Origin: a virus
IMG/VR virus record: IMGVR_UViG_3300014208_000004
Location: 30,260 to 94,259 of that record
DNA length: 64,000 nt
Strand: one strand, 5' to 3'
Positions 1 to 64,000 of this stretch are shown in pieces; the first letter of the stretch is position 1; every line of letters begins with the position of its first letter. A program made the translations under genes and the position numbers. The notes under the pieces were generated by a model that was not told the origin of the DNA, did not search any database, and worked only from the letters and a program-made list of their open reading frames with translations.

Positions 1-1
1 G

Positions 2-472
2 ATTGCGCTTGGAGGAAAGAACGGTGAAGGAAAGTTTGCATTAGTTGACGATGAAGACTTTGAAGAACTCAATAAATACAAATGGTATTGCGATGCACAT
101 GGTTATGCCAGACGAGATATATGGATCAGTAAAAAAGGAAACAAGCCAGTTTTAATGCACAAGTATTTATTAAATGTAGAAAAAGGTTATCAAGTGGATC
201 ATAAAAATACTATTCGCCTTGACAATCAAAAATCAAATCTTAGGAAAGCAACCCTTCAACAGAACAGAAGAAATAAAACAGTACAAAAGAATTCAAAGAC
301 ACAACTCAAGGGAGTTACCCTTTTTCAAAATGGAAAATTTAGAGCATATATTAATATCAATTCAAAACAAATACACTTAGGATATTTTATTGAATCAATT
401 GATGCAGCACACGCATATAACGAAGCAGCAATAAACCATCATGGTGAATTCGCTAATATAAATAAATTATAG
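2..472 (+). CDS. HNH endonuclease with C-terminal AP2 domain (5' partial; frame open from position 2)
   Basis: Frame upstream of 155 reads GKFALVDDEDFEELNKYKWYC; VDHKN..RLDNQKSNLR HNH motif; KGVTL..GKFRAYI...IHLGYF...AAHAYNEAA..HHGEFA AP2 motif. Confidence 0.9.
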   Translation: MALGGKNGEGKFALVDDEDFEELNKYKWYCDAHGYARRDIWISKKGNKPVLMHKYLLNVEKGYQVDHKNTIRLDNQKSNLRKATLQQNRRNKTVQKNSKTQLKGVTLFQNGKFRAYININSKQIHLGYFIESIDAAHAYNEAAINHHGEFANINKL

Positions 473-480
473 GAGTTAAA

Positions 481-1683
481 ATGTTTACCCTTATTCATAG
501 TGCCGATTGGCATTGCGATCCAGAAAAATACGAGGATGTAAAGACGGCAACTGATGCAATCATTAAATCACTTCAAGAAAAGAAACCAAACGCACACGTT
601 ATAGCCGGAGACATTTGGAATAAACGCCAAGTCTTAAATCAAGATTCAGCAGTCAAACAAGCCAGAGACGCATTTATCGCATGTGCAAACGAAGCACCAA
701 CAATTCTTATAAAAGGGAATAACCACCACGACAATGATGGATCGTTAGAAGTATTCCGAAATCTTGATACAAAATTCCCAACGTTTGTAACGGAAACGAT
801 TGATAGCATTATTCTTACCAAGAGGATAATGACTGATGAATTATCCTTTGTTCCAGCAACAGCACAATATGATGGACTGTATGATCCCCAAGCAATTTTT
901 CATTTGCTTTCATATCCCGAAAAAGGATGGTTTCTGAAAGACAAAGAAGGACTTTCCACCGATGAAACAAACTCATTGATATTAGATGAACTCAAAAAAA
1001 TCTTTATCGGATTTGCAGCAATCAACACCGGACTAAACATTCCAAAGATATTAGTATTTCACGGGAATGTTGCAGGATCAAAATTGTCAAACGGTCAACT
1101 GTTATTTGGACAAGAAGTTTTCATTCCGAAAGAATTTATTGAACTTGCTCAATGTGATTATGTTGCAGGAGGACATATCCATAAATCCCAAGAATATTAT
1201 TCAGGATCAATCTTCCACGTCAATCATGGGGAGACAGAGAAAAAACAAATTAACTACGTTGAAATTGATAACGGTAAAACAACAATGCAACCGATTTACC
1301 TTCCCTCAATTCCGTTATCACAACATAACGCATTATACGACCAAGTATCAGGAGAAATCTTTGACGCAGACGGTCAGGGAGAACTATTCGACACCGAACC
1401 AGACTGGATAGGAGCAAAGTTACGAGTAAGGATCTCATTAACCGCCGAGCAAAGCCTAGTAGTATCCGATGAAATGATACAGGCAAAGTATCCAGGAGCA
1501 TTTGAATATAAAATAGAACGGATCATTGAGACTACGGATGAAGTCCGATCCGAAGCAATTATCACAGCAACAAAATTGCGAGACAAAGTAGAAATCTGGG
1601 GGGAAGCAAAGTCAGTTGAAACCAATGAAGAAATACTTCTATTGGCAGACGAAGTTGAACAGGCAGTAGTAACAGAGGGATAA
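481..1683 (+). CDS. sbcD: SbcD/Mre11-like metallophosphoesterase nuclease
   Basis: HSADWH, AGD, GNNHHD, FHG and GHIH calcineurin-like motifs; near an SMC ATPase; AGGAG SD. Confidence 0.9.
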   Translation: MFTLIHSADWHCDPEKYEDVKTATDAIIKSLQEKKPNAHVIAGDIWNKRQVLNQDSAVKQARDAFIACANEAPTILIKGNNHHDNDGSLEVFRNLDTKFPTFVTETIDSIILTKRIMTDELSFVPATAQYDGLYDPQAIFHLLSYPEKGWFLKDKEGLSTDETNSLILDELKKIFIGFAAINTGLNIPKILVFHGNVAGSKLSNGQLLFGQEVFIPKEFIELAQCDYVAGGHIHKSQEYYSGSIFHVNHGETEKKQINYVEIDNGKTTMQPIYLPSIPLSQHNALYDQVSGEIFDADGQGELFDTEPDWIGAKLRVRISLTAEQSLVVSDEMIQAKYPGAFEYKIERIIETTDEVRSEAIITATKLRDKVEIWGEAKSVETNEEILLLADEVEQAVVTEG

Positions 1684-1687
1684 ATCA

Positions 1688-1849
1688 ATGACTACTATTA
1701 CAATAACAGTCAAAACGGAACAAGGCGGAGCATCGATTGAACGGACAATATCAACAACTCAAAACGTTGATATGAATGAAGTACGTCTCAATGAAGCAAT
1801 TCAAAATCTTTTTGCACAATTAAAAGTTGCAAGGGATAAACAAAAATAA
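1688..1849 (+). CDS. small hypothetical protein (53 aa)
   Basis: Hand-translated MTTITITVKTEQGG...RDKQK; fills the gap between sbcD and sbcC; GAGGG upstream. Confidence 0.55.
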   Translation: MTTITITVKTEQGGASIERTISTTQNVDMNEVRLNEAIQNLFAQLKVARDKQK

Positions 1850-1885
1850 TTATATTCAACTACACAGAAAACAGGAGCCAAACAC

Positions 1886-4798
1886 ATGATACCGCAAAGT
1901 CTTAAACTTGTAGGAAGCGTACACATCAAATCAGGACTAAACGTTGATACCCTCACAATTGATTTTACAAAATTCCAACCCGGATTAATCGCATTTATCG
2001 GGGACAATGGAGCCGGTAAGACCACAATCATTGAACACGCAACACCATTCCCGCAAATGGCAAGTTATCAAAGCCGTAAATACTCGGATCATTTCTTCCT
2101 AAAGAATAGTGAAAAAGATTTTCGATGGATATATAATGGCATTCATTATCGATCATACTTTCAGATTGATGGAGTAACCGGGAAAGCAAAATATTTTCTT
2201 TACAAGGAAGATATTCCAGTAAATCAGGATGGGGGATTATCTAGTTATGTTGAACAGGTAGAAAAAATAATCGGGAGCGCAGACTTATTTTTTAAGTCTC
2301 AATTCACAGCACAGAAAGCTACAAACATAGGTTCATTGGAACCATCGGAAAGAAAACAAATATTTATGGAAATATTATCCATAGATAAATATGAAAAATA
2401 TCACAAATACATAAAAGAGAAAACAGATGGAATTGAAAAAGACCTTGAAAAATCCCGCAATGAATTAGCATTATATTCCGATGAGTTATCTAATCTCGAA
2501 ACACTGAAAACAGAACTGCAAACAGTTACGCAAGAATTAAACAAACTGCAGTTATCCCAAGGCTTAGATGAAGCATCGTTAAGGGTAAAAGAGAAAGAAA
2601 AGATTGAACTGGAATTCAAACTTGCAGAACTCAATACAAATCTTGAATTGCTGAAAAAGGAGGAGGCAAAACTATTTGAGAAGGAAACCAACACTCTTTT
2701 GCCGTTACGGGGGAAACACCGATCAAAAATTGCATCACTGCAGACACAGCAAGAGGAACTTGAAAAGACAAAAGCCGAACACAATCTTATCCTTGCCCGG
2801 AAAGATGAACTATTGCTTCAAATAAAAAACAGAACCACGGAAATAAACAACCTTCAGCTGGCTATTACTGGGCAAGACAATATCATTGCAGATCGTTCAT
2901 TACTGGAAAAAGAAATTGCCGACCTTACCACCAAGCAAATTGATACAAAGAACCGCTATGAAGCGGAAATCCAACGATTGACTACTAAATTATCGGAGAT
3001 TAATCCAAAACTTGACCGGACACAGAAGATCATTGACAATAAAGAGGAGATTAATACCACCAAAGCGAAATTAGATGGACTCAGGGATCAGGAGAAGGTT
3101 CATTCAGAGAACAAGGACTTGTTCTATCAAAAGTCAAACCTTGTCCAAAAAGCAACGGAGAAGTACAATAGCGAATTGAACATTTGGACAAAAAAGCAAA
3201 ACGAAATTGAAACGCGGTTAATATCATTCCGGCACGATTATATTTCTTTCAACGATAGAATTCAAAATGAGCGTAACTCGTTAAAGAAAGAAATTGAACT
3301 ATACACAGCATCGGCATCATTAATAGATCAAAAACCTGAGAACGATCCACCAGAGATGTATTCAATCTGCAAACTTTTGACATCGGCATTGGATGCAAAA
3401 AAGAAAGTTGATGAATTAGAAATAAAACTTTCTGCATTGATGGACACAGAACATCCATCATTAAAAACATTATCGGATGTTCAAAAAAGAATTGACGAAA
3501 CTACACAGAGCCTTGTAATTCATAATGATGCAAAGCCATCCCGTGAAACAATCACAGCACTTGAAACTGAAACCCAGAACATTGGATATGATATGATTGT
3601 ACACAAACGAGTGCAATCAGAAATAACAGCACTGGAAACCGCGCAATGGGAAAAACTCTTTAATGAATTGACGGCAACCGAAGAAACACACAAAACATTG
3701 ACCGCCGATAAAAAGGAATGTGATCAGTTATTGGAAGCGCAGAAATCCGAACTCTCCAAAGAACAGCAATGGTACACCACAGCAATTGCAGAACGGCAAA
3801 CTAAACTCAATGGCATTCCAGAGGCAGAGAGTGCCGATCAAATCCGGGAAAAGATTGCACAAAAAGAATCAGATAACCAACGGGATAACAATGCAATCGT
3901 TACCGCCGAGACCACAATCAAAAATATCGATCCTCAGTTGATACAAATATCGAAAGACCGAGGGATAGAGTTATTGCATTTTACGGAGGAAGAAAGTAAA
4001 TTACTCCACGAAATAGAAACGATTAAATCAGAAATAGAAATCCTTACTGCATCCAAGCAAGATATTATCACTATTGATACAAAAATCAATACTTGCACGA
4101 AAGAAATTGAACGCATCACAGCATTAGTTGCAGATCAAAAGACACAGATTGACCGATTGACAGAGACCAAAACACTCACAAACAGTAAAATAATATCTGC
4201 AGAACAAATGAAACAGAAGTCAGATACAATCCAGGCATTGATTGATACCAATCTCAAAAAACTATCCAACTGGAATATCTTAAAGGATGCATGTAGTAAC
4301 AACGGCATCCCACAGATCGAAATTGACGCAGCCGCCCCCGGAGTATCACAAATTGTAAACCAAGAATTATCGGAAACATTTGGGAATGAATTCAAAGTCA
4401 GATTCATAACCTTGGAGCCATACGCCGATGAAAAAAAAGGAATGAAAGAAGTCTTTGAAATAATGATCCAGCAAAATGGAATGGAAGAACGAAAGATAAA
4501 AGACTTCTCAGGAGGACAGGCAGTTTGGATCAACAGAAGCATTGCTGATGCACTTGCTATTTATGCAATGCGAAAAGAAGGGAAGCATAGTCAAACGAAT
4601 TTCTTAGACGAAAGTGATGGAGCACTAGACCCAGAAAACAAGCAACGTTATTTTCAAATGCTTCATAATGCATTTAAGAATGGGAACCGTTACTACACTA
4701 TTCTTATAACGCACGATCAAAATATCCAGTCTCAGATTCAGCAAAGAATAAAATTCAACAAGGGAAATTCCACAACACCAATAGAATATCATTTATAG
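1886..4798 (+). CDS. sbcC: SbcC/Rad50-like SMC-family ATPase
   Basis: Walker A GDNGAGKTT, long coiled coil, signature FSGGQ, Walker B/D-loop FLDESDGALD, H-loop ITHD. Confidence 0.92.
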   Translation: MIPQSLKLVGSVHIKSGLNVDTLTIDFTKFQPGLIAFIGDNGAGKTTIIEHATPFPQMASYQSRKYSDHFFLKNSEKDFRWIYNGIHYRSYFQIDGVTGKAKYFLYKEDIPVNQDGGLSSYVEQVEKIIGSADLFFKSQFTAQKATNIGSLEPSERKQIFMEILSIDKYEKYHKYIKEKTDGIEKDLEKSRNELALYSDELSNLETLKTELQTVTQELNKLQLSQGLDEASLRVKEKEKIELEFKLAELNTNLELLKKEEAKLFEKETNTLLPLRGKHRSKIASLQTQQEELEKTKAEHNLILARKDELLLQIKNRTTEINNLQLAITGQDNIIADRSLLEKEIADLTTKQIDTKNRYEAEIQRLTTKLSEINPKLDRTQKIIDNKEEINTTKAKLDGLRDQEKVHSENKDLFYQKSNLVQKATEKYNSELNIWTKKQNEIETRLISFRHDYISFNDRIQNERNSLKKEIELYTASASLIDQKPENDPPEMYSICKLLTSALDAKKKVDELEIKLSALMDTEHPSLKTLSDVQKRIDETTQSLVIHNDAKPSRETITALETETQNIGYDMIVHKRVQSEITALETAQWEKLFNELTATEETHKTLTADKKECDQLLEAQKSELSKEQQWYTTAIAERQTKLNGIPEAESADQIREKIAQKESDNQRDNNAIVTAETTIKNIDPQLIQISKDRGIELLHFTEEESKLLHEIETIKSEIEILTASKQDIITIDTKINTCTKEIERITALVADQKTQIDRLTETKTLTNSKIISAEQMKQKSDTIQALIDTNLKKLSNWNILKDACSNNGIPQIEIDAAAPGVSQIVNQELSETFGNEFKVRFITLEPYADEKKGMKEVFEIMIQQNGMEERKIKDFSGGQAVWINRSIADALAIYAMRKEGKHSQTNFLDESDGALDPENKQRYFQMLHNAFKNGNRYYTILITHDQNIQSQIQQRIKFNKGNSTTPIEYHL

Positions 4799-4805
4799 GA
4801 GAAAT

Positions 4806-5141
4806 ATGTCAATACCAAACACTAAAAATATGGATAAAGCAAAAGAACAACTTGACTCCATGATTGATGCATCAAAACAAACAATTGAAAAACTTGAAAA
4901 AGAACTTAAAGACCAATACGATGAATGGGGGCACATTGCAATAAACCCGGTAGCTACACCAGCGGGAAAACAAAGGTTATGGATAAAGCTCACAGACACC
5001 CGATTAAATATTTTGGAAGCCAAGGAACGATTAAGCCAACAGATTAATGCAGCAACATTCCTTGTTCTACAGGAGCACGGAGTAGCAATCCATAATCTTA
5101 CATCAATTCTTTTGAATGCAAACACAAAAATTGAACACTGA
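4806..5141 (+). CDS. hypothetical protein
   Basis: AGGAG SD, tight operon packing. Confidence 0.6.
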   Translation: MSIPNTKNMDKAKEQLDSMIDASKQTIEKLEKELKDQYDEWGHIAINPVATPAGKQRLWIKLTDTRLNILEAKERLSQQINAATFLVLQEHGVAIHNLTSILLNANTKIEH

Positions 5142-5581
5142 TGCAGATCATTGGAAACGTAAATGATAAAGGTGAAATCGTTTTATCTCGGAAGCGATTG
5201 CAGGAAGCCGGATTAATATTCAAGGGCAAAAAGATCCTTGTCGATATAGATATATTCCAGCCAAAGAAAACAAAAGCGCAATTGGGATATTTTCACAAAG
5301 GTATTATAGGGACACTTCATGACGTAACCGGTATAGCAAAGAATAAACTAAGGAACTATTTTAATATGAAATTTCTTCCCGAGGAGGCAGTCAATCCGAA
5401 GACTGGAGAATTTACAACAGTTCCAGGATCAACAGCAAGATTAAAGAAACTTGAATACTCAGAATTTATTAGCAATGTATATCTTGATTGTTTAGAGATG
5501 GGATTCCATCAAATTAAAACCCCAGAAGAATATTGGGATAGCATCGAAACAAAACCAGAGGAACCAACAGGCACACTATGA
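5141..5581 (+). CDS. NinB/Orf-like recombination accessory protein
   Basis: KTKAQLGYFH and STARLKKLEYSEFI resemble NinB motifs (RSxxQNxxxH; STxxLxxxEFxxFI). Confidence 0.65.
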   Translation: MQIIGNVNDKGEIVLSRKRLQEAGLIFKGKKILVDIDIFQPKKTKAQLGYFHKGIIGTLHDVTGIAKNKLRNYFNMKFLPEEAVNPKTGEFTTVPGSTARLKKLEYSEFISNVYLDCLEMGFHQIKTPEEYWDSIETKPEEPTGTL

Positions 5582-7353
5582 AAGCACAACATCCCATAAC
5601 AATGGAAATTCTCAATCAACATTTAGTTGCATTGGGAAAAACAGGATCAGGCAAGTCATCCGTGATGAGAGTAATCATTGAACAACTCTTAGATGCAAAG
5701 AAAAGAGTGTGCATTATAGATATTAAAGGAGACTGGTACGGATTAAAGTTAGGAGCTGATGGGAAAAGTCCCGGTTATGAAATAATCACCTTTGGAGATT
5801 TCAAAAATCCAGATGCAACCGACATCCATATCAACGAGAACCATGGAGCCGAGATTGCAAAACTTATTGTCAACGGGAACCGACCTTGTATTATCGGATT
5901 CCGGGGATGGATGCCAAGCAAGGTTCATAAGTTTTGGATTGACTTCATATCAACACTTTACAACGGGAATAAATCCCCGTTATGGTTAGGCATTGATGAA
6001 GTGCATAACTATACCCCAAAAGGGAAAGTGCTCAGTCCAGAAATAGGTAATAGCATTTATTGGACAAATAAACTTGCCACAGAGGGACGAGGGATAGGAT
6101 TACGCTTGATTTCAGCAAGTCAGAGGCCACAAAAAGTTCACAATGATTTTTTAGCAAATTGCGAAACACTTGTAGCAATGAGAGTAACACATCCATCAGA
6201 TAAAGAAGCATTTCACGAATGGTTAAAAGAATACTCCGATGATAACGCCAGGGGGAACTTAGTTTTAGATTCAGTATCTAAAATGAAAACTGGGGAGGCA
6301 TTTGTCTGGAGCCCAGAGGCAGGACTATTTGAAAGATTAAAATTCCCAATGTTCAAAACGTATGATTCATTTGCTTCACCAAAAGAGGGCAAACAGCGAT
6401 CATTAAAAGGATGGGCTTCAGTAAACCTTGAAGAAGTCCAAGCATCACTATCCAAGGTCATTGAAGAAAGCAAGGAGAACGATCCGAAGGAACTTAAAAA
6501 GAGAATTCGAGAACTTGAACTCTCTATCAAAAAAATTCAACAAGATAAAATTCCTACTCACAATTTTGATGAGAGTAAAAAACAAGATGAGTATTTTCAG
6601 AAAAAAGTTGCTGAAATTACATATCACTACGAACAGCAATACAATAAATTCAGTAAGGAAGTATCTTTAATTAAAAATGCAATCTTAAAAAACACCGGAA
6701 GCATTAAACAAGCGGTGCAGGCACTTGAGGAAATAAATATTCCAAACGGATCGTTGCAAGACGAATTCAAAGATTATGGAAAGAACTTTATTCAAATTAA
6801 CAAACGACCAGCATTAGCACCAACACCACAACAACCAGTTATAAGATTAGAACAGCATCAAGCAACCATTGATACCTCAGATGATAAACTTGTAGCCGGA
6901 GCATTACGAATGTTGTCAGCAGTTACAACAATTCAAACTGGATTAACAATGCACCAGGTAAAGGTATTGGGAAATATATCCGATCCCAGCACATTTAGTC
7001 GTTACAAATCAATACTTGGAATAAAAGGATATTGGAGAGAAGACAATAGAAAATTCTATCCAACCAACAAAGGATTATTATATATTTCAAGTTGTGGAAT
7101 GGAAGAAACACCAATTGACACCAGTAAAATTGTAGAGTTATGGATGGGAAACCTTGTTGATGGAGCGCGGAGAATGTTGAAAGTATTAATCAGTTATGAA
7201 GGTAGTTTCATTAGCGCAGAAAAATTAATGCAAGAAGCAAATATCAACGATCCGAGTACATACAGCCGGTATAAATCAATGCTCACTACTACACATCTTG
7301 CAATAGTCAATGGTAGAGAGATTGCAGCAAACAAAGAAACTCTATTTTTATGA
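5578..7353 (+). CDS. HerA/FtsK-like ATPase with coiled coil and two C-terminal wHTH-like repeats
   Basis: Walker A GKTGSGKS, IIDIKGDW, Walker B GIDEVH, EGRGIG arginine finger, SQRP. Confidence 0.85.
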   Translation: MKAQHPITMEILNQHLVALGKTGSGKSSVMRVIIEQLLDAKKRVCIIDIKGDWYGLKLGADGKSPGYEIITFGDFKNPDATDIHINENHGAEIAKLIVNGNRPCIIGFRGWMPSKVHKFWIDFISTLYNGNKSPLWLGIDEVHNYTPKGKVLSPEIGNSIYWTNKLATEGRGIGLRLISASQRPQKVHNDFLANCETLVAMRVTHPSDKEAFHEWLKEYSDDNARGNLVLDSVSKMKTGEAFVWSPEAGLFERLKFPMFKTYDSFASPKEGKQRSLKGWASVNLEEVQASLSKVIEESKENDPKELKKRIRELELSIKKIQQDKIPTHNFDESKKQDEYFQKKVAEITYHYEQQYNKFSKEVSLIKNAILKNTGSIKQAVQALEEINIPNGSLQDEFKDYGKNFIQINKRPALAPTPQQPVIRLEQHQATIDTSDDKLVAGALRMLSAVTTIQTGLTMHQVKVLGNISDPSTFSRYKSILGIKGYWREDNRKFYPTNKGLLYISSCGMEETPIDTSKIVELWMGNLVDGARRMLKVLISYEGSFISAEKLMQEANINDPSTYSRYKSMLTTTHLAIVNGREIAANKETLFL

Positions 7354-8156
7354 ATTATTGTGATCATATAAATCTTACAAAGCAATCAGGAATTTATAAA
7401 ATAATCTGTTTGGTGAATGGGAAAATATACATTGGCAGTGCCAAAAATATAAAAGAGCGATTCAAACTCCATTTAATATACTTGAACAAAAACAAACATA
7501 AAAATTCTCATCTTCAGTATGCTTTTAATCTTTACGGAGAGAAAAATTTCATCTTTACTATAATTGAATTTGTAAATATTGAGAACTTAATTGAACGAGA
7601 ACAATATTGGTTAGATGCTACAAAATGTTATGATCGAACCATAGGATTCAATATTTGTTTGAAAGCTAATAGTAGTTTAGGAGTAAAAAGAACACCAGAG
7701 TTTAAAGAGAAAATTAGACTTCAAAATCTTAATAGAGATAAGGAAACAAAGGAACGAACTATTGCCGCCGTCAAAAAAGCGAACACGGGAAGAAAAGGAT
7801 GGAACCGGGGAATAAAAATGTGGGAAACAAGAACCCATCCAAGAGGAGGATTAGGGAAGAAATATCCGAATAGAATTTTGACACCCGAAGGTTATAAAAA
7901 AAGATGTATTGCTAATAGACGTGACAGAGGTGAAAAATATAAAGAACTTAGAAGATTAATTAAATCAAAAACGCACTATTTCATAACTCCTGATGGTAAA
8001 GAGATAGTAATATTCAATCTTAAATTATTTTGTGCCGAGAATAACCTTAATCAAGGACATATGAATCAAGTATCAATCGGAAACGAACCTATTCATAAAG
8101 GATGGACAAAAAATAAAAATTATGCGCTTTCTCCACCATTATTAAAACAAGCGTAA
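7350..8156 (+). CDS. GIY-YIG homing endonuclease with NUMOD-type tail
   Basis: SGIYKI..NGKIYIGSA, HKNSHLQYAF, EREQYW, GFNI; basic repeats and C-terminal HTH. Confidence 0.9.
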   Translation: MNYCDHINLTKQSGIYKIICLVNGKIYIGSAKNIKERFKLHLIYLNKNKHKNSHLQYAFNLYGEKNFIFTIIEFVNIENLIEREQYWLDATKCYDRTIGFNICLKANSSLGVKRTPEFKEKIRLQNLNRDKETKERTIAAVKKANTGRKGWNRGIKMWETRTHPRGGLGKKYPNRILTPEGYKKRCIANRRDRGEKYKELRRLIKSKTHYFITPDGKEIVIFNLKLFCAENNLNQGHMNQVSIGNEPIHKGWTKNKNYALSPPLLKQA

Positions 8157-8201
8157 TTTATAGGTACAATCAATCAAATTTAAGCCACGTTGAACAAAAC
8201 T

Positions 8202-9068
8202 ATGGAAATTGATAATCAACACACAGAAAACCAACGAATAAACGTTTTTAACCTATTTGTAGGATCATTTTTACCAAATTGGTTGCAACGGCGCAAAGAA
8301 ATTAGTGATGTATCAAAAATTTTATACTCTCGATTATGTCAATATGCCGGAGTAGATGGAGAATGTTTTCCACAACAGGAAACCCTTGCAGACGATATAG
8401 GAACGAGTGTTAGAACAATTAAATTAAGGATACAGGAATTAGTAAAATTAAGGCTTATTGAGGTTAAGCAAAACGGATTAAATAAGCCAAATAATTACTA
8501 TTTTTTGAAACACGAATGGATGTTTGAAAATCCAAAAGATACAAAAATAAAAAATTCGGAAGTGCTAAAAATGGCACTTCCAGAAGTGCTAAATAATGTA
8601 ACTGATAATACTAAAAGTGGCACTTCTAAGAGTGCTAAAAATGGCACTTCCCTCAATAAAGAGAATCAATTAAGAGAATCAATTAAGAAAGTCTTTGCAG
8701 ACGATTCTTTAGAAATTAGAATTAGTAAATATTTATTTAAGAATATTCAGGTGAATTATCCAAAAGCCAGAGAACCGGATTTCCAAAAATGGGCAGAACA
8801 TGTTGACTACATGCTCAGGCTTGATAAAATAACCGAAAAAGAAATAGCCGATGTAATCCAATGGATACAAATCTACAGGGGAGGGAATGGGTTTACCTGG
8901 AAAGCAAATATATTATCGACAAAAACACTGAGAGAAAAATTTCCAACAATGAAAATACAGATGGAGACAAAAGGAAATGGGAAATCAAATAATACTAAAG
9001 CCGGAGGATCAACTACAATTGGAGACCTTCAAGAAACGTTTAGACAAACTCCAATCCGTCAGTCCTGA
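8202..9068 (+). CDS. phage replication initiator (lambda O-like / HTH_36)
   Basis: KILYSRL...CFPQQETLADDIGTSVRTI wHTH, NxY motif; C-terminal WKANILSTKTLREKF; internal iterons; ATG 8202 preferred. Confidence 0.85.
   Translation: MEIDNQHTENQRINVFNLFVGSFLPNWLQRRKEISDVSKILYSRLCQYAGVDGECFPQQETLADDIGTSVRTIKLRIQELVKLRLIEVKQNGLNKPNNYYFLKHEWMFENPKDTKIKNSEVLKMALPEVLNNVTDNTKSGTSKSAKNGTSLNKENQLRESIKKVFADDSLEIRISKYLFKNIQVNYPKAREPDFQKWAEHVDYMLRLDKITEKEIADVIQWIQIYRGGNGFTWKANILSTKTLREKFPTMKIQMETKGNGKSNNTKAGGSTTIGDLQETFRQTPIRQS
8559..8688. repeat. putative replication origin: iterons plus AT-rich 13-mer tandem repeat inside the initiator gene
   Basis: AGTGCTAAAAATGGCACTTC exact at 8561-8580 and 8631-8650; degenerate copies near 8585 and 8607 (about 23-24 bp period); AAGAGAATCAATT x2 at 8659-8684. 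Confidence 0.8.
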
Positions 9069-9663
9069 AGATACATTCCGGTATGCAGCGATCCTTGAAA
9101 TTGTAAAGCACGTTGAAAACAAAAAGCAAATACATCTTTCAAACGATGAAAGAATAGCATTAGCAATATCACTTCTTAACGAGCCGGAGACGTTAGATCA
9201 AATAACAGACCGAGCAGAAATTCTCATTCGATCAACAGATTATTCACGGATACCATTTGACGTATGGCTTAACACGAAACGGATGTATACCGAAGAAGAA
9301 CTAAATTTAAAAGTATACCAAACCATTGAGAACCACAAAAAACGAATTCAAGAAGCAAAGACCGCGAACATCAATGAACACATCCTTAATGAAGAATTAC
9401 TCATATCCGAACAACATATTTACGGACAGCGCATCGATAATATTAAGGAACGAGCAAGAGTAAAGCTCAGGGAACGGTTAAAGAAAGCCGAGCGATTTAT
9501 AAAGACTGCACCAGACGAAGTACAAGAGCAATTGCTAAAAATACTTGCGGAAAGGAATTTACTCACGAATGAAGACCCGCATTGGAAAACAATCATTCGA
9601 TTATTTGTACCGCATATTTTGATTGAAACTGAAAAAATAATGAAAGAAAACAATGTCAAATAA
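8977..9663 (+). CDS. hypothetical protein in helicase-loader (P-like) position
   Basis: Overlaps the 3' end of the initiator gene; function is positional inference only. Confidence 0.5.
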   Translation: MGNQIILKPEDQLQLETFKKRLDKLQSVSPEDTFRYAAILEIVKHVENKKQIHLSNDERIALAISLLNEPETLDQITDRAEILIRSTDYSRIPFDVWLNTKRMYTEEELNLKVYQTIENHKKRIQEAKTANINEHILNEELLISEQHIYGQRIDNIKERARVKLRERLKKAERFIKTAPDEVQEQLLKILAERNLLTNEDPHWKTIIRLFVPHILIETEKIMKENNVK

Positions 9664-10156
9664 ATTCAAAGACCCAATCCAACAACTACTTTGGAACTTA
9701 TTGGAAGAAAAAGTAGAGGTGTATGGAAAATCAAAGATACACACGGTTCTAAAAGAGTTTCTTAAAAAAGATAAAGCCGATCGTACACCGAAGATTGAAC
9801 ATGAAGACCTTTCAGCACTAGAGAAGGAAGCCGACAGCGTATTTGCAAAAAAGATAATTAAAAGGGACAAGGTTTGTGTAACTTGCAAGACCGATAAGAA
9901 ATTGACATGCTCCCATTTCTTCAAACGCGGACGGCAGTTGATACGATTCGATGAGCAGAATTGTAATTGCCAGTGTGAAAGTTGTAATAGTCTTCACAAT
10001 GATAATAAAGAACCATATACAACTTGGATGCGATTAACTTACGGACAGGAAGTTATAGACGATCTTGAAATGAAGTCCAGACAATTAAAATCTTGGACTG
10101 CAGATGAATATAGGGCAATCATTGCAAAGTATAGCATATCAAAAACAAGACTATGA
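9653..10156 (+). CDS. NinG/Rap-like HNH recombination nuclease
   Basis: RDKVCVTC, CSHFFKR, RFDEQNCNCQCESCN, Y..WM...YG. Confidence 0.85.
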   Translation: MSNKFKDPIQQLLWNLLEEKVEVYGKSKIHTVLKEFLKKDKADRTPKIEHEDLSALEKEADSVFAKKIIKRDKVCVTCKTDKKLTCSHFFKRGRQLIRFDEQNCNCQCESCNSLHNDNKEPYTTWMRLTYGQEVIDDLEMKSRQLKSWTADEYRAIIAKYSISKTRL

Positions 10157-10512
10157 CTAAATCTAAAAATAAAAGAACCAACTTTCGATTAACAGAAAAA
10201 ACGTTTATATTCTTGCAGTTATTTAATGGAAACGATTCATTGTTAATGGACAATATTCCAGATCGTCACAACAAAATAGTAATGATGCAGTGGTTACGGA
10301 GAGACGGAATAATAACCGTAGAAAGAGCAAACAATCTTTCACCAAACAGCAAAATAACAAAAGTATTTTTGACTAATAAAGGTAAAGAACAATTTTTAGA
10401 ATATTTTGAAAGGAAAGCCCGTGAGCAAAACTCAGTTAGAAGAAATCGAAAATCTAAAGATAAGACTCAAAGAGGCCGAAACAGTTATCCAGAAAATCAG
10501 TCAAATCTATGA
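10153..10512 (+). CDS. hypothetical protein, possibly winged helix
   Basis: LRRDGII...VFLTNKG MarR-like wing motif. Confidence 0.45.
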   Translation: MTKSKNKRTNFRLTEKTFIFLQLFNGNDSLLMDNIPDRHNKIVMMQWLRRDGIITVERANNLSPNSKITKVFLTNKGKEQFLEYFERKAREQNSVRRNRKSKDKTQRGRNSYPENQSNL

Positions 10513-10636
10513 AGTCAATAAAACCTTATCCGAAGACCAACCGGAGACACCAGAAGGAAACGCATTACTCCATGTTGTAACATTATCAAGAAAATATCTT
10601 AATCCAGCCCCGATACAAAATTTGAAAAATGAATAA
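10421..10636 (+). CDS. hypothetical protein
   Basis: GTG start after AAGGA; coiled-coil character. Confidence 0.45.
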   Translation: MSKTQLEEIENLKIRLKEAETVIQKISQIYEVNKTLSEDQPETPEGNALLHVVTLSRKYLNPAPIQNLKNE

Positions 10637-10651
10637 AATTGCGTAATTTTG
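10621..10651 (+). promoter_or_regulatory. Bacteroidota/FCB-type promoter TTTG-N19-TAATTTTG
   Basis: Matches the -33 TTTG / -7 TAnnTTTG consensus, upstream of KH-TerS-TerL. Confidence 0.55.
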
Positions 10652-10684
10652 AACAATAGAAATACAATTAAAAAGGAAAATATA

Positions 10685-10969
10685 ATGGAAACGCAAACCC
10701 CGGTTCAAAAAGAAAAAAAAGCGAAAGAAACAGTAGAAGCCACAATCCGAAATATAGTTTCATTACTTGTCGATAAAGAATTCCAGATATTTTCCCGTGA
10801 TAACCATGAGAACAACGGAATTGTATTGACAGTGAAAGCAGAAAAAAAAGACTACGGTAAAGTTGTGGGTAAAGAAGGACATACCGCAAACTCAATCCGT
10901 AATATTCTTTCAAGCGTAGGAGCAAAACACGGATTCCGCATCCAATTAGAAGTGCAAGAAAAAGAATAA
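10685..10969 (+). CDS. single KH-domain RNA-binding protein, KhpA/YlqC (UPF0109)-like
   Basis: IVSLLVD...DYGKVVGKEGHTANSIRNILSSVGAK with GxxG loop; AAGGA SD before ATG 10685. Confidence 0.85.
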   Translation: METQTPVQKEKKAKETVEATIRNIVSLLVDKEFQIFSRDNHENNGIVLTVKAEKKDYGKVVGKEGHTANSIRNILSSVGAKHGFRIQLEVQEKE

Positions 10970-10986
10970 TCGGATTGCAAAATACA

Positions 10987-11730
10987 ATGACAGAACAAAC
11001 AGAAAAAATACCAGCCCGTCACAGAAGCCTTGACCAAAATCAAAAAATTCAATTCCGTAAAATGGTAGAGGCTGGGAAGCCTGAAACAACCATTGCAAAA
11101 TACTTTCAAATAACAGTAAGGAACGTTCAGAAGCGAATTAAGGCTATGGGATTGACCCCAAAGGTGAACGAGGAGATAAAGAAAGATATTGTCTCAAAGG
11201 TAAAAGAACTGAAGGCAGCCGAGGCATTTTCAAAAGCAAGCAAGATAACTCAAGATAATTATGACCTAGTACAAAACTTATTTAATAATCTTGCTACTCT
11301 TAATGGATTAATAGAATTAAATAAAAACAGAATTATCCTTGCAGAGAAAATGCGAGGAAAGAATAAAGATGATAGAAAACATCAGGAATTTTTACTCAAA
11401 ACAATATCTGAAATTAATAAGACCGCAGAAACCTTAGTTGACCTTAGAAAGCAATTGTTGAGTGATGAAGAAATAAGGATATTCAAAGATGCAGTCATGT
11501 TATGGATAGAGAATAAAAATCCCGAATTCAAAAAAGAGTTAATCAATGCAATCAACAGTATTCGATTTAGCAGACAACTTAACGGAATCAATAGCCGCAA
11601 CTATTCCACAGGACAACCAGAGCTCTCAGCCCACCCAGCCAATCCTACTTCTAGACAAGGAATCACAGTTTTGGAAGAAGAAGGAGTTTTGGAAGGACGG
11701 GAACCCAGTGGACATTATAGAATTTTGTGA
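10987..11730 (+). CDS. probable terminase small subunit
   Basis: N-terminal HTH (ETTIAKYFQITVRNVQKRI), helical body, overlaps the TerL start. Confidence 0.6.
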   Translation: MTEQTEKIPARHRSLDQNQKIQFRKMVEAGKPETTIAKYFQITVRNVQKRIKAMGLTPKVNEEIKKDIVSKVKELKAAEAFSKASKITQDNYDLVQNLFNNLATLNGLIELNKNRIILAEKMRGKNKDDRKHQEFLLKTISEINKTAETLVDLRKQLLSDEEIRIFKDAVMLWIENKNPEFKKELINAINSIRFSRQLNGINSRNYSTGQPELSAHPANPTSRQGITVLEEEGVLEGREPSGHYRIL

Positions 11731-13573
11731 AATCAAAATTGGTATATTCCCTTCCCCAGTTCAAAAAGAAATACTTTACAAACTTGCCGGACGAGATCCA
11801 TACGAATGGGATACTGAGTATCAACAGTATATCATTGCGGTAGGACAAGGAGGAGGGAAAAATAAATATATCATTGCACCGTTCACCGCATACACAGCCT
11901 ACAAGATAGCCAATATGAAAGACCCTTGGATGTATTTTTCAAGGTTCACCAACGAGAAGATTGACCGATCAACAAAATTTGAAATTACAAACAGTTCCCT
12001 AGTCAACGCGGATCAAGCAGAGACGGTTCACTTTGACAATATGAAGTCATTACTCAGGAGAGTAAAAGACCCGGACGGCCAGAATTGGTTTGAGAAATAT
12101 GCAGGGATGAATATGAATGATAGTTTTGGAGATATTAAAACCGGAACGATTAGTATTCCCACACATATAGGATGTGGAGATATTATCATGTATTCATTCG
12201 ATAGCACACCAACAGCCCCAGAAGGTAAAAGTATTATTCTAGGAATAGTTGACGAGCCAAGCCGAGCCGAGACCAAGGCCACATTCAAAAAAGCAAAACA
12301 ATTATGGAATGTTATTTCAGGAAACCTAAACACACGGTTTGGAAGAAATGTAGGAAAGCAAATTGCACTTTCATATCTCAATAATTCCGAATATGATTTA
12401 ACATATCATTTATTGCAGCAAGCCGAGGAGGAAGATAAATTATTCAAAGGCACTGCAAATAAATCTATAATGTATGCAGTAAACTATTCCACGTTTGACG
12501 TAAATCCAAATGCATCTAAAACCGATCCAGCAGTTGCAAAGATGTATAGAAACGATTTATCAGATGCACAAGCAAGATACGAAGGAGTAAAAGGAACGGC
12601 CAAAGAAGGATTTTTCCAACCATATCCCCAAAAGATCAGAGAATGTTATTTTGACATTGAAAGTCCGGTAAAATATAAATATGGAGTTACAGCCCGACAA
12701 GTTACCAATCCAAGAACAGAACAAGTACAAATAAATAAATTTGTAAAAATAGATTTTGAATCTATCAAAGGAGATAATAAAATCCGTGGATGGGCATACG
12801 ATCCAGCCGAAAAGTACGATGGATTTGTTCTTAAAGGTGGATACATTGAAACAATGGATGAAATGAAAGATGAACTCTTTATCGGCAACCGGGAAGAACT
12901 TATTGTTATTAACCAACGCCCAATAATTGACATTACTATCATTTGGCAGCCACAGAACGGATTAACAGTTGACTTTGAAAATGTTGGAGAAGTACTTGGG
13001 ATACTCATTAAGAAATTCCCAAACAGTAGATTTGCTTACTCTGATAAATGGAACAGTATAAGTTTTAGCCAACAATTCCAGAGCAAAGGAATTTTTAGTG
13101 AAACATTTGGATTTGGAAACGCCCAGCAATTAAAATATTATTCCAAAGTACGATGGATGATGTTTAATAATATTCCGCAATTCGCAAAAAATAATATGTT
13201 GCTGAAGAAAAACGGAGTAGAAAAAACAATAGGAGACTGGGAAATATCTGAATTTGAAAGATTGTTAAAAGAAAATAATCGGGTCGATCATCCAGTTGGA
13301 GGCAGCAAGGATCTCTCGGATAGCAATGTAATTCTTATCAACGGACTCATTGAACTGCAAGGAGCCGGCACGGTAATGAGTGGAGCAAGTTCATTGACCG
13401 ATGTAAAGATAACAGCCCTAGTAGACAGATTTATGGTAGAACGACAGAAATTACGAAATTTGAAAGTAAACCCCAGTTTATTCTTAAAACTCATTGCGGC
13501 CGAGTTAGAGATGAATATGAAAGACATCCAGACCCTTGCAGACCACGTAAATCAATACTTCCCAAATACTTGA
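11546..13573 (+). CDS. terL: terminase large subunit
   Basis: PVDIIEF and SPVQ adenine-binding region, Walker A variant GQGGGKN, Walker B GIVDE, nuclease AYDPA..DGF, DKWNS, VDHPVGGSKDLSD. Confidence 0.88.
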   Translation: MQSTVFDLADNLTESIAATIPQDNQSSQPTQPILLLDKESQFWKKKEFWKDGNPVDIIEFCEIKIGIFPSPVQKEILYKLAGRDPYEWDTEYQQYIIAVGQGGGKNKYIIAPFTAYTAYKIANMKDPWMYFSRFTNEKIDRSTKFEITNSSLVNADQAETVHFDNMKSLLRRVKDPDGQNWFEKYAGMNMNDSFGDIKTGTISIPTHIGCGDIIMYSFDSTPTAPEGKSIILGIVDEPSRAETKATFKKAKQLWNVISGNLNTRFGRNVGKQIALSYLNNSEYDLTYHLLQQAEEEDKLFKGTANKSIMYAVNYSTFDVNPNASKTDPAVAKMYRNDLSDAQARYEGVKGTAKEGFFQPYPQKIRECYFDIESPVKYKYGVTARQVTNPRTEQVQINKFVKIDFESIKGDNKIRGWAYDPAEKYDGFVLKGGYIETMDEMKDELFIGNREELIVINQRPIIDITIIWQPQNGLTVDFENVGEVLGILIKKFPNSRFAYSDKWNSISFSQQFQSKGIFSETFGFGNAQQLKYYSKVRWMMFNNIPQFAKNNMLLKKNGVEKTIGDWEISEFERLLKENNRVDHPVGGSKDLSDSNVILINGLIELQGAGTVMSGASSLTDVKITALVDRFMVERQKLRNLKVNPSLFLKLIAAELEMNMKDIQTLADHVNQYFPNT

Positions 13574-13583
13574 AAATTAACAC

Positions 13584-13613
13584 TTGACAGTATATAAGAT
13601 ATTTAGGTATATT
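13584..13613 (+). promoter_or_regulatory. strong promoter TTGACA-N18-TATATT with ATAAGATA in the spacer
   Basis: Intergenic; same architecture at 19856 and 30722. Confidence 0.7.
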
Positions 13614-13649
13614 CCAGTAGATAGAAATCACAACGATAGAGAATAGCTA

Positions 13650-13832
13650 ATGGCAAGATCAACAAAAATTCAATACCTTCAAAACGAATACAAACGGGAA
13701 ATTACTCTTTGTCAAATAAGAATTGATGAAGAAAAAAGTAATGGAATAATGATTTTAACAGAAGTTGAAAAAGCAAAAATAGAACTTTATCAACAACTGA
13801 TTAAAGACATTGACAAACTCAAAACACAATAA
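13650..13832 (+). CDS. hypothetical protein
   Basis: First ORF after the promoter. Confidence 0.55.
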   Translation: MARSTKIQYLQNEYKREITLCQIRIDEEKSNGIMILTEVEKAKIELYQQLIKDIDKLKTQ

Positions 13833-13846
13833 CAGGAGACATACAG

Positions 13847-14251
13847 ATGACAGACAGAGGATCACAATCAGCATTCCCCTCAGATGGAAGCGGAATAACA
13901 ATCCGAGAGTATTTTGCGGCACAAGCACCCAAAGTTCCTGATTTTTTTGTTCCAAAAGTTTCACCTTGTCCACCAACCGGAGAAACTATTTATCAATATG
14001 TAGCCAAAAATAGACTGTCGGAATATACTGCTAAGTATTATAGTTGGGAAGATGATGAATGGCATGATGATAAAAACGAAGTTCCAGAGAAGGTAAAGCA
14101 AAATATAAAAAATGTTCAAGAGGCTTTCAAATTAAGGAAAGCTGAAATTGAAAAATGGAACATGATGTATGAAATGCAAAAAGTTGTTCAGTGGGCATAT
14201 TTTTACGCCGATCAAATGATATTAGCCGGACAAAAACCAGTGCAGGAATAA
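13847..14251 (+). CDS. conserved phage hypothetical protein (GMTLRDYFAA-type family)
   Basis: AFP..GITIREYFAAQA ... AYFYADQMI; AGGAG SD. Confidence 0.75.
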   Translation: MTDRGSQSAFPSDGSGITIREYFAAQAPKVPDFFVPKVSPCPPTGETIYQYVAKNRLSEYTAKYYSWEDDEWHDDKNEVPEKVKQNIKNVQEAFKLRKAEIEKWNMMYEMQKVVQWAYFYADQMILAGQKPVQE

Positions 14252-14253
14252 AA

Positions 14254-14628
14254 ATGTCACTCCCAGATAAAACAATCATTCAACAACTCTTAAAAGCATA
14301 CCCGGAATCACGAGACGATGAACACAGACTCTATGAATTATACGTTTCAGCAAAAGGGATGGACGTAGAGAAAGTAAAATTTGCAGTAGTAATATTCAAA
14401 ATGAAAAAAGGCAAACTATGTTCATTTGAAAGCATTGCGCGAATGAGAAGAATGATACAGATGAAAGAACCTGCCTTGCGAGGGGAAAATTACGGACACC
14501 GGAAAGAGATGGAAAAGAAAGTCAAACGCCAGATGATTGAAGAAAAACCGATTAACACAGCAATTGTAAATTCAAACATTGACAATAGTATCCGTAGACA
14601 AGATACTCCATTATCATTATTCCCATGA
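14254..14628 (+). CDS. hypothetical protein
   Basis: PESRDD..L and SFESIARMRRMIQ...LRG pattern recurrent in phage proteins. Confidence 0.6.
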   Translation: MSLPDKTIIQQLLKAYPESRDDEHRLYELYVSAKGMDVEKVKFAVVIFKMKKGKLCSFESIARMRRMIQMKEPALRGENYGHRKEMEKKVKRQMIEEKPINTAIVNSNIDNSIRRQDTPLSLFP

Positions 14629-14861
14629 GCAACCTTCTCACATACAAAACAAAATCCGGGAACAAGCGTAATTGTAATAAGCGATGTTACGACAGCAAGA
14701 GCAATCATGCTAATTGTAAATGTATCTGCCATGGACACAATCATGGACGAGGATTAGATCAAGCAAAAATATTAACCAAAAAATACAAAGATCGATGGAT
14801 TAAGGCAGAACAAACAAAAGAGGACACTGTCCAGACATCGTTATTGGATGAATTAAAATAA
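14625..14861 (+). CDS. Cys/His-rich metal-binding protein
   Basis: CNKRCY....CKCICHGHNHG. Confidence 0.6.
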   Translation: MSNLLTYKTKSGNKRNCNKRCYDSKSNHANCKCICHGHNHGRGLDQAKILTKKYKDRWIKAEQTKEDTVQTSLLDELK

Positions 14862-14862
14862 T

Positions 14863-15207
14863 ATGAAAAAAATAAACAAACCAACGCTTCATGTGGGAGA
14901 CAAAATAGCTGTTTGTGAACGGGAGATAAAGTTGCCAAATCTTTTAATGATGGAGGGAATGGAACAATCTGTCTATGAATTATACGCAGAAGAAAACAAT
15001 CTTAAATTTTGTCAAATATGCAGGACAATATTGTTTACTGGGAAATTTTCTTTTCTCAATCGGATGGATGCACATACAAGCGTAGTAATTCCAGCAGAAT
15101 TTGAGCGATCACTCAGCACAACAATCAGTGCAAAGAAAAAAAAATCTAACAAAATATTTGAAATAGAAAAAGAAGGAGATAATTACAGGGTATGGAGAAG
15201 AAAGTAA
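14863..15207 (+). CDS. hypothetical DNA-binding protein
   Basis: C-terminal KIFEI....YRVWRR motif; CxxC. Confidence 0.55.
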   Translation: MKKINKPTLHVGDKIAVCEREIKLPNLLMMEGMEQSVYELYAEENNLKFCQICRTILFTGKFSFLNRMDAHTSVVIPAEFERSLSTTISAKKKKSNKIFEIEKEGDNYRVWRRK

Positions 15208-15422
15208 GATTTTTTGAAATAGACAAAACAACAGTTCCAACCAAGAAATTGCCAATGGTAGAGAATGTTCAATTTCTTGTACCAAAGGGATACAAGAAAC
15301 TATTCCTTAAATTATGCAAGGAACAAAAAACAAACCCCACAGACAAGCTCAGGAATTATTATATTGAAGAACTTCAAATGGCAGGGAAACTCAAAACCAA
15401 CAAAAAAAATAATAAGGAATAA
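15192..15422 (+). CDS. ribbon-helix-helix-like protein
   Basis: VQFLVP..YKKLF...C......TDKLRNYY. Confidence 0.5.
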   Translation: MEKKVRFFEIDKTTVPTKKLPMVENVQFLVPKGYKKLFLKLCKEQKTNPTDKLRNYYIEELQMAGKLKTNKKNNKE

Positions 15423-15428
15423 AGTTTT

Positions 15429-15734
15429 ATGAAAACAACAGTATTGGGTAATCGCATCATTGTAGAAAAAGAAGAAGGATACAAACCAACCGCCGGAGGA
15501 TTGCTCTTGAAGACCGATTCCGTATGGAATAAATTTGCAATCGGAGAAGTAAAACTTGCAGGAGAAGGAGTATACGATCAGGCCGGATATTTCCGGGAGA
15601 ACAAAGTAAAAGCGGGGGACATTATTTTATACGATCAATCGGCAAGGAAACAAATATCAATTGAAGGTAAAGAATATTTTCATATCTTTGAAGGTGATGT
15701 TGTGGCAATAGTTGACCCTTTGGATGAAAATTGA
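15429..15734 (+). CDS. groES: co-chaperonin GroES (Cpn10)
   Basis: LGNRIIV, mobile loop TAGGLLL, GEVKLAGEG, VKAGDIILY, IEGKEY, EGDVVAIV. Confidence 0.9.
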   Translation: MKTTVLGNRIIVEKEEGYKPTAGGLLLKTDSVWNKFAIGEVKLAGEGVYDQAGYFRENKVKAGDIILYDQSARKQISIEGKEYFHIFEGDVVAIVDPLDEN

Positions 15735-15839
15735 CTTTACGACCGCTAACTATGCGCGGGTTAAAACGTGCTGACAAAAAACGCTTTAGGGCGTTGGACA
15801 ATTAACTGAAAATAATTTTATGACTGAAAACAATTTAGG

Positions 15840-15944
15840 GCAGGAAAGTTTTTTGGAAGCGAAATAAGTAAAGAGTATTGCGAGATTGCCGAAAAGCGAT
15901 TAGCACCATACCGAGCGCAGGGAGCGTTGGCGTTGACAACATAA
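15840..15944 (+). pseudogene. C-terminal remnant of an N4/N6 DNA methyltransferase
   Basis: Hand translation GKFFGSEISKEYCEIAEKRLAPYRAQGALALTT-stop; no in-frame start. Confidence 0.65.
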
Positions 15945-16069
15945 CGTCTTGTTAATCTGAATTAAGTTTTTACACAATAAAATCAATACGAGAATTATAT
16001 GATTTCTAAAACTTGGCAAGAACTCTTTAACAGAGAATTGAAATTTATTGAAACAAAAAGAGCCGCATA

Positions 16070-17485
16070 ATGTCAATTGACCCAAGTAAGGACATATTCG
16101 ATACACCCGAAAGCATTATTGACTATTGCCAGCGTTATCTTAGTTTAGTTGAAAAACTTAATCAAGAGAAACTCAAAGATGCAACCCGAACTCCAACGCC
16201 CGGACTTATTTGCAAAGAACTTGAGATAACTATGGAACAATATTTGGATCTCAAAGACTTTGCAGAGAACGATTTTGGAGAATGGCACGCTACTCATATT
16301 ATGATGCAGCCCCATACAAAACTTGGATGGGACGGTAAAGAAATAAAACCATTAGAGTGATGAACTTACTTGAACATCTTATAAAAAATCCCCAGACGGC
16401 AATAGTGCCGAACAATGCGTTAATAGGGAGCCAAGTAGCATGGACAATTCAAGAACTTATCCATGTAAGCCCGGCAATGTACGAACTATTAAACGATACC
16501 GGGATGGACAATCAAGAATTGTATTTCATTGCCCAGAACATTGAAGTAACATTTCCACCAAAGACAACTCTTGTTACACAATTAATAATCTCAAGCATCA
16601 ATAAGGAACTTCAACAACGATTCAAAAAAATACACGGAGAACAGCATGTCACACGGTAAAGAAGTAATCACAAAAATGAAACAAAAATACTCAGAACAAA
16701 AAGCGAAACAGGAGGCACTTGTAAATTTTGCACAGGAAGCCGTAAGATTTTGGTACCGAGCGAACGAGAGGGTAAAGAAAATTCACAAGAAAACACTCTT
16801 TGATATAGTATTTCAACAAACAACGGATGTTTTTCTTGGAAGAACATCGGTAATCCAATGGCTTTCTATCTCCCCGATTAAAAAATTGCGAAAAATTGCT
16901 GTTTGGATATTAAAACGCATGGGTCAGAAAACTATTAATGATATCCGGTACGAAAATATTTGTACGTATTTACATGAATTTAACAAATGGCAAATTGAGG
17001 CAATCATGGGAGGACAGGTAAAACTTTCCCCGGCACAGATTGCAGTTGTCATCGGCATCAAAGAAGATGAAGTCAGAAGTATGGTTCAAGAACTTGCAAA
17101 AGAGATTGAAGAATTTGAAAAGAAATCCAGCGATGAATTAATTGCCAGAGAAAAGGCACGATCAAACCAGCATTCACTTGACAGAACAGTCAATACCCAA
17201 AAATAATCATTTATGCCATCCCCAGAAAGACTTGCTCATTTACGGAAACGGGATCAATACTATATGGATCAATACCAGCAAGAACACCCGCAAATAACAA
17301 GGTTTAAGTTAAGAGTACAAGCATCCGAAAAAGCACGAGCAATACTGAAGAAATGTAAACCCCCAGAACCAACACTGGGGGAAATAGCAAAATTATTTTT
17401 CTTTGCCTTAATCAAAAAAATAGGTTACTTTTGTATAAAGAAACCAACAAAAAGGGTAAAGAAAAATGCCAATAGAAATGGATGA
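16070..17485 (+). CDS. cluster of four hypothetical proteins (16070-16360, 16357-16659, 16646-17206, 17213-17485)
   Basis: Abutting or overlapping + strand ORFs; the first (TPESI...PTPGLICKELEI) resembles gp3-like packaging or HTH proteins. Confidence 0.55.
17402..17433 (+). promoter_or_regulatory. FCB-type promoter TTTG-N20-TACTTTTG upstream of portal
   Basis: Consensus match about 30 bp before the portal ATG. Confidence 0.55.
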
Positions 17486-19241
17486 AATTCCCGCCGTTAC
17501 ACCGAACAATATCCCGATGGATTATCTTAATAAGATTATCAAAGCAAACGAACAGCAATCAGCAAAAATTGATGAACTTCTAAAGACCAATCCAAAACTA
17601 TCAAAAGACTACGAAGAATTTTCCAATAAACAGGCAGCAAAAAACGCCGAGCAAACCCGCCAAGAACAAAATGACCTAGTATCCATGATATTTGATTCTA
17701 TTTATGCACCAGGGACAACCTTGGATGATAAAGGATTCAAGTGGATTGATAACGCAATCGGTAGACGAGTACCATACGGATATTTACGCAAAGCCGGACG
17801 AACAGAAGTTCCAAGGATGATAAAAAATCTAAGAAGGTATCAACTCACAGAGTACGGAGAACTTGCAGCCCGGAAACAATATGGTAAAGAAGTAGGATTT
17901 TGCCTAGAATGGATAGACCCGCAATTCAAACCAACCAAGGATCAGGAAAAACGCAGAATATTTTTTGAAAAAGAAATTCACTCAAATTTTTTCTATCCGG
18001 CCAACGCCAGCATTCCGAGCTTTATACAATTCCTTGGACAAGCATACGAAGATTATTTTGACTACGATGATATCACTTTCAAAATAATTCGGGATGGAAT
18101 GAACAACCCCATTGCCTTACAGCTAGAAGACCCGACCATTTATAAAGCCACAGTGCCAAAAGTAAAAAATTATTTACGTTATGACCGAGCGTTTCTGCAG
18201 GACGTAACGGAAAAGCTTCCATTAGAATCAGAGCCGTTAGAGTATGATTATATTTTACGATTTGACGGCCAGACCAAACAAGCATTCACACGAGACAATC
18301 TTTATAAATCTCATTTTTTTGTCCAGACCGATTCAGCCATGTATAAAACAGGCTTTTCGATCATGGAACAAGCAATCAATACTCTTTCCATAATCTTAAA
18401 TGCAACTGCATTCAATGCAAGCAATTTTTCAAACAACAGAACACCTACTGGACTACTTGCAATTACAGGAGGAGTAACAAACCAATTGCAAATTGAGAAG
18501 TTAAAAAAACTTTTCTGGGCACAAATGACAGGAGCAAGTAGCCAGCATAAAATTCCAATAGTAGGACTTCCAGAAAAAGGAGATGCAAAATGGGTATCAG
18601 TCCATGGCACTGCAAAGGAGATGGAATTCTATGTAGGACTTACTTTATTCTATTCAATCGTATACGCATTATCCGGGACAGACCCGAATGAATCAAGCCT
18701 TGCAAACTTTCACGATACTCAGAAGACAGGAGGATTGACCGAGGAGAACAAGGATGGAATATATCGAAAATCAAAAGATACAGGGCTAGTAACATTCACG
18801 GCCTATGTAAAAGGAATGCTAAATATTCCAATGACAGATGGATCAACAATTTGGGAACAAGCAACCGGACTCCCGGTAAGAATTGGTATCAAAGGTATTG
18901 CTGAAGAAAACATGGATGCAAAGATGAAAGTCAATGCACAGCGATTGAAAGTTGATGCAAGCTACAACGAAATCCGAAAAGAGAATGGCCAGCCAGAAGA
19001 AGAATATCTTGTTGAAACACCAAACGGAAAAATAAATATTTATGATGTTGTAGGATTAGTAGACCAATCAATAAATAGCTTTATTAAAGCAGATGTTCAA
19101 GCCGTTCAACAAGAAAAACAGCAACAACAAGCAATGGAGCAACAGCAACTTGCAGCAGAGCAACAGGCAAACGCAGAACAAGAACAATATTCCGCAGAAG
19201 ACGAATCTCTCATTCAACAATATGGGTCACCACAAGAATAG
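17466..19241 (+). CDS. portal protein (SPO1/Twort-like)
   Basis: PIALQLEDPT, GFSIMEQA...FNASNFSNNRTPTGLL, KIPIV, DAKWV, EMEF, GTDPNE, SKDTGL, YNEIRKENG; Q-rich tail. Confidence 0.88.
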   Translation: MPIEMDEIPAVTPNNIPMDYLNKIIKANEQQSAKIDELLKTNPKLSKDYEEFSNKQAAKNAEQTRQEQNDLVSMIFDSIYAPGTTLDDKGFKWIDNAIGRRVPYGYLRKAGRTEVPRMIKNLRRYQLTEYGELAARKQYGKEVGFCLEWIDPQFKPTKDQEKRRIFFEKEIHSNFFYPANASIPSFIQFLGQAYEDYFDYDDITFKIIRDGMNNPIALQLEDPTIYKATVPKVKNYLRYDRAFLQDVTEKLPLESEPLEYDYILRFDGQTKQAFTRDNLYKSHFFVQTDSAMYKTGFSIMEQAINTLSIILNATAFNASNFSNNRTPTGLLAITGGVTNQLQIEKLKKLFWAQMTGASSQHKIPIVGLPEKGDAKWVSVHGTAKEMEFYVGLTLFYSIVYALSGTDPNESSLANFHDTQKTGGLTEENKDGIYRKSKDTGLVTFTAYVKGMLNIPMTDGSTIWEQATGLPVRIGIKGIAEENMDAKMKVNAQRLKVDASYNEIRKENGQPEEEYLVETPNGKINIYDVVGLVDQSINSFIKADVQAVQQEKQQQQAMEQQQLAAEQQANAEQEQYSAEDESLIQQYGSPQE

Positions 19242-19243
19242 CC

Positions 19244-19336
19244 ATGGAAATAATAATTAGTGTGATAGCCTTACTTACAATTTTATGCATTAAAATATTT
19301 CACATTATTTATAACTATCCAAAAATTGACGAATAA
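19244..19336 (+). CDS. small single-TM peptide (30 aa)
   Basis: Hand-translated MEIIISVIALLTILCIKIFH... Confidence 0.4.
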   Translation: MEIIISVIALLTILCIKIFHIIYNYPKIDE

Positions 19337-19367
19337 TATTTAATAATTAATAAAAAAGGATAACACA

Positions 19368-19784
19368 ATGAAAAAGATTTTATTTTTAGTAATACTAACC
19401 ATAGGGATATTATCGGCGCAAGACATAGAAGTATTCAACAATAAAACATTGATAAACAGTCAAAGCGATACAAGCGCAGTTATTATAGACGTACCAACCT
19501 TCAAACAAATTTCAGGATTTTTTTCCAGCAATGATAGCACCAATGGTATACTTTATACTGATTATCGATTAAAAGACGGACAAAAATTTGCGGTGGCAAC
19601 CGCAGAAACCATTACGGTAGCCAGCTCCACGGGAGCAGGATACGGAACAGCTATTCGCAGTCATTGGAATGACAAAGTTCCAGGATCACATCAGTTGCGA
19701 TTCAGATTTGTTACCTTGTCCAGCGGTAATAATACTCAGGCAACCATAAAAAGATATAATTTTAATTTAAGTATAGAAAAATAA
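19368..19784 (+). CDS. exported beta-rich protein with Sec signal peptide
   Basis: MKKILFLVILTIGILSA-Q signal peptide; AAGGA SD. Confidence 0.7.
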   Translation: MKKILFLVILTIGILSAQDIEVFNNKTLINSQSDTSAVIIDVPTFKQISGFFSSNDSTNGILYTDYRLKDGQKFAVATAETITVASSTGAGYGTAIRSHWNDKVPGSHQLRFRFVTLSSGNNTQATIKRYNFNLSIEK

Positions 19785-19809
19785 CCAATCCAACAGAGCG
19801 CAATACCCG

Positions 19810-19844
19810 AAGCCCTACCCTAAAAAGTAGGGCTTATTTATTTC
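19810..19844 (+). terminator. intrinsic terminator
   Basis: Stem AAGCCCTAC/GTAGGGCTT, 8-nt loop, T-rich tail. Confidence 0.8.
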
Positions 19845-19933
19845 TAAAATAGGGCTTGACAATAAATAAGATAAAGATGTATATTACAGCAGACAGAAAA
19901 ACAACCCATACACATAATAGACAGGAGATAATC
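19837..19933 (+). promoter_or_regulatory. promoter/leader cassette, copy A (TTGACA 19856, TATATT 19880)
   Basis: 37/38 identical to 30703-30740, with further similarity through the SD. Confidence 0.75.
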
Positions 19934-20296
19934 ATGGATATCACAAAAAAAATTGCTCAAGAAATATCTGCAGAAGCTGTAAAAGCCCTTCAAGAAGTAG
20001 CCAAGAAATTTAATCTGGAAGTAACAGCAAACGGGGGAATAATTGATCCGAATACTTTTACTGCAAAGTTCAAATTTTCCACGCCGTTGAAAGTAAACCC
20101 CGATGCAAATCTAACAGAAGAATATCTACGATTTGGATTAGCCCCACGAGGAACACCAGTTATATGCAGTAAAGGAGAACGGGGAATAATTGTAGAGGCA
20201 AGACGTAGTAAGTATGTTGTAGAAATAAAAGGGAAACAATATACAACACCATTCACGGGAGTAAAATTAGTACCAAAAGAAACGGCGAAATCATAA
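19934..20296 (+). CDS. hypothetical protein with C-terminal SH3/KOW-like barrel
   Basis: AGGAG SD before ATG 19934; the ORF-track TTG start is the -35 box. Confidence 0.65.
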   Translation: MDITKKIAQEISAEAVKALQEVAKKFNLEVTANGGIIDPNTFTAKFKFSTPLKVNPDANLTEEYLRFGLAPRGTPVICSKGERGIIVEARRSKYVVEIKGKQYTTPFTGVKLVPKETAKS

Positions 20297-20297
20297 T

Positions 20298-21782
20298 ATG
20301 ATAACAGCCGAAGAATTTTATCCAACGCCCAAGGCAATCATTAGAAAAATGATAGAGCCGTATAAAAAATTATCCGACCTTACCATATTAGACCCATCGG
20401 CAGGACGAGGAGGGATACTTGATTTTATCCGAACACGGCAAGGAGAACATTACTTGCCAAACTTCTATTGTTGTGAAATTGATAAAGATTTACAATTCCA
20501 ACTGAGAGAAAAAAAATATAAACTCATTGCAGAAGACTTCCTAGAGTATAGGGGAGATTACTACTTTGACTTGATATTGATGAACCCGCCGTTCAGCAAC
20601 GGGGATGAACACCTACTCCACGCATGGGATATTCTCATTGAGGGGGATATATGTTGCTTATTGAATGCAGAGACACTTCTCAATCCCTATTCCGAGAAAA
20701 GAAAACTTTTAGCCAAGATCATTGAAGACAACCAAGGAACTGTTGAAGACCTTGGAGATTGCTTCTTTACCGCCGAGCGCAGAACATCCGTTCAGGTATC
20801 AATGGTAAGACTAAAGAAAAAAGCCAAGGATGATAAATTACGATTTAATTTTGAACCAACTTCAACAGAAGCACATCCTGAATTAACCGAAGACACTCTA
20901 AAGAATGAAATAGCAACCAGGGACGTAATTCAAAATATGGTTATCCAGTATGAAGCATTAAAAATTCAATTTGTATCCCACATTAAAGGAATAGAGGGAC
21001 TACAATATTATTCCCAAGGACTTCTTACAGACAACGAAAGTATTATGGGAATAGTAGAGAACTCACTAAACGGGATGAGTAAATGTACACCCCACGACAA
21101 ATACAATTCATTTTGCGATAATGTAAAACAAGAACTATGGAAGACCGTCATTAATAAGATGGGGATGGATCGATACATGACGGCAAACGTCAGGGAGAAT
21201 TTTTCCCAGTTTATTGAACAACAGGGAGCGATGGACTTCACAAAAGAAAATGTTTTGAATATCGTAAAGACATTACTATTAAACGGAAGCACGATCCTTG
21301 ATAAAGCCGTTGTAGATGTATTCGATATATTTACAAAATACTATGATGAGAATCGATCCTATCCAGAGGGATGGAAAACAAACGATAGTTGGAAAGTAAA
21401 CCGCCGAGTAATACTTCCACGATTTGTAGAAAATGGATGGGGAGACAACTTCACAACATCGGGACGATACAACGAATATAGCGACATTGACCGGGTAATG
21501 TGTTATTTGACAGGCAAACACTATGAAGACTTTACCACACCCGTGAAAGATTATCCATACGGCACAAAAGATATTGACAAAGAATTCAAAATAATGAGCC
21601 TAGAACAAGCAGTAAAACGTACACGATGTGGAGACTCTAGCAGGAAGGAATCAGAATTCTTTTTCCTACGTTGTTACAAAAAAGGAACACTCCACATTGA
21701 ATTCAAAGATAAAGACCTTTGGGATCGTTTCAATATTAAAGCAGTAGAAGGGAAAAAATGGCTTCCCGACTCCACAGAATAA
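20298..21782 (+). CDS. N6-adenine DNA methyltransferase fused to DUF4942-like domain
   Basis: EFYPTP, ILDPSAGRG, NPPF; C-terminal EGWKTN, FFFLRCYKKGTLHIEF. Confidence 0.85.
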   Translation: MITAEEFYPTPKAIIRKMIEPYKKLSDLTILDPSAGRGGILDFIRTRQGEHYLPNFYCCEIDKDLQFQLREKKYKLIAEDFLEYRGDYYFDLILMNPPFSNGDEHLLHAWDILIEGDICCLLNAETLLNPYSEKRKLLAKIIEDNQGTVEDLGDCFFTAERRTSVQVSMVRLKKKAKDDKLRFNFEPTSTEAHPELTEDTLKNEIATRDVIQNMVIQYEALKIQFVSHIKGIEGLQYYSQGLLTDNESIMGIVENSLNGMSKCTPHDKYNSFCDNVKQELWKTVINKMGMDRYMTANVRENFSQFIEQQGAMDFTKENVLNIVKTLLLNGSTILDKAVVDVFDIFTKYYDENRSYPEGWKTNDSWKVNRRVILPRFVENGWGDNFTTSGRYNEYSDIDRVMCYLTGKHYEDFTTPVKDYPYGTKDIDKEFKIMSLEQAVKRTRCGDSSRKESEFFFLRCYKKGTLHIEFKDKDLWDRFNIKAVEGKKWLPDSTE

Positions 21783-21790
21783 AATAAAAC

Positions 21791-21821
21791 TTGAATTAGC
21801 AATATAATTTATCCGTATATT
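21791..21821 (+). promoter_or_regulatory. putative promoter TTGAAT-N19-TATATT
   Basis: Intergenic; same -10 hexamer as other promoters here. Confidence 0.45.
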
Positions 21822-21862
21822 TATTTCAGATATATTCAATACCAACAATAGGAATAGAGACC

Positions 21863-22311
21863 ATGACCGAAGCAGCAGAAAGTCTTATCAACGCAATTAA
21901 CGAACCGGCATTAAAACGAAAACATATTGCATTAGGATATAGAAGATTAATTCTTTCAAAGGAGAATGACCAAGAAGTAATATCAAAAATTAACCAAGCG
22001 ATCATAAAACGATGGAGTAATTCCGCATTGCTTTTCATTAAAAATTTAGCATGGAGTGGTAAACCAATAAAGTAAAAATCATGTCAGATTTATTCAATCA
22101 GCCAGAACATATTCCAGTTAAGACCAAGGGACGAAAGAAAAACGAAGACCAACTCATTGAGACAGTCAAAAAAATTGGATGCAATTGCCCTTTGATTGAA
22201 TCAGAAACAATGATTAAGAATAAAGACATACTCGGAAATCCAAGTATTAATTATAATGGAAAATTAATGTGGTATTGTAAAATTCATAAATGTGAAAGGG
22301 CATCAAAATGA
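21863..22311 (+). CDS. two hypothetical proteins (21863-22075, 22081-22311)
   Basis: Tandem ORFs; the second has CNC..CKIH metal-binding residues. Confidence 0.55.
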
Positions 22312-23081
22312 AGATCGATAAAACAAAAGTAATTGAACAAGCAAAATCATTGTTTAATCCAACAACATTGATATTAATTATAACTGTAATTGGAGTAACA
22401 TATTTTGTCCTGCCATCAAAAGAAACAATTAGTTATCAGGATCATGTTATTGTCAAACCAGACGAAGCACAAATAGCCAGAATTACAGCCGAGTACGAAA
22501 GAAAACTTGTTGAAAAACAATCACTGATTGATAAATTAACAGGCCAGAATAAACCATCCCACCCGCCGACAGGCACAATCGGAAAACCAGATAAACCACC
22601 GATTGATGAAGACGTACTTCCACCAATAGGAGTAACACCGCTCCCTAAAGATACATTAATATATGATACATTAACAGTTCCAATGGAATCAAGTAAAATG
22701 GAAAAAGAATATGCTTACGATTTTCCATTATCAATAATCACAGATCGAAATGAAATCCGTATCCTTACATTCAATCCATATTTATTTGCACTCGGAAAAA
22801 ATTACGTAAAGTCATATACATTCCAAAGAGACAATGAAGATTTTTTCATTATAGCAAGGCATACAAATAATGAAAACACTTTAGATGGAATAACAATGAC
22901 TTTCAGTGAAAGATTTTTTACATTTGACGGAGTATGGATCGGAGGAGGAAGTGGATTCCCTAAACAATGGTATTTATCTTTAGATGCAGAATTTACAATT
23001 TATCAGCGATTAAAAGTAATTCCAAAACTCACTTCAACGCCATTTATTGGCATTGATGTACGATACAGATTATTCAAATAG
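22308..23081 (+). CDS. membrane-anchored protein with C-terminal amphipathic beta-strands (spanin-like candidate)
   Basis: N-terminal TM, coiled coil, Pro-rich linker, ends FIGIDVRYRLFK. Confidence 0.55.
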   Translation: MKIDKTKVIEQAKSLFNPTTLILIITVIGVTYFVLPSKETISYQDHVIVKPDEAQIARITAEYERKLVEKQSLIDKLTGQNKPSHPPTGTIGKPDKPPIDEDVLPPIGVTPLPKDTLIYDTLTVPMESSKMEKEYAYDFPLSIITDRNEIRILTFNPYLFALGKNYVKSYTFQRDNEDFFIIARHTNNENTLDGITMTFSERFFTFDGVWIGGGSGFPKQWYLSLDAEFTIYQRLKVIPKLTSTPFIGIDVRYRLFK

Positions 23082-23091
23082 GAGAACAATT

Positions 23092-23211
23092 ATGGAAATT
23101 ATAATTGGATCAGTAATCTATCTAATAGTAATAGCGTTATTTATTGCATTTGGTAAATTTTTGAAAGAATGCGATGAAGGAACCAGTCAAATGCATGTAG
23201 GTAAAAAATGA
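23092..23211 (+). CDS. small single-TM peptide (39 aa)
   Basis: AGGAG SD; MEIIIGSVIYLIVIALFIAFGK; ATGA overlap with the next gene. Confidence 0.55.
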   Translation: MEIIIGSVIYLIVIALFIAFGKFLKECDEGTSQMHVGKK

Positions 23212-23567
23212 AAATAAAACTCTTTATCGGAAAAGAAACTGGGATTGCATTAGAGCGAACCCCAGAAGAATATAAACTGATGGAACAGGATCAGTTATTC
23301 AAACAGCAATTAAAATTATCAAAAGTTCCAATGCCAAAAGGAACAGGAGATACATATACAAATTGCACAATAACACATCGGGAACCAGTTATCGTTCCAC
23401 AGCCCATGATGATGATGCAAAAGCCACAAACCACGGTAGCCATAAATCCAGAGTTTATTGAAAAAGCAACCGATTACACGGCAATGCACACGGGACAAAA
23501 TACAGACGTTGTATCTAAGGTCATTGATTCACTACTACAATATTTTAGAGACAGGGGAATAATATAA
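23208..23567 (+). CDS. hypothetical protein
   Basis: Translationally coupled on both sides. Confidence 0.55.
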   Translation: MKIKLFIGKETGIALERTPEEYKLMEQDQLFKQQLKLSKVPMPKGTGDTYTNCTITHREPVIVPQPMMMMQKPQTTVAINPEFIEKATDYTAMHTGQNTDVVSKVIDSLLQYFRDRGII

Positions 23568-24688
23568 TGATACACGAACATGAAATAGTAAAGGGTATCA
23601 GGGCAGACGTAGGAAAGATAGGACACATGAAAGAACTGCAACAACTTGAAATCCTATTCTACAACTCCATGGATATTCCGGGACTTCTTTTAAGACTCAA
23701 TGAGTATCTTAACAAGAACGTTGACCTTGACAAGCCCTTGCAGTTGAAAGACCTTCAGGGAGTGGACTCATTTGTAAAATCATTTTTTGTGAAAAAGATC
23801 ATTACAGAAAATGAGTTATGGATAGTCAGAGGATTTGTTATTGGTAAAGTTCTGGAAGCACAAGAAAAAATGCCAACGATATACCAGCCGATGATTGACA
23901 TCAACAAACTTCCAAAAACCGTAAAGGATGCAGCAAAGGATTACAATCTCACATTGCGGGAAACAAAAGCATTGGAGTATACCGTCAGTGAAGGAATGAA
24001 GAACCTTACCAACGCAACACTAGATACGATTCGAAGATCAAACGCAATCCTATTTGACAATATTAAGAACCGCCGAGGAACCAAAGAGCTCAGGGATGCA
24101 CTGCAGAACGAATTTCTATTGGATGAAGGAGAAGTCAACAGGAATTGGAAGAAAGTTGCAATCAGTGAGACCAACAACGCATTCAATCAGGGATTTATAT
24201 CACAAGTAAAACAAGGTGAATGGGTATACGGACTCTCTCTAAAGGATCGATGTGAACATTGCGGGGCACTCATTGATGGGAAGTTCTATCCAGTGATACG
24301 CATCCCGTCAGAGGATCTCAATTACAGCAACCTTAATCCGAAAAGCAATGAATATAAACGTCTATCCTGGATATGGCAGAACGGAATTTGGGCAGGGAAA
24401 GACAATCTTGGTAGAAGCGGATCAAAGAAGAAGCGCATCGATAGCGATACAGGCAACAAAAAAGAAAACCTTATTGACCGTGAAGACCATGAGATATACA
24501 CCCCGGTAATTCCAATGCATCCATACTGCAGATGTAGATGGATACATTTCTATCCAGACAAACAATACCTTGACTCCAATGGAAATATCAAATTGCGATT
24601 GATGGACGAGGGAGCATGGCAAAAGTTTTACGATAAACACATCCAGCCAATAATTCACGAATTTGCAAAGAGAAATATTAAGTTATGA
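23567..24688 (+). CDS. head morphogenesis protein (MuF/SPP1 gp7-like)
   Basis: RNWKKVAISETNNAFNQG, CEHC, PMHPYCRCRW. Confidence 0.85.
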   Translation: MIHEHEIVKGIRADVGKIGHMKELQQLEILFYNSMDIPGLLLRLNEYLNKNVDLDKPLQLKDLQGVDSFVKSFFVKKIITENELWIVRGFVIGKVLEAQEKMPTIYQPMIDINKLPKTVKDAAKDYNLTLRETKALEYTVSEGMKNLTNATLDTIRRSNAILFDNIKNRRGTKELRDALQNEFLLDEGEVNRNWKKVAISETNNAFNQGFISQVKQGEWVYGLSLKDRCEHCGALIDGKFYPVIRIPSEDLNYSNLNPKSNEYKRLSWIWQNGIWAGKDNLGRSGSKKKRIDSDTGNKKENLIDREDHEIYTPVIPMHPYCRCRWIHFYPDKQYLDSNGNIKLRLMDEGAWQKFYDKHIQPIIHEFAKRNIKL

Positions 24689-25111
24689 TCGGTAAATTAA
24701 GGCCATTAACAGTCCAGAGACAGGAGATAGCAGAACTTGCCAAGGCACGGGATGAATTTGATGAACACTTCCCACAGACACCGGCACAAGAAAAGTTTTG
24801 CAACAGCGTTGATGAATTAATAGAGAAGTTGAAAGATTTGACGGCGTTTGAAAAAATAACTTACAATGATACAGATTGGTTAAATTCACTCATTGAACAC
24901 CAACAAATAAAATTGTATGAGTTACAAAATAATTAATACCGAAGGCAAAATATTTGTTCAGCCACCAGAACTAGTAGGTATATATCCAGAAAATTATCCA
25001 GTGCAAGTTGGAGTATGGATAGATGAAGAAAAAGAAGAAGTAGAATTCAACTACATTTACACACCAGCGGGAATGATTTGCAACGGATATACAATTAAAG
25101 AAAAACAGTGA
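24685..25111 (+). CDS. two small hypothetical proteins (24685-24936, 24917-25111)
   Basis: Overlapping operonic ORFs. Confidence 0.5.
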
Positions 25112-25686
25112 TTATCACAGCAGAGCACATCCAGGCAAACGTAAAATATTTAGGGCAGACAACTTTCAGTAAGGAGATATTGAAAGATAGTCTAGAACTT
25201 GCCCAGAAACGGATAGAAGCCAGCAAGCAATACATGCAAGACCACGAGCGAACAGACCGAGGATGGAACAACGAACACATAGCACGGATAGGAACGCTTG
25301 CAGAAATGATTGCTATAAAATATCTAACCGACAATAAAATCCCGCATCACAACTTTGCAGCAACCACGGAAGGAATAAACACCAATCCAGATATCATTGT
25401 AGGAGAACACAACTACGATGTTAAAGGGATAGATGTTGTTATCAAAGAATTCCGGGTAAACTTCAATGCACATTGGAGAAAAGAAAAGCGAGTAACAGAC
25501 TATTGGTTCATAAAAATAACCGGGACAGCCCACGCCGATCATTATCTTTGCAATAAAAACTTCATAACTCAATGGCAGATCAATGATAAAAGTTACTCAA
25601 AATTTTATTTCTTGCCTGAGAGCGATATTATTTCAGCACAACTTCCAATCGTTTCCATTCCACAACTAGCAATGCCATTTGAATAA
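25108..25686 (+). CDS. PD-(D/E)XK nuclease-like protein
   Basis: GTLAEMIAIKYL...PDII....YDVKG. Confidence 0.65.
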   Translation: MIITAEHIQANVKYLGQTTFSKEILKDSLELAQKRIEASKQYMQDHERTDRGWNNEHIARIGTLAEMIAIKYLTDNKIPHHNFAATTEGINTNPDIIVGEHNYDVKGIDVVIKEFRVNFNAHWRKEKRVTDYWFIKITGTAHADHYLCNKNFITQWQINDKSYSKFYFLPESDIISAQLPIVSIPQLAMPFE

Positions 25687-25707
25687 TAGGAAAGACAGGA
25701 TAGCCAG

Positions 25708-25956
25708 ATGACAATCAGATTAATAGAGTACGATACAGTCCAGCTTTACATTGACCAAGTGCCAAGCCTTGAACACGAAACAATCATTGTAGAAGTCCCG
25801 CAACAAGAAATTGATAAATCACTTCAATACAACGATAGCAAAGAAGCATTGAGAATATTTCTTGTAGGTTACGCTCAGTCAAAAATCAACGACTTATTGA
25901 CTTCATTGAAAAACAAACCCTCAGTATATCGTTACCGCCCACCAATGGCACTATAA
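25708..25956 (+). CDS. hypothetical protein
   Basis: AGGA SD; contains an IDKSL motif. Confidence 0.55.
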   Translation: MTIRLIEYDTVQLYIDQVPSLEHETIIVEVPQQEIDKSLQYNDSKEALRIFLVGYAQSKINDLLTSLKNKPSVYRYRPPMAL

Positions 25957-25963
25957 ATAGTAA

Positions 25964-25992
25964 TTGCATCGTTTCCGATAAACATATATATT
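25964..25992 (+). promoter_or_regulatory. putative promoter TTGCAT-N17-TATATT
   Basis: Intergenic, upstream of the methyltransferase cluster. Confidence 0.5.
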
Positions 25993-26038
25993 AATACACA
26001 GTTACCGACAAAATAAATAGATTAATAGCCAACCCAAA

Positions 26039-27175
26039 ATGAATAAACCCAAAATACTCCAATGGTATAATTGCTACGATGATTCCAATAAAAAATGGAT
26101 TACATCGGAGAGTATGACCCACCCAGCGAAAATGTCAGTAGGACTCTGTAAACGAATCTATAAATTCTTAGAAGAAATTCAGGCAATAAAAAAAGGAGAC
26201 TTGATTATCGATCCATTTGGAGGGATTGCAATGACTGGACTCATTGGATCTCATTCGGGATATAAAGTTATCACGGTAGAATTAGAGCCAAAATTCGTAA
26301 AACTTGGTAATGAAAATATTGACAAACATATTATTAATTTATCTCGAATGGTTTTACCATTCCCAGAACACATCCAAGGAGACAGCCGCAATCTTGTAGA
26401 GATAATAAAACGAAAATGTAGTAGTATAATATCCAGCCCACCTTATGCAGACACAGCAATACAAAAATCTGCAAAAGGAGTAAACCTAGAAAAACAATAT
26501 AAAAGTTATCAGGCATCGGGAGGAGGACAAACTTTTGAACAGTTCAAAACAACACAATTAAAGCATTCTCTAGGATATGGATATTCCGAAGGACAAATAG
26601 GAGCACTTAAATCAGGGAACGCCGATGGAATTATTTCTTCACCACCATACGAGGGCATTAGTACTGGACAGGGAGGGCTTAATACAAAACCATCGAAGAA
26701 CGGGAAAGGACAGACGGGAAGAAATCCAAAACTTGCATCACAAAACACCGATCAAAAATATGGTATCAGCCCTGGACAAATATCCAGATTAAAAGGAGGA
26801 GCAATAAACTCTATCATTGAAAAGAAAGAGGAGAAAAAAGAAACATATTGGGAAGCAATGTATAAAGTATATTCCCAGTGTTATGAAATTCTAAAGGATG
26901 ATGGATCAATTGCTATAGTAGTAAAAGATTTTGTCAGGAAGGGGAAAATTATTCCATTGGGGGATGACACCGTAAAACTTTTAGAACATATTGGATTCAA
27001 AACCGAATATCGAATTCACGCAATGGTAATACAAGACCTTGGATCAACAGATATGTTTACAGGAAACCACGGAAGAAAGTCCCGGAAAAGTTTTTTCCGA
27101 AGACTACAGGAACAAAAAGGAAGCCCGGAAATTAACTGGGAAGAAGTTATCATTGCACGAAAACAAAGCCGATGA
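26039..27175 (+). CDS. N4/N6 DNA methyltransferase with duplicated SPPY catalytic module
   Basis: HPAKM, IDPFGG, VELE, GDSR, IISSPPY x2. Confidence 0.85.
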   Translation: MNKPKILQWYNCYDDSNKKWITSESMTHPAKMSVGLCKRIYKFLEEIQAIKKGDLIIDPFGGIAMTGLIGSHSGYKVITVELEPKFVKLGNENIDKHIINLSRMVLPFPEHIQGDSRNLVEIIKRKCSSIISSPPYADTAIQKSAKGVNLEKQYKSYQASGGGQTFEQFKTTQLKHSLGYGYSEGQIGALKSGNADGIISSPPYEGISTGQGGLNTKPSKNGKGQTGRNPKLASQNTDQKYGISPGQISRLKGGAINSIIEKKEEKKETYWEAMYKVYSQCYEILKDDGSIAIVVKDFVRKGKIIPLGDDTVKLLEHIGFKTEYRIHAMVIQDLGSTDMFTGNHGRKSRKSFFRRLQEQKGSPEINWEEVIIARKQSR

Positions 27176-28656
27176 AATTAAACCACGTATACACTGGACA
27201 CAATCTTGAGATATTAAAGTCTTATCCAGACAATAGTATTGACTCAGTAGTAACAGACAGTCCCTATGGACTCAGTAAAGAACCCAACCCAACAGCATTA
27301 ATCCAAGCATGGATTGACCACGGATATTTAGAGCAAACTGGAAAAGGATTTATGAACAAGGCATGGGATGCATTCGTACCACAGCCAATATTTTGGAAAG
27401 AAGTATTCCGAGTATTGAAACCGGGAGGATATTGCCTATCATTTTTTGGAACCCGTACATACGACTGGGGAGTATTGGCAATGAGACTTGCAGGATTTGA
27501 AGTAAGAGATTCAATCCTTTGGATATATGGAAGCGGATTCCCAAAAAGCTTAGACATATCAAAAGCTATTGATGATAAATTAGGATGGGAAAGAAAAATT
27601 AAAGGACAGTATCAGCATCCAGACGGTGGAAAAAGAAAGTATGAAAAACACAACACTTCAAAAGGTGAGATACCTTATGGACATAATAAAGGAAAGAAAA
27701 GAGATATCACAGAACCATCTACACCAGAAGCAATTAAGTGGAACGGATGGGGAACAAATCTAAAGCCAGCAGTTGAGCCAATAGTAGTATGTAGAAAGCC
27801 AATCAGTGAAAGCACCATAGCAGATAATGTTTTGAAATGGGGAACCGGAGGGATTAACATTGATGCAACGAGAATTGGAATTGAAGAAAGAACTTATAAA
27901 GGAAGTGGAAAACAAAAACAAAAATTATCAAATCACGAAAAAGGAGATACCGGAATTGGATACATGGATGGAAATGGAAAAGATATTGAATTTACTGTTA
28001 ATGGACGTTTTCCTTCTAACATAATTCTAAACGAAGAATCAGCAAAAATTCTTGACCAACAATCAGGGATATTAAAATCAGGAAAGATGGATCAAAACAT
28101 CACAGGTAAGACCGGCAACATCTATGGTAAACAATACGACAGGAGAGTAACAGGGATAGGAGATACAGGCTACGCCAGCAGATTTTTTTACATTGCAAAG
28201 CCATCACAGTATGAAAGAAACCTTGGATGTGAGAACATAGAAGCAAAGACCCACGGACACAACCTAACAGACAGATGTAAAAAATGTGGAGGAAGAATAC
28301 ACCAGAACCCAGACCTTCCATCGGCATGTAAATGTGAAGAACCAGAAAGGGAGCATTTATCAGCAAAAGGAAATTCCCACCCAACGGTAAAACCAGTCAG
28401 ATTAATGCAACACCTTGTAAAACTTGTCACTCCCAAGGGAGGAACAATCCTTGACCCATTCCTTGGAAGCGGAACAACAGCCATTGCAGCAAAGATTGAA
28501 GGATTCAATTTCATCGGGATAGAGCAAGATGAACATTCAGTTTTGATTGCCAACGCCCGGATAAAGAATTGGAAGAAATATATTTTCCTTGACAGTAAAG
28601 ACAGACCCGATCCAGTACCAGAAAATCAAACAGACCTATTCACGGAGACAGAATAA
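27172..28656 (+). CDS. beta-class N4/N6 DNA methyltransferase
   Basis: VVTDSPY (DPPY variant), RVLKPGG, YGSGFPK, HPTVKP, LDPFLGSGTT. Confidence 0.9.
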   Translation: MKLNHVYTGHNLEILKSYPDNSIDSVVTDSPYGLSKEPNPTALIQAWIDHGYLEQTGKGFMNKAWDAFVPQPIFWKEVFRVLKPGGYCLSFFGTRTYDWGVLAMRLAGFEVRDSILWIYGSGFPKSLDISKAIDDKLGWERKIKGQYQHPDGGKRKYEKHNTSKGEIPYGHNKGKKRDITEPSTPEAIKWNGWGTNLKPAVEPIVVCRKPISESTIADNVLKWGTGGINIDATRIGIEERTYKGSGKQKQKLSNHEKGDTGIGYMDGNGKDIEFTVNGRFPSNIILNEESAKILDQQSGILKSGKMDQNITGKTGNIYGKQYDRRVTGIGDTGYASRFFYIAKPSQYERNLGCENIEAKTHGHNLTDRCKKCGGRIHQNPDLPSACKCEEPEREHLSAKGNSHPTVKPVRLMQHLVKLVTPKGGTILDPFLGSGTTAIAAKIEGFNFIGIEQDEHSVLIANARIKNWKKYIFLDSKDRPDPVPENQTDLFTETE

Positions 28657-28657
28657 A

Positions 28658-29374
28658 ATGCCAACACTGAAGACATTTACAAAACTTACAATCGGCATTG
28701 AAGTAAACAACGCAAAAATGGAGTATGGTAGTTATAAATTCTACCTAAGAGTGCCGGATGAAATAAGACTTATATCCCGCCGTCAATCATTCACGCAATA
28801 TACTACTAGCATTCATATTCACGGGATAGAAAATCTTGTTCAGGTAGTATGTGGAGAGACCGAACATGAGTTATGGGATAATCTTGAAAAGTTCAATACC
28901 CAATACCGCAAAGAAACAACCACGGTAAGAAAAGTTATCCTATTTAAGACAAACTACAGTTCATTTAACAATTGCGAAGATTACGAGCGCACAAAATTAA
29001 TGTACGCTACCATGCCGGCAAAACTAAAATTTGAATATCACATCGCAGACGAGATAGACGAGGGTAAACATTATTCCTACGAAGACTCAAAAACAAAAAT
29101 TAATATTGCAAGGAAAAGAAAAAATGAAGAAGGAGAATGGGAAATAATCCCATGGACAACCGAGGCAGAGGAATTCTTTATTTCTATCTATGATGGGATG
29201 GAAATGCTGATGAAAAAAATGAAAAAATTTATCGGAACGGGTAAGAGAGCTCAAAAGTCAATAGCCACAAAACAAAAACTACTAGGGAATAACAATGAGA
29301 CAACCAAAAAACGAAATGTTGTACAACAGGAAGAAATTAAAAAAACGGATATTCAGTCTAGTCAAAAATCTTGA
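28658..29374 (+). CDS. hypothetical protein
   Basis: ATG 28658 directly after the MTase stop. Confidence 0.55.
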   Translation: MPTLKTFTKLTIGIEVNNAKMEYGSYKFYLRVPDEIRLISRRQSFTQYTTSIHIHGIENLVQVVCGETEHELWDNLEKFNTQYRKETTTVRKVILFKTNYSSFNNCEDYERTKLMYATMPAKLKFEYHIADEIDEGKHYSYEDSKTKINIARKRKNEEGEWEIIPWTTEAEEFFISIYDGMEMLMKKMKKFIGTGKRAQKSIATKQKLLGNNNETTKKRNVVQQEEIKKTDIQSSQKS

Positions 29375-29434
29375 AAACCATAAAGCATTAATTAAAAGAA
29401 CAATTGCAAAACAACAATTCCGATCAGTAAAATA

Positions 29435-30713
29435 ATGGACACACAATTAAAATATTTTTCAATGTTCACCGGCATAGAAGGATTTGGTTATGGCATCGAA
29501 CAAGCATTTAGCGATCAACAGGATGCAACGCTCAGGGAAGGGAAAGGGAGGAAAGGGAACGTTGACCAAGACGGACGGGGAAATGTTCACAGTGGATCAT
29601 TTACCCCATTATGTGTCGGATATTCCGAAATCGATCAATACGCAATCGGAATTACAACCTACAACTATCCAAAACACAAAAACTATGGTAACGCAAGAAG
29701 AATTATTCCCGAACAACTCCCAGACTTTGACCTACTCATTGGAGGCTTTCCTTGTCAAAGTTTTAGCATTGCTGGAAAGCGGGGAGGACTTGAAGATATC
29801 CGAGGGACTTTATTCTTTGAAATCGCTAGAATCTTACGGACTAAAAGACCCAAAACTTTTATCCTTGAAAACGTCAGAGGATTATTTTCGGCTGGCATCA
29901 CAGATGAGGAAGGGAACCTTATCAAAGGAACATCGGGTTTTGTTTTTAAGATCATTATTGCAACGCTTAGAGACCTGGGGTACGACATCGAATGGCAATG
30001 TATTAACAGCAAAGATCATGGAGTACCACAGAACAGAGAACGAGTATTCATTATCGGACATCTTGCAGGATCAGGTACACGAAAAATATTTCCTTTCCCC
30101 AACAGCGACCAAAAGATTATTCAAGAGGGGAATGAGCGAATTGTATCAGGAACAATCTCAACAAAAAATCAAAGTGGGCAAGTTCAATTTGATGGATCAA
30201 CAACCTTAATAATTCCAAAAGAACTTAATCCAAAATTATCTTACCCAATAACCAGGAGTTATCAAAAAGGACAATACGAGAAAAGCCGGGGAACAGTTGT
30301 AACGACAAGTCAGGCAGTAGAAATAATTGATAGGAAGGGGAATAAAAAAAACAAAAATATTGCTTCAACTGAAAGACACCTTCCAGAGCTTGAACAGTAC
30401 GAGCGGAACAAACTCCAACACCAGCGATTTAGTTTTAAATACCACACGCATAAGAAGATTGACTCCAATAGAATGTGAGAGACTTCAGGGATTCCCCGAT
30501 TGCTGGACTCAATACGGAATATTCCATGGCAAACTAAAAAAGAAAGACATAAAATTCCGGGACAAACATCCAGACCTATGGAAAGAGTGCCAGAAGATAC
30601 ACGGGGAAGACATGATACTCAGGGAAATTAGCGATTCCCAGCGTTATAAAGTATGTGGAAACGCCGTAACGACCAATGTAATCAGGGACATAATAACGGC
30701 ACTTTATTTCTAA
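29435..30713 (+). CDS. dcm: C5-cytosine methyltransferase split by a frameshift near 30370 (motifs I-VIII in 29435-30478; motif IX/X region in 30327-30713)
   Basis: FSMFTGIEG, SEID, GGFPCQSFS, ENV, PQNRER in one frame; RRLTPIECERLQGFPD and RYKVCGNAV in another. Confidence 0.85.
29484..30209 (+). CDS. alternative-frame ORF nested in dcm (candidate beta polypeptide)
   Basis: 241 stop-free codons in an AT-rich genome; ends SLSDILQDQVHEKYFLS. Confidence 0.6.
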   Translation: MVMASNKHLAINRMQRSGKGKGGKGTLTKTDGEMFTVDHLPHYVSDIPKSINTQSELQPTTIQNTKTMVTQEELFPNNSQTLTYSLEAFLVKVLALLESGEDLKISEGLYSLKSLESYGLKDPKLLSLKTSEDYFRLASQMRKGTLSKEHRVLFLRSLLQRLETWGTTSNGNVLTAKIMEYHRTENEYSLSDILQDQVHEKYFLSPTATKRLFKRGMSELYQEQSQQKIKVGKFNLMDQQP

Positions 30714-30802
30714 AATAGGACTTGACAATAAATAAGATAATTGGCTATATTACTTCCAGACAGAGGGACAATCCCAAACACACATATATAGGAGATATAG
30801 CC
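30703..30802 (+). promoter_or_regulatory. promoter/leader cassette, copy B (TTGACA 30722, TATATT 30746)
   Basis: Near-identical to the element at 19837. Confidence 0.75.
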
Positions 30803-31354
30803 ATGAAAACCGATACAGATTTTATCCTCGGAATAATAGGAACAGAAAAGATTTACATCGCCAATCCAACAAAGACAATAAACCCAACCCATACAACAAA
30901 CCATTCAGCAGATGCAAAAATATTTTACAGTGGACAGCACAACGCAAAAGAAGAACTATCCTTCTGGATAAGACGATCTGGATATAAAAATCTTGAAGTA
31001 ATTCCAATCCCAACACGTGACGATGCATTTGAAGAAGAAGTAGCAAAACACCTTGGACAAGAACTTGACAACCTTGGAGGAGGAATAAAAGGATTCTCAT
31101 TTGAGAATGAAGATGGAGAAGACCTTACATTTGGATGGGCATCATACTACCTCGGATATAGTTACTCGGATAAAGACGGAATAAATATTGCAAATGTTTA
31201 CACACACAGCATTATCATGACCGCCGAGGAAGAAGCCAACTGGATAAAGAATGTTTTGGAACAACTTCAATTTGTGAAAGAAAATTATTTTGCGCCAGAA
31301 ACAGACGATCAGGACAGTGCAGACCTTAATGCACAATATGGAGATAGAGGATAA
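30803..31354 (+). CDS. hypothetical protein
   Basis: AGGAG SD before ATG 30803. Confidence 0.65.
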   Translation: MKTDTDFILGIIGTEKIYIANPTKTINPTHTTNHSADAKIFYSGQHNAKEELSFWIRRSGYKNLEVIPIPTRDDAFEEEVAKHLGQELDNLGGGIKGFSFENEDGEDLTFGWASYYLGYSYSDKDGINIANVYTHSIIMTAEEEANWIKNVLEQLQFVKENYFAPETDDQDSADLNAQYGDRG

Positions 31355-31358
31355 TACT

Positions 31359-34300
31359 ATGAAAACAAAACATAAAGTAAAATCCCGCCCAGTGTATAAA
31401 TCTTTGATAAAAGCATTTGGAGAAGAAAGCAGAAGCCGATGGGCAATTCATTTCAGTACTATTGTGGCCGATGCAGTCAACAATGCAAAAGGAACAAAAG
31501 AACAAAAAAGGGATGCACTTAGAACGCATTTGTTAGTTGATGCTTCAGTTGGAAGAAGCGCAACAACAAAATTTATTAATCAATTGAAAAAGGACGGCAT
31601 CATTTAATAACAGGAGCAATATGGAAACGCCAACGATCAAAAAAGAATTTGACGATGTAGAAAAGTTATTAGAAACACAAAAATTTAATTCAGCAGATAA
31701 GGCATACTTGGAAGCAGTCCAAAGAACACTTGGATGGATTCTCGGTATTTACGACAGCCCAATTGATGACTATAAACGATAATGCCAGCATCAGCCGACA
31801 TAATAAATAAATATCGTTCAAAACTTGCATGGAGAAAGAACTTTCGTAACCAGACAGCCGAATGTTTGACCCGTGAAGAAATAGGACAGATGTTATCAGA
31901 ACTATTTACAGATCAAATCAAAGTTGAAATGATACCCAATAACTTTGAGATATTTGTATTCCAGCCCTATCCAGAAAAGAAACCAGACGAGCAGACAACA
32001 ATGCAGGATGAATTCCTAGTCAAAGCCGAAACAATGTTAGAGAAGATTGTCACGTATACCACGGCATCATGGACGGGTACGGAATTTATCGGAGTAGAGA
32101 ACAGTCTCATAATATCATTTGCAAAACTACCAGCGGGGAAGCAATGACAGCCATAGAACATTTACAACGAAAACTTTATAAGATTGCTATCAAACTTGAA
32201 ACCGAAGCAATATCCTATTCCGTAGTATCAGCAAAACGAGACGGCAGATATGATGAAGATGGATCATGCGAGGAATATTGTGGCAAGTGTATTGATGCAG
32301 CAGTAAAAAAAGCACGAAACAAATATCGCATTGAAAGAGAAAAAGGATTAGCGCAGATTGAAGAACTTAGAACAAACGGCTTTATTAAAGAAGGACGTAA
32401 AAAACAATATCCCGAAAAAGATTTTGATTTTAAGAAATGGGAACGACAACATCGAAAAAGATATTGCAAGCGCACATTCAAAAGCGAAGGGACTCATATT
32501 TCAGGAAGCGAGACAGACTCTTTTAGAAGTTGTAACACTTGCAATAAAATGTTTGAATATTCCATACTTCCAAACGATCAAGAATTAGAATATTGGGAAA
32601 GCCTAACAAAGAAAAATTATCTTGAATGTTTCAAAGAGCCAAGAAATGCCTATGAACTTAATAAGATACTTGACGGAGTTTGGGATGATGAATACAAAGA
32701 GAGGATTGAAGCATTAGCACATAAAATAAAAAAATACCTTTCTACAGTTCCAAAGGAAAGGAAATAGCCATGGGATTTCAACACAACAAAAACCGACCAA
32801 AAACCGACAAACCATTATCGTTTGAAAAATTTTGCATTAAAAAACTTGGAATGCCACGATGGGAAGTTCCAACAAAAAAAGATATTGTAGAAGCAATTCA
32901 CCATCTCGGAATAAATCACGCTCAGAGAACATCGGCATTGGTAGAATCAATTGCGATTCATCAGCCAGTATGGGAAGAAATGCCATCGGGAATGATAGGA
33001 TCGATCTATCCCGCAGCGGATCATGCGGATGCAACAATATTTCTTATAGGAGCATTCAATGCGGGACGGGCATTATTTTTTGATGAACACTTTCAAAAAA
33101 TAAAGGATAAAGGTGAGATAGTAATCATTGATAACGAACCAACATTTTTATTCAAAAAAATAATAGAAGACCAAATAAAAGTTTTATCAACACCAAAAGA
33201 ACACTATGTAGCCAATCCGAAACCAAAATTCAAATTTCAAAAACAACTTACCAGAGGAAAACATAATGGACAATACAATCGTTAATATTATCAAACAAAG
33301 ATTCATTGATGAACTCCATATATTTACTGCATTCCGAGACCTACCAACGGAGACATCCCAGTTGATAATTGGAGCAATTGACCAAACAGAGATTGCAGAC
33401 CTTATCCCAGGAAAGAAAGAAGTTCCAAATCTATCCTTGGATATGGATAACAAGATACTATTTGCTCAAGAGGCAGACGTACAATCCGATGGAGCAATTG
33501 GACAAGCACCGCCCAAGGCAATGAGTGAAGAATGTTTTATCCGAGTGATGAAAGTCTATCAAGACCGTGACAATGCAATGAAAGAAGAAATAGCAACATT
33601 GCAACGCCAGCACAATTGCGAAAGACAACCAGGAGAGCAATGCAAACTCGGAACCGGGGACGGACGATGTTCTATCTGTAAATTGGTAGATGGAGAAGAA
33701 CAAATTGCTGCATTAAAAATGTTGCTGGATTCCAAGATTGAACAGTTATCCTTGCAAAAAGGAAGTATTGTATTTGTACATGTTCCGCATGGACTATCTA
33801 TGGTTCAAATAAGCAAAATACACAGGATATTTTCAAATATGACAAAATATACCGAGACGAAAAACCCGGTTATTATTATTCCCGATGGAATAAAAGTTAA
33901 ACAATTTAACAATGAACAACTGCGCAAAGTAGGATTGCAGCACATCCCAGAAATCCAATATGGATTGAAGGAGCAAACAGCAAGGTATCTCAGAAAGAAA
34001 TATGAAGCCGATCCAATGTACCCAACAATAGATTTTGACGAATGGTTAGTTGATTACATTCATAACATTGGGAAGTAGGGCAACGAATGCCACCACAAAC
34101 CAGTTTGATAGAGCAATTATTCAATTTAGCATTATATCTTGGATTCACATTTCTTGTTATTCGAACAGCAAGCAATATTCAAAAGGATTACGAGGAGAAG
34201 AAAAAAAAGAAAGCAGGAAAGAGCCATGGCAGAAAAACCAGATAAAGAATACGCATCAATGCAGAGAGCTCAGAGGGATGCAATAAAGAAGTTGAAGCAG

Positions 34301-35867
34301 AACGGTTACCGACAGGCAAATGTAGCAGTATGTTTGAACTGTAAACACTCAGGGCAAATGTCAATTGAGGATGTATTGACCTGCAGCCTATTATCAAATA
34401 TTGAATGGACTGTTAATACAGTTGATGGATTGCACGTATGTAACAAATACGAACCAAAAATCTAAGAAAGGATCAGTTATGTTCATCGATACCCACACGC
34501 TATATGGTATTATAATAATACTTGCAATTGCACTTCTGGCCAATATTCTTTATGCGATAAGCAGAAAAGAACTAATAATAGGATACGAGAAAAAAATCCT
34601 TGACTTAGCAGAAGACAACAAAAAAAATGATGGAGAATATTCCCGGATACATCACAAATTGGCGATGATGAGAGATTTATATCTTTGGGAACGCTATCCA
34701 GATTACAGAGGAATGCTGATAGGCTTTCCATTAAAAGTATTGATAATGTTGGAACGATATATCCTAGAACTACAGCGAGAATTATCAGAAGCAAGGCAAT
34801 CCAACACTAACGAATATAGAAAATCTATTTTATCGGAAAATGAACAATACAAACAATCCTTCAAGTTGTATCACAATGCAATCAGATCATTGAATAATCG
34901 ATGGAAAGAAGAACACCCGGACTTTGAAGGTCATCCAGATACGGCCACAGTAGCAAAATGGGCAAGTGAAATAATTGATGGAAGTAAACTCACATTAAAC
35001 GATCCAAAATTAATGTATGAATATATACTTGCAAAAAGTATGTTTACAGAAGAACAGTTATTAAATTTGCTGGGAGAAAAGTATCAGCAGAGAACATCGG
35101 ATGCATTAACGCCGGACGAAGAAAGAGAATTGAAAGAATTAAGAGAACTTCTAAAAAATTCCAATGTTATTATGTTTGGCTATCAACAAGATAGATTAAG
35201 ACAACTTCAATACAAGAAATATAAATACATTAATCCCGATCCCCAGAGCAGTGCAGACTTGAACACTCACAACCACGCCGTAACCATCTTTCAAAGATTT
35301 AAAGAACGATGGAATAATCTTGTATCCAACAACCAAGTCAATATAGATCGAGAAGTTATTAGGCAGATTGAAATAGGACTGATGGAATATGCAATCACAC
35401 TAAAAGCCAAAGGAGTAATTTAATATTATGGACAAACTACAATTACAATTAGCAAACGCCGACACTGAATTATTTAACGGTAATCAATGCCTTATATTCA
35501 GAGAGCCAGTAACAATATCCTACATAAAACAAAGTGATTTATGAAAACATTCTATATTCAACCAAACTCATAAGAAAGGATGGATAATATGTGGATTTAT
35601 ATAATAATACTCATTTCACAAACATGGACAAGCCAAACAATTCCTTGTCCTAAAGGATTAAAAGATTGTAACACGATCCATACAGTGACACATTCGAAAG
35701 AGGATACTGTAACGATTGAAAAATATTGCGAACTGCAGGATGCAACCAATAGATATAAAGATTTGAACAGCAATCTTAATTGGTATAATGGCCATTATTA
35801 TAATAAAAGAGCTAAAAAAATAGATTTTAATATTACTATCCTTGATTCAGTATTTATCAATAAGTAG
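31359..35867 (+). CDS. cluster of about 10 hypothetical accessory genes (31359-31607, 31621-31782, 31782-32147, 32144-32767, 32770-33285, 33266-34078, 34087-34245, 34226-34465, 34479-35423, 35580-35867)
   Basis: Tightly packed + strand ORFs; several Cys-rich (32144, 34226) or with a TM/signal segment (34087, 34479, 35580). Confidence 0.55.
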
Positions 35868-36121
35868 TAAATAAGAATAATAGTCTAGACTAAATTATGC
35901 TTATATGCACAACTTTTAATAAAGAGCAATATTAACAATTGGAACATTTCAGATAGCGAAAATTCACAAAAATAAAAGATTTTCCAAGTCACGCCGATCA
36001 TTCAGAAAAATTCTACAAACAAAAGTGTTTTCCAGGGCAGAGAAATGAATAATGATTTACCAATGTATTTTCAATTTTGTTAGTATTTTTAATTTAGATA
36101 TATTAAAAATCATTAAGCATA

Positions 36122-36697
36122 ATGCCAATCCTTCATAGGGAAAACAAAATGAAAAAATGTAAGTTTTGTGGAATATCTTTTAATGCAAAAGGCACAAAAA
36201 TAACATGTTCGATGGAATGTTCAAAGAAATACAACGAAGAATTATCAAAGATACAAAAGAGAATTTGCGTATTTTGCGGATCACCTTTTGAAGTTTCAGG
36301 AAAATCTATTAGTAATACTTGTTCATTTACTTGCGGATTTTTATTTGGGAGGAGAAAATCACTAGAATCTCAAGGCAAATACAAAGAAGCAAAAGCAGTC
36401 AGATTATTAACAATACAAGAAATTGCATATGGGAAACATAAACAGGAAGCAAGACGTAGACCAGGAATAGGAACAAAACTAACATTGCAGGAATTTATAA
36501 ATTTTTGGCAAAAAGATTGCACCTATTGCGGAGATAAGATTGAAACAATAGGATTAGATAGAATTAACAGTGATGTAGGATATATTAAAGGGAATGTAGT
36601 GCCTTGTTGCAAACATTGTAATTGGATGAAAAATAAAAACTCACCAGAATTTTTCCTAAACCATTGCAAGAAAGTTGCTAACCATTCATCGAAATAA
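36122..36697 (+). CDS. HNH endonuclease with two N-terminal CxxC...CSxxC zinc fingers
   Basis: CTYCG, GLDRINSDVGY..GNVVPCCKHCNWMK. Confidence 0.85.
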   Translation: MPILHRENKMKKCKFCGISFNAKGTKITCSMECSKKYNEELSKIQKRICVFCGSPFEVSGKSISNTCSFTCGFLFGRRKSLESQGKYKEAKAVRLLTIQEIAYGKHKQEARRRPGIGTKLTLQEFINFWQKDCTYCGDKIETIGLDRINSDVGYIKGNVVPCCKHCNWMKNKNSPEFFLNHCKKVANHSSK

Positions 36698-36770
36698 TCA
36701 TTTGACTCAAACAGGAATATTAGTAAATTACAGCCACAGAATAACACGAATAATAACAGGAGACAGCCCC

Positions 36771-38101
36771 ATGATTAAAATAACCAAGAAGCAATTAGCC
36801 GAGATCCAAAAGTATTCCAAAGAACTCAAATTGAATTATCCAAAATTATTCTTGCTAACCGAGGATAGAAATCTTTCAATCCTTACCTTATCGATGATAA
36901 GCCCACCACAATACAATAATCTGTATTTTTATAACCAGCAACTCAATACGCTTCAGATGAACCTAATGAGACTGGACTACATGCTAACCAAGTTCAATTT
37001 AAGACTTGGTATCCATTCACAATCAAAAAAACCTCATAGACGGTACGGATCACTGGAGAAACTTCCAGGAGCATTTTCAGACCTTATTTGTTTTACTCCA
37101 AAATATACCGCCAAAGATGATTTAGAGAAAATAACCTTGGATTTATTTCTTGCAGCAAGCGAGGAAATACTCAAAAACACCAGCACGAGGAGAAAGAAAT
37201 GAGTAATCCAATTATAATATCGGATAGGGAAAAAGAGATTGAAGAAGCCGTACAATCCGAATGGTTCCAAGAACAGGGGAAAAGATGGGAAGCATTGACA
37301 GCCGATGGATGGGTAATTGCAAGAGGAGACCATTTATCAAACGAAGTAGGGCTGAGTATGCAAACTGTTTATTATAGCCATGGAGTATCCATACGACTCC
37401 AAAAAGACAAACTAACAGTAAAAGAGATTTATACATTTCTTTTAGAATTTTGCGAGAACCACGCCAAAATGCATAAGGATAAATAAAAATGAAAACCCCA
37501 GTTGAAGAAATCCAGAAGACCGCCCAACAATTCCCAGTAGGGAAATACAAAAGAATATTGCACGAGGAACAAGATTTTGAAATACTGAAATATTACACCG
37601 AACAACGGGGAGCCGATGGAGCCGATGTTGAAGTAAAAACCCATATCCTTGGACAACAGGCTATCAGTATTTACGCATTATGGAGAATGGTAGATTGCCA
37701 TTCCTTCAAACCAGTCCCGCAACTAGACAGCACCAGCCCAGTCTACAACGAAGTGAAGATAACAATTGGAGAACAACTCTTTCAATTCAATTCATTTGAA
37801 GACTGGGTAAACCATGCAACCCGCCGATACGAAAATGCAGAAACCAATAGCCAGCGATCCATCGCAATTGACAAAGTAGGAAGGATAGTTGACTCAGGCC
37901 GAGAATTTATGAGAGCACGGGACGAGAACGCATTCCCAGTGATAGTATATCGGAAAATAATATAAGAGGATAACAATGGAAAATTATATTTGGGTATTCG
38001 ATGCAGAAAAAGGGGAATTGGTTCAAAGGGAAATGGAACCTAATCAGCCCAAGCCAGAAGAAATATCATTAGAGCCATTCCTTAAAGAAGGATTTTTTTA
38101 A
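36771..38101 (+). CDS. four hypothetical proteins (36771-37202, 37199-37486, 37489-37965, 37976-38101)
   Basis: Coupled + strand ORFs with SDs. Confidence 0.55.
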
Positions 38102-38400
38102 TGCCAACCGAACCAATTGAAGTCCAGCGATCCCGTAAGAAAGGATATCGCCAACCATCACATACAAAATATGTTGGACGAGGAACGGTATATGGCAATC
38201 CATTCAAAGTCAGTGATAAGATAACGCCACGAACAGCAGTAAAGCTATACAAGAGATATTTGAAATTACAACTAAAAGCAGACCCGGAATTTTTAGAACA
38301 ATTGAGAGGATATAATCTCAGTTGCTTTTGCCCAATCGGAAATCATTGCCACCGTCAAATACTTTTAGAACTTGCAAACAGACCCAAGGCAACGGAATGA
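38101..38400 (+). CDS. DUF4326-family protein
   Basis: YVGRGTVYGNPF, LRGYNLSCFC, CHRQILLELAN. Confidence 0.85.
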   Translation: MPTEPIEVQRSRKKGYRQPSHTKYVGRGTVYGNPFKVSDKITPRTAVKLYKRYLKLQLKADPEFLEQLRGYNLSCFCPIGNHCHRQILLELANRPKATE

Positions 38401-39022
38401 AGCATATCCCGCCGTATATCGTAACACCGAGCCAACAAAAACTATTGGACTCATTCCGAAATAAGGTAAAACAATTTGCAAATGATGAATTGACACGGGA
38501 CGAGATATTAGCCGAGGAAAAAATCCTTACTGATGCAAAGATTGAACAAGGGGAAATAGTAAAAGTTTATATGAAAGTAGAACAATCGATGCACACAATG
38601 CCATGCTCATTAACATTGGGAGTAATAAATCGGGGAGGGAAGACTCCCAGCCGATCAGGAGAAACATATCCAAGTAATGAAGACAATTACACACGAACAA
38701 AGGAAGACAACCAATGAAGAACCTTGCTGATGAATTTATCCCAATAGTCCAACGTTGTGCAAAGTGCAATAAGATTTATTATGCACCTAAACAAGTAAGC
38801 ATGTGCCCTTGCTTCCTAGGTGAAAGGGCATGGGTAAAACAAATAGCCAATATTGTAGGGATGAAAGTAGCAGAGGAATGTTTACACTCCACGGGATTCC
38901 AAGAATTTATCGAAAATGAATACATGGGATTTTGGAAAACAATGGTAAGAATTGGGGAACCATGCAGAACAGATTTTACACCTATTCCTTCAGAAACTAT
39001 TTTTAGAAAGTATTTCAGATGA
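38397..39022 (+). CDS. two hypothetical proteins (38397-38717, 38714-39022)
   Basis: ATGA overlaps; the second has CxxC/CPC. Confidence 0.5.
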
Positions 39023-39522
39023 TTGACCTAAGTAAGATTACACCCGACAACATACGAGCACTATCTTGGAAGCAACCATACGGCATGTTGATGTTACCGC
39101 CGTTCAACAAGATTGAAACCCGTTCATGGGATACTCAATGGAGGGGATACGTTTTAATGTGTGCAAGTAAAAAGGACTATTCAATCACAACAGTTGAAAG
39201 CATTTCAGGGGAGAAACAAACAGCACGGATTATTAAAATCCTAACTGAAAAAGTGATAGAGCACGAACTAAAAACAGGACAAACAAGAACCGACATTGAA
39301 AAAGAAATATTTCACAACGGACACGCCATTGCAGTAGGGAGACTTGTCAATAGTGAATATATGTTGAAAGACCACGAGCAACGAGCATACGTTGAACATC
39401 ATTATTATCTTTGGTCACACATTTACGAAGATGTAACACCAATACAGCCCTTCCCATTCAAAGGATCGCTAGGATTCAAAAAGCTCACAACGGAAGACAT
39501 TGCAAAGATAAAACTACTATGA
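39019..39522 (+). CDS. ASCH-domain protein
   Basis: ALSWKQPYG...KIETRSW.T.WRG.VLMCA, PFKGSLGF. Confidence 0.85.
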   Translation: MIDLSKITPDNIRALSWKQPYGMLMLPPFNKIETRSWDTQWRGYVLMCASKKDYSITTVESISGEKQTARIIKILTEKVIEHELKTGQTRTDIEKEIFHNGHAIAVGRLVNSEYMLKDHEQRAYVEHHYYLWSHIYEDVTPIQPFPFKGSLGFKKLTTEDIAKIKLL

Positions 39523-39765
39523 CCGACACACCCAAGAACCTACAGCAATTCATACGGCAATCAGGGGAGACCCGTTTCAAAATGGAGATAGTAGCCATTG
39601 AGGATGAATTCATTGAACTGGAAATATACCCCGAGTACGTCCCAGACAATAAATTCAAAGCAGTCATTGAAGCAAACGAACTTCATTCAGCGATACTCTA
39701 TCAGTTCAAAAGAATAATGATGAAGCACATTAAGAAGCCAGGAAAATTCAATTCAAAGAACTTAT

Positions 39766-40131
39766 ATGCAGGAAGCAAAGCCAGCCTTGACAAGCATCGA
39801 ACTTAAAACAATCATTGAGAGTTATTCGTATACCTTCAGCAACGAGATCCAATTGCAGGATGGAATAAAGAAGGTATTCGATATAAACTCAGTCCAATAT
39901 GAGAGAGAAAAAAACTATGGAAATAATCGGATAGACTTTGTACATTCTACCATCGCAATAGAGATAAAGACAAAACAATCCAGCACACACATTATGCAGC
40001 AACTAGACCGATACGCAAGGATCGATACAATAACCGAACTCATTCTCATAACCACGAGAAGAACGCATCAGGTTCCAACCGCATTAAACAATAAACCAAT
40101 AACCACAATCCTAATAAATTCCAGCCTATGA
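39766..40131 (+). CDS. PD-(D/E)XK nuclease
   Basis: NEIQLQ, YERE, RIDF, AIEIK, QLDRY. Confidence 0.75.
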   Translation: MQEAKPALTSIELKTIIESYSYTFSNEIQLQDGIKKVFDINSVQYEREKNYGNNRIDFVHSTIAIEIKTKQSSTHIMQQLDRYARIDTITELILITTRRTHQVPTALNNKPITTILINSSL

Positions 40132-41792
40132 AGTATTACGGAACCGCTACGTACGACAAAGAACAAAATCAATACCTTATCAAATGCGAACCTCATGTAA
40201 CAATGAGACTCAAAAGAGTATTTGGCAAGATAGGTGAAAGTAGCCAGGGGGAACACCGCATCAGTGCCAACGAAGACAACAGCCGAGATTTACTTTGGTT
40301 CATGGATCGATACCCATTGCAGATGGAGCCGAGCCAATTACAAATGTTAAACCTACTCAGTGACCAGAGTAAACAGACAGAAATATATCTTGACAATTTC
40401 TACAAAGAAAAATTCCATGCATCAGTTGCACCATTAGCAGTCCCAGCCTATCAATTCCAGAACGAGGCAGCATCCATGGGATTACGGATGAAAGGTTTAC
40501 TATTAGCCGATGACTTAGGACTAGGGAAGACCGTTTCTTTTATCGCATTATTAACGAACCGAGAAACACTCCCAGCAGTAGTTGTACCGCTTGCACACCT
40601 TCCCCAGCAATGGTATGACATGATAAAACAATTTGCACCACATTTGAGAGTGCACATTGTAAAGACAAAATCAGTTTACAAAATAAAACCACACGATGTA
40701 TACATAGTCAATTATCACAAACTATCAGGATGGGCAGAGACATTTGCAAAGATAGCAAAGACCGTATGTTTTGATGAGTGCCAAGAACTCAGGAGACAGG
40801 GAAGCGCAAAGTATATTGCCGCAAAATATCTATCAGCCAATACGGAATTCCACATGGGATTATCGGCAACCCCGATATACAACTATGGAGGAGAAATATT
40901 TAATGTGCTGGATGTGCTCAGTCCCGGAAAACTCGGATCAAGCCAGGAATTTGAACGGGAATGGTGCACCAGTGTATTTGGAAAACAAACATTGAAAGAC
41001 CCAGTAGCATTTGGAAACTATTTAAGAAATAGCGGATTGATGTTACGAAGAACAAGAAAAGAAGTGAAGCGAGAAATCCCACCCGTTCAAGTATTCAACC
41101 AGTACGTTGATGCAGACCTAAATGCGATCCAAGAAGTAGAAAGCAACTGTTTAGAACTTGCTCAATTCATTCTCTCAGGAACAGAAGTAAACCGAGGGGA
41201 CAAGATGAGAGCAAGCGAGGAATTTGATATGCGATTACGGCAAGCCACGGGAATAGCAAAAGCCCCGCACGTAGCAAACTTTGTACGTATCCTTATTGAG
41301 AACGGGGAAAAAGTTTTACTCTTTGGATGGCACAGGGAAGTATATAAAATTTGGAATAGACTTCTCTTTGATGTTAATCCCGTCATGTATACAGGGAGTG
41401 AAAGCCCGAAACAAAAAAATGAATCAAAGGAAGAATTTATAAACGGTAAAAGCCAACTGATGATAATGAGCAACCGATCAGGAGCGGGAACCGATGGACT
41501 ACAAAAAGTATGCAAGACAGTTGTAAACGGGGAACTTGACTGGAGCCCAGGAGTACACGAGCAGAACCTTGGAAGGATAGCACGGGACGGACAAGAATAT
41601 CCAGTGATAGGATACAACCTAATATCGAAGCACGGTTCAGACCCAGTTATTGCGGATATCATTGGACTGAAAAAATACCAAGTAGAGGGAATTCGTAATC
41701 CTGATAAACCCTTGGTAGAAAAATTGCAAGCCGATCCGTTACACATTAAAAAATTAGCCCAGCAGTATCTTGAAAACCATTTGAGGAAATAA
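40128..41792 (+). CDS. SNF2-family helicase/translocase
   Basis: LLADDLGLGKT, FDECQ, LSATP, LRR, GTDGLQ, DWSPG..EQ..GRIARDGQ. Confidence 0.9.
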   Translation: MKYYGTATYDKEQNQYLIKCEPHVTMRLKRVFGKIGESSQGEHRISANEDNSRDLLWFMDRYPLQMEPSQLQMLNLLSDQSKQTEIYLDNFYKEKFHASVAPLAVPAYQFQNEAASMGLRMKGLLLADDLGLGKTVSFIALLTNRETLPAVVVPLAHLPQQWYDMIKQFAPHLRVHIVKTKSVYKIKPHDVYIVNYHKLSGWAETFAKIAKTVCFDECQELRRQGSAKYIAAKYLSANTEFHMGLSATPIYNYGGEIFNVLDVLSPGKLGSSQEFEREWCTSVFGKQTLKDPVAFGNYLRNSGLMLRRTRKEVKREIPPVQVFNQYVDADLNAIQEVESNCLELAQFILSGTEVNRGDKMRASEEFDMRLRQATGIAKAPHVANFVRILIENGEKVLLFGWHREVYKIWNRLLFDVNPVMYTGSESPKQKNESKEEFINGKSQLMIMSNRSGAGTDGLQKVCKTVVNGELDWSPGVHEQNLGRIARDGQEYPVIGYNLISKHGSDPVIADIIGLKKYQVEGIRNPDKPLVEKLQADPLHIKKLAQQYLENHLRK

Positions 41793-41981
41793 ATGACAAT
41801 CGATAACAAATATGAAATAACCCAGACTGTTTATCTAAAAACAGATTTACAACAAGCCCCATGCATAATAACACAAATAAATATTAGAGAGAAATATATT
41901 CTATACGAAGTAGCACACGGGACTACAAATTCATAGCATTACGAATTTGAGATTCAGCCAGAAAAGCAATTTCTAAAATGA
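41793..41981 (+). pseudogene. small phage gene interrupted by an in-frame TAG (41934-41936)
   Basis: MTIDNKYEITQTVYLKTD...GTTNS*HYEFEIQPEK; the downstream TGA overlaps the next ATG (ATGA). Confidence 0.6.
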
Positions 41982-42443
41982 ACGACCTTAGCAAATATAC
42001 CGATGATGAACTTCTCAATGAATTACAACAGAGGGCAGAGAGAAGAAATGAAGAAACACCAATTAAATGTTGTGATGAATGTAAACACTTCAAACCATAC
42101 AAAGGAATAGGATTAAATGTTCCAGACACATACAATGCATGTTCCAAGGGACATAAGATGTCATTCAGACAACCAGCCAATCCAGTAGATGACAACTGGG
42201 GATATTATAAACGAAGTTGTAAAGACAGAGAGGAGCCAAGCGATGACCGAGAAAATGAAATTCCTAAAACGTATTCAATACGTTTACATAATACTGAGTG
42301 ACCGATTAGGACACATTTTGTGCAAAACAGGTTTACATAAATATAAACTTGAATCACAATACTACAAAGGCGAAACACATCCATTTAACTTTAGATGGAA
42401 ATGCAAAAGATGTGGACACTACCATTGGGAATGGGTTTTCTAA
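41978..42443 (+). CDS. two small Cys-rich proteins (41978-42301, about 42243-42443)
   Basis: CDECKHF..CSKGH; LCKTGLHKY...CKRCG. Confidence 0.5.
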
Positions 42444-42488
42444 AAAATTAAAATGTTACCACCAAACAAAAATAAGACTTGAACAAGA

Positions 42489-42893
42489 ATGAATCACGCA
42501 CAATCATTGATACCATTCCAACCCACGGGAATAATTAAGACAATGCCAATGGAATTTTTTGATACCTATGGGATGGAAAGATTTATCCGAGAATTCTACA
42601 CCAACCCGAACAAGAACCACGATTCATATTTTATGTTCACACTCTCAGGCCAGCCAAAATATGAAGTATTATATTTCTATTTACTATTTGATGGAGCAAT
42701 ACGATACAGAGCAAACATAATTCAATTCCGGGGAGAGGCAACATATGCATTCCCTAAAGGGAACACAATTCACGGAAAGGCATGGGTAGATATTGGAGCA
42801 CCAGTAATTAAATTCAACGAACCAATCCCAATGAAAGGCTTTCAGGGATTTAGGTATACAGATGGATCATTTGAAAGGAGAACAAAAATATGA
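42489..42893 (+). CDS. PUA/ASCH-like protein
   Basis: C-terminal PIPMKGFQGFRY motif. Confidence 0.55.
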   Translation: MNHAQSLIPFQPTGIIKTMPMEFFDTYGMERFIREFYTNPNKNHDSYFMFTLSGQPKYEVLYFYLLFDGAIRYRANIIQFRGEATYAFPKGNTIHGKAWVDIGAPVIKFNEPIPMKGFQGFRYTDGSFERRTKI

Positions 42894-43312
42894 TACTATA
42901 CACCGAAGCCGAGGGACAATACTTCCAGAAGTTACCGTTCACAATGAAACGGAAAACATTACTACGAATATTAAACAAAGCACGGAATAGCCAACGTCAA
43001 TTCAGAAGATTAACAGAACAGGACAGCTATTTTCGATCAAAAATTTATCCAGTAGTAATACTAATAAACGGAGAATTATATACAGTAGCATCAGTCCTAT
43101 TCAGCAACTTCACACGATGGGATTATATGTCAGGCAGAAATGAAACGCAATCCGAACCATTCTATAAAACCCATAAACAATACCGTAAAAAGATGTGGAA
43201 GCGAAACAAACAAATTCCTACAGATCAATATATTTTAGAACGTCAACAGGAAGCAAGCGCAGAATTGAAAAAAGCACTTGAGATAGGATGGGAGACAAAA
43301 GTAACTGTTTGA
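42890..43312 (+). CDS. hypothetical protein
   Basis: AAGGAG SD, ATGA overlap. Confidence 0.55.
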   Translation: MILYTEAEGQYFQKLPFTMKRKTLLRILNKARNSQRQFRRLTEQDSYFRSKIYPVVILINGELYTVASVLFSNFTRWDYMSGRNETQSEPFYKTHKQYRKKMWKRNKQIPTDQYILERQQEASAELKKALEIGWETKVTV

Positions 43313-43339
43313 ATATCCCAACCTAAAAATGTATATTTG
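43308..43339 (+). promoter_or_regulatory. FCB-type promoter TTTG-N20-TATATTTG
   Basis: Consensus match heading the 43360-43729-44552 unit. Confidence 0.55.
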
Positions 43340-43359
43340 AACAACCAAAAGGACAACCA

Positions 43360-43713
43360 ATGTTCAATATTCCAATAGTATGTGTACCCGAGATACCCAA
43401 AGGAATAGCACTACTTGCTTACCCAACAAAAAACAGTATTGAATTTCACAACGGGAAAATAACCGTCACAAAAGAATTTCAGGAAGTAGCCAGAATAATA
43501 AACATAGGAGAAAATACAGAAATGCTTCCCACACCTTCAACCGCTTCGATAGAACAAATAAGATTAAAGCAAGACGAACTCGAAAAAGCAAAGGAACAAA
43601 GATGCACTTGCTCAGGAGTATCCATGGAATTCAACAAGACTTGCCAGTGTGATCGAGGAAAGATAGTCAAACAATTGGAAACCGAACTCACAGAATTATT
43701 AAAATCTTTATAA
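43360..43713 (+). CDS. hypothetical protein
   Basis: AAGGA SD; CTC..CQC. Confidence 0.55.
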   Translation: MFNIPIVCVPEIPKGIALLAYPTKNSIEFHNGKITVTKEFQEVARIINIGENTEMLPTPSTASIEQIRLKQDELEKAKEQRCTCSGVSMEFNKTCQCDRGKIVKQLETELTELLKSL

Positions 43714-43728
43714 CCAGAGGACACCACC

Positions 43729-44526
43729 ATGGAAGAAAACTTCAAAAAACTTTCCGAAAGATTAAATATTCAACTTGCAGCAATTGCAGTTGAAGTAAAA
43801 TTATTAGTCAAACATTCCGAACTTGATACCGCCAATATTGGATTCACACCAAACCAAAAAGAAGTAGTTGGAGAGATGAAAGCAAACATTATGCTTTCAT
43901 ATCGACACTTGGAAGATGCACATCACAGACTTTCACGAGTGCAGGAACTTCATTCAACGATAGAGACATACTATCCAACAATGCATCCTGAAGAAAGTTC
44001 AGAATTAGAAGAAAGCACAGAATTAAACGACTTACTATTCAGCCAAAGATTCTTCGAAGGGAAAATTGATGGGGAAGGAGTAATTGTAGATTCGTTAATT
44101 GGCAAACCAATAAAGTACGGAGATAAAGAAATTGGGATGATTGAATCAGCAATATTAATCGGTGAGATAATTCAGTACAAAGCACGAATTTATAAAAAAT
44201 CCGAAGAACTATTCAAATCAATAACCGAGTTTCCAAAGATATTTCCATCAATTGGATTTAGTATTGAAGAACCAATCTTGAATAAAAAAAGAAATATTGA
44301 AACAGAACAAAATTTCATTGTTGTCAATGGCAGAAAAATAGCATGGGATAAGGATGAAATATCCTACGAAACGTTAATGGTATTAGTGGGATATAAAATC
44401 GATGATATTGTAAGCGTAACATTTAGTAGAGGATGGATTCCAAGCGAAGGGATTCTTTATCCTAATAAAACAGTACCGACAATAACGGGGATGTCATTTT
44501 CTGCAGTCATTACAGGAAATGCATAA
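43729..44526 (+). CDS. multidomain protein: helical hairpin N-terminus and C-terminal bacterial ubiquitin-like (Multi_ubiq-type) domain
   Basis: IVVNGRK....DEISYETL..L....SVTFSRG...EGIL.P..TV....GMSFSAVITGNA. Confidence 0.65.
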   Translation: MEENFKKLSERLNIQLAAIAVEVKLLVKHSELDTANIGFTPNQKEVVGEMKANIMLSYRHLEDAHHRLSRVQELHSTIETYYPTMHPEESSELEESTELNDLLFSQRFFEGKIDGEGVIVDSLIGKPIKYGDKEIGMIESAILIGEIIQYKARIYKKSEELFKSITEFPKIFPSIGFSIEEPILNKKRNIETEQNFIVVNGRKIAWDKDEISYETLMVLVGYKIDDIVSVTFSRGWIPSEGILYPNKTVPTITGMSFSAVITGNA

Positions 44527-44551
44527 TGATGTTAAATCCATAAAAAAATAA

Positions 44552-47500
44552 ATGAATCATATTTTCTTTGCCGAGCCAATCAGCAACGAAAAGATAATAA
44601 AAGGAACAATCCTACACACCACACAGCAACCAAACACACTTCCAGTATTAGCCAGCGAACACGAACACACGACAATAGAAAATAGAACTTATCTTTTAGT
44701 TGATAAACAACCCCTTGAATTTCTAGGTGCAGTCCCGAAAAAAAACTCAGGACTTTCCCGGATATTCAAGTCCATGAACACCATTGTAGAAATTACTGCA
44801 CTCAATGAAGTAATTGAAACAAGTACCAACTGGATACGCAAGGGCATCCAATGCAACAAGGGAATTATCATTAAAGTAGGAAAAGATATTGCAGTTGTAC
44901 GAGATCCAATTGGAAGCATCATTCCTTATAAAATCAGTTCATTACAACCAGTAGAAATACTGGACACCGATGCAATCTTAAAAGCCCATTCCTTTGCAAT
45001 TGAAATACAAAAGGCAATTGCAACAGGCCAGAACTTCCCTGGATTAAATCAGCAAGCAACCGAAGGAACGACCAAACAATTTGGAGTAAATGACACCCGC
45101 CGACTTGGGAGAGGCAAGGACGGTAAACTCAGATGGATGGATGCAGACGAATATGCAAAAGAAGTATCCAGCCGTCAGGGAAAACAACAACCAGCCCAGA
45201 CCACAAGACAATTCAAAGTAGGAGAAACAATTCACTTCAAAGGGGAAGAAGTAAAAGTTATCGATCATTCCGATAAAGTTGTGGCATATAAAAAAGCCGA
45301 TGGAAGCACGGGAACATTCGAAGCGAATTCATACAAGGAAGATTCCGAGGATAAGAACGCCGAGGGCAAAGCAAAAGCAATGACCCTTGGGAACTTCAAT
45401 GCAAAGAAGAAACCCGCCGAGGCCGCAAAAGAATTTGGAGAGAACAAGCCTTCAGCAATCAGCCACGAAGCACCCCCCAACGCATGGTATAAAGAACACC
45501 AACGGATCATTGACACGGAAACGGCAACGCCCGAGTACGAGGAATTTGTCAAGAACGCCGAAGCCAACGGTTACCATAAGAACGGAAACTTTGAGTATTC
45601 CAAAGAAGTGAAATACAAAGATACAGACGGAAATATTTCTATCAATAAGACCCTTGAACTTTCAAAGTTTTACAACACCGAAACAAAGAAAACAGACTTC
45701 AGCATTGATGGAGTGCAGACCAAGGTTACATATGATGGAAAAGAATATGACCTTGCAGATTTAGATGGAAAAGATTTATCTGGAATGACCATCAGAAACG
45801 AAGACGGTATTGAACAGAAAATCAATAAGTATGACTTGGATAAATACCAAGGCAATATCAAAATTGATGAGAATGGGAAAGCAACTATTATCCAGCAAGG
45901 AAAAGATATTGGAGAATTCATTCCAGAAGCAAATATCACTCAGGAGGATTTGCTAAAAGAAGGAACGCTCAAAATTATCGGGGATGAAATTTGGAAGCGA
46001 ACAAAAACCGGAGATGGAGTATCATTCAACGATACACTTCTAGGACGAGTGGATAAAGGCATTGCATTCTACAAACACGGAAACGAAGTGGGAATTGTGT
46101 CCGATGGATATACTACCAACATTGCAAACCGTAACAACGTACGAAGACCCAGCACTCAGGCCGTAAAAGATACCGAGATTCAAAAGCGCATAAGAAAAGA
46201 AACCGCCAAACTAAAAGAAGAAGGTAAATCACGGCAGGACGTTGACAGTGTTAAAGCACGGATCGAAATTGAAAATAGTCCTTCACTGGAAAAGAAGGGC
46301 AAGTCAATTGATACCGCAGACTATGAAGACGTAATCAATACTTTTATTCCCGACAAAGAAACCATAGCGCAAGTTGCGAACAGTTATGGTACGGAAGAAT
46401 GGAAAGCAAATATCAAAGCTCTGGCCGAGCAAATGAAAGTTACGGACGTTCAGAGGGCAAATGAAATTGATGCATTCAATAAAATGAGTAAGAACGGGAT
46501 ATTGAAAGATGCACCACAGGAGAGGAACGCTTCAGAATATCTTGACAGTGCCAAGGAGTTACTTGAGAATAAATATCGGGAATTCAAACGTGAACAGTTA
46601 AACGAAAAAATTTCATCCAGAAAACAAGGGGACACGAAAACAAAATTTGAACGTGGAGAACTTGCAGAGATACCGGTTAATGCAAAAGCCGTCAGTTCTA
46701 AAACAATGCGTATCCGAGATAGTGAAGAAAACACCTATCAAGTAACGTACGCAGTTGTACCAATGAATGATGTAATCCAGAGCCACGAAAGCACGGGAGA
46801 AGAACACGCCGACCACCCCAAGGAACTACAAGCGAGGAACCGTAAGACCGAAGGTTCTAAAAAACAAATGGGAGAAATTGCTTCACAGATTGATGAACGA
46901 GTGACCGAAGATTCAGCCGATGCAAACCGAGGAGCACCAGTTGGATATTCCAAGGATGGGAAAGTTTATATCGCTCAGGGCAACGGACGAACTGCAGGAA
47001 TTAAAGGTTCAACAGGAGATGCACGAGATACATATTTTGGATTGATGGTACGTAAGGCAGCAGAATTGGGAATGCGTACCAAGGACATCCAGCCCACGGA
47101 CATGCTAGTCAGAGTCTTGACACCGAAACACACCTATCAGGATGCAATCACTTTAGGAGCCGACCAAGACACGCCAGCAATGCCATACACAGAAGTAGAA
47201 CGAACTAGGGCTTTCCAAAATAAAAACCCGCAAGGACTTTTAGAGGCAGGACAAAATATTAATATGAAGTCCATTGGCAACAAGCCGATCAATGAAACAA
47301 ATGTTGCAAGTTGGATAAGTGACAACCCGGAAATCTATAAGAAAATACTTGCACAAACAGGAAAGCAACGAGCGCATATTGAAACCAGCCCAAAGTTACA
47401 AAGCGAGGCAATCAATATTGCGATGATGGCACAACTCAAACCAGACTTCATTGATGATATATCGGCACGGGACACCCGCACACACGACCTAGTAAAAACC

Positions 47501-50500
47501 GTCACGCCATCACTAGTAGAAAATCAGAAACTTATTGCTGAAGGAAAACTCCCAGAGAACGCCGACCTACAAAATATTTTTCACAACGTTATCAAAACGT
47601 ATGATTCAATTGACAGCAACACCAAGTCATTGATGAATATTAAAAATGGTCAAAGTGATTTTCTCAATGATGATGAGAACACCGCCGATGCAAACTCCCT
47701 ACTTCATAAAATGAAGCAAGAACATTTGTTCAGCACCACGGGGAAGGAAGAAAGCACATTCAGAGACCCGTTAAAGGTTATCGGAATGATTGCCTACCAA
47801 CAGGCAATGAAGCCACGGGATAACGAAGTAGCACGACAACAAGCATACACACAATACGCACTCAAAACAAAACGATTTGCCGAGGCAATCAAAACCCTAG
47901 ATACAAACCAATCGGATATATTTGGGAGCCAGTTAAACCCAGAGGAGCAAAAGAAAGAGAACAATAAAAAACTTATCCAGATTGCAGAACGAGTATTCCT
48001 TGAAAACAAACCCTACCAATCGGGGACGGAAGAACTATCAGCCGATGAACAAGAAGCAAGCAAAGAGCAATTTGCAAAATTCGATGTATACGGCAAGATG
48101 AAGAAGATCGCTGATAAGTACGGATTCAAACTAGTAGGAGAAGAAGAACCAGAGACGATCCTAAAGTCCATGGTAAACTATTTTCTCAATTATCGCTACA
48201 ACCGGGAAGTGAAAGAAATTCAATCCTTCATTGCGAAAGGGAAGCAACTTGGTCTATTCCCAGCAGTGCCAAAAGCACCAGCAACTCCCAAGGTTCCTTC
48301 AGCGACAAAACCAACCACAGGATTGAACTGGAATAAATCCCAAGGGCAGGAAAAACCAGGGCACAAATATTTACGGAGAGAAAAAGGCAAGAGCGGGAAA
48401 TGGGAATATATTTACGAGGAGCCGACAGGCAGACAATATGCCACGGATGAGAAGGGCACGGAACTTCCAAAGCATCGGAACTGGGAGCAAGGCACGGAAG
48501 TGATCCACAACGGGGAAAAAGTTTCCATCCATGAAATGAGCGATAACATTGTAGCACTCAAGAAAAAGAATGGAGACATCTATACCGCCAATGTGAAAGA
48601 CGTTGATACCTTCCATGGCCGACAGAAGAATTTACGCAAACAGATGACAGGATTGAACGTTTCCAAGCCAACACCAAAATGGGACGAACTCATACTGAAA
48701 TTGAATTCCGATCTTGAACAGGGAAGCAAGTCAGGACAATTTGAATTTGCAGACAACAAAGCGGAGTTAGAACGGAAAATAAAATATGCGGAAGATGAGA
48801 GAAATAAAATTAGACAAAAAGTGTCCAGAGAAGAATCAACGGAGAAGCCCACACCAGTAACCGAAACACCAGCATTTGATAATTCAAAAGATATTACTCT
48901 TTCTCATTTAGCAAACGATCTTAATGAAAAATATAAAATCGCTAAAGACATAGAATTTGAGATGTCTTTTTTTGATTTGCAAGATATAGAAGATGTAAAA
49001 AAAGGTTTTCAGAAAACATCGGAAGTGCTAAAAATTCCAATAAAAAAAGTTGAAGAACTATATTATTCAAGAAAAGAAACACATCAAAAATTAAAGGATA
49101 TAATTGCAAAAGATTTGAATAAAAACTACGGGACTAAACTTAAAAAGACAGATAGTGGTAATTATTATTACAAGTCCTCATTTCTACCACGCAGTGACAA
49201 TAAAATATTTTATAAACTTCTTGATCTACAGCAGAAACTTGCAAATGAAAAATCAAAAAAGTTTCTTAAAAATGAAAACATAAAAGTACAACTCAAAAAT
49301 CTTAAATCTATAGGAACTTCTTCAAAGTCTTCAAACTATTACCAATTTCCATCAGGTAAAACAATAAGAATAAGCGATCATTCCCCTGATGGCTATTGGA
49401 TTACCCAGCCAGGACACTCACATGATTATTATGTTGAAGTAAAATGGAACAGTGATTTGAATAAAGTTAAAGATGAATTATTTGATATATTAAAAACAGA
49501 AAACTTATTTGCTCTGAAGGAAAAAGATATTACAAAATCTTTCTTCCAACGCCTATTCCCAATTCTCAAATCCCAACTCGGAATGTTTGGAGTAAAATCA
49601 ACAAAGGGACTTCCATCAAAACAGAAGAAACAATTTAATCCCGATGTAAAATTTAACGAAGTTCAAGAAGGACAAACAAAGAACTTCAACGCGAACGACA
49701 AGCGAGTATTGAAGCGCGGAGCGTTTGGGAAAATGAGATGGTTCAACGCCGATGCAACGGAAGCACATCAACAAGGACTATTTGACAAGACCAAAACAGT
49801 TGACCACGTAAAGCATCAACAACACGTAGAGGAAGTTTCCCAAAAAATAGAAGACACCCATATAGATTCTCATAGTGGACAAAGCGACTATCAAATGACA
49901 GTTAAGCAAAAAGGTAAGGTTATTGCTAAACTTGAATATTCCGAATTTGAGAAAACTCCACATATTAATATGATTGAAGTATCAAAGGATCATCAGCGAA
50001 AAGGACTTGCTAAAAAACTCATTTACAACCTTCAAAAAAAATATCCCAACAAAACGATTCAATGGGGAATGATGACGGATGAGGGAAGCGCATTGAGAAA
50101 TTCTCTAAAGAAAACTTTTATTCAAAATCCAGAGTATAAAAAGTTAGCGGATGAATTAGAATTGTTAAGAAAAAAACAAAGCGAGATGCAAATACAATTT
50201 GATGACTTTACAGAGAACAGCAAAAATTGGAATAAGGAAGATCGAGAGAAAAAACGTCAAGAATTGCCAGATGATTCTTTTAATGAAATAACGGATAAGA
50301 TTTATGATATTGAAAAACAAATAGAGGATTTATCTGAAGGAGAAGAAATAATTGATACAGAAGAACCAAAACCCGATTTCCCAATGCCAGAACCGAAGGA
50401 GATAGTTGCAAAACCAGTCACAGCAGTCAAACTGAAAAACGGAGAAGTAGTAACAGATGATAAAGCAAAGATTCACGCTCAGATGGAAAATGTAAACTGG

Positions 50501-52213
50501 GATGAAGTTGATACAACTGGATTTGTTATCGGAGGAGAATATAAAGAGAATGGAAAATCCGAACTTGGAGAGCAAGCACGAGCCAAGAAAGAACGTGATG
50601 AAGCGAGAGAAAAGAAAATATCCAAACCAAAAGAATTAACCCTATACCGAGGAGGCAAGAACGGTAATTGGTATACACCCGATAAATCGGCAGCCAAGGA
50701 ATATTCAACATTGGATCAGGATGGAAAACTTGAAAAGAAAAACTTCACTTTCAATAAACTTGCAGAAAAGGAAGATATACTTTCAACAGCCGAGGAATTA
50801 GGATTGACCGATGCAAAAGAACAAGCATTGTATTGGTTAGTAAGTCCAGAAACCTATCATGGAGCCGATAAAATAATATCAGCATTAAAGGAAAAGGGAT
50901 TTGATGCAGTTCACCTACCTATAGGGGAAGATTTTTCACCAGAAGGAAAAGCAATTGAATCTTACATGTTGCTTAAAGATGCAGACCAAGAAAAATCCAA
51001 CGGCATCACAGAGACCGAAGCATTTAAGAAATGGTTCCAAGGTTCCAAGGTAGTAGATGAGAATGGGAAACCATTAAGAGTATTTCATGGAACCACAAAT
51101 AATTTTTCTGAACTTGGATACGATAATCTAAAAGATATTGATGCATTTTGGTTTACCGAAGACTTGAATTATGTGAATAATTTTGCAGGAGAAAAAGAAG
51201 GGTCAAACGTAATGCCAGTTTATCTAAAAATAGAAAATCCTGGAACCCAAGAAGATTTCAATGAGATTAGTAATGAGTATGATGAAAAAGTAAAAAATAT
51301 TATAGATACCGATGATGAAATATCATTCTCGAAAATGGCAAAAGAAAAAGGATTTGACGGATTTATTATAGGACATACATCGGAAAAAGATAAGGTATTT
51401 GTTGCGCTAGATTCAGAACAAATAAAATCAGCGACAGGAAACGCAGGGACATTCGATCCTACAAATCCCGACATTACAAAGTCAATTAATCAGGTTACAG
51501 AATTCATTAAAAACTTATTCCAAGCACGAGAGGAAACAAACACCAATCCAAGCGAAGCACAAAAAGAAGCCGGCAACTACAAAAAGGGTACGGTAACACT
51601 CCACGGATTAGAGATAGCAATCGAAAATCCAAAAGGATCATTCCGAAGCGGGAAAGACCACAACGGCAAAGAGTGGAAAGTGAAGATGACTGCAGACTAT
51701 GGTTACTTCAAAGAGAAGAATGCAGACAGCGTACAGATCAAAGGAAAAGACAAAGATGAAATTGATGTATTCATAGGAAGCGATCCTGAGAGCGAAAAAG
51801 TATTTATCGTTAATCAAATAAACCCAGCGACAAAAGTATTTGACGAGCACAAAGTCATCATTGCAACACCGGACGAAAAGAGAGCACTAAAACTTTATAA
51901 AGGAAGTTACTCCGATGATGCAATAAAACGAATTGGAAGCATTGTAGAAATGGATATGGAAGAATTCAAAGAGTGGCTATACAACGGCGATAAAACAACG
52001 GCAGTAAAACAGAAGAAAGTAAATGCTATGGAAACTCAAGAACATCCAGAAAGTGGTATCATTAAAAAACTTCAATCACAAATTGAAACACTAATGAATA
52101 AAGTCAGCAATCAAGACAAACCCAAAAAAGGACAAACAATTAAAACCGTAACATTCACACGGGATGATAAAGGCAGAATAACAGGAGCCACAATCAAAGA
52201 ACAAAATAAATAG
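44552..52213 (+). CDS. giant polyvalent protein (DdrB-type ParB-like, GNAT, two ART-like and inorganic-pyrophosphatase-like domains)
   Basis: QSH...LQARNR...GAPV...QGNGRT; IEVSKDHQRKGLA; LYRG...WYT; AFKKWFQGSKVVDENGKPLRVFHGT...QIKSATGNAGTFD; QKEAGNYKKG...IENPKGS.RSG...DYGY...IDVF. Confidence 0.85.
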   Translation: MNHIFFAEPISNEKIIKGTILHTTQQPNTLPVLASEHEHTTIENRTYLLVDKQPLEFLGAVPKKNSGLSRIFKSMNTIVEITALNEVIETSTNWIRKGIQCNKGIIIKVGKDIAVVRDPIGSIIPYKISSLQPVEILDTDAILKAHSFAIEIQKAIATGQNFPGLNQQATEGTTKQFGVNDTRRLGRGKDGKLRWMDADEYAKEVSSRQGKQQPAQTTRQFKVGETIHFKGEEVKVIDHSDKVVAYKKADGSTGTFEANSYKEDSEDKNAEGKAKAMTLGNFNAKKKPAEAAKEFGENKPSAISHEAPPNAWYKEHQRIIDTETATPEYEEFVKNAEANGYHKNGNFEYSKEVKYKDTDGNISINKTLELSKFYNTETKKTDFSIDGVQTKVTYDGKEYDLADLDGKDLSGMTIRNEDGIEQKINKYDLDKYQGNIKIDENGKATIIQQGKDIGEFIPEANITQEDLLKEGTLKIIGDEIWKRTKTGDGVSFNDTLLGRVDKGIAFYKHGNEVGIVSDGYTTNIANRNNVRRPSTQAVKDTEIQKRIRKETAKLKEEGKSRQDVDSVKARIEIENSPSLEKKGKSIDTADYEDVINTFIPDKETIAQVANSYGTEEWKANIKALAEQMKVTDVQRANEIDAFNKMSKNGILKDAPQERNASEYLDSAKELLENKYREFKREQLNEKISSRKQGDTKTKFERGELAEIPVNAKAVSSKTMRIRDSEENTYQVTYAVVPMNDVIQSHESTGEEHADHPKELQARNRKTEGSKKQMGEIASQIDERVTEDSADANRGAPVGYSKDGKVYIAQGNGRTAGIKGSTGDARDTYFGLMVRKAAELGMRTKDIQPTDMLVRVLTPKHTYQDAITLGADQDTPAMPYTEVERTRAFQNKNPQGLLEAGQNINMKSIGNKPINETNVASWISDNPEIYKKILAQTGKQRAHIETSPKLQSEAINIAMMAQLKPDFIDDISARDTRTHDLVKTVTPSLVENQKLIAEGKLPENADLQNIFHNVIKTYDSIDSNTKSLMNIKNGQSDFLNDDENTADANSLLHKMKQEHLFSTTGKEESTFRDPLKVIGMIAYQQAMKPRDNEVARQQAYTQYALKTKRFAEAIKTLDTNQSDIFGSQLNPEEQKKENNKKLIQIAERVFLENKPYQSGTEELSADEQEASKEQFAKFDVYGKMKKIADKYGFKLVGEEEPETILKSMVNYFLNYRYNREVKEIQSFIAKGKQLGLFPAVPKAPATPKVPSATKPTTGLNWNKSQGQEKPGHKYLRREKGKSGKWEYIYEEPTGRQYATDEKGTELPKHRNWEQGTEVIHNGEKVSIHEMSDNIVALKKKNGDIYTANVKDVDTFHGRQKNLRKQMTGLNVSKPTPKWDELILKLNSDLEQGSKSGQFEFADNKAELERKIKYAEDERNKIRQKVSREESTEKPTPVTETPAFDNSKDITLSHLANDLNEKYKIAKDIEFEMSFFDLQDIEDVKKGFQKTSEVLKIPIKKVEELYYSRKETHQKLKDIIAKDLNKNYGTKLKKTDSGNYYYKSSFLPRSDNKIFYKLLDLQQKLANEKSKKFLKNENIKVQLKNLKSIGTSSKSSNYYQFPSGKTIRISDHSPDGYWITQPGHSHDYYVEVKWNSDLNKVKDELFDILKTENLFALKEKDITKSFFQRLFPILKSQLGMFGVKSTKGLPSKQKKQFNPDVKFNEVQEGQTKNFNANDKRVLKRGAFGKMRWFNADATEAHQQGLFDKTKTVDHVKHQQHVEEVSQKIEDTHIDSHSGQSDYQMTVKQKGKVIAKLEYSEFEKTPHINMIEVSKDHQRKGLAKKLIYNLQKKYPNKTIQWGMMTDEGSALRNSLKKTFIQNPEYKKLADELELLRKKQSEMQIQFDDFTENSKNWNKEDREKKRQELPDDSFNEITDKIYDIEKQIEDLSEGEEIIDTEEPKPDFPMPEPKEIVAKPVTAVKLKNGEVVTDDKAKIHAQMENVNWDEVDTTGFVIGGEYKENGKSELGEQARAKKERDEAREKKISKPKELTLYRGGKNGNWYTPDKSAAKEYSTLDQDGKLEKKNFTFNKLAEKEDILSTAEELGLTDAKEQALYWLVSPETYHGADKIISALKEKGFDAVHLPIGEDFSPEGKAIESYMLLKDADQEKSNGITETEAFKKWFQGSKVVDENGKPLRVFHGTTNNFSELGYDNLKDIDAFWFTEDLNYVNNFAGEKEGSNVMPVYLKIENPGTQEDFNEISNEYDEKVKNIIDTDDEISFSKMAKEKGFDGFIIGHTSEKDKVFVALDSEQIKSATGNAGTFDPTNPDITKSINQVTEFIKNLFQAREETNTNPSEAQKEAGNYKKGTVTLHGLEIAIENPKGSFRSGKDHNGKEWKVKMTADYGYFKEKNADSVQIKGKDKDEIDVFIGSDPESEKVFIVNQINPATKVFDEHKVIIATPDEKRALKLYKGSYSDDAIKRIGSIVEMDMEEFKEWLYNGDKTTAVKQKKVNAMETQEHPESGIIKKLQSQIETLMNKVSNQDKPKKGQTIKTVTFTRDDKGRITGATIKEQNK

Positions 52214-52227
52214 AAGGAACAACGGTT

Positions 52228-52632
52228 ATGCTAAATTCAAATATTTCTAACATCGCAGCAAACACACAACTTAATGCACTTGCAGTATTAGCCAACAATG
52301 GATATTTGAGAATATACAACGGAGTGCAGCCAGTAAGTGCCGATACTCCAATTTCATCTCAAACATTACTATCAGAACTACGATTAAGTCCAACTGCATT
52401 TGGATCGGCCATCGGAGGAGTATTAACAGCAAACACAATTGTAGATGATACATCGGCAAACAACACGGGGACGGCAACTTGGTTCAGAATATTAAAATCA
52501 GATGGATCAACAGTTTTATTTGACGGTTCAGTAGGATTATCAAATGCAAATTTAGTTATGACTGATGTTGATATCCGAGTAGGATCACGAGTGTCAATAA
52601 ATTCATTCACGTATACACTTCCAAAACACTGA
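52228..52632 (+). CDS. virion structural protein (beta-rich)
   Basis: LRIYNGVQP.SAD, TGTATWFR, DGSVG pattern recurrent in phage structural loci. Confidence 0.65.
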   Translation: MLNSNISNIAANTQLNALAVLANNGYLRIYNGVQPVSADTPISSQTLLSELRLSPTAFGSAIGGVLTANTIVDDTSANNTGTATWFRILKSDGSTVLFDGSVGLSNANLVMTDVDIRVGSRVSINSFTYTLPKH

Positions 52633-52641
52633 GCGTAACAA

Positions 52642-52944
52642 ATGATTAAGCATAAATTCCATAGTGAAATACCAGACTCAACAGACACGACAATAGTAAG
52701 GCCATCCAACTGGAATGATGAACACGATATAACCAACGGGATTGCAACCTTGGATGTAAACGGTACGGCAGTAGTAACAAATACGGAAGTAACCATTGCA
52801 GAAAAAATATTTTTAACACGACAATCGGGAAGAAGCAACATGGCCATTTATGTATCCAGCGTTAATCCCGGAATAGACTTCACAATCACATCTCTAGGTA
52901 CAGCCGATGATGCAGGATTAAATATCGGATGGATAATTGTATAG
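52642..52944 (+). CDS. putative virion protein
   Basis: IKHKF.S..PD.....VRPSNWNDEH motif. Confidence 0.55.
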   Translation: MIKHKFHSEIPDSTDTTIVRPSNWNDEHDITNGIATLDVNGTAVVTNTEVTIAEKIFLTRQSGRSNMAIYVSSVNPGIDFTITSLGTADDAGLNIGWIIV

Positions 52945-52969
52945 CACTAATTTAATCAGGAGCAACAAA

Positions 52970-54850
52970 ATGAAAAAAATCTTATTCCTTACACTGCTAT
53001 TTACTTCTTTATCATTCTCACAATGGACAAGAGGTACAGGGGCACAGGCAAACGAAGTCTATCTATTCAGAGGGACGGACTCATTAGTCATCGGAAATTA
53101 TATCTGGAATGGAGCAAGACTTGACTCCACACACATGAATATATTTACAGCCTATAAAAATCAAGACAACACATTTACGGGTATAAATACTCTCGGAGGT
53201 TTAACAAAGTTTGGTTCGCATAGTTACGGATTTAGTGCAACGATACAATTATGGGACGAACATTCACTTTCATATAAAAACATAGGACATGATTTAATAA
53301 CAGGAAAATTAAATTTTAATTCAGATACAATTTCACTTGCAACTTGGCAGGGGACAAAAATTGATACAGCCTATTTGAGTTCATCAATTGCTGTTAAAGC
53401 TGATTCCGCAATCGTAGCCCCTGGTCTTGGAATAAACGTAAGTTATGCCTTGCATACCGTAACACCAAACGCAGATACAACAAAGATACCATTCAAAAAT
53501 GCTATAGGTATCTGGGATGCTTCACAGTATCATACAGCGAGAGATTATTTTAGCAGTTTTAATGTAGATACAATTAGGGGGAGGACTCAAGCTGTATTTA
53601 TTAACGATACTCTAAAATTGTTAAACGATAGATTTGTTTACTTCGGAGGAGTAAAATCTTTATTTACAAATTCAAGCAATACACAGTTCGGATATTCGGC
53701 TGGTGGATTAACTTCGGGTGGGACAGCAAATGCTTTATTCGGCTCCTATGCTGGTTATCACATTACGTCTGCACACGATAATGTTTTAATTGGAGCTAAC
53801 GCAGGTTATATGCTTGATACATCCAATACAAATGTGTTTATAGGTAAGTCCGCAGGGTATTATACTATAAATGCAGAAAATACGATGGTTGGTCATAATT
53901 CTGGTTTTAACAATGTTGACGGACACGGTAATGTATTTATTGGAAAATATTCTGGATATGGTGACTCAACTGGCTATGCAAACGTTGAAATTGGAAAAGA
54001 ATCTGGAATGAACAACAAGCAGGGAATTAGTAACATTTATCTTGGCTATCGCTCTGGGTATTGGAGAACAGATTCAAATAAATTATGGATTGGAAACAGT
54101 AATACTGCTATGCCAATACTGTTTGGCGACATTTCAAATGGAAGATTATCAATTAACGATACAACGAATACGAGTTACAATCTATACGTAAATGGAACTC
54201 AATATACGAGTGATTCTTCTAATTTCGGTGGTAATATAATTGTAAATGCAGGAAACACTGCTACAATAACTTTAGATGGAACGGTTGGCACGGAAAGAGT
54301 TGGGACGCAGTCTATTTGGACGCAGGGTGGTGGACTATATTCTTCGTCTCGCGGTAACATACGATTTGGGATTGATAACGATGGTAATTCAACGGCGGCA
54401 AGTTTTGATATTTACTCAAATGGACTTGGAAGTGCTGGAACTGGCGGAAATTTACTTTTCTCTGCAAATGAAAATACTGGCGCGACAATTAGATTAAAAG
54501 GGACAACAAATACTGCTGTGGTGATGCAGATTGAACGGTCTGCATCTACGACACCTGTAATTAAATTTGATTCAACGGGGCTTGGGACACTTGTTAATTT
54601 GACCACAACAGGTCTTTCAACATTCGGAACAAACGGGGGAACAACAACAATACCTTCTGGTGGTATTGCAAAGGTATATGTGTCAGGATTGACAACTTCG
54701 GGTAAGGTAGCTATCTCTGTGAACAAAGGTTCATTTGTTACGCTTGCGGTTGCAGATACAATACCGAGTTGGAATATCCCTTCAACCGATACACTGTATA
54801 TTCGCTATAAATACAATGAAGTAGTTTCTTATGCGATAATGAAAAAATAA
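52970..54850 (+). CDS. fibre/adhesin-like protein with signal peptide and 14-aa NxxxG beta-roll repeats
   Basis: MKKILFLTLLFTSLSFS-Q; repeats NALFGSYAG, NVLIGANAG, NVFIGKSAG, NTMVGHNSG, NIYLGYRSG; AGGAG SD. Confidence 0.7.
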   Translation: MKKILFLTLLFTSLSFSQWTRGTGAQANEVYLFRGTDSLVIGNYIWNGARLDSTHMNIFTAYKNQDNTFTGINTLGGLTKFGSHSYGFSATIQLWDEHSLSYKNIGHDLITGKLNFNSDTISLATWQGTKIDTAYLSSSIAVKADSAIVAPGLGINVSYALHTVTPNADTTKIPFKNAIGIWDASQYHTARDYFSSFNVDTIRGRTQAVFINDTLKLLNDRFVYFGGVKSLFTNSSNTQFGYSAGGLTSGGTANALFGSYAGYHITSAHDNVLIGANAGYMLDTSNTNVFIGKSAGYYTINAENTMVGHNSGFNNVDGHGNVFIGKYSGYGDSTGYANVEIGKESGMNNKQGISNIYLGYRSGYWRTDSNKLWIGNSNTAMPILFGDISNGRLSINDTTNTSYNLYVNGTQYTSDSSNFGGNIIVNAGNTATITLDGTVGTERVGTQSIWTQGGGLYSSSRGNIRFGIDNDGNSTAASFDIYSNGLGSAGTGGNLLFSANENTGATIRLKGTTNTAVVMQIERSASTTPVIKFDSTGLGTLVNLTTTGLSTFGTNGGTTTIPSGGIAKVYVSGLTTSGKVAISVNKGSFVTLAVADTIPSWNIPSTDTLYIRYKYNEVVSYAIMKK

Positions 54851-56018
54851 TGAAAAAACTATTCTACACCATTCTATTGGCTTCAACGCTATGCTCTTGT
54901 GCTTCACAAGTGCAGATTGAAAAGCCATTGAATGATAAACAAAGTATGCAACAGCATCAATGACTGGATTTCTAAAATATTCAGACTTCTCAATATTCAG
55001 TTCTAAGATAGGTGGAAGCGGAACAACAAATACTTTTCCAATGTTTACGGGAACTTCAACACTCGGTAATTCAGGACTCTCCCAAACCTCTGGTGGTGAT
55101 GAGATAGTAGCTAATGACTCATTGAAAGTAGGTGCAAGTGGAACGGGAGTGTTAAGGGCAGGGGCAACAACATTGTCGGGTGCTCTTAGTCTTGGTTCAA
55201 ATACAATCACAACAACAGGCGCAGGTTCTCTTGGTTCTTTAACGCTTACATCAACCGTGCAAATCAATAGTAGCACACCAACATTAAATCTTAATTCGAC
55301 AACAGAATTTAATCAAACAGCATTGAATTTTTATTCGAATAGTTTTTTACAGTGGCAAACCTTAAAGAGAACAACAACAAAACAATGGGGAATTTATAAT
55401 AACCGTCTATCAACGTATGCAGTTTTGATTGATACGGCAGATAATAAAATGACACTAACAGGTGGATTAGTTGGAACAACAGGAGTTTTTGCTTCAAGAG
55501 GCGTAGTTGGATTATTAGTAGGTAACGTTGATTTAGGCGGAACAGTATCAAATAGATCGGTGATAAATTTATCGTCTTCAAATGAGTTATCAATATTCAA
55601 GATAGGACAATCAACTACTGCTTTCGGTCAGCATATTTGGCGATACAATGCAACAGAAGCATCGGCATACCTTGATATTCAATCGAATAAGGGTTTAGCA
55701 TTGAATGTTAATAGTTCTGGCGCAGTTCCATCGTCGGCAACTGACTTAGCAATTGGAGCGACAACAATTACAACGACAGCAAGTTTATCTTCTGGCTTAA
55801 TTACTTCGCACAATAATATTGTAAGTGATTCATCCTTTACTATCAATGAACGCACGACAACACCAACATATCCGACATCCAATACACAAATGCGCTCGTA
55901 TATGAAAAGTGATAAAATAATTTGGGTTATCAATTCAGCCGGAACGCCAAGATTTTATTATTTCGATGCAACATTAACAGCAGATCAACAAATTAAATAT
56001 TCAGCAACAGCACCATAA
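54850..56018 (+). CDS. second fibre-like protein whose lipoprotein-type leader (54850-54963) is out of frame with the body (about 54939-56018)
   Basis: MKKLFYTILLASTLCSC lipobox coupled by TAATG; Gly/Ser/Thr-rich body frame open from 54939. Confidence 0.55.
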
Positions 56019-56021
56019 TTT

Positions 56022-56387
56022 ATGCAAACAGCCTTTCAACAAAATGCTTTTCAGGATAATGCGTTTCAGATTCAGGTATTCCGGGGATCGATTGAAATTA
56101 TTTCAGCCCCAGAAACATCGGATGCAATAGGAGAAGTATTTAATCAGACAGACCAAGGGGATATAGGTGCATATCATAGAGAATGGAAAGAACTTCAAAA
56201 AGAAATTAAAGGAAGAATTGAAGTAACTGCAGAACGTTCACAAATAAAGGCAGCGGGGAAAATAACTCCAGTAATGCGAGGGAGTATAAATGCAACAGGA
56301 TCAATAGGGAAAGTTGTTGCTGAAGGATATTGCGATGAAAGCGATGAGGACATTATGCAACTTGTTCTACAATTAGCGGAGATGTAG
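56022..56387 (+). CDS. phage protein with AFQxNAFQxNAFQ N-terminus
   Basis: MQTAFQQNAFQDNAFQ; acidic C-terminus DEDIMQLVL. Confidence 0.6.
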   Translation: MQTAFQQNAFQDNAFQIQVFRGSIEIISAPETSDAIGEVFNQTDQGDIGAYHREWKELQKEIKGRIEVTAERSQIKAAGKITPVMRGSINATGSIGKVVAEGYCDESDEDIMQLVLQLAEM

Positions 56388-56519
56388 ATGACTAAGAATG
56401 ACCGAGCAAAACGACAGATACAAAAATTTGTAGCAACCAAGAAACGTCAGGCATTCGGCAACAAGCGACAAATCAAAGGACTGATTAAACTCAGTAAACT
56501 CCAACGAGGTATGAAATGA
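56388..56519 (+). CDS. small basic protein (43 aa)
   Basis: Hand-translated MTKNDRAKRQIQK...; coupled on both sides. Confidence 0.45.
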   Translation: MTKNDRAKRQIQKFVATKKRQAFGNKRQIKGLIKLSKLQRGMK

Positions 56520-59500
56520 ATTTCTTCCAAAGACTATTCCGCAAATCACAACTTGACATGTTCACAGCGTCAACACCGAAGAAAACAACAGGGCTAAACT
56601 TTGACAAACCAAAGACCGATAAAGAAGCGCGAATAGGAGACTTGAAAAGTGAGAACGGAAAGTATTACATATTTCTTGAAACTACAATTGGGAAACCACG
56701 ATGGCATACACACGCCGAGTTACACCAGATGGCAAAAGAAGGGAAACCGATACCGGAGATAGCGAAGAAGAAAATTCCATCACTGAAAAAGGTTGAAGAA
56801 GATAAATCAAAAGAACCGATTGCAAAACACGGAGATAAAATTCGTTTTACCGATGATGAACATAAAGCGGAATGGATTGTTCAAAATTCACAAATTAACA
56901 AAGAAGGTAAAAGGGAATACGAAATAAAATACGATAACGGTGAGAAAGGAAAAGATCATACCATCTTTAAGACTTGGGTAGAACAAGATGACATTACATC
57001 TATCAATGGTAAAAACTTAAATCAAAAAGAAAAAGAAGCATACGAATTATCAGTTGATGAATATATTAATAAACTTAACAGTTCAAGAATTCCTAATGGA
57101 TTAACACCAATCAGTAAAAACAAAAATGATAAGTCTTATCAACTTGCAAAGAACTCACATAAGATCAGAACACAGCAAGCTATATCTGAGGGCAAAGAAG
57201 TTTCACCAAAAGCAATTAATGACCACGAGGATATAAAAAAAATTGAAGATGCTAAATCTTCATTATTTAGTCAGAGCAATAAAGAAAAAGCCGATCCATT
57301 ATCCGAAGCCGTTAATAAAAAAGTCAACGATAAAAAAAATCAAGAAGAAAGAAACCATAGGGTATTTGTCGTTCATAAGAGCAACAAGCCAACCACGGAA
57401 CATGAGAACTTGACCGAAGAAGAAGCAAAACAAATTTACGAGAAATATAAAACCGATGCAGATTCAGAGATCACAACATGGAATAAAAGCATTTATAACG
57501 ACCATGGGAAAGTAACTTCAATTCCTACGGTTAAAATGCATGTCAATAAAACAAAAGAAGAACCAGCCGAACCCCAGGAGAAGAAAGAATATAAATTTAC
57601 AACAACCAATGAATTCCTTAAATCAAAAGGATTAACGGAAGCCACAGCAAAAAAACTATCAATTGATAGAAAAGTAGAACTTTCAAAAGAATATGAACAG
57701 TTACAAAACAATGAAAGCAAATCAGCTCAGGAAGAATTCAAACAAAAATCACTTGAAGAAAAAGAGCAACGCCGATTAGAACAGGAAAAAAACAACAAGC
57801 AATTTGAAGATCAATTACAGATGGATGAAAAAGACCAAAGCATTGAAGACCGTATTGATGCAAAAATAAATGATAAACGTCCATTGACCCCAGAAGAACA
57901 AAAGTTTTTTGATGAAAACCAATACGCACCAACTGGATTCAAATATGACTCTCAGGGGAACCTTATCAAACAGGAAACGACACCAGCCGAACCCAAACAC
58001 AAAGAATTAGAAGATAATTCTTTTGATTCGTTATCAGAAGATGCAAAACAAAGAGCATATAAAGACTATAAAAAAAATTCTACCAACGCTGATACATTTG
58101 AAGGATTCTCTCAAGCAATGAAGGGAGTAGAATTTAATAAAGATGGTACCGTCATAGAACCCGAACACAAAGTAGGTGACACGAAACAAGAAGACGGCCA
58201 CACATACCGACTCAATGAAAACCATCGATGGGAAAGAGTGGATGAAGACAAAAAAGAAGAACATCCAACATTTGAAGTAGGGGAGAAAGCAACATTTACC
58301 AGCAAGGATGGAAAAGAGTATGAAGTAAATTTCCGTGGATACAACGGGGATAAAGCCGTCATTGTAGGAAAGCCAAAAGACAAAATAGATCAAATGGAAG
58401 TTGATATATCTCAGTTAAAAAAAATAGCAAAAGAGGAATCGAAACCAGAACCAACCGAACCAAAGCAAGAAGAAAATCAATTCGATGCAAAAGCATTGAA
58501 AGAAAAACTATTATCATTAAAACCAAAATTGAAGTTCCTAAATGCAGATGAACGTAAAGCAATGGAGAAACTTGCTGAAAGAACATCCAGCGCAAAGAAC
58601 TCTCAAGAGAAGTTGGAAGTAGCAAAAGATATTGATGCATTCCTTACCGCAATTGATAAGAACATCGAAGACAAAGCCCAACGGGATAGAATGGTCAATC
58701 CAACCCTACACGCAAAGAAGGAAGATATTCATACAATAGTTGAACAGAAATTGGACGAGAAACAAGAAAATAAATCCTTCAAAGATGCAGGTAAAAGAGT
58801 AGGGGGATCAAAAAAGGAAATGGCAGCAATCAGGGCTATTACTTCAACAGACCTTGACAACATGGACAATGCAACAGCTTTCAAAGTTGTAACCAAGGAC
58901 AGGATACTCCCAGACATTGACGTAGAGCAACGGCGATTAGACGGAGAAGATGCAGGGCTAGTATTCCTAAAGAAAAAACTCCACGAGGCAGTAAGTGCAA
59001 AGCCAGCCAATAATCCTGAAGCACGAAAAGCATACGTAGAACTTATTCCAAAACTATTTGAGAAAATTGATGCAGCCAAGTCCATAGATGAAATAGATGA
59101 TATTGGACGAAACACTTTTGAACGATTATATTCATACCGAGGAGGAAACAAAGTATTTTTAATCGGCAGTAAAGATACCGTAGTAGAAGATTATCTGGGG
59201 AAAACATTCCTTAATCTGATTGCTAAGAATACAGATTCAGCAGCAGAAAATTGGAGCAAAGCAATTTTATACGATGCATTCCCAGAAAAACTATCCAGAG
59301 AAAAATACGAAAAATATATAGAGGCTAGAACCAATAACATTAAAGAAACAAAAGAGCGACTTGCAACACGTACCCCGGAAGAATGGGAACGAGAAACGAA
59401 AGATGATTACATGGTAAAATATACCTTCAACGGTAATCAGTTGAATAAAATGAAAAAAGAAGAACCGGATAAATACGCAAAACTTATCCAGGATCATAAG

Positions 59501-60727
59501 GATAGGGTATACAAAAAATTAGATAACAGTCTTCTTTCATTTGAGAACTGGATTAAAGACAGACCACGTTATGCACCACGACAATCCGACTGGACATGGA
59601 ACGAAAAGAAAGAACGGCAAGCAACCGATAGAGCACAAGGAGAAATGAAGATACACGACAATCCACCCCTTGCATATATTAAGCGAGTGAACGGTAGAGA
59701 AGTTAAAAATTCAGATGTAACACCAGAGGCAATCAAAAATAATTTGGGATTCAACTCTGTACAATTTGGAAACTATGTAAAAGATGAAGAAGCCAAAGAG
59801 CATGTAAAACATTTCATTGCAAGCATCTATGATTTAGAAGATGCACTTGGAATAGATATGACAAAAATAAATAAGATGGGTAATCTATCCATGGCATTTG
59901 GAGCACGGTGGAGCGGAAAAGCAGGAGCGCATTATGAATCAATGGCAAAGATTATTAATCTCACAAAAACAAACGGCGATGGAGCAGTAGCACATGAATT
60001 TCATCACTACTTTGACCATCTCTTTGCGGGAATGAAAGAAACAGGTACACGGGACAATATGTTTTTATCGCATCAAAAATCCAACGATACACCAATTGGT
60101 AAAGCGATGAATAAAGTCATGGATGCAATTTATAAAGGGGACTATGTAGAAGAAAAAGTATTTGAACCAGACGGGAAACATTCTTATCCATCGATAAAAA
60201 GAACGTACGACCAAAAAGGATTGCAGGGAGCAATTGAAGAAATAAAACGCTATAGGTTCAACGCTGATTATTATAAATATCTTGCAAAACTAGAGGGGAA
60301 GCCAATTACAATTCCAATCGGAACAAGCACAACAAGATTTAATAAGAACGCACAAAATTTTAAGAGCGACTATTGGAGCCGTCCATTAGAATTATTTGCA
60401 CGAGCAACGGAATCATTTATCCAGGACAAGTTAGAAGAAAAAGGGATGTACAACAATTATCTTGTCAGTGGAAACGATGTAACAAAACCAGATGGAAAAT
60501 GGGATGCAGTATCATTGGGATTAACATATCCCCAGGGAGAAGAACGAAAGAAGATCAACGCAGCGATTGATGAACTTTGGAAAGTAGCAATCAAAGAATT
60601 AAATATTGGACAGGATAAACCAAAGGAAGGAAAACGAGTAACATCGGAAGTGAAGATTGAAAAGTCATTCAATGCCACAATTCATATATTCAATTTATCA
60701 AAACGATTTACATTCAACGGACGATAA
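56516..60727 (+). CDS. large polyvalent protein with zincin-like HExxH and LPD1-like domains
   Basis: DAGKRVGGSKKE, GFNSVQFGNYV, AFGAR, AGAHYE, AHEFHHYFDH, YWSRPLELFARATESFI, YPQGEERKKI. Confidence 0.82.
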   Translation: MNFFQRLFRKSQLDMFTASTPKKTTGLNFDKPKTDKEARIGDLKSENGKYYIFLETTIGKPRWHTHAELHQMAKEGKPIPEIAKKKIPSLKKVEEDKSKEPIAKHGDKIRFTDDEHKAEWIVQNSQINKEGKREYEIKYDNGEKGKDHTIFKTWVEQDDITSINGKNLNQKEKEAYELSVDEYINKLNSSRIPNGLTPISKNKNDKSYQLAKNSHKIRTQQAISEGKEVSPKAINDHEDIKKIEDAKSSLFSQSNKEKADPLSEAVNKKVNDKKNQEERNHRVFVVHKSNKPTTEHENLTEEEAKQIYEKYKTDADSEITTWNKSIYNDHGKVTSIPTVKMHVNKTKEEPAEPQEKKEYKFTTTNEFLKSKGLTEATAKKLSIDRKVELSKEYEQLQNNESKSAQEEFKQKSLEEKEQRRLEQEKNNKQFEDQLQMDEKDQSIEDRIDAKINDKRPLTPEEQKFFDENQYAPTGFKYDSQGNLIKQETTPAEPKHKELEDNSFDSLSEDAKQRAYKDYKKNSTNADTFEGFSQAMKGVEFNKDGTVIEPEHKVGDTKQEDGHTYRLNENHRWERVDEDKKEEHPTFEVGEKATFTSKDGKEYEVNFRGYNGDKAVIVGKPKDKIDQMEVDISQLKKIAKEESKPEPTEPKQEENQFDAKALKEKLLSLKPKLKFLNADERKAMEKLAERTSSAKNSQEKLEVAKDIDAFLTAIDKNIEDKAQRDRMVNPTLHAKKEDIHTIVEQKLDEKQENKSFKDAGKRVGGSKKEMAAIRAITSTDLDNMDNATAFKVVTKDRILPDIDVEQRRLDGEDAGLVFLKKKLHEAVSAKPANNPEARKAYVELIPKLFEKIDAAKSIDEIDDIGRNTFERLYSYRGGNKVFLIGSKDTVVEDYLGKTFLNLIAKNTDSAAENWSKAILYDAFPEKLSREKYEKYIEARTNNIKETKERLATRTPEEWERETKDDYMVKYTFNGNQLNKMKKEEPDKYAKLIQDHKDRVYKKLDNSLLSFENWIKDRPRYAPRQSDWTWNEKKERQATDRAQGEMKIHDNPPLAYIKRVNGREVKNSDVTPEAIKNNLGFNSVQFGNYVKDEEAKEHVKHFIASIYDLEDALGIDMTKINKMGNLSMAFGARWSGKAGAHYESMAKIINLTKTNGDGAVAHEFHHYFDHLFAGMKETGTRDNMFLSHQKSNDTPIGKAMNKVMDAIYKGDYVEEKVFEPDGKHSYPSIKRTYDQKGLQGAIEEIKRYRFNADYYKYLAKLEGKPITIPIGTSTTRFNKNAQNFKSDYWSRPLELFARATESFIQDKLEEKGMYNNYLVSGNDVTKPDGKWDAVSLGLTYPQGEERKKINAAIDELWKVAIKELNIGQDKPKEGKRVTSEVKIEKSFNATIHIFNLSKRFTFNGR

Positions 60728-60729
60728 CT

Positions 60730-61092
60730 ATGGCTAAGCGTAATGAAAAAGAATTCAATCAAAACTTCAACGAGATCCAATCGATCATTGAAAAGTATGT
60801 TCCCGGAGGAGTAGAAGCCCAAGCATTACTACTCCACGAAATAAATAAAAGCATCAATAAGGATGATATAGGCAGGGTATATCTTAATCAATACGCACTT
60901 GCCATGAGAAGGTTATCCATCAGTAAGTCATTCAAAGGAGATAACATCAAAGAATTATCTGAAAAATTTGACGTTTCCGAACAGACGATCCGAAACGATG
61001 TTAAGGAGCATTATGCAACCCAGATAAAAAAGTCAAAAGTTAAGGGCTTAAACTTTATCGGAATAAGAAAAAGCCTGGAATGTCAAGAATAG
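60730..61092 (+). CDS. HTH protein (Mor-like regulator candidate)
   Basis: FKGDNIKELSEKFDVSEQTIRNDV; RVYL. Confidence 0.6.
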   Translation: MAKRNEKEFNQNFNEIQSIIEKYVPGGVEAQALLLHEINKSINKDDIGRVYLNQYALAMRRLSISKSFKGDNIKELSEKFDVSEQTIRNDVKEHYATQIKKSKVKGLNFIGIRKSLECQE

Positions 61093-61179
61093 GAATTATT
61101 AAAAACTAACCTAATTTCTATAATTCCAACATTGTATTTTTGTTCTGTAAGTTTTACCACAAACACAATCTTTGAGACA

Positions 61180-62703
61180 ATGCAAAATACCCCGTTCAAA
61201 ATTTTTGGAAACGTAGAAATAATCAAAGCCGTATCTTCAAATCCATTGGATGGATTTAGGATCAGAGGAGTAGTTTTACGTAAAGCAAAAGATGAACAAG
61301 GTGAGACTCCAATGATGGACAAGATGGACTGGAGTTATTTTGATAAAACTCAAAACTTACTTTACGAACACAAACCCGCAACAATCACAATTGACAAATC
61401 GAAGAACACAACTTCAATCACTGCAAACGTCCCAGAGCCGGAAGATTATATCGGCAAAGTATTAAGCCGTACACGCAGTGCCGATGGAGCAAATGAAATC
61501 ATTGAAGCCCAACTGTACCCGAGCAATAAGAAAGCTCAGGACATTGTTAAGATGATGAAAGATATTGAACTCATTAACAAACAATATCCGAAGCAACAGA
61601 AGACAATTGGATTTTCAATTGAGGCAGTCCCGATCCAAAAAACTGTAAATGGAAAATATGCAGACAAGAACGGGAATTACGCCGGCAAAGTTATCAGCAT
61701 TGTAGTTTCACCAACACCGCAAGATGCAGGGACATACGCAGAAATAATGGAACACGAAAATAATAAAATTGCAAAATCATTGAGTGCAGGGTATGATGTT
61801 AATCCAGCGACAATGACAGACGGAGAAGCATTAAAGAAAGAAAGTTTAATAAGTAATAAAAAATCACAAACCAAAGGAGTAAGAACCATGCGTAAATACA
61901 AATCTATCCAAGATGCACATACCGAGTGCATTACAAAAGGCATGAAAGGTAAAGAAGCACAAGACGAAGCGACACGCTTGTGGAATGCACAATTGGCAGA
62001 AGAAGCCAATACGGTTACCGGATCAATTGAAAAGGGAATCGATGCAGCACTTTCTTTCATCAAAAAATCTTTTGAGCCGATCAATGCATTACTTGCCCGG
62101 ACATCGGAAGTTGAAACAAGTCTTATCCGAGCAGACATTGAAATCAAAAAATCTTTTGCGAATTACGAAGCATCAACAGAAGATCAGCCATTTGACGGCG
62201 GAGCAGCCGTTGTAGCAATTCAAAAAAGTGTCTACGGACTGCAGACCGAACAAAACATCAGCAACCAATCAATTGCAAAAGCGATGATTGCACAATCAGA
62301 AGCAATGCAAGAACTTTTTGGAATTGTAAAAAGTATGGCAACACAACTTTCAACAATCCAGGGTACCAGCGATGATACCATTAACCGTGTAACCGCAATC
62401 ATGCAGGGAGTTAAAAAATCTGTAGCAGGATCGACCACCGACCCAGCAGTATTGCGAACTCTTTCAGTTGATTCAAAACAAACTGAACTGAATGAAACAG
62501 ACCGGATTATCAAAGGCATTCCAGTAAAACGGATTGAACGATTCCTTGTAGACCGGGGGGAACAACTCGGACGAGAACAAGGTGCTGCATATTTCACTGC
62601 ACAGCAAAACTTTAAGGTGCAAGGATTGTCAGCAATCAACAAAGGGATGAGAAAAGAAATTGCTGATGCACTTGGAAGTTTTTCGTACGCAGTAGAAAAC
62701 TAG
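61180..62703 (+). CDS. prohead protease fused to scaffolding protein
   Basis: RIRGV....KDEQGE..MDWSYF...YEH, IGFSIE, VSPTP; helical C-half with many xxKS motifs; in-frame internal ATG 61888 with AAGGAG SD. Confidence 0.85.
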   Translation: MQNTPFKIFGNVEIIKAVSSNPLDGFRIRGVVLRKAKDEQGETPMMDKMDWSYFDKTQNLLYEHKPATITIDKSKNTTSITANVPEPEDYIGKVLSRTRSADGANEIIEAQLYPSNKKAQDIVKMMKDIELINKQYPKQQKTIGFSIEAVPIQKTVNGKYADKNGNYAGKVISIVVSPTPQDAGTYAEIMEHENNKIAKSLSAGYDVNPATMTDGEALKKESLISNKKSQTKGVRTMRKYKSIQDAHTECITKGMKGKEAQDEATRLWNAQLAEEANTVTGSIEKGIDAALSFIKKSFEPINALLARTSEVETSLIRADIEIKKSFANYEASTEDQPFDGGAAVVAIQKSVYGLQTEQNISNQSIAKAMIAQSEAMQELFGIVKSMATQLSTIQGTSDDTINRVTAIMQGVKKSVAGSTTDPAVLRTLSVDSKQTELNETDRIIKGIPVKRIERFLVDRGEQLGREQGAAYFTAQQNFKVQGLSAINKGMRKEIADALGSFSYAVEN

Positions 62704-62750
62704 TAATAGAAATTTATTTTTTTTAATCACTATCATTTAGGAGTTACACC

Positions 62751-64000
62751 ATGAACGAATTACTTTTCCCAGACGAGATTATCTCTCCATCGGGATCACT
62801 GGAAGCATCGGCAATGCCACAAAGTATGTTGCAAATGTTGACCAGTGCAAATCCGATTGAAGCAATCCGTAAAGCATTATCCATTGGTTACGATGTTGAC
62901 CCGGCAACAATGGCAGACGGAACCGCATTCCGTTTAGAATCACTTGAACCAGACCTTAAAAATTTGGTATTCAATGAACAGTCAACAGCAATGGCAAACG
63001 ACTTGTTATCTGCAAAGAAAACAGCGAACTCCACCGTTGAACAATACACCACGATCAACGATGTTGCTGAAGCATTCACGTATCTTGAGGGAGGCTTACC
63101 GCCACAAGAAGACGATGATTATTCACGCCGTTTTGAACAGATCAAATACATTGGAGCCGTTTGTCAGGTAACCAATGTTATCCAACAGGCAAAGAATATG
63201 GTATCTGCAATTGAACAAGAGAACCGTATGAAACTTCTTGCCATCAAAAAGAAATTGAATGTTCTTTCATACTTTGGAGACAAAACATTAGTTTCCACAG
63301 AATTCAATGGATTCTACAAAGCCGTTGAAACATTCGATTCAGGCTCAATTGTCAGTACAAACATCATTGACATGCACGGTTACCGACCTTCCTTGGAAAA
63401 ATTCAACCAAGGTGTACAGGTCATTCAAAGCGTTTCCGGTTACACGGATAAATTGCGATTGTATATGGGCATCAATGCACGATACGATTACAAGAATGAA
63501 TTGCTGAAAGAAAAACGCTACATGGTCACGGGAGATTCACCTTCCCAAATCCAAGGCGTAGAAGCAAACAAATTGATTTATGATGGAGGAATGGCTCCAA
63601 TACGTCCCGATATGTTCCTTAATCCCCGCAAGTTCCCACGCATGGCAGGGGGAGCATTCGTAGTATCAGGAGACACACCGCCAGCCACGCCGACAGTTAC
63701 CAGCGTAACACCAACCGTTGATGCAAATTCAACATTGGTTCCCGGCACGTATGATTATGCGATTGTAGCAGTAAATAAATACGGACAAAAATCAGTTCCA
63801 TCGGTAGTTGCGGCAACACAAAATGTTGCAGTGAACGCCGGAGAGAAAGTTGTATTTGTGATTGCTGATAGCGGAACAAGCCCAGCAGGAGCAGTTGCAA
63901 CAGCATTTGAAGTGTACCGCCGGGATTCTACATTGACCGCCGATACGGATTATCGTTATTTGTTCACTGCAGCAATCGGAACAGCATCGGATGACGGTGC
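62751..64000 (+). CDS. major capsid protein, SPO1/Twort-like (3' partial; absent from the ORF track because no stop falls in the window)
   Basis: Hand translation open to the end: IRKALSIGY...AFRLESLE..LKNL, STVEQY, EGGLP, IKYIG, YFGD...EFNG, IIDMHG, YDYAIVAVNKYGQ; AGGAG SD. Confidence 0.9.
   Translation, partial: MNELLFPDEIISPSGSLEASAMPQSMLQMLTSANPIEAIRKALSIGYDVDPATMADGTAFRLESLEPDLKNLVFNEQSTAMANDLLSAKKTANSTVEQYTTINDVAEAFTYLEGGLPPQEDDDYSRRFEQIKYIGAVCQVTNVIQQAKNMVSAIEQENRMKLLAIKKKLNVLSYFGDKTLVSTEFNGFYKAVETFDSGSIVSTNIIDMHGYRPSLEKFNQGVQVIQSVSGYTDKLRLYMGINARYDYKNELLKEKRYMVTGDSPSQIQGVEANKLIYDGGMAPIRPDMFLNPRKFPRMAGGAFVVSGDTPPATPTVTSVTPTVDANSTLVPGTYDYAIVAVNKYGQKSVPSVVAATQNVAVNAGEKVVFVIADSGTSPAGAVATAFEVYRRDSTLTADTDYRYLFTAAIGTASDDG

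What the first reader, a model, noticed from the sequence alone, without database searches (positions are those of the whole stretch)
43729..44526. Phage protein ending in a bacterial ubiquitin-like domain, with a Tad1/Acb2-like hairpin at the other end
Seen: the last about 70 aa (44311-44523) fit the Multi_ubiq beta-grasp pattern but end TGNA, without a terminal Gly. The N-terminal helix MLSYRHLEDAHHRL echoes the ALTHVEEALMW helix of Tad1-type nucleotide sponges. The middle has LFKS and IGFSIE, the latter identical to the motif in this phage's prohead protease. Established: bacterial Ubl/E1/E2/JAB systems such as Bil conjugate Ubls to phage proteins. Inference: a decoy or inhibitor of host Ubl conjugation, possibly combined with a signal sponge, encoded just upstream of the giant head protein. 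No E1/E2 was recognised in this window.
Basis: partly seen in the sequence, partly recalled or inferred. Interest (0 to 1): 0.7.

Follow-up and report, generated by a model that had tools for sequence, protein, structure and literature searches.

The report
Phage hairpin fused to orphan BubA ubiquitin-like domain
A groundwater phage encodes a 265-residue protein that joins a self-pairing helical hairpin, common in uncultured phages, to a copy of BubA, the ubiquitin-like tag of bacterial "Bub" tagging operons. The phage has none of the tagging enzymes, so the protein is a good but untested candidate for jamming or exploiting a host pathway whose role is still unknown.

Summary
The ORF at 43729-44526 (+) is a real 265-aa gene with three parts.

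- **C-terminal domain (aa 194-265).** This is a BubA-type (Multi_ubiq) beta-grasp. A profile of its relatives hits E. coli ZDHYS365 Type II BubA (PDB 9cd2) at E 6.7e-14, and the predicted fold matches BubA structures (Z 8.6-9.5). The TGNA end is no anomaly. All 112 bacterial relatives retrieved end in Ser, and all 32 Ala-ending, mostly viral or metagenomic, relatives keep an invariant Thr at position -4.
- **N-terminal domain (aa 1-88).** This helical hairpin belongs to a large family of about 80-aa stand-alone proteins in viral contigs (motif ANIMLAYRHLEDA). Of 45 members, 33 hit Pfam Acb2_Tad1_hairpin weakly and one passes the cut-off. This protein itself does not hit, comparison with the T4 Vs.4 family is inconclusive, and the Acb2 ligand residues are absent. 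It is predicted to form dimers (score 0.80, best control 0.00).
- **Middle (aa 89-193).** It has no relatives.

The complete 94-kb phage has no E1, BubE or JAB. My best reading, untested, is a two-headed BubA mimic that blocks or diverts the dimeric host BubBD ligase. This scan has met orphan phage BubA genes, and this same fusion type, before on other DNA. I found no paper describing them.

The parts
43716..43721 (+). Shine-Dalgarno-like AGAGGA, 8-9 nt upstream of the ATG
   Evidence: read directly from the sequence
43729..44526 (+). whole ORF, 265 aa plus stop (P0001)
   Evidence: in the protein collection only as itself, on 2 contigs
43729..43992 (+). N-terminal helical hairpin, aa 1-88 (helices 5-28 and 41-81); member of the ANIMLAYRHLEDA family of viral contigs; predicted antiparallel dimer
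   Evidence: family; pLDDT 85-98; ipSAE 0.80, best control 0.00; weak PF24729 hits in relatives
43873..43929 (+). invariant core motif, aa 49-67 (E49, N53, L56, Y58 R59 H60 L61 E62 D63 A64, R67); lies on the predicted two-fold axis of the dimer
   Evidence: invariant columns in 45 sequences; contacts 60:60, 61:61, 64:64
43993..44307 (+). middle region, aa 89-193; no relatives, low-confidence fold; holds LFKS (44209) and IGFSIE (44251)
   Evidence: no hit covers it; pLDDT 46-65; no Pfam hit
44308..44523 (+). C-terminal BubA-type (Multi_ubiq) beta-grasp domain, aa 194-265
   Evidence: (own-family HMM 1.2e-34 over aa 196-265)
44512..44526 (+). free C-terminal tail T262-G-N-A265 and stop codon; positional equivalent of the T-D-K-S end of bacterial Type II BubA
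   Evidence: Thr at -4 is 100% in both groups; last residue is Ala in 32 of 32 and Ser in 105 of 105
44552..52213 (+). downstream neighbour: 2553-aa polyvalent protein (ddrB-ParB, GNAT, ART-PolyVal, InPase); context only
   Evidence: the same gene order is seen in relative L009

Best explanation
Shown: the gene encodes a modular phage protein.
- Its last 72 residues are a single beta-grasp domain of the Type II BubA kind. BubA is the ubiquitin-like tag of bacterial BubA-BubBD-BubE operons.
- The domain ends exactly where BubA ends. It keeps the invariant Thr at -4 and a small last residue, Ala where the bacteria have Ser.
- Its first 88 residues are a helical hairpin from a large family found in viral contigs.
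- The complete phage genome has no E1, BubE or JAB.

Predicted: the hairpin forms an antiparallel dimer through its invariant YRHLEDA helix.

Inferred: because the phage lacks the enzymes, the BubA-like domain can act only on or through the host's Bub machinery. Dimerisation would present two BubA-like heads. Bub E1 enzymes are homodimers that bind two BubA molecules. The protein could therefore act as a bivalent mimic that occupies the adenylation sites of host BubBD, or the BubA-binding site of BubE. That would block or divert host Ubl conjugation during infection, making it an anti-Bub counter-defence protein. The altered tail (G/S/D-N-A instead of D-K-S) could make it a dead-end or poorly transferred substrate.
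For: BubA kinship:
- Profile hit to PDB 9cd2 at E 6.7e-14.
- 160 PF14452 relatives.
- Fold matches to 9cd2, 9d59, 9d5b and 9eav_C at Z 8.6-9.5, and Foldseek rank 1.
- 16 shared core positions, including T262.

The bacterial relatives are Type II Bub. The plasmid operon reads CapH/CapP, Multi_ubiq, ThiF, DUF6527. The naming follows bioRxiv 10.1101/2024.11.21.623953 and 10.1101/2024.11.21.623966.

Orphan status: the complete 94,259-bp genome has no ThiF, DUF6527, Prok-JAB or RadC.

The Ala-ended type is mostly viral:
- 7 of 8 pattern hits in viral contigs are real Ubls, 5 of them stand-alone at 70-74 aa, one truncated by the contig end, and one fused to a MazG-like domain.
- Only 1 of 23 pattern hits in 185,579 species genomes is real.
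- 4 of 5 of those viral records lack ThiF and 5 of 5 lack DUF6527.
- On a tree the Ala-ended forms fall outside the tight Ser-ended bacterial group.

The fusion recurs: hairpin plus BubA-like domain also occurs in P0002, P0003, P0007 and P0010/L009.

Dimer: ipSAE 0.80 against a best control of 0.00. The runs agree in at least 89% of contacts and partner pLDDT is 81. In the calibration, 20 of 30 solved pairs and 1 of 23 single chains reached the mark.

From the papers: BubCD is a homodimer, and BubBD is predicted to be a dimer binding two BubA. Some bacterial Ubls have an N-terminal coiled coil followed by one beta-grasp, and one of those dimerises.
Against: - No binding or inhibition was tested.
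- The host is unknown (groundwater metagenome), so it is not known whether it has a Bub operon.
- Bub itself has not been shown to defend against phages (Discussion of 10.1101/2024.11.21.623953).
- A conserved, conjugation-like C-terminus fits a true substrate just as well as an inhibitor.
- The gene lies at the head of a structural and polyvalent-protein block, not in a typical early anti-defence cluster.
- Stand-alone hairpin genes sit beside terminase, portal and capsid genes, which also fits an assembly role.
- The dimer is a prediction made with my own alignment and four copies, which differs from the calibration.
Confidence: 0.4

Rival explanations
1. Hijacked modifier. The BubA-like domain is a true substrate. 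A host BubBD-type E1-E2 adenylates its C-terminus and conjugates the whole hairpin-carrying protein to host or phage proteins for the phage's benefit, or the protein acts as a sink that uses up the ligase.
For: - The C-terminus is conserved and free, with Thr at -4 and a small last residue as in conjugatable BubA.
- The Ser-ended E. coli BubA is conjugated in vitro without processing (10.1101/2024.11.21.623953).
- Diverse N-terminal 'cargo' domains are fused to the same Ubl: hairpin, MazG-like and others.
Against: - The phage has no E1 or E2.
- The tail differs from the bacterial D-K-S at positions -3 and -2 in most phage copies.
- No target is known.
Confidence: 0.15
2. Immune-signal sponge. 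The hairpin is the working part. Like Acb2 or Tad1, it oligomerises and sequesters a nucleotide alarm signal, and the Ubl domain is an accessory.
For: - 33 of 45 family members hit Pfam Acb2_Tad1_hairpin, the best above the cut-off.
- A protein-language-model search places an 'Anti-CBASS protein 2 family' cluster third at 0.86, which is a lead only.
- Self-association is predicted, with invariant polar residues (Y58, R59, E62, D63, R67) around a two-fold axis.
- The helix-2 motif LEDASMR resembles LKEASMW of Vs.4.
Against: - This protein's own N-domain gives no PF24729 hit.
- hhalign against the Vs.4 family gives 15% probability.
- A PDB profile search finds no Acb2 or Tad1.
- The conserved N-terminal Tyr and helix-1 Lys that bind cyclic dinucleotides in Acb2 (PMC10312549) have no conserved counterpart.
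- This protein has lost the family's MRLGK and DGGxSVYDK segments.
- Only dimers were predicted, not hexamers.
- This reading does not explain the conserved Ubl C-terminus.
Confidence: 0.15
3. Assembly or virion role unrelated to defence. The hairpin family is a small head or packaging accessory protein. Here the beta-grasp serves as a protein-binding module, for example to chaperone or load the neighbouring polyvalent protein.
For: - Stand-alone hairpin genes lie next to the large terminase (position -1 in 6 loci), a portal or adaptor-like gene (+1 in 5 loci), the small terminase and the major capsid protein.
- In this phage and in relative L009 the fusion lies between head genes and a polyvalent protein.
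- This genome has one hairpin copy only, so the fusion replaces the stand-alone form.
Against: - Gene position alone is weak evidence.
- Stand-alone Ala-ended Ubl genes in other phages lie in arrays of small accessory genes, not in head modules.
- An exactly conserved C-terminal tail matching a conjugation end is not expected of a mere binding module.
- L009 and this phage are probably related, so their shared gene order is not independent evidence.
Confidence: 0.2
4. Not a functional gene, or the domain likenesses are chance.
For: The full-length protein has no full-length relative other than itself, and the middle third has no relatives.
Against: - Both end domains have many significant relatives.
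- The alignment-based model is confident for both.
- The same two-domain build recurs in four other proteins.
- The gene has a ribosome-binding site and tight spacing in a gene array that all runs one way.
Confidence: 0.02

Closest known systems
Type II BubA, the Ubl of BubA-BubBD-BubE operons (formerly 6E.2/DUF6527); e.g. E. coli ZDHYS365 BubA, PDB 9cd2; Pfam Multi_ubiq PF14452
   Same: - Beta-grasp fold.
- Shared core positions: IxVNG, T-Y/F, G-x-L, G-M-x-F and Thr at -4.
- The domain ends at the protein's C-terminus with a small residue and no Gly.
   Different: - Encoded by a phage with no BubBD or BubE.
- The last residue is Ala, not Ser, and the tail is G-N-A, not D-K-S.
- It has one beta-grasp behind a hairpin and an unknown middle region, where E. 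coli BubA has three beta-grasps.
- The Ala-ended forms lie outside the tight bacterial group on the tree.
Bacterial CC-Ubl1 proteins: an N-terminal coiled coil followed by one beta-grasp, in Bil and Bub operons (Gong et al., bioRxiv 10.1101/2024.11.21.623966)
   Same: The build is the same: a helical self-associating N-terminus followed by a single C-terminal beta-grasp. One tested example is a homodimer.
   Different: Those proteins sit in operons with E1 and E2. Their coiled coils were not compared here with the phage YRHLEDA hairpin, because no sequences were at hand.
Acb2 (PaMx33 Acb2, T4 Vs.4) and Tad1 signal sponges; Pfam Acb2_Tad1_hairpin PF24729
   Same: - A two-helix hairpin of about 80 aa, encoded by phages and self-associating.
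- Family members give weak to borderline PF24729 hits.
- The second helix carries a similar L-[EK]-[DE]-A-S-M motif.
   Different: - This protein itself does not hit PF24729.
- The profile-profile comparison is inconclusive.
- The cyclic-dinucleotide-binding Tyr and Lys are not conserved.
- A dimer, not a hexamer, is predicted.
- It is fused to a Ubl.
Orphan phage BubA-like genes, and one hairpin-BubA fusion, noted earlier in this scan (e1-5376870, e1-5408378, e1-3286507, e1-5808040, e1-5898240, e1-5938094)
   Same: The same kind of thing: virus-borne BubA-type Ubl domains without conjugating enzymes. e1-5938094 describes the same hairpin family fused to BubA.
   Different: - Those are in other genomes.
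- The phage of e1-5938094 is said to carry BubE, and this one does not.
- Here the gene directly precedes a polyvalent protein.

Membership tests
BubA / Multi_ubiq (PF14452) Ubl domain | beta-grasp fold | tested here: met
   AlphaFold2 with an alignment gives pLDDT 84-98 for aa 195-265. Foldseek rank 1 is 9cd2. VIA-align gives Z 9.5 (rmsd 3.1, 70 aligned) to 9cd2 and Z 8.6-8.9 to 9d59, 9d5b and 9eav_C.
BubA / Multi_ubiq (PF14452) Ubl domain | sequence match to the family model above its curated cut-off | tested here: inconclusive
   Alone: 17.8 bits or 20.3 bits against a cut-off of 24.5. Through a profile of its relatives: 160 PF14452 proteins and 9cd2 at E 6.7e-14. Close relatives P0002, P0008, P0016, P0023, P0024 and L083 pass the cut-off.
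BubA / Multi_ubiq (PF14452) Ubl domain | family core residues and a free C-terminal tail with Thr at -4 and a small last residue | tested here: met
   16 consensus positions are shared. Thr at -4 is 100% in both groups. The last residue is Ala (32 of 32) or Ser (105 of 105). The ORF stops right after A265.
Type II Bub system (operon membership) | encoded with the BubBD (E2-E1, ThiF) and BubE (DUF6527) partners | tested here: not met
   The complete 94,259-bp genome has no ThiF, DUF6527, Prok-JAB or RadC match at E <= 1.
Type II Bub system (operon membership) | adenylation and conjugation of the C-terminus by BubBD | not testable with these tools
   This needs biochemistry. The host and its BubBD are unknown.
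Bil BilA / Type I BubA | conserved C-terminal Gly exposed by a JAB peptidase | tested here: not met
   The protein ends in Ala with no Gly at the end. The genome has no JAB. By sequence, only the Type II Bub structure was hit.
Acb2/Tad1 sponge (PF24729 hairpin) | match to the Acb2_Tad1_hairpin model above its cut-off | tested here: inconclusive
   This protein gives no hit. Of 45 family members, 33 hit at E <= 0.1, the best at 27.9 bits against a cut-off of 27. As a control, T4 Vs.4 scores 71.4 bits. hhalign against the Vs.4 family gives 15% probability.
Acb2/Tad1 sponge (PF24729 hairpin) | two-helix hairpin fold | tested here: inconclusive
   A hairpin is predicted with confidence, but it matches many unrelated hairpins at Z 8-9.5, which is within the background for helical models. 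Acb2 and Tad1 are not among the 50 rows shown.
Acb2/Tad1 sponge (PF24729 hairpin) | conserved ligand residues (Acb2 Y11 stacking, K26 salt bridge; PMC10312549) | tested here: not met
   The Vs.4 family keeps G-Y-x-P-H and K23 invariant. In the hairpin family the only conserved position before E49 is the nearly invariant R13. This rests on inspecting alignments, not on a structural superposition.
Acb2/Tad1 sponge (PF24729 hairpin) | hexameric assembly | tested here: inconclusive
   A four-copy prediction gave two antiparallel dimers (ipSAE 0.80, best control 0.00). Six copies could not be tried.

The most novel reading that the evidence does not exclude
This protein, and the Ala-ended orphan Ubl clade it belongs to, are the first phage inhibitors of the Bub ubiquitin-like conjugation pathway. 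A dimeric hairpin presents two BubA mimics that lock the homodimeric BubBD E2-E1 ligase. If so, this would give the first genetic evidence that Bub is an antiphage system, and a tool for finding its targets.
Probability: 0.3. Interest if true: 0.8.

Novelty: new variant of a known kind. Interest (0 to 1): 0.6.

Why it matters
Bub operons were shown in 2024 to be true conjugation pathways that run on oxyester chemistry. Their authors could not find a phage that they restrict, and the targets are unknown (bioRxiv 10.1101/2024.11.21.623953).

Phages often reveal what a host system does by carrying mimics of its parts. A clade of BubA-like domains found mostly in viral contigs, with a conserved but rewritten C-terminal tail and no enzymes, argues that phages meet Bub in nature. 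It also gives concrete reagents. The proteins can be added to the published BubA and BubBD assay, and phages that carry them, with their gene knockouts, can be used to look for Bub-dependent restriction.

The repeated fusion to a dimerising hairpin suggests a simple, testable mechanism: two mimic heads for a dimeric ligase. The finding also flags the ANIMLAYRHLEDA hairpin family. It has more than 100 viral loci and gave no tblastn match (two members used as queries) in 50,697 deposited phage genomes. It is a very conserved phage protein of unknown function at the edge of the Acb2/Tad1 family.

Tried and rejected
**Searches that found nothing or failed**
- tblastn and blastn of the protein and the locus against deposited phages found nothing.
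- The word-index protein search found only the protein itself.
- The search for related loci with the C-domain alignment failed for lack of a conserved stretch. I replaced it with a DNA pattern scan.
- The window has no tRNA, and the host stays unknown.
- No RNA holder was listed for the locus.
- Literature searches for PF14452, 9CD2 and a phage-encoded BubA found no paper on phage copies. The sponge-diversity preprint does not mention ubiquitin and its only 'fusion' is a SUMO2 expression tag.

**Structure and family comparisons**
- Single-sequence AlphaFold2 was useless (pLDDT 36).
- BFVD gave no significant match.
- In VIA-align wide, the N-domain matched only generic helical hairpins, and Acb2 and Tad1 were not among the rows shown.
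- PDB sequence searches with the hairpin profile, and with the best Pfam-scoring member, found no Acb2 or Tad1.
- hhalign against T4 Vs.4, alone or as a family, aligned a 15-21 residue stretch to helix 1 at 6-15% probability.

**Ideas dropped**
- The PADLOC PbeC hit in the middle region (E 1.1e-4, 19 bits) is an isolated weak helical match.
- IGFSIE and LFKS as protease sites rest on one shared hexapeptide and a common tetrapeptide. Nothing further supports them.
- I considered co-folding the Ubl domain with a stand-in BubBD. I dropped it because the host is unknown and the only BubBD at hand came from a locus that the fold tools refuse.

Full report
**The gene**

The window is the 3' two-thirds of a complete 94,259-bp phage genome with direct terminal repeats. 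The phage was recovered from groundwater metagenomes. All sizeable ORFs run on the + strand. ORF 43729-44526 encodes 265 aa. It has an AGAGGA ribosome-binding site 8-9 nt upstream and short gaps to both neighbours. Its GC content is 34%, against 37% for the window.

The downstream neighbour (44552-52213, 2553 aa) is a polyvalent protein with ddrB-ParB, GNAT, ART-PolyVal and InPase domains. A virion structural protein follows it, and then a second giant protein with an LPD1 domain.

**C-terminal domain**

Alone, the protein gives only a sub-threshold Pfam Multi_ubiq hit (E 0.004, 17.8 bits against 24.5). An exhaustive phmmer search of 1.84 billion representatives found 25 relatives. About 20 of them match only aa about 197-265. 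These are either 72-85-aa stand-alone proteins or the C-termini of 110-181-aa proteins. All but one end in T-x-x-A.

A profile of 13 of them (A2) retrieved 160 proteins, nearly all pre-annotated PF14452. It also hit one solved structure, E. coli ZDHYS365 'multi-ubiquitin domain protein' 9cd2, at E 6.7e-14.

The bacterial relatives end in T-[DN]-[KQR]-S. In the proteins then in hand, 112 ended in Ser and 25 in Ala.

In plasmids the gene overlaps a ThiF-family gene. In the Tritonibacter plasmid the order is HTH plus ImmA/IrrE regulators, Multi_ubiq, ThiF, DUF6527. That is a Type II Bub operon (BubA, BubBD, BubE) with CapH/CapP, as defined by Ye et al. (bioRxiv 10.1101/2024.11.21.623953) and Gong et al. 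(10.1101/2024.11.21.623966). Those authors showed that E. coli ZDHYS365 BubA is conjugated by BubBD with ATP in vitro. A terminal Gly is therefore not needed in this branch.

AlphaFold2 with a 74-row alignment gave a confident beta-grasp for aa 195-265. Foldseek ranked 9cd2 first. VIA-align gave Z 9.5 to 9cd2 and Z 8.6-8.9 to other BubA-type structures.

A column-by-column comparison of 32 Ala-ended and 105 Ser-ended domains shows 16 shared consensus positions. Thr at -4 is invariant in both groups.

**The Ala-ended clade is mostly viral, and orphan**

I scanned for the DNA pattern encoding G-M-x-F-x-[AV]-x-x-T-x-N-A-stop.
- In IMG/VR it found 8 loci. Seven encode real Ubls. Five of those are stand-alone at 70-74 aa, one is cut off by the contig end, and one is fused to a MazG-like domain.
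- In one genome each of 185,579 species it found 23 loci, of which only one is real, in a Pseudobdellovibrionaceae MAG.

Four of five of the viral records lack ThiF, and all five lack DUF6527. The stand-alone genes lie in arrays of small genes. Their neighbours include glycosyltransferase, HAD and HD-nucleotidase genes, and nothing like E1 or E2.

A quick, poorly resolved tree places the Ser-ended bacterial proteins in one tight group. The long-branched Ala-ended ones fall outside it. The end-residue label needs 2 changes on the tree, against 29 in shuffles.

This phage's own genome has no ThiF, DUF6527, Prok-JAB or RadC match.

**N-terminal domain**

Residues 1-85 matched five proteins in the exhaustive search. 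Four of them (P0002, P0003, P0007, P0010) have the same build, a hairpin followed by a BubA-like end. P0002 has two beta-grasps.

A scan of viral contigs with this domain confirmed 108 loci. All 80 fetched loci encode it, almost always as a 70-130-aa stand-alone protein ending soon after the motif GE..ANIMLAYRHLEDA.MRLGK.IQA.DGG.SVYDK. Twelve positions are invariant in 45 sequences. This protein keeps that core but has lost the MRLGK and DGGxSVYDK segments.

tblastn with two members found nothing in 50,697 deposited phage genomes.

Evidence for kinship with Acb2/Tad1:
- Of 45 members, 33 hit Pfam Acb2_Tad1_hairpin at E <= 0.1. The best scores 2.6e-6 and 27.9 bits, just above the cut-off, and no other family recurs.
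- A language-model search gave an Acb2-family cluster at rank 3, which is a lead only.

Evidence against kinship:
- This protein itself does not hit.
- PDB profile searches find no Acb2 or Tad1.
- hhalign against a 22-row T4 Vs.4 alignment reaches only 15% probability.
- The fold search returns only generic hairpins.
- The Tyr and Lys that bind cyclic dinucleotides in Acb2 (PMC10312549) are invariant in the Vs.4 family. They have no conserved counterpart here.

I therefore call the domain a remote relative at most, and do not file it as a sponge.

A four-copy prediction supports self-association as two antiparallel dimers. The invariant helix lies on the two-fold axis, with contacts 60:60, 61:61 and 64:64. 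The score was 0.80 against a best control of 0.00. The runs agreed in at least 89% of contacts, and partner pLDDT was 81. In the calibration, 20 of 30 solved pairs and 1 of 23 single chains reached the mark, and those counts hold only roughly here.

**Middle region and the minor motifs**

Residues 89-193 have no relatives, no Pfam hit and a low-confidence model. IGFSIE does recur in ORF 61132-62703. A single shared hexapeptide is within chance by my estimate, and that ORF had no Pfam hit.

**Context**

In L009, from a 93,986-bp viral contig and probably a relative, the gene order is head-maturation protease, fusion protein, small ORF, heptosyltransferase, small ORF. Then comes a protein of at least 1964 aa with ddrB-ParB and a RadC-like JAB domain. 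That resembles the order here.

Stand-alone hairpin genes often sit beside the large terminase, a portal or adaptor-like gene, the small terminase or the major capsid protein. This genome has a single hairpin copy, the fused one.

**Interpretation**

The following points are shown:
- The protein is modular, with an orphan BubA-type end.
- Its C-terminal tail is conserved and free.
- The same fusion recurs in other proteins.
- The phage has no conjugation enzymes.

The hairpin dimer is predicted, not shown.

The rest is inferred. The protein would act on the host's Bub machinery. Bub E1 enzymes are homodimers that take two BubA molecules, so the most economical mechanism is a two-headed mimic that blocks or diverts BubBD or BubE. 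I give this 0.4.

The rivals are a true hijacked substrate (0.15), a signal sponge with an accessory Ubl (0.15), an assembly or virion role (0.2) and a non-functional gene (0.02).

**Relation to earlier notes of this scan**

After reaching this reading I looked up earlier notes. Orphan phage BubA-like genes have been reported several times on other DNA. One note (e1-5938094) describes the same hairpin family fused to BubA. They agree with my results but are not independent proof. I found no paper describing phage-encoded BubA copies.

Noticed in passing
L083:5207-6531 (IMG/VR 393-kb phage with terminal repeats): A MazG-like domain is fused to an Ala-ended BubA-type Ubl (237 aa). Its gene overlaps an upstream YfbR-like HD 5'-deoxynucleotidase gene. 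The same jumbo phage has a ThiF-like ORF elsewhere (G001:C1:28693-29076), so it may be the one phage here with its own E1-like enzyme.
   Followed up: partly
L009:10255-16146: In a probable relative of this phage (93,986-bp contig), the polyvalent protein downstream of the hairpin-Ubl fusion carries a RadC-like JAB domain as well as ddrB-ParB. This window's phage has no JAB or RadC match.
   Followed up: partly
viral loci L001-L080: The ANIMLAYRHLEDA hairpin family is very conserved across at least 108 viral loci, with 12 invariant residues. It is usually a 70-130-aa stand-alone gene beside terminase, portal or capsid genes. tblastn with two members found no match in 50,697 deposited phage genomes.
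   Followed up: partly
window 44552-52213 and 56516-60727: There are two giant ORFs. The 2553-aa one has ddrB-ParB, GNAT, ART-PolyVal and InPase domains, so it is a polyvalent protein. The 1403-aa one has an LPD1 domain near its C-terminus.
   Followed up: partly
window 44098-44277 (aa 124-183): A weak PADLOC hit to PbeC (E 1.1e-4, 19 bits) lies in the otherwise unmatched middle region. It is probably a chance helical match.
   Followed up: no
window 44251 and 61606: The hexapeptide IGFSIE occurs in this protein and in ORF 61132-62703. No wider similarity was seen, and that ORF had no Pfam hit.
   Followed up: partly
L093:11082-11345 (T4 vs.4) compared with alignment A4: Both helices of T4 Vs.4 carry a D/E-A-x-x-[RW] motif (IKDAEVRLG and LKEASMWAC) that resembles HLEDASMRLG of the hairpin family. 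hhalign chose helix 1, while the Pfam model coordinates imply helix 2.
   Followed up: partly
L103:2079-2297 (Pseudobdellovibrionaceae MAG contig, 11.5 kb): This is the only Ala-ended Ubl found by the pattern in the species-genome collection. I did not determine whether it lies in a prophage.
   Followed up: no

Follow-up and report, generated by a model that had tools for sequence, protein, structure and literature searches.

Many phages and conjugative elements encode polyvalent proteins, whose packaging and possible cutting are largely unexplained. The locus described here raises the question of whether two giant proteins encoded beside the head genes of a phage enter its capsid and are cut into separate modules by the phage's own prohead protease. 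We analysed a window of 64,000 nucleotides from a complete circular phage genome of ~94 kb, for which an original prediction, made by reading the sequence, had proposed that sites of the form [ILFV]-x-K-[SAG] punctuate the giants at domain boundaries. Three of these boundaries prove to be copies of one leader that fits the resident prohead protease, and this leads to a specific, testable processing model.

Genomic context and domain content

The phage is uncultured. A search of the phage collection found no close relatives, single-protein queries of viral contigs were likewise without match, and the relatives discussed below were found only via profile-based scans. By sequence, the head genes are distantly related to those of the SPO1/Twort (Herelleviridae) type. 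Both giants are encoded directly upstream of the protease-scaffold and capsid genes (Table 1), as they are in the relatives L004, L008 and L009, with those of L009 placed between portal and protease. Giants thus stand beside head genes (protease, capsid) in four lineages; the portal gene is 25 kb distant in this genome. Scans for promoters and terminators were uninformative. An upstream 265-aa open reading frame (43729-44526), which has the peptide IGFSIE in common with the protease, was considered as a protease paralogue and ruled out (hhalign 8.6%).

Passages of Iyer et al. 2017 (PMC5512222) on polyvalent proteins predict that these enter the virion, are injected with the DNA and undergo processing by a zincin peptidase of their own. 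The giants described here each combine at least two disparate activities in one polypeptide, are phage-encoded and adjoin virion genes, and on this sequence evidence both are classed as polyvalent proteins in the sense of that study. Pfam recovers the ParB-like, GNAT, ADP-ribosyltransferase (ART) and pyrophosphatase (InPase) modules that had been proposed for the 2553-aa protein. It finds one ART and not two, and additional Pfam scans of the unannotated segments returned no further domain; neither the annotation nor these scans contained a MuF or portal-binding domain. A sequence search of the PDB gave no match for the 637-aa and 1403-aa proteins, and only a non-significant one (E = 0.94) for the protease-scaffold.

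Table 1. Features of the locus in window coordinates; residue numbers refer to the protein concerned, and ↓ marks a predicted cut.
Feature	Position (nt)	Strand	Details
2553-aa protein, classed as polyvalent	44552..52213	+	Pfam; orthologues with swapped C-terminal modules: P0005, L004, L005
Pfam domains of 2553-aa protein			ddrB-ParB aa 725-856; GNAT aa 1755-1835; ART-PolyVal aa 2169-2301; InPase aa 2335-2476
Junction 1	44975..45025	+	aa 142-158; helix with ILK↓A and IQK↓A; AlphaFold model, leader profile match aa 142-214
Junction 2	48158..48277	+	aa 1203-1242; ILK↓S, IAK↓G then QLGLF, VPK↓A, then Pro-rich linker
Junction 3	49529..49591	+	aa 1660-1680; ITK↓S, short hydrophobic peptide, ILK↓S then QLGMF
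Junction 4	51446..51484	+	aa 2299-2311; linker G-x-F-D-P...D-I-T-K↓S, ART-PolyVal end to InPase; Pfam limits
1403-aa protein, classed as polyvalent	56516..60727	+	
1403-aa protein features			leader aa 1-17 (FRK↓S then QLDMF); Arg-Trp mini-domain ~aa 41-64; zincin HEFHH aa 1160
1403-aa protein, C-terminal part			LPD1 aa 1283-1356 (Pfam); conserved IEK↓S aa 1381
120-aa Mor-like HTH protein	60730..61092	+	four I-x-K-S sites
Predicted protease-scaffold fusion, 523 aa	61132..62703	+	14 motif sites
Protease-scaffold layout			protease ~aa 21-205; capsid N-arm mimic aa 213-243 after IAK↓S; helical scaffold aa 259-480
Major capsid protein (MCP), 486 aa	62751..64000	+	runs on across the circular junction of the contig
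Predicted MCP maturation site	62865-62876	+	IRK↓A

Specificity of the prohead protease

The 523-aa protein resembles SPO1 gp3.2 (hhalign probability 97.3%, E = 2e-11), and we identify it by homology as a prohead protease of the SPO1 type with a scaffold fused to it; the start chosen by the gene caller lies 16 codons downstream and gives 507 aa. Its structure model (mean pLDDT 50) was too poor for a structure search. The claim that this protein is rich in motif sites is borne out more strongly than proposed, since the earlier count of about nine was too low: 14 sites are found versus 2.5 expected from composition and shuffles (P = 5e-7), and the scaffold sites are kept in homologues of 71% and 34% identity. 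The protease-scaffold proteins of the relatives show the same pattern, with 11 sites versus 2.5 expected in L004, 13 versus 2.8 in L008 and 19 versus 2.7 in L009 (P = 1e-10). In SPO1 the scaffold has 11 versus 1.3 expected and the protease 8 versus 1.6.

The capsid protein is homologous to SPO1 Gp6.1 (PDB 9vel, E = 1e-23), and tblastn gives ~27% identity to SPO1-like capsid proteins. The proposed IRKA at 62865 is present, and in alignment the 463-aa phi812 capsid protein has VVK↓S at this position; the 439-aa capsid protein of PDB chain 9row_B begins exactly at the residue after the predicted cut. From the alignment to 9row_B and phi812 we therefore predict, indirectly, that the capsid protein is cut after Lys and before Ser/Ala. 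In the literature accessible to us we found no statement of a Lys/Ser maturation site for A511 or Twort. The segment that follows the capsid-protein site also stands after a protease site, both here and in SPO1. Taken together, the excess of scaffold sites here, in three relatives and in SPO1, along with the capsid site, defines a putative lineage-wide specificity for hydrophobic-x-Lys↓Ser/Ala. Such an excess of scaffold sites offers a simple, sequence-only readout of prohead protease specificity.

The four sites attributed to the 120-aa HTH protein are also present (4 observed versus 0.7 expected, P = 0.005; P = 6e-6 for the narrower I-x-K-S). L004 and L008 retain only one of the four, that near residue 40.

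Motif sites in the giant proteins

Every site named in the original prediction is real. The 2553-aa protein has IFKS at 44762, ILKA at 44975, IQKA at 45005, ILKS at 48158, IAKG at 48230, ITKS at 49529, ILKS at 49562 and ITKS at 51473, and the 1403-aa protein has FRKS at 56537 (N-terminus) and IEKS at 60656 (C-terminus). The list was selective, leaving out seven further matches in the 2553-aa protein (44594, 44834, 46049, 47048, 48266, 48995 and 51893) and four in the 1403-aa protein. With all matches counted against composition and shuffles, neither giant is enriched for the motif: the 2553-aa protein has 15 sites versus 12.1 expected (P = 0.24) and the 1403-aa protein 6 versus 6.4 (P = 0.6). 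The rest of the genome has 82 sites versus 78.7 expected, as a well-calibrated null model should give.

Narrower motifs derived from the scaffold sites gave a modest excess in the 2553-aa protein, with 10 matches to I-x-K-[SAG] versus 3.95 expected (P = 0.0075) and 8 to a five-residue form versus 2.8 (P = 0.008). With neither of them did the 1403-aa protein show an excess, and an 11-column weight matrix built from the scaffold sites, which overfits, gave no significant excess in either giant. Across orthologues, in the collinear part of the 2553-aa protein (aa 1-1240), 4-5 of 10 sites are conserved versus ~20% of decoys (P = 0.04-0.2), so that conservation appears to exceed that of decoy motifs only marginally.

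Placement is more informative for some sites than for others. Seven of the eight sites listed for the 2553-aa protein do fall at domain boundaries, as claimed; the exception, IFKS at 44762, lies inside a beta-strand of an N-terminal beta domain that is fairly confident in the AlphaFold model (mean pLDDT 64 for the N-terminal part of the protein); overall, this model and that of the protease-scaffold have low to moderate confidence. Two unlisted sites lie within Pfam domains, at residue 833 (ddrB-ParB) and residue 2448 (InPase). The expectation that sites would lie outside folded domains thus fails for several of them, in both the Pfam annotation and the AlphaFold model. Away from the junctions, the motif sites of the giants are most likely due to chance.

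A leader reused at module junctions

Within the four junction windows of the 2553-aa protein, delimited on independent grounds (156 aa, 14 of its 319 Lys), lie 7 of its 15 sites (hypergeometric P = 3e-7), versus 2 of 100 decoy-motif sites. The sites were already known when the windows were chosen, and the P value overstates independence because three of the four windows are homologous copies. These three junctions are copies of one leader, which is also the N-terminus of the 1403-aa protein. The 2553-aa protein repeats the first 17 residues of that protein at its aa 1663-1680, straight after ITK↓S. The leader consists of a protease-type site, a hydrophobic stretch of ~7-25 residues and another protease-type site, after which Q-L-x-L/M-F usually stands. 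A linker comes next, and three of the four copies then continue into a small Arg-Trp beta-hairpin domain.

Comparison with relatives indicates that some of the motif sites lie at true module junctions. Where genes end or modules are swapped in relatives, leaders or junctions are found at the same places. Junction 1 separates the N-terminal beta domain from the first Arg-Trp mini-domain (aa 171-200). At Junction 2 collinearity with L004 is lost (aa 1187-1238), and the orthologous protein of L008 terminates ~90 aa past the same element. Junction 3 shares homology with the N-terminus of the 1403-aa protein; the match to P0005 resumes at aa 1653.

In the 1403-aa protein, the 10-residue N-terminal leader ends in F-R-K↓S, the predicted protease consensus, and Lys10-Ser11-Gln12 is invariant in 7 orthologues (22-51% identity). 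Seven proteins of this family also keep a hydrophobic-x-Lys↓Ser site near the C-terminus, at a distance of 6-22 residues from it. A profile of the leader and mini-domain, searched against 1.84 billion proteins, matched 23 cluster representatives, most of them 600-2500 aa long; ~13 carry the element at their very N-terminus, with a leader of variable length before Lys↓Ser. Similar N-terminal leaders occur in L004, L009 and these ~13 database proteins. In L009, a distant lineage, the junction element is a different one, with two Lys↓Ser sites and without Q-L-x-L-F, and it too forms the N-termini of three proteins. The double-site design is found in four lineages. The peptides QLDMF, QLGMF and QLGLF, which stand after leader sites, are kept in most homologues and absent from the L009 leaders. 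The residue after Ser is Gln in most leader sites versus hydrophobic in most scaffold sites.

A processing model and its alternatives

We interpret the leaders as candidate capsid-targeting and cleavage signals resembling those of T4, with the giants cut at their junctions, and regard this reading as having about an even chance of being right. In this model the prohead protease would cut after Lys in hydrophobic-x-Lys↓Ser/Ala/Gly, breaking down the scaffold to which it is fused at a dozen or so sites and trimming ~41 residues off the capsid protein. The giants would be effector proteins built of cassettes, each opened by a reused leader. An N-terminal leader would act like a T4 or P1 capsid-targeting sequence, drawing the protein into the procapsid; the prohead protease would then remove it, and leader copies at internal junctions would be cut likewise. 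The 2553-aa giant would be divided into about four or five pieces that leave with the DNA, namely the N-terminal beta domain, the ParB-containing block, the middle module or modules, the GNAT-ART block and the pyrophosphatase. Packaging, cleavage and the prohead protease as cutter are predictions of the model, and splitting of the giants into separate enzymes within the capsid is plausible. Against the model weigh the lack of overall motif enrichment in the giants, the marginal conservation of their sites, the lack of a MuF or portal-binding domain in the Pfam results, the distance of the portal gene and the Gln that stands after Ser in most leader sites. If true, the model would explain the shuffling of cassettes between giants, with leader and module moving together, and the leader would be a candidate for a short tag that brings foreign proteins into SPO1/Twort-type capsids. 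We consider a more far-reaching version rather unlikely, in which the giants would be true polyproteins with a leader for each cargo module, cut on both sides in the procapsid. There, the new Ser-Gln-Leu-x-Leu-Phe N-termini would go to the host sliding clamp after injection, and the Thr-Lys or Arg-Phe linkers would track the resident protease.

The junction element could instead be a docking or structural module that is never cut; its Lys-Ser would then belong to the docking motif and resemble the protease site by coincidence. The binding consensus of the bacterial beta-sliding clamp is of the QL[SD]LF type, and the junction peptides, Q-L-x-L/M-F, resemble it. In this case the clamp-like peptide, together with the Arg-Trp and KOW-like mini-domains, would anchor the enzyme modules to the replisome or DNA. 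Most copies found do have Q-[LM]-x-[LMI]-[FL] after Lys-Ser/Ala; P0006, P0058 and P0067 retain Q..LF but not the Lys-Ser/Ala directly upstream; and the best structural matches of the model of aa 1-330 are KOW/Tudor-type barrel arrays (Spt5, NusG), at low TM-scores. Counter to this, the junction elements and N-termini of L009 keep the double hydrophobic-x-Lys↓Ser site without Q-L-x-L-F, and a docking peptide leaves unexplained the upstream Lys↓Ser, the variable N-terminal extensions that end at it and the conserved C-terminal site. We regard docking without cleavage as unlikely, though it deserves serious consideration. Docking and cleavage are in any case compatible, because a cut would leave the clamp-like peptide as the new N-terminus.

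The other alternatives accept cleavage by a different enzyme, or dispense with it. That a host protease or the zincin-like metallopeptidase of the 1403-aa protein, and not the prohead protease, processes the junctions seems to us improbable. The zincin motif lies upstream of LPD1, in a region with matches to PHROG families made up of other large phage proteins, and autoproteolysis by this peptidase has been argued (PMC5512222). The junction sites, however, fit the motif in which the scaffold is independently enriched and which recurs at the predicted capsid maturation site of these phages. The linker that closes ART-PolyVal bears on both enzymes: it also occurs elsewhere, as G-x-F-D-P...D-I-x-x-S/A with Arg-Phe or Leu-Phe replacing Thr-Lys, but the Thr-Lys form is that of this lineage, including L009 with its Lys↓Ser-rich scaffold, and the others are found outside it, for example in F116, in a comparison that covers the genomic context of a minority of the proteins. 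Still less probable, in our judgement, is that the sites in the giants are chance matches in Lys-rich proteins (12.5-14% Lys) that are ordinary intracellular ones or are packaged and stay whole. The overall counts fit composition, part of the sites are inside folded domains, and 26 of the 90 proteins of this genome have a motif site within their first 45 residues. Chance does not readily account for the concentration of sites in the junction windows, the invariant Lys-Ser-Gln of the leader in 7 orthologues or the recurrence of the double-site design in four lineages.

Comparison with known systems

The giants share with the polyvalent proteins of PMC5512222 the joining of unrelated enzyme domains in one polypeptide (ddrB-ParB, GNAT, ART-PolyVal and InPase in one case, zincin and LPD1 in the other). 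They differ in the proposed processor, which is the zincin in that study, whose passages on processing describe no reused junction leader that fits a resident prohead protease.

In T4, the gp21 prohead protease cuts a capsid-targeting sequence off Alt and the internal proteins (PMC3012670); P1 DarB has a 30-residue N-terminal packaging signal (PMC9024508). As here, a short N-terminal leader is carried by diverse anti-defence cargo, and that of T4 ends at a protease consensus. The T4 and P1 signals are without sequence homology to the present leader and occur once, at the N-terminus, whereas this leader, known from sequence alone, is repeated within one polypeptide; T4 cuts after Glu, and this lineage is predicted to cut after Lys. 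In SPN3US and phiKZ, one prohead protease cuts many head-internal proteins, including ejected ones, at a short consensus (PMC10052503, PMC7411985). Those phages belong to another capsid and protease lineage with another motif, their substrates are not polyvalent enzyme arrays, and mass spectrometry was used to map their sites.

SPO1 (gp3.2 protease, gp3.3 scaffold, gp6.1 capsid) differs in that its protease and scaffold, fused here, are separate, identities being only ~24-27%, and in that its portal, protease, scaffold and capsid genes are adjacent without a giant between them in the 9-kb head region examined. It shares a homologous protease and capsid protein and the same excess of hydrophobic-x-Lys↓Ser, and its protease also carries a mimic of the N-arm of the capsid protein.

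Genome context

The window covers bases 30260-94259 of the phage contig. This contig (94,259 bp) carries an exact 123-bp repeat at both ends and the genome is thus circular and complete. Nearly all genes lie on the plus strand, and the capsid gene spans the circular junction, running from the window end into the contig start to give a 486-aa product. No close relative was found in the phage collection searched. The capsid protein shares about 27% identity with those of SPO1-like phages and matches the solved SPO1 Gp6.1 structure (E = 1e-23). A GIY-YIG/HNH-type homing endonuclease gene directly follows the large-terminase gene, with a 4-nt overlap.

Features, coordinates and matches to [ILFV]-x-K-[SAG] (window positions unless marked; L003, L004, L008 and L009 are the contigs of SPO1 and three relatives)
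Feature	Position	Observed	Expected	P
Large terminase (far upstream)	5578-7353			
Large terminase and homing endonuclease genes	5578-8156			
Portal (far upstream)	17466-19241			
2553-aa giant	44552-52213 (+)	15	12.1	0.24
Mini-domain and barrel	45100-45330			
QLGLF	48245-48259			
QLGMF	49574-49588			
ART-PolyVal linker	51446-51484			
1403-aa giant	56516-60727 (+)	6	6.4	0.6
QLDMF	56549-56563			
120-aa HTH protein	60730-61092 (+)	4	0.7	0.005
523-aa protease-scaffold	61132-62703 (+)	14	2.5	5e-7
Repeated stretch, protease	61768-61860			
Capsid protein	from 62751 (+)	2		
Repeated stretch, capsid protein	62865-62960			
202-aa protein	genome 5605-6213			
Terminal repeats	genome 1-123, 94137-94259			
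Rest of genome		82	78.7	
L004 protease-scaffold		11	2.5	
L008 protease-scaffold		13	2.8	
L009 protease-scaffold		19	2.7	1e-10
SPO1 scaffold		11	1.3	
SPO1 protease		8	1.6	
SPO1 portal	L003 816-2339			

The protease-scaffold and its sites

The 523-aa gene encodes a protease-scaffold fusion, because its N-terminal 230 residues match the head maturation protease of SPO1, gp3.2 (hhalign 97.3%, E = 2e-11), and the remainder is predicted to form long helices, as scaffold proteins do. The same N-terminal region weakly matches a Bacillus phage procapsid protease. About 30 residues that follow IRK↓A in the capsid protein (↓, presumed cut) recur after IAK↓S at residue 213 of the protease. In this part the protease shares homology with the start of the mature capsid protein (K↓S/A-L-x-x-G-Y...E-S-L), and SPO1 gp3.2 and gp6.1 show the same pairing. 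The common stretch accounts for one PHROG family, annotated as protease, matching both proteins. In the 463-aa phi812 capsid protein (PDB), VVK↓S aligns to IRK↓A, and the first residue of a 439-aa capsid-protein chain in the PDB is exactly the one that follows the cut position, which indirectly supports cleavage of the capsid protein after Lys.

Motif counts were compared with expectations from amino-acid composition and 2000 shuffles per protein, a null model that fits the rest of the genome. The scaffold excess recurs in SPO1 and in every relative fetched, and the sites of the 523-aa protein are kept in homologues of 71% and 34% identity, with drifting flanks. With the narrower I-x-K-S, P for the HTH protein falls to 6e-6. 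This Mor-like protein, encoded between giants and protease, has four such sites, of which L004 and L008 keep just one, near residue 40 and ahead of the HTH. A 202-aa protein whose gene lies downstream of the capsid gene, 24 kb ahead of the window, has three I-x-K-S sites (P = 0.0007) and may be another protease substrate.

The original prediction held that the giants are punctuated by such sites. All sites it named are present at the coordinates given, but the list was selective, and as a claim of enrichment it fails: neither giant as a whole significantly exceeds the frequency expected, so both fall to the prediction's own first ground for refutation, a motif no commoner than in non-virion proteins. 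Narrower motifs taken from scaffold sites are in 2.5- to 3-fold excess in the 2553-aa protein (P about 0.008) and show no excess in the 1403-aa protein; a wider weight matrix gave nothing significant in either.

A leader element reused in the giants

Both giants fall under the definition of polyvalent proteins given by Iyer et al. 2017 (PMC5512222). Pfam finds ddrB-ParB, GNAT, ART-PolyVal and InPase in the 2553-aa protein, with only one ART domain rather than the two predicted, and LPD1 in the 1403-aa protein, where HEFHH lies 120 residues upstream of LPD1. ART-PolyVal ends in a conserved linker, G-x-F-D-P-x-x-P-D-I-x-x-S/A (P0007-P0056; F116 gp60, contig L007). Among fetched proteins this linker has two forms: members of this lineage carry Thr-Lys before Ser/Ala/Gly, and proteins from other sources, Pseudomonas phage F116 among them, have Arg-Phe or Leu-Phe.

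Residues 1-17 of the 1403-aa protein, made up of a hydrophobic peptide ending in F-R-K↓S and then QLDMF, recur at residues 1663-1680 of the 2553-aa protein, where the copy starts directly after ITK↓S and carries a second site, ILK↓S, before QLGMF. A degenerate copy occupies residues 142-158 and another, with QLGLF, residues 1203-1235. A small Arg-Trp mini-domain follows the N-terminal leader and the copies at 142-158 and 1660-1680. Seven orthologues of the 1403-aa protein (22-51% identity) have Lys10, Ser11 and Gln12 without exception, and this family, including distant L009, keeps a hydrophobic-x-Lys↓Ser 6-22 residues from the C-terminus. The public gene call (P0048, 1389 aa) starts at Met15 (56558 instead of 56516) and loses the leader; we favour the upstream start because orthologues begin with the same 14 residues. 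Searched against 1.84 billion cluster representatives, the leader profile found only 23 proteins, most of 600-2500 aa. The element lies at the extreme N-terminus in about 13 of them, with roughly 10 to 40 residues before Lys↓Ser.

The copies coincide with breaks in the 2553-aa protein. It is collinear with its L004 orthologue up to residue 1238, and block 1187-1429 matches L004 residues 1897-2101, which start with L004's own leader. The L008 orthologue ends about 90 residues past the element equivalent to residue 1203. Orthologue P0005 has diverged by the 1420s at the latest (the collinear match was reported to 1470, but its last ~50 residues are visibly unrelated), regains similarity at 1653 and loses it beyond about 1760-1840. 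ITK↓S at 2308 falls between the Pfam ART end (2301) and InPase start (2335). Junction windows at 128-170, 1187-1238, 1653-1680 and 2302-2334 (156 aa, 14 of 319 lysines) hold 7 of the 15 motif sites (hypergeometric P = 3e-7) and 2 of 100 decoy-motif sites; the windows follow collinearity breaks, gene ends and Pfam limits, all independent of the motif, although they were drawn after the sites had been seen, and because three are homologous to one another they do not count as independent events. Of 10 motif sites in the collinear 1240 residues, 4-5 are conserved, compared with about 20% of decoys.

The proposed placement at domain boundaries holds for about half of the sites. Of the others, 833 lies inside ddrB-ParB, 2448 inside InPase, and IFKS (residue 71) in a β-strand of a compact domain in the AlphaFold model of residues 1-330 (mean pLDDT 64; N-terminal domain 73-90). 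The model places residues 142-158 in a helix between this β domain and a mini-domain. Residues 184-257 are modelled as a β-hairpin mini-domain and a small SH3/KOW-like barrel, with Spt5 and NusG KOW arrays as best PDB matches at low TM-score.

Proposed function of the leader

The best-supported model, to which we give about an even chance, is that the leader is a capsid-targeting signal. The prohead protease would remove it once it had brought the giant into the procapsid, and with further copies retained at internal junctions the giant would be a polyprotein. This role would resemble those of the T4 capsid-targeting sequence (PMC3012670) and the P1 DarB packaging signal (PMC9024508). The closest experimental precedent is SPN3US, whose prohead protease cuts head and ejection proteins at multiple sites (PMC10052503). 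Chance, a distinctly improbable source of the sites as a whole given their clustering at junctions, is the best account of those elsewhere. Iyer et al. 2017 (PMC5512222) already predict that polyvalent proteins are packaged, injected and processed, and there the agent of processing is a zincin peptidase. Cutting of these giants by such a peptidase, or by a host protease, is improbable, if less so than chance.

A docking role without cleavage, for example clamp binding, is compatible with the main model and, though still unlikely, ranks ahead of both. The Q-L-x-L/M-F peptides, which resemble the β-sliding-clamp binding motif, lie 0-2 residues after the leader Lys↓Ser/Gly and are kept in most homologues. 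They are absent from L009, a 90.6-kb contig (protease 28%, capsid protein 22% identical) with two giants (1860 and 2824 aa) encoded between portal and protease-scaffold. There the giant junctions read D-I-T-K↓S, a six-residue hydrophobic peptide and K↓S, and three proteins begin with that short peptide, closed by K↓S or K↓A; no Q-L-x-L-F follows K↓S in these junction or N-terminal peptides. The double Lys↓Ser leader therefore occurs without the clamp-like peptide and is the more general feature of the two.

Polyvalent proteins, capsid-targeting leaders and prohead-protease substrates are already known; a protease-type leader used repeatedly at module junctions seems to be a novel variation on them. 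There are hints that leaders of this kind may be a wider mark of head-internal proteins in the lineage. The SPO1 portal starts M-D-F-F-E-S-L-S-K↓A, resembling the 1403-aa leader M-N-F-F-Q-R-L-F-R-K↓S.

Follow-up and report, generated by a model that had tools for sequence, protein, structure and literature searches.

Proteins that bind the bacterial β sliding clamp (DnaN) through a short linear motif include polymerases, MutS/L and Hda. Here we describe two giant phage proteins with repeated leaders that show the same pentapeptide pattern, with the same fixed Q and F residues and in a similarly flexible or terminal setting. They differ from the known clients in that they are (probably virion-associated) multi-enzyme effectors, in that the motif is repeated at the starts of modules and coupled to a β-meander ending in RW, and in that the binding is predicted only. 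The published consensus for clamp binding is QL[SD]LF, while Qx[D/E][L/M]F is a validated phage variant found in the late activators C and Mor of bacteriophage Mu, in which the N-terminal clamp motif was confirmed by two-hybrid assays and mutants, and which depend on the clamp of the host, as Mu does not encode one (PMC12867686). In contrast to the proteins analyzed in this work, Mu C is a 16.5-kDa transcription factor that is made after infection, is not packaged, and possesses neither cleavage sites nor a leader module. DnaN is also bound by recombinases of mobile elements, including TnsE of Tn7, TnpA of the Tn3 family (via QLxxLR) and those of IS200/IS605 and group II introns (PMC11417375). 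The likeness lies in the use of the host clamp by invading elements as a landmark of replicating DNA; the motif (helical QLxxLR in TnpA), the classes of protein and the purpose (choice of the target site) are different.

With respect to their domains (ART-PolyVal, InPase, ddrB-ParB, LPD1 and MPTase) and their position beside the head genes, both proteins are members of the polyvalent proteins, whose original description does not contain a single occurrence of "clamp" or "DnaN" and does not list the leader module or the motif among the domains (Iyer et al. 2017, PMC5512222). Our literature search revealed no published report of a clamp-like motif in such leaders. The internal proteins of T4 and the DarA and DdrB proteins of P1 are similar in that they are packaged into the head and have a short, hydrophobic peptide at the N-terminus, with a site of the prohead-protease type behind it, but in the leaders described here the conserved core is on the retained side of the candidate cut. 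Capsid-targeting and propeptide signals of the T4/P1 type are not known to exhibit a clamp-like pentapeptide after the cut.

The source phage is uncultured, with a complete 94-kb genome, in which the two giant multi-enzyme ORFs adjoin the head genes. In the stretch of 64,000 nt that was analyzed (henceforth the window), P0001 (44552..52213, + strand) encodes a 2553-aa polyvalent protein of the ParB-GNAT-ART-InPase type, with the ddrB-ParB, GNAT, ART-PolyVal and InPase domains at aa 725-856, 1755-1835, 2169-2301 and 2335-2476, respectively. P0002 (56516..60727, + strand) encodes a 1403-aa polyvalent protein of the zincin-LPD1 type, with the zincin HExxH motif at aa 1160-1164 and the LPD1 domain at aa 1283-1356. 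The ddrB-ParB, GNAT, ART-PolyVal, InPase and LPD1 domains all exceed the Pfam cut-offs, hence multiple unrelated effector domains are combined in one polypeptide. Two observations favor the start of P0002 at 56516, which the IMG/VR gene call omits: a GAGG sequence is located 7 nt upstream, and the residues added by this start are kept in homologues. The two genes are directly followed by an ORF for the prohead protease/scaffold (523 aa, 61132..62703, + strand) and by the gene of the major head protein (62751..63998, + strand), which extends beyond the end of the window. It is probable that P0001 and P0002 enter the head and are delivered into the cell along with the DNA. Neither a megablast search with the giant gene nor a tblastn search with the leader returned any match among 50,697 GenBank phages.

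The initial annotation reported three sliding-clamp-type motifs at positions that proved exact: QLGLF (48245-48259) within IAKGKQLGLF (P0001 aa 1227-1236), QLGMF (49574-49588) within ILKSQLGMF (P0001 aa 1671-1679) and QLDMF (56549-56563) within FRKSQLDMF (P0002 aa 8-16). According to a six-frame scan, they are the only occurrences of QLx[LMI]F in coding frames of the window, and all of them are confined to P0001 and P0002, for which 0.054 occurrences would be expected, while none of 5000 shuffles reached 3. These copies represent paralogous modules and not independent events, so that conservation in relatives is stronger evidence than the count. The two additional internal candidates are less convincing. 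QSDIF (47909..47923, + strand) is indeed present, but as a clamp motif it is doubtful, since the alignment of homologues shows a non-canonical Q-Q-G-G/E-D-I-F with an indel, and QQGLF (49769..49783, + strand), on the 3' side of the hairpin of leader 2, is a weaker clamp-like pentapeptide. Clamp-like tails at the C-terminus were found in 4 of all 111 ORFs compared to 1.5 expected (P = 0.07, not significant alone).

All three motifs are embedded in a repeated leader composed of an aromatic helix, K-S and the core Q[LM][GDSN][LM]F[GA], from which a disordered linker leads to a small β-meander that ends with RW. Leader 1 (48158..48259, + strand; P0001 aa 1203-1236) consists of ILK↓S (the arrow marks the candidate cut), a low-confidence helix, IAK-GK and QLGLF, and compared to its orthologues it has an 18-aa insertion that separates the first K-S from the motif. 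It is followed by a β-hairpin (G-H-K-Y ... G-K-W; 48359..48415, + strand), which opens a β-rich domain modeled with pLDDT 75-85. Leader 2 (49529..49588, + strand; P0001 aa 1660-1679) comprises ITK↓S, an FFQRLF helix, ILK↓S and QLGMF, with a hairpin on its 3' side (T-K-x-F ... G-K-M-R-W; 49676..49741, + strand). Leader 3 (56516..56563, + strand; P0002 aa 1-16) starts with an N-terminal FFQRLF helix, followed by FRK↓S and QLDMF, and the conserved β-meander of P0002 (aa 40-64; 56633..56707, + strand) ends with P-R-W-H (pLDDT 73-81). In the AF2 models, residues 1-40 of P0002 are disordered and devoid of secondary structure (pLDDT ~50), and the motif in P0001 is located at the end of a low-confidence helix, where the chain enters a linker with pLDDT below 50; the predicted setting is flexible or terminal, as in the clamp-binding clients. 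Hairpins without the motif are also found (P0002 aa 554-572 and P0001 aa 174-195).

Conservation was assessed by an unbiased search, in which the query was a profile of the downstream β-meander of P0002 alone, without the motif, and the targets were 1.84 billion (1.84e9) representative proteins, GTDB genomes and IMG/VR. The pattern Q..[LM]F was located 25-55 aa upstream of the β-meander in 15 out of 17 informative matches. A comparison of 29 distinct leaders showed no exception at Q and F (29/29 each). Position 2 is L or M in 21 of them, position 3 is occupied by G, D, N or S in 27 and position 4 by L in 25 or M in 4, while F is followed by G or A in 23; weak variants were found in two leaders (QGNLF and QAGLF). 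This pattern of substitutions corresponds to the tolerance known for clamp motifs. Thus, the lack of conservation in related phages that would have refuted the initial annotation is not observed for the core Q[LM]x[LM]F. The placement of the motif directly behind candidate cleavage sites is less conserved: K-S immediately precedes Q in 16 of the leaders and is missing in 13, and in one subfamily K-S and Q..LF are 14 residues apart. The exposure of a clamp peptide at the very N-terminus is therefore not a conserved feature.

The leaders are kept in elements of 37% GC (this phage) and 60% GC (an Ignavibacteriota MAG), and their cargo in relatives includes LPD1, SNF2-methylase, zeta toxin, InPase and the 2H family; the persistence of the motif across such differences in GC content and cargo fits a universal host target. 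Some distant LPD1 proteins contain 2-4 copies with other flanks (QLHLF, QLNLF, QLDLF), while most LPD1 proteins have none. The idea that polyvalent proteins in general carry the motif was rejected, as 119 ART/InPase proteins (404,792 aa) contain 10 instances, compared to 5.6 +/- 2.2 after shuffling. The motif is restricted to the present lineage.

The candidate cleavage sites were evaluated by comparison with the protease/scaffold ORF, in which the pattern [ILVFM]xK↓[SAG] followed by a hydrophobic residue occurs 12 times, i.e. 23 per 1000 aa versus 2.2 across all + strand ORFs. The sequence I-x-K↓[S/A]-L-S-x-G-Y-D-V is common to the scaffold ORF and the capsid protein (IRK↓ALS, aa 39-42), and a recurrent site pattern of this kind fits substrates of an HK97-type prohead protease. 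The tenfold enrichment renders the [I/V]xK↓[S/A] sites, recognized here by their sequence pattern, plausible as targets of the prohead protease. A leader of the double-glycine/LxGG type (G-G at the cut and hydrophobic residues at -4/-7/-12) was considered but not supported: only 10 of the 29 leaders have G-G after F, and the residue at -7 would be Q.

With moderate confidence, we interpret Q[LM][GDSN][LM]F[GA] as a short linear docking motif for the bacterial β clamp. QLGLF, QLGMF and QLDMF fit the clamp-binding pattern Q-[LMA]-x-[LMI]-F, and DnaE of the sampled FCB-group genomes exhibits g-Q-x-[ST]-L-F-[dg], which is close to the leader variants. The original clamp-binding proposal is supported in part, namely by the match to the consensus, the conservation and the disorder, but the K/S-Q juxtaposition is not conserved throughout. 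DnaN is absent from the complete phage and from its complete relative; no PolA, PolB or PolIII-alpha was found in the complete phage, which encodes an O/DnaD-like initiator and a helicase. In the FCB-group phylum of G001, all 41 genomes that were sampled contain DnaN, so that a β clamp is expected in the infected cell. The leader-carrying Ignavibacteriota MAG was rejected as the host of the phage because of the GC content (60% vs 37%), and the enrichment of SD-like sites, found upstream of 45% of ORFs, is a poor fit with a Bacteroidia host. There are no tRNA genes in the window.

The complex of residues 1-60 of P0002 with DnaN of the Ignavibacteriota MAG, a stand-in for that of the host, was predicted with scores of 0.49, 0.38 and 0.27 (median 0.38), compared to 0.00 for the best of 3 controls, which amounts to weak support for binding; no interface was reported. 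The runs showed contact agreement of at least 31% and partner pLDDT of at least 34. Out of 80 solved complexes, 58 attain the mark for this score, as do 2 out of 110 mismatched pairs, with scores of 0.60 or less obtained by only 7 of the 80 solved complexes plus both mismatches that passed. As clamp-peptide complexes have already been solved, the score may reflect likeness to known structures.

According to the clamp-docking interpretation, the leader would be a repeated module with which the cargo segments of P0001 and P0002 begin. The prohead protease would cut at [I/V]xK↓S, and the resulting fragments (an unknown domain; GNAT-ART-InPase; zincin-LPD1) would each begin at or near the motif, which after injection could tether them to the host DnaN on DNA. 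Such tethering might bring the effectors to replication forks, or it might assist a phage devoid of its own polymerase in engaging the host replisome. Titration of DnaN, also suggested by the initial annotation, appears less likely than tethering, as virion-packaged proteins would be few per cell.

The most serious competitor, which we regard as possible but clearly less probable than docking on the clamp, is that the motif is a processing or packaging signal whose likeness to clamp motifs is coincidental. It could serve the packaging or processing of its own module, as it is always accompanied by the aromatic helix, K-S sites and the hairpin. The prohead protease could recognize it as the P' side or as an exosite; the motif and the aromatic-rich helix that always precedes it could jointly form a capsid-targeting peptide; or it could be a cleavage site of the polyvalent zincin (MPTase). 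A signal of this kind agrees with the proximity of the motif to [I/V]xK↓S sites like those that are enriched in the scaffold ORF, and with the location of the polyvalent genes, immediately followed by those for the protease/scaffold and the capsid; yet the protease does not need the motif, since QLxLF follows none of the 12 scaffold sites and is also missing behind the capsid site. Moreover, K-S can be separated from Q..LF by 14 or 18 residues or lost, while Q and F remain invariant. Zincins usually cut before a hydrophobic residue. F-G-G, F-G-A or F-A-G is frequent at the end of the motif. Leaders are positioned at domain boundaries, e.g. after InPase in P0128, and autoprocessing of polyvalent proteins by the MPTase has been proposed (Iyer et al. 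2017, PMC5512222). Against a processing or packaging signal stand the absence of the motif from most LPD1/MPTase proteins and the low frequency of G-G after F. Finally, a conserved pentapeptide is unlikely to match so specific a consensus by chance.

It is improbable that the motif binds another partner, such as the β-meander of the same module, the portal/ejection machinery or a different hub protein of the host. This reading is favored by the strict coupling of Q..LF, even in diverged variants, to an RW hairpin located 25-55 residues further downstream, and by a hairpin fold without identified relatives (with the leader plus hairpin model, Foldseek yielded no match in the PDB at E <= 0.001). 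Nonetheless, the linker is variable in length, of low complexity and disordered, which argues for two independent elements; hairpins exist without the motif, and no other known motif class fits. The last explanation, that of chance pentapeptides in long, lysine-rich, low-complexity proteins, can be brought in line with a fourth, apparently fortuitous QLGLF in an ORF of 310 aa that lies outside the window, but given the shuffling result and the invariant Q and F in 29 leaders found by a motif-free query it has a negligible probability, and the conservation refutes a chance origin of the motif.

Polyvalent proteins are regarded as the phage molecules that act earliest after infection, and the analysis of the leaders suggests that the injected enzymes may ride on the clamp of the host. 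If so, a clamp-docking peptide heading each cargo segment would be a simple addressing mechanism for polyvalent enzymes, injected virion proteins would join the short list of those that exploit the host clamp (Mu C, TnsE, Tn3 TnpA), and the leaders would be a source of short natural peptides with which the clamp pocket could be probed. If the motif is instead a processing or packaging signal, it would be a signal for polyvalent proteins that is likewise undescribed. We further speculate, with considerable doubt, that the leader is a two-part replisome tether: maturation would leave the clamp-docking peptide together with the small RW domain at the head of every cargo fragment, and the injected fragments would load on DnaN and deliver ADP-ribosyltransferase, acetyltransferase, pyrophosphatase and protease to the fork. 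In that case, a phage with neither polymerase nor clamp would take over the host replisome in the first moments of infection, and the clamp-like tails of its methyltransferase and nuclease-like protein would be part of the same strategy.

The window, the final 64 kb of an IMG/VR virus record that is complete at 94,259 bp and has direct terminal repeats, encodes two polyvalent proteins as defined by Iyer et al. 2017 (PMC5512222): P0001 (44552-52213, plus strand, 2553 aa), with ddrB-ParB, GNAT, ART-PolyVal and InPase domains, and P0002 (56516-60727, plus strand, 1403 aa), with a zincin HExxH motif and LPD1. Their genes lie directly 5' of the prohead protease/scaffold ORF (61132-62703, 523 aa) and the major head protein gene (from 62751). 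The record's own call for P0002 (P0003, 1389 aa) begins at the M within QLDMF and thereby loses the conserved leader (56516-56560); the longer start at 56516 is preceded by GAGG 7 nt upstream, and homologues conserve the additional residues. P0136 is likely to suffer from a comparably truncated gene call.

The initial annotation had placed three peptides resembling sliding clamp (DnaN)-binding motifs in these proteins, and their coordinates are exact: QLGLF (48245-48259) and QLGMF (49574-49588) in P0001, and QLDMF (56549-56563) in P0002. No other QLx[LMI]F pentapeptide occurs in a coding frame of the window; P0001 and P0002 together contain 3, vs 0.054 expected by shuffling, and 0 of 5000 shuffles gave 3. 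A chance origin of the pentapeptides is excluded. QSDIF, listed earlier as a further clamp motif, is doubtful, as relatives align Q..DIF with an indel. Polyvalent proteins do not carry the motif as a rule: 119 ART/InPase proteins contain 10 instances, vs 5.6 +/- 2.2 expected.

Each pentapeptide belongs to a repeated module, the leader, in which all copies follow the same order: a short aromatic-rich helix (e.g. FFQRLF), usually K-S, the core Q[LM][GDSN][LM]F followed by G or A, a disordered P/K/A/Q-rich linker of 25-55 residues, and a small beta-meander terminating in R-W. A profile search with the beta-meander only, from which the motif was left out so that the search is non-circular, covered 1.84 billion representative proteins, GTDB genomes and IMG/VR; Q..[LM]F occurs 25-55 residues upstream of the beta-meander in 15 of 17 informative matches. 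The leader is kept in every homologue of the P0002 N-terminus, including P0010, where it sits on SNF2-methylase cargo, and the motif is retained in P0150, P0157, P0161 and P0165, close relatives of P0001 picked by their C-terminal ART/InPase part. Among distant LPD1 proteins, P0031 and P0067 carry two to four motif copies with different flanks. RW hairpins are also found with no upstream QLxLF, at 45071-45136 (P0001 aa 174-195) and 58175-58231 (P0002 aa 554-572), which makes the hairpin a repeated unit in its own right.

In 29 distinct leaders, Q at position 1 and F at position 5 are invariant (29/29 each), position 2 is L or M in 21/29, position 3 is G, D, N or S in 27/29, and position 4 is L in 25/29 and M in 4/29, while the flanks show K at -2 in 17/29, S at -1 in 16/29 and G or A at +1 in 23/29. 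The initial annotation had proposed to check whether the K/S-QLxLF juxtaposition is conserved: the core is, in its Q and F, and the juxtaposition in part of the leaders. One leader subfamily has 14 residues between K-S and Q..LF, and an 18-residue insertion parts them in the first P0001 leader, so the selected feature is the core pentapeptide and not the juxtaposition.

The published clamp-binding consensus is QL[SD]LF, and Mu C and Mor carry an experimentally validated N-terminal Qx[D/E][L/M]F motif (PMC12867686). The fixed and tolerant positions of the 29 leaders form the pattern expected of a clamp-binding motif. DnaE in sampled genomes of an FCB-group phylum has g-Q-x-[ST]-L-F-[dg], and DinB of one sampled genome has QLDLGV. 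In AF2 models, P0002 aa 1-40 have no secondary structure and are followed by the beta-meander and a helix (pLDDT 73-81); in P0001 the motif stands at the end of a low-confidence helix, where a linker of pLDDT <50 begins, with a beta domain of pLDDT 75-85 beyond. The same leader adjoins ddrB-ParB, zeta-toxin and SNF2 polyvalent ORFs in an Ignavibacteriota MAG; there, positions 1-12168 of a 1.19 Mb contig, a chromosomal region of 60% GC, hold at least 3 copies, and one long ORF is seemingly split by frameshifts relative to P0010.

The DnaN-peptide complex envisaged in the initial annotation received weak support from complex prediction with P0002 aa 1-60 (10 homologues) and the DnaN of this leader-bearing MAG (alignment of 25 clamps), used as a stand-in for that of the phage host. 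The scores were 0.49, 0.38 and 0.27 (median 0.38) and no interface was given, vs 0.00 as the best of 3 for controls; contact agreement between runs was at least 31% and partner pLDDT at least 34. Among solved complexes, 58 of 80 pass the mark applied, as do 2 of 110 mismatched pairs; just 7 of those 80 score 0.60 or below, together with both passing mismatches. Because clamp-peptide complexes have already been solved, resemblance to known structures may account for the pass.

We give about even chances to the pentapeptide being a docking peptide for the host clamp: it matches the consensus exactly, shows the conservation pattern described, lies in disordered sequence and is retained on different cargo and across elements that differ in GC, and complex prediction lends it weak support. 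Rather unlikely, by our estimate, is a processing or packaging signal, read by the prohead protease, as a capsid-targeting peptide, or by the polyvalent zincin, for which Iyer et al. (PMC5512222) proposed MPTase autoprocessing. That the motif binds some other partner seems to us more improbable still.

The earlier prediction of cleavage after K, putatively by the prohead protease, is supported by the 12 sites of the type [ILVFM]xK/[SAG] plus hydrophobic residue in the 523-aa protease/scaffold ORF (23 per 1000 aa, vs 2.2 per 1000 aa overall) and by the junction I-x-K/[S/A]-L-S-x-G-Y-D-V common to scaffold ORF and capsid protein. The scaffold ORF copies the capsid propeptide junction as I-A-K/S-L-S-A-G-Y-D-V (capsid: I-R-K/A-L-S-I-G-Y-D-V) and has eleven more xK/S-type sites. 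QLxLF is found behind none of these scaffold and capsid sites, and the protease therefore needs no such motif.

Clamp-like C-terminal tails number 4 among all 111 ORFs, vs 1.5 expected (P = 0.07). A DNA methyltransferase ORF (27172-28656) has a proline- and acid-rich tail with QTDLF (28627-28641) four residues before the stop, which may be a clamp-binding tail; over its last 200 residues most of 1380 phage homologues align just to about residue 170, so the tail looks lineage-specific. Among methyltransferase genes, ORF 25108-25686 (192 aa), whose product looked PD-(D/E)xK nuclease-like by eye, ends in QLAMPF-E-stop (25663-25680), with a clamp hexapeptide of QLxLx[LF] type at its very end. Just upstream of P0002, ORF 56022-56387 (121 aa) has an acidic run and then QLVLQL (56358-56375), three residues before the stop, resembling the Pol IV hexapeptide clamp motif. 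P0109, an LPD1 polyvalent protein encoded on a different metagenomic contig, has DnaN-like domains at its C-terminal end (aa 1048-1360; PF02767, E 2.5e-9; PF02768 and PF00712 weak), a clamp module within a polyvalent protein.

Iyer et al. 2017 (PMC5512222) nowhere mention the clamp, and in the literature searched a single paper has both 'polyvalent protein' and 'sliding clamp', which it discusses apart from each other. SD-like GGAG/GAGG/AGGA precedes 45% of ORFs in the whole genome, vs 15% background; such a frequency is unusual in Bacteroidia phage, which makes the guess of an FCB host uncertain. The phage genome encodes neither a DnaN domain nor a polymerase of family A, B or C, and DnaN is likewise missing from its complete relative; an O/DnaD-like initiator and a helicase are present in the phage, which would thus replicate with the host replisome. 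Of the two roles first suggested for clamp binding, docking or titration, the former is favoured: as few packaged-protein copies enter a cell, tethering to DnaN appears more plausible than titration of the clamp.
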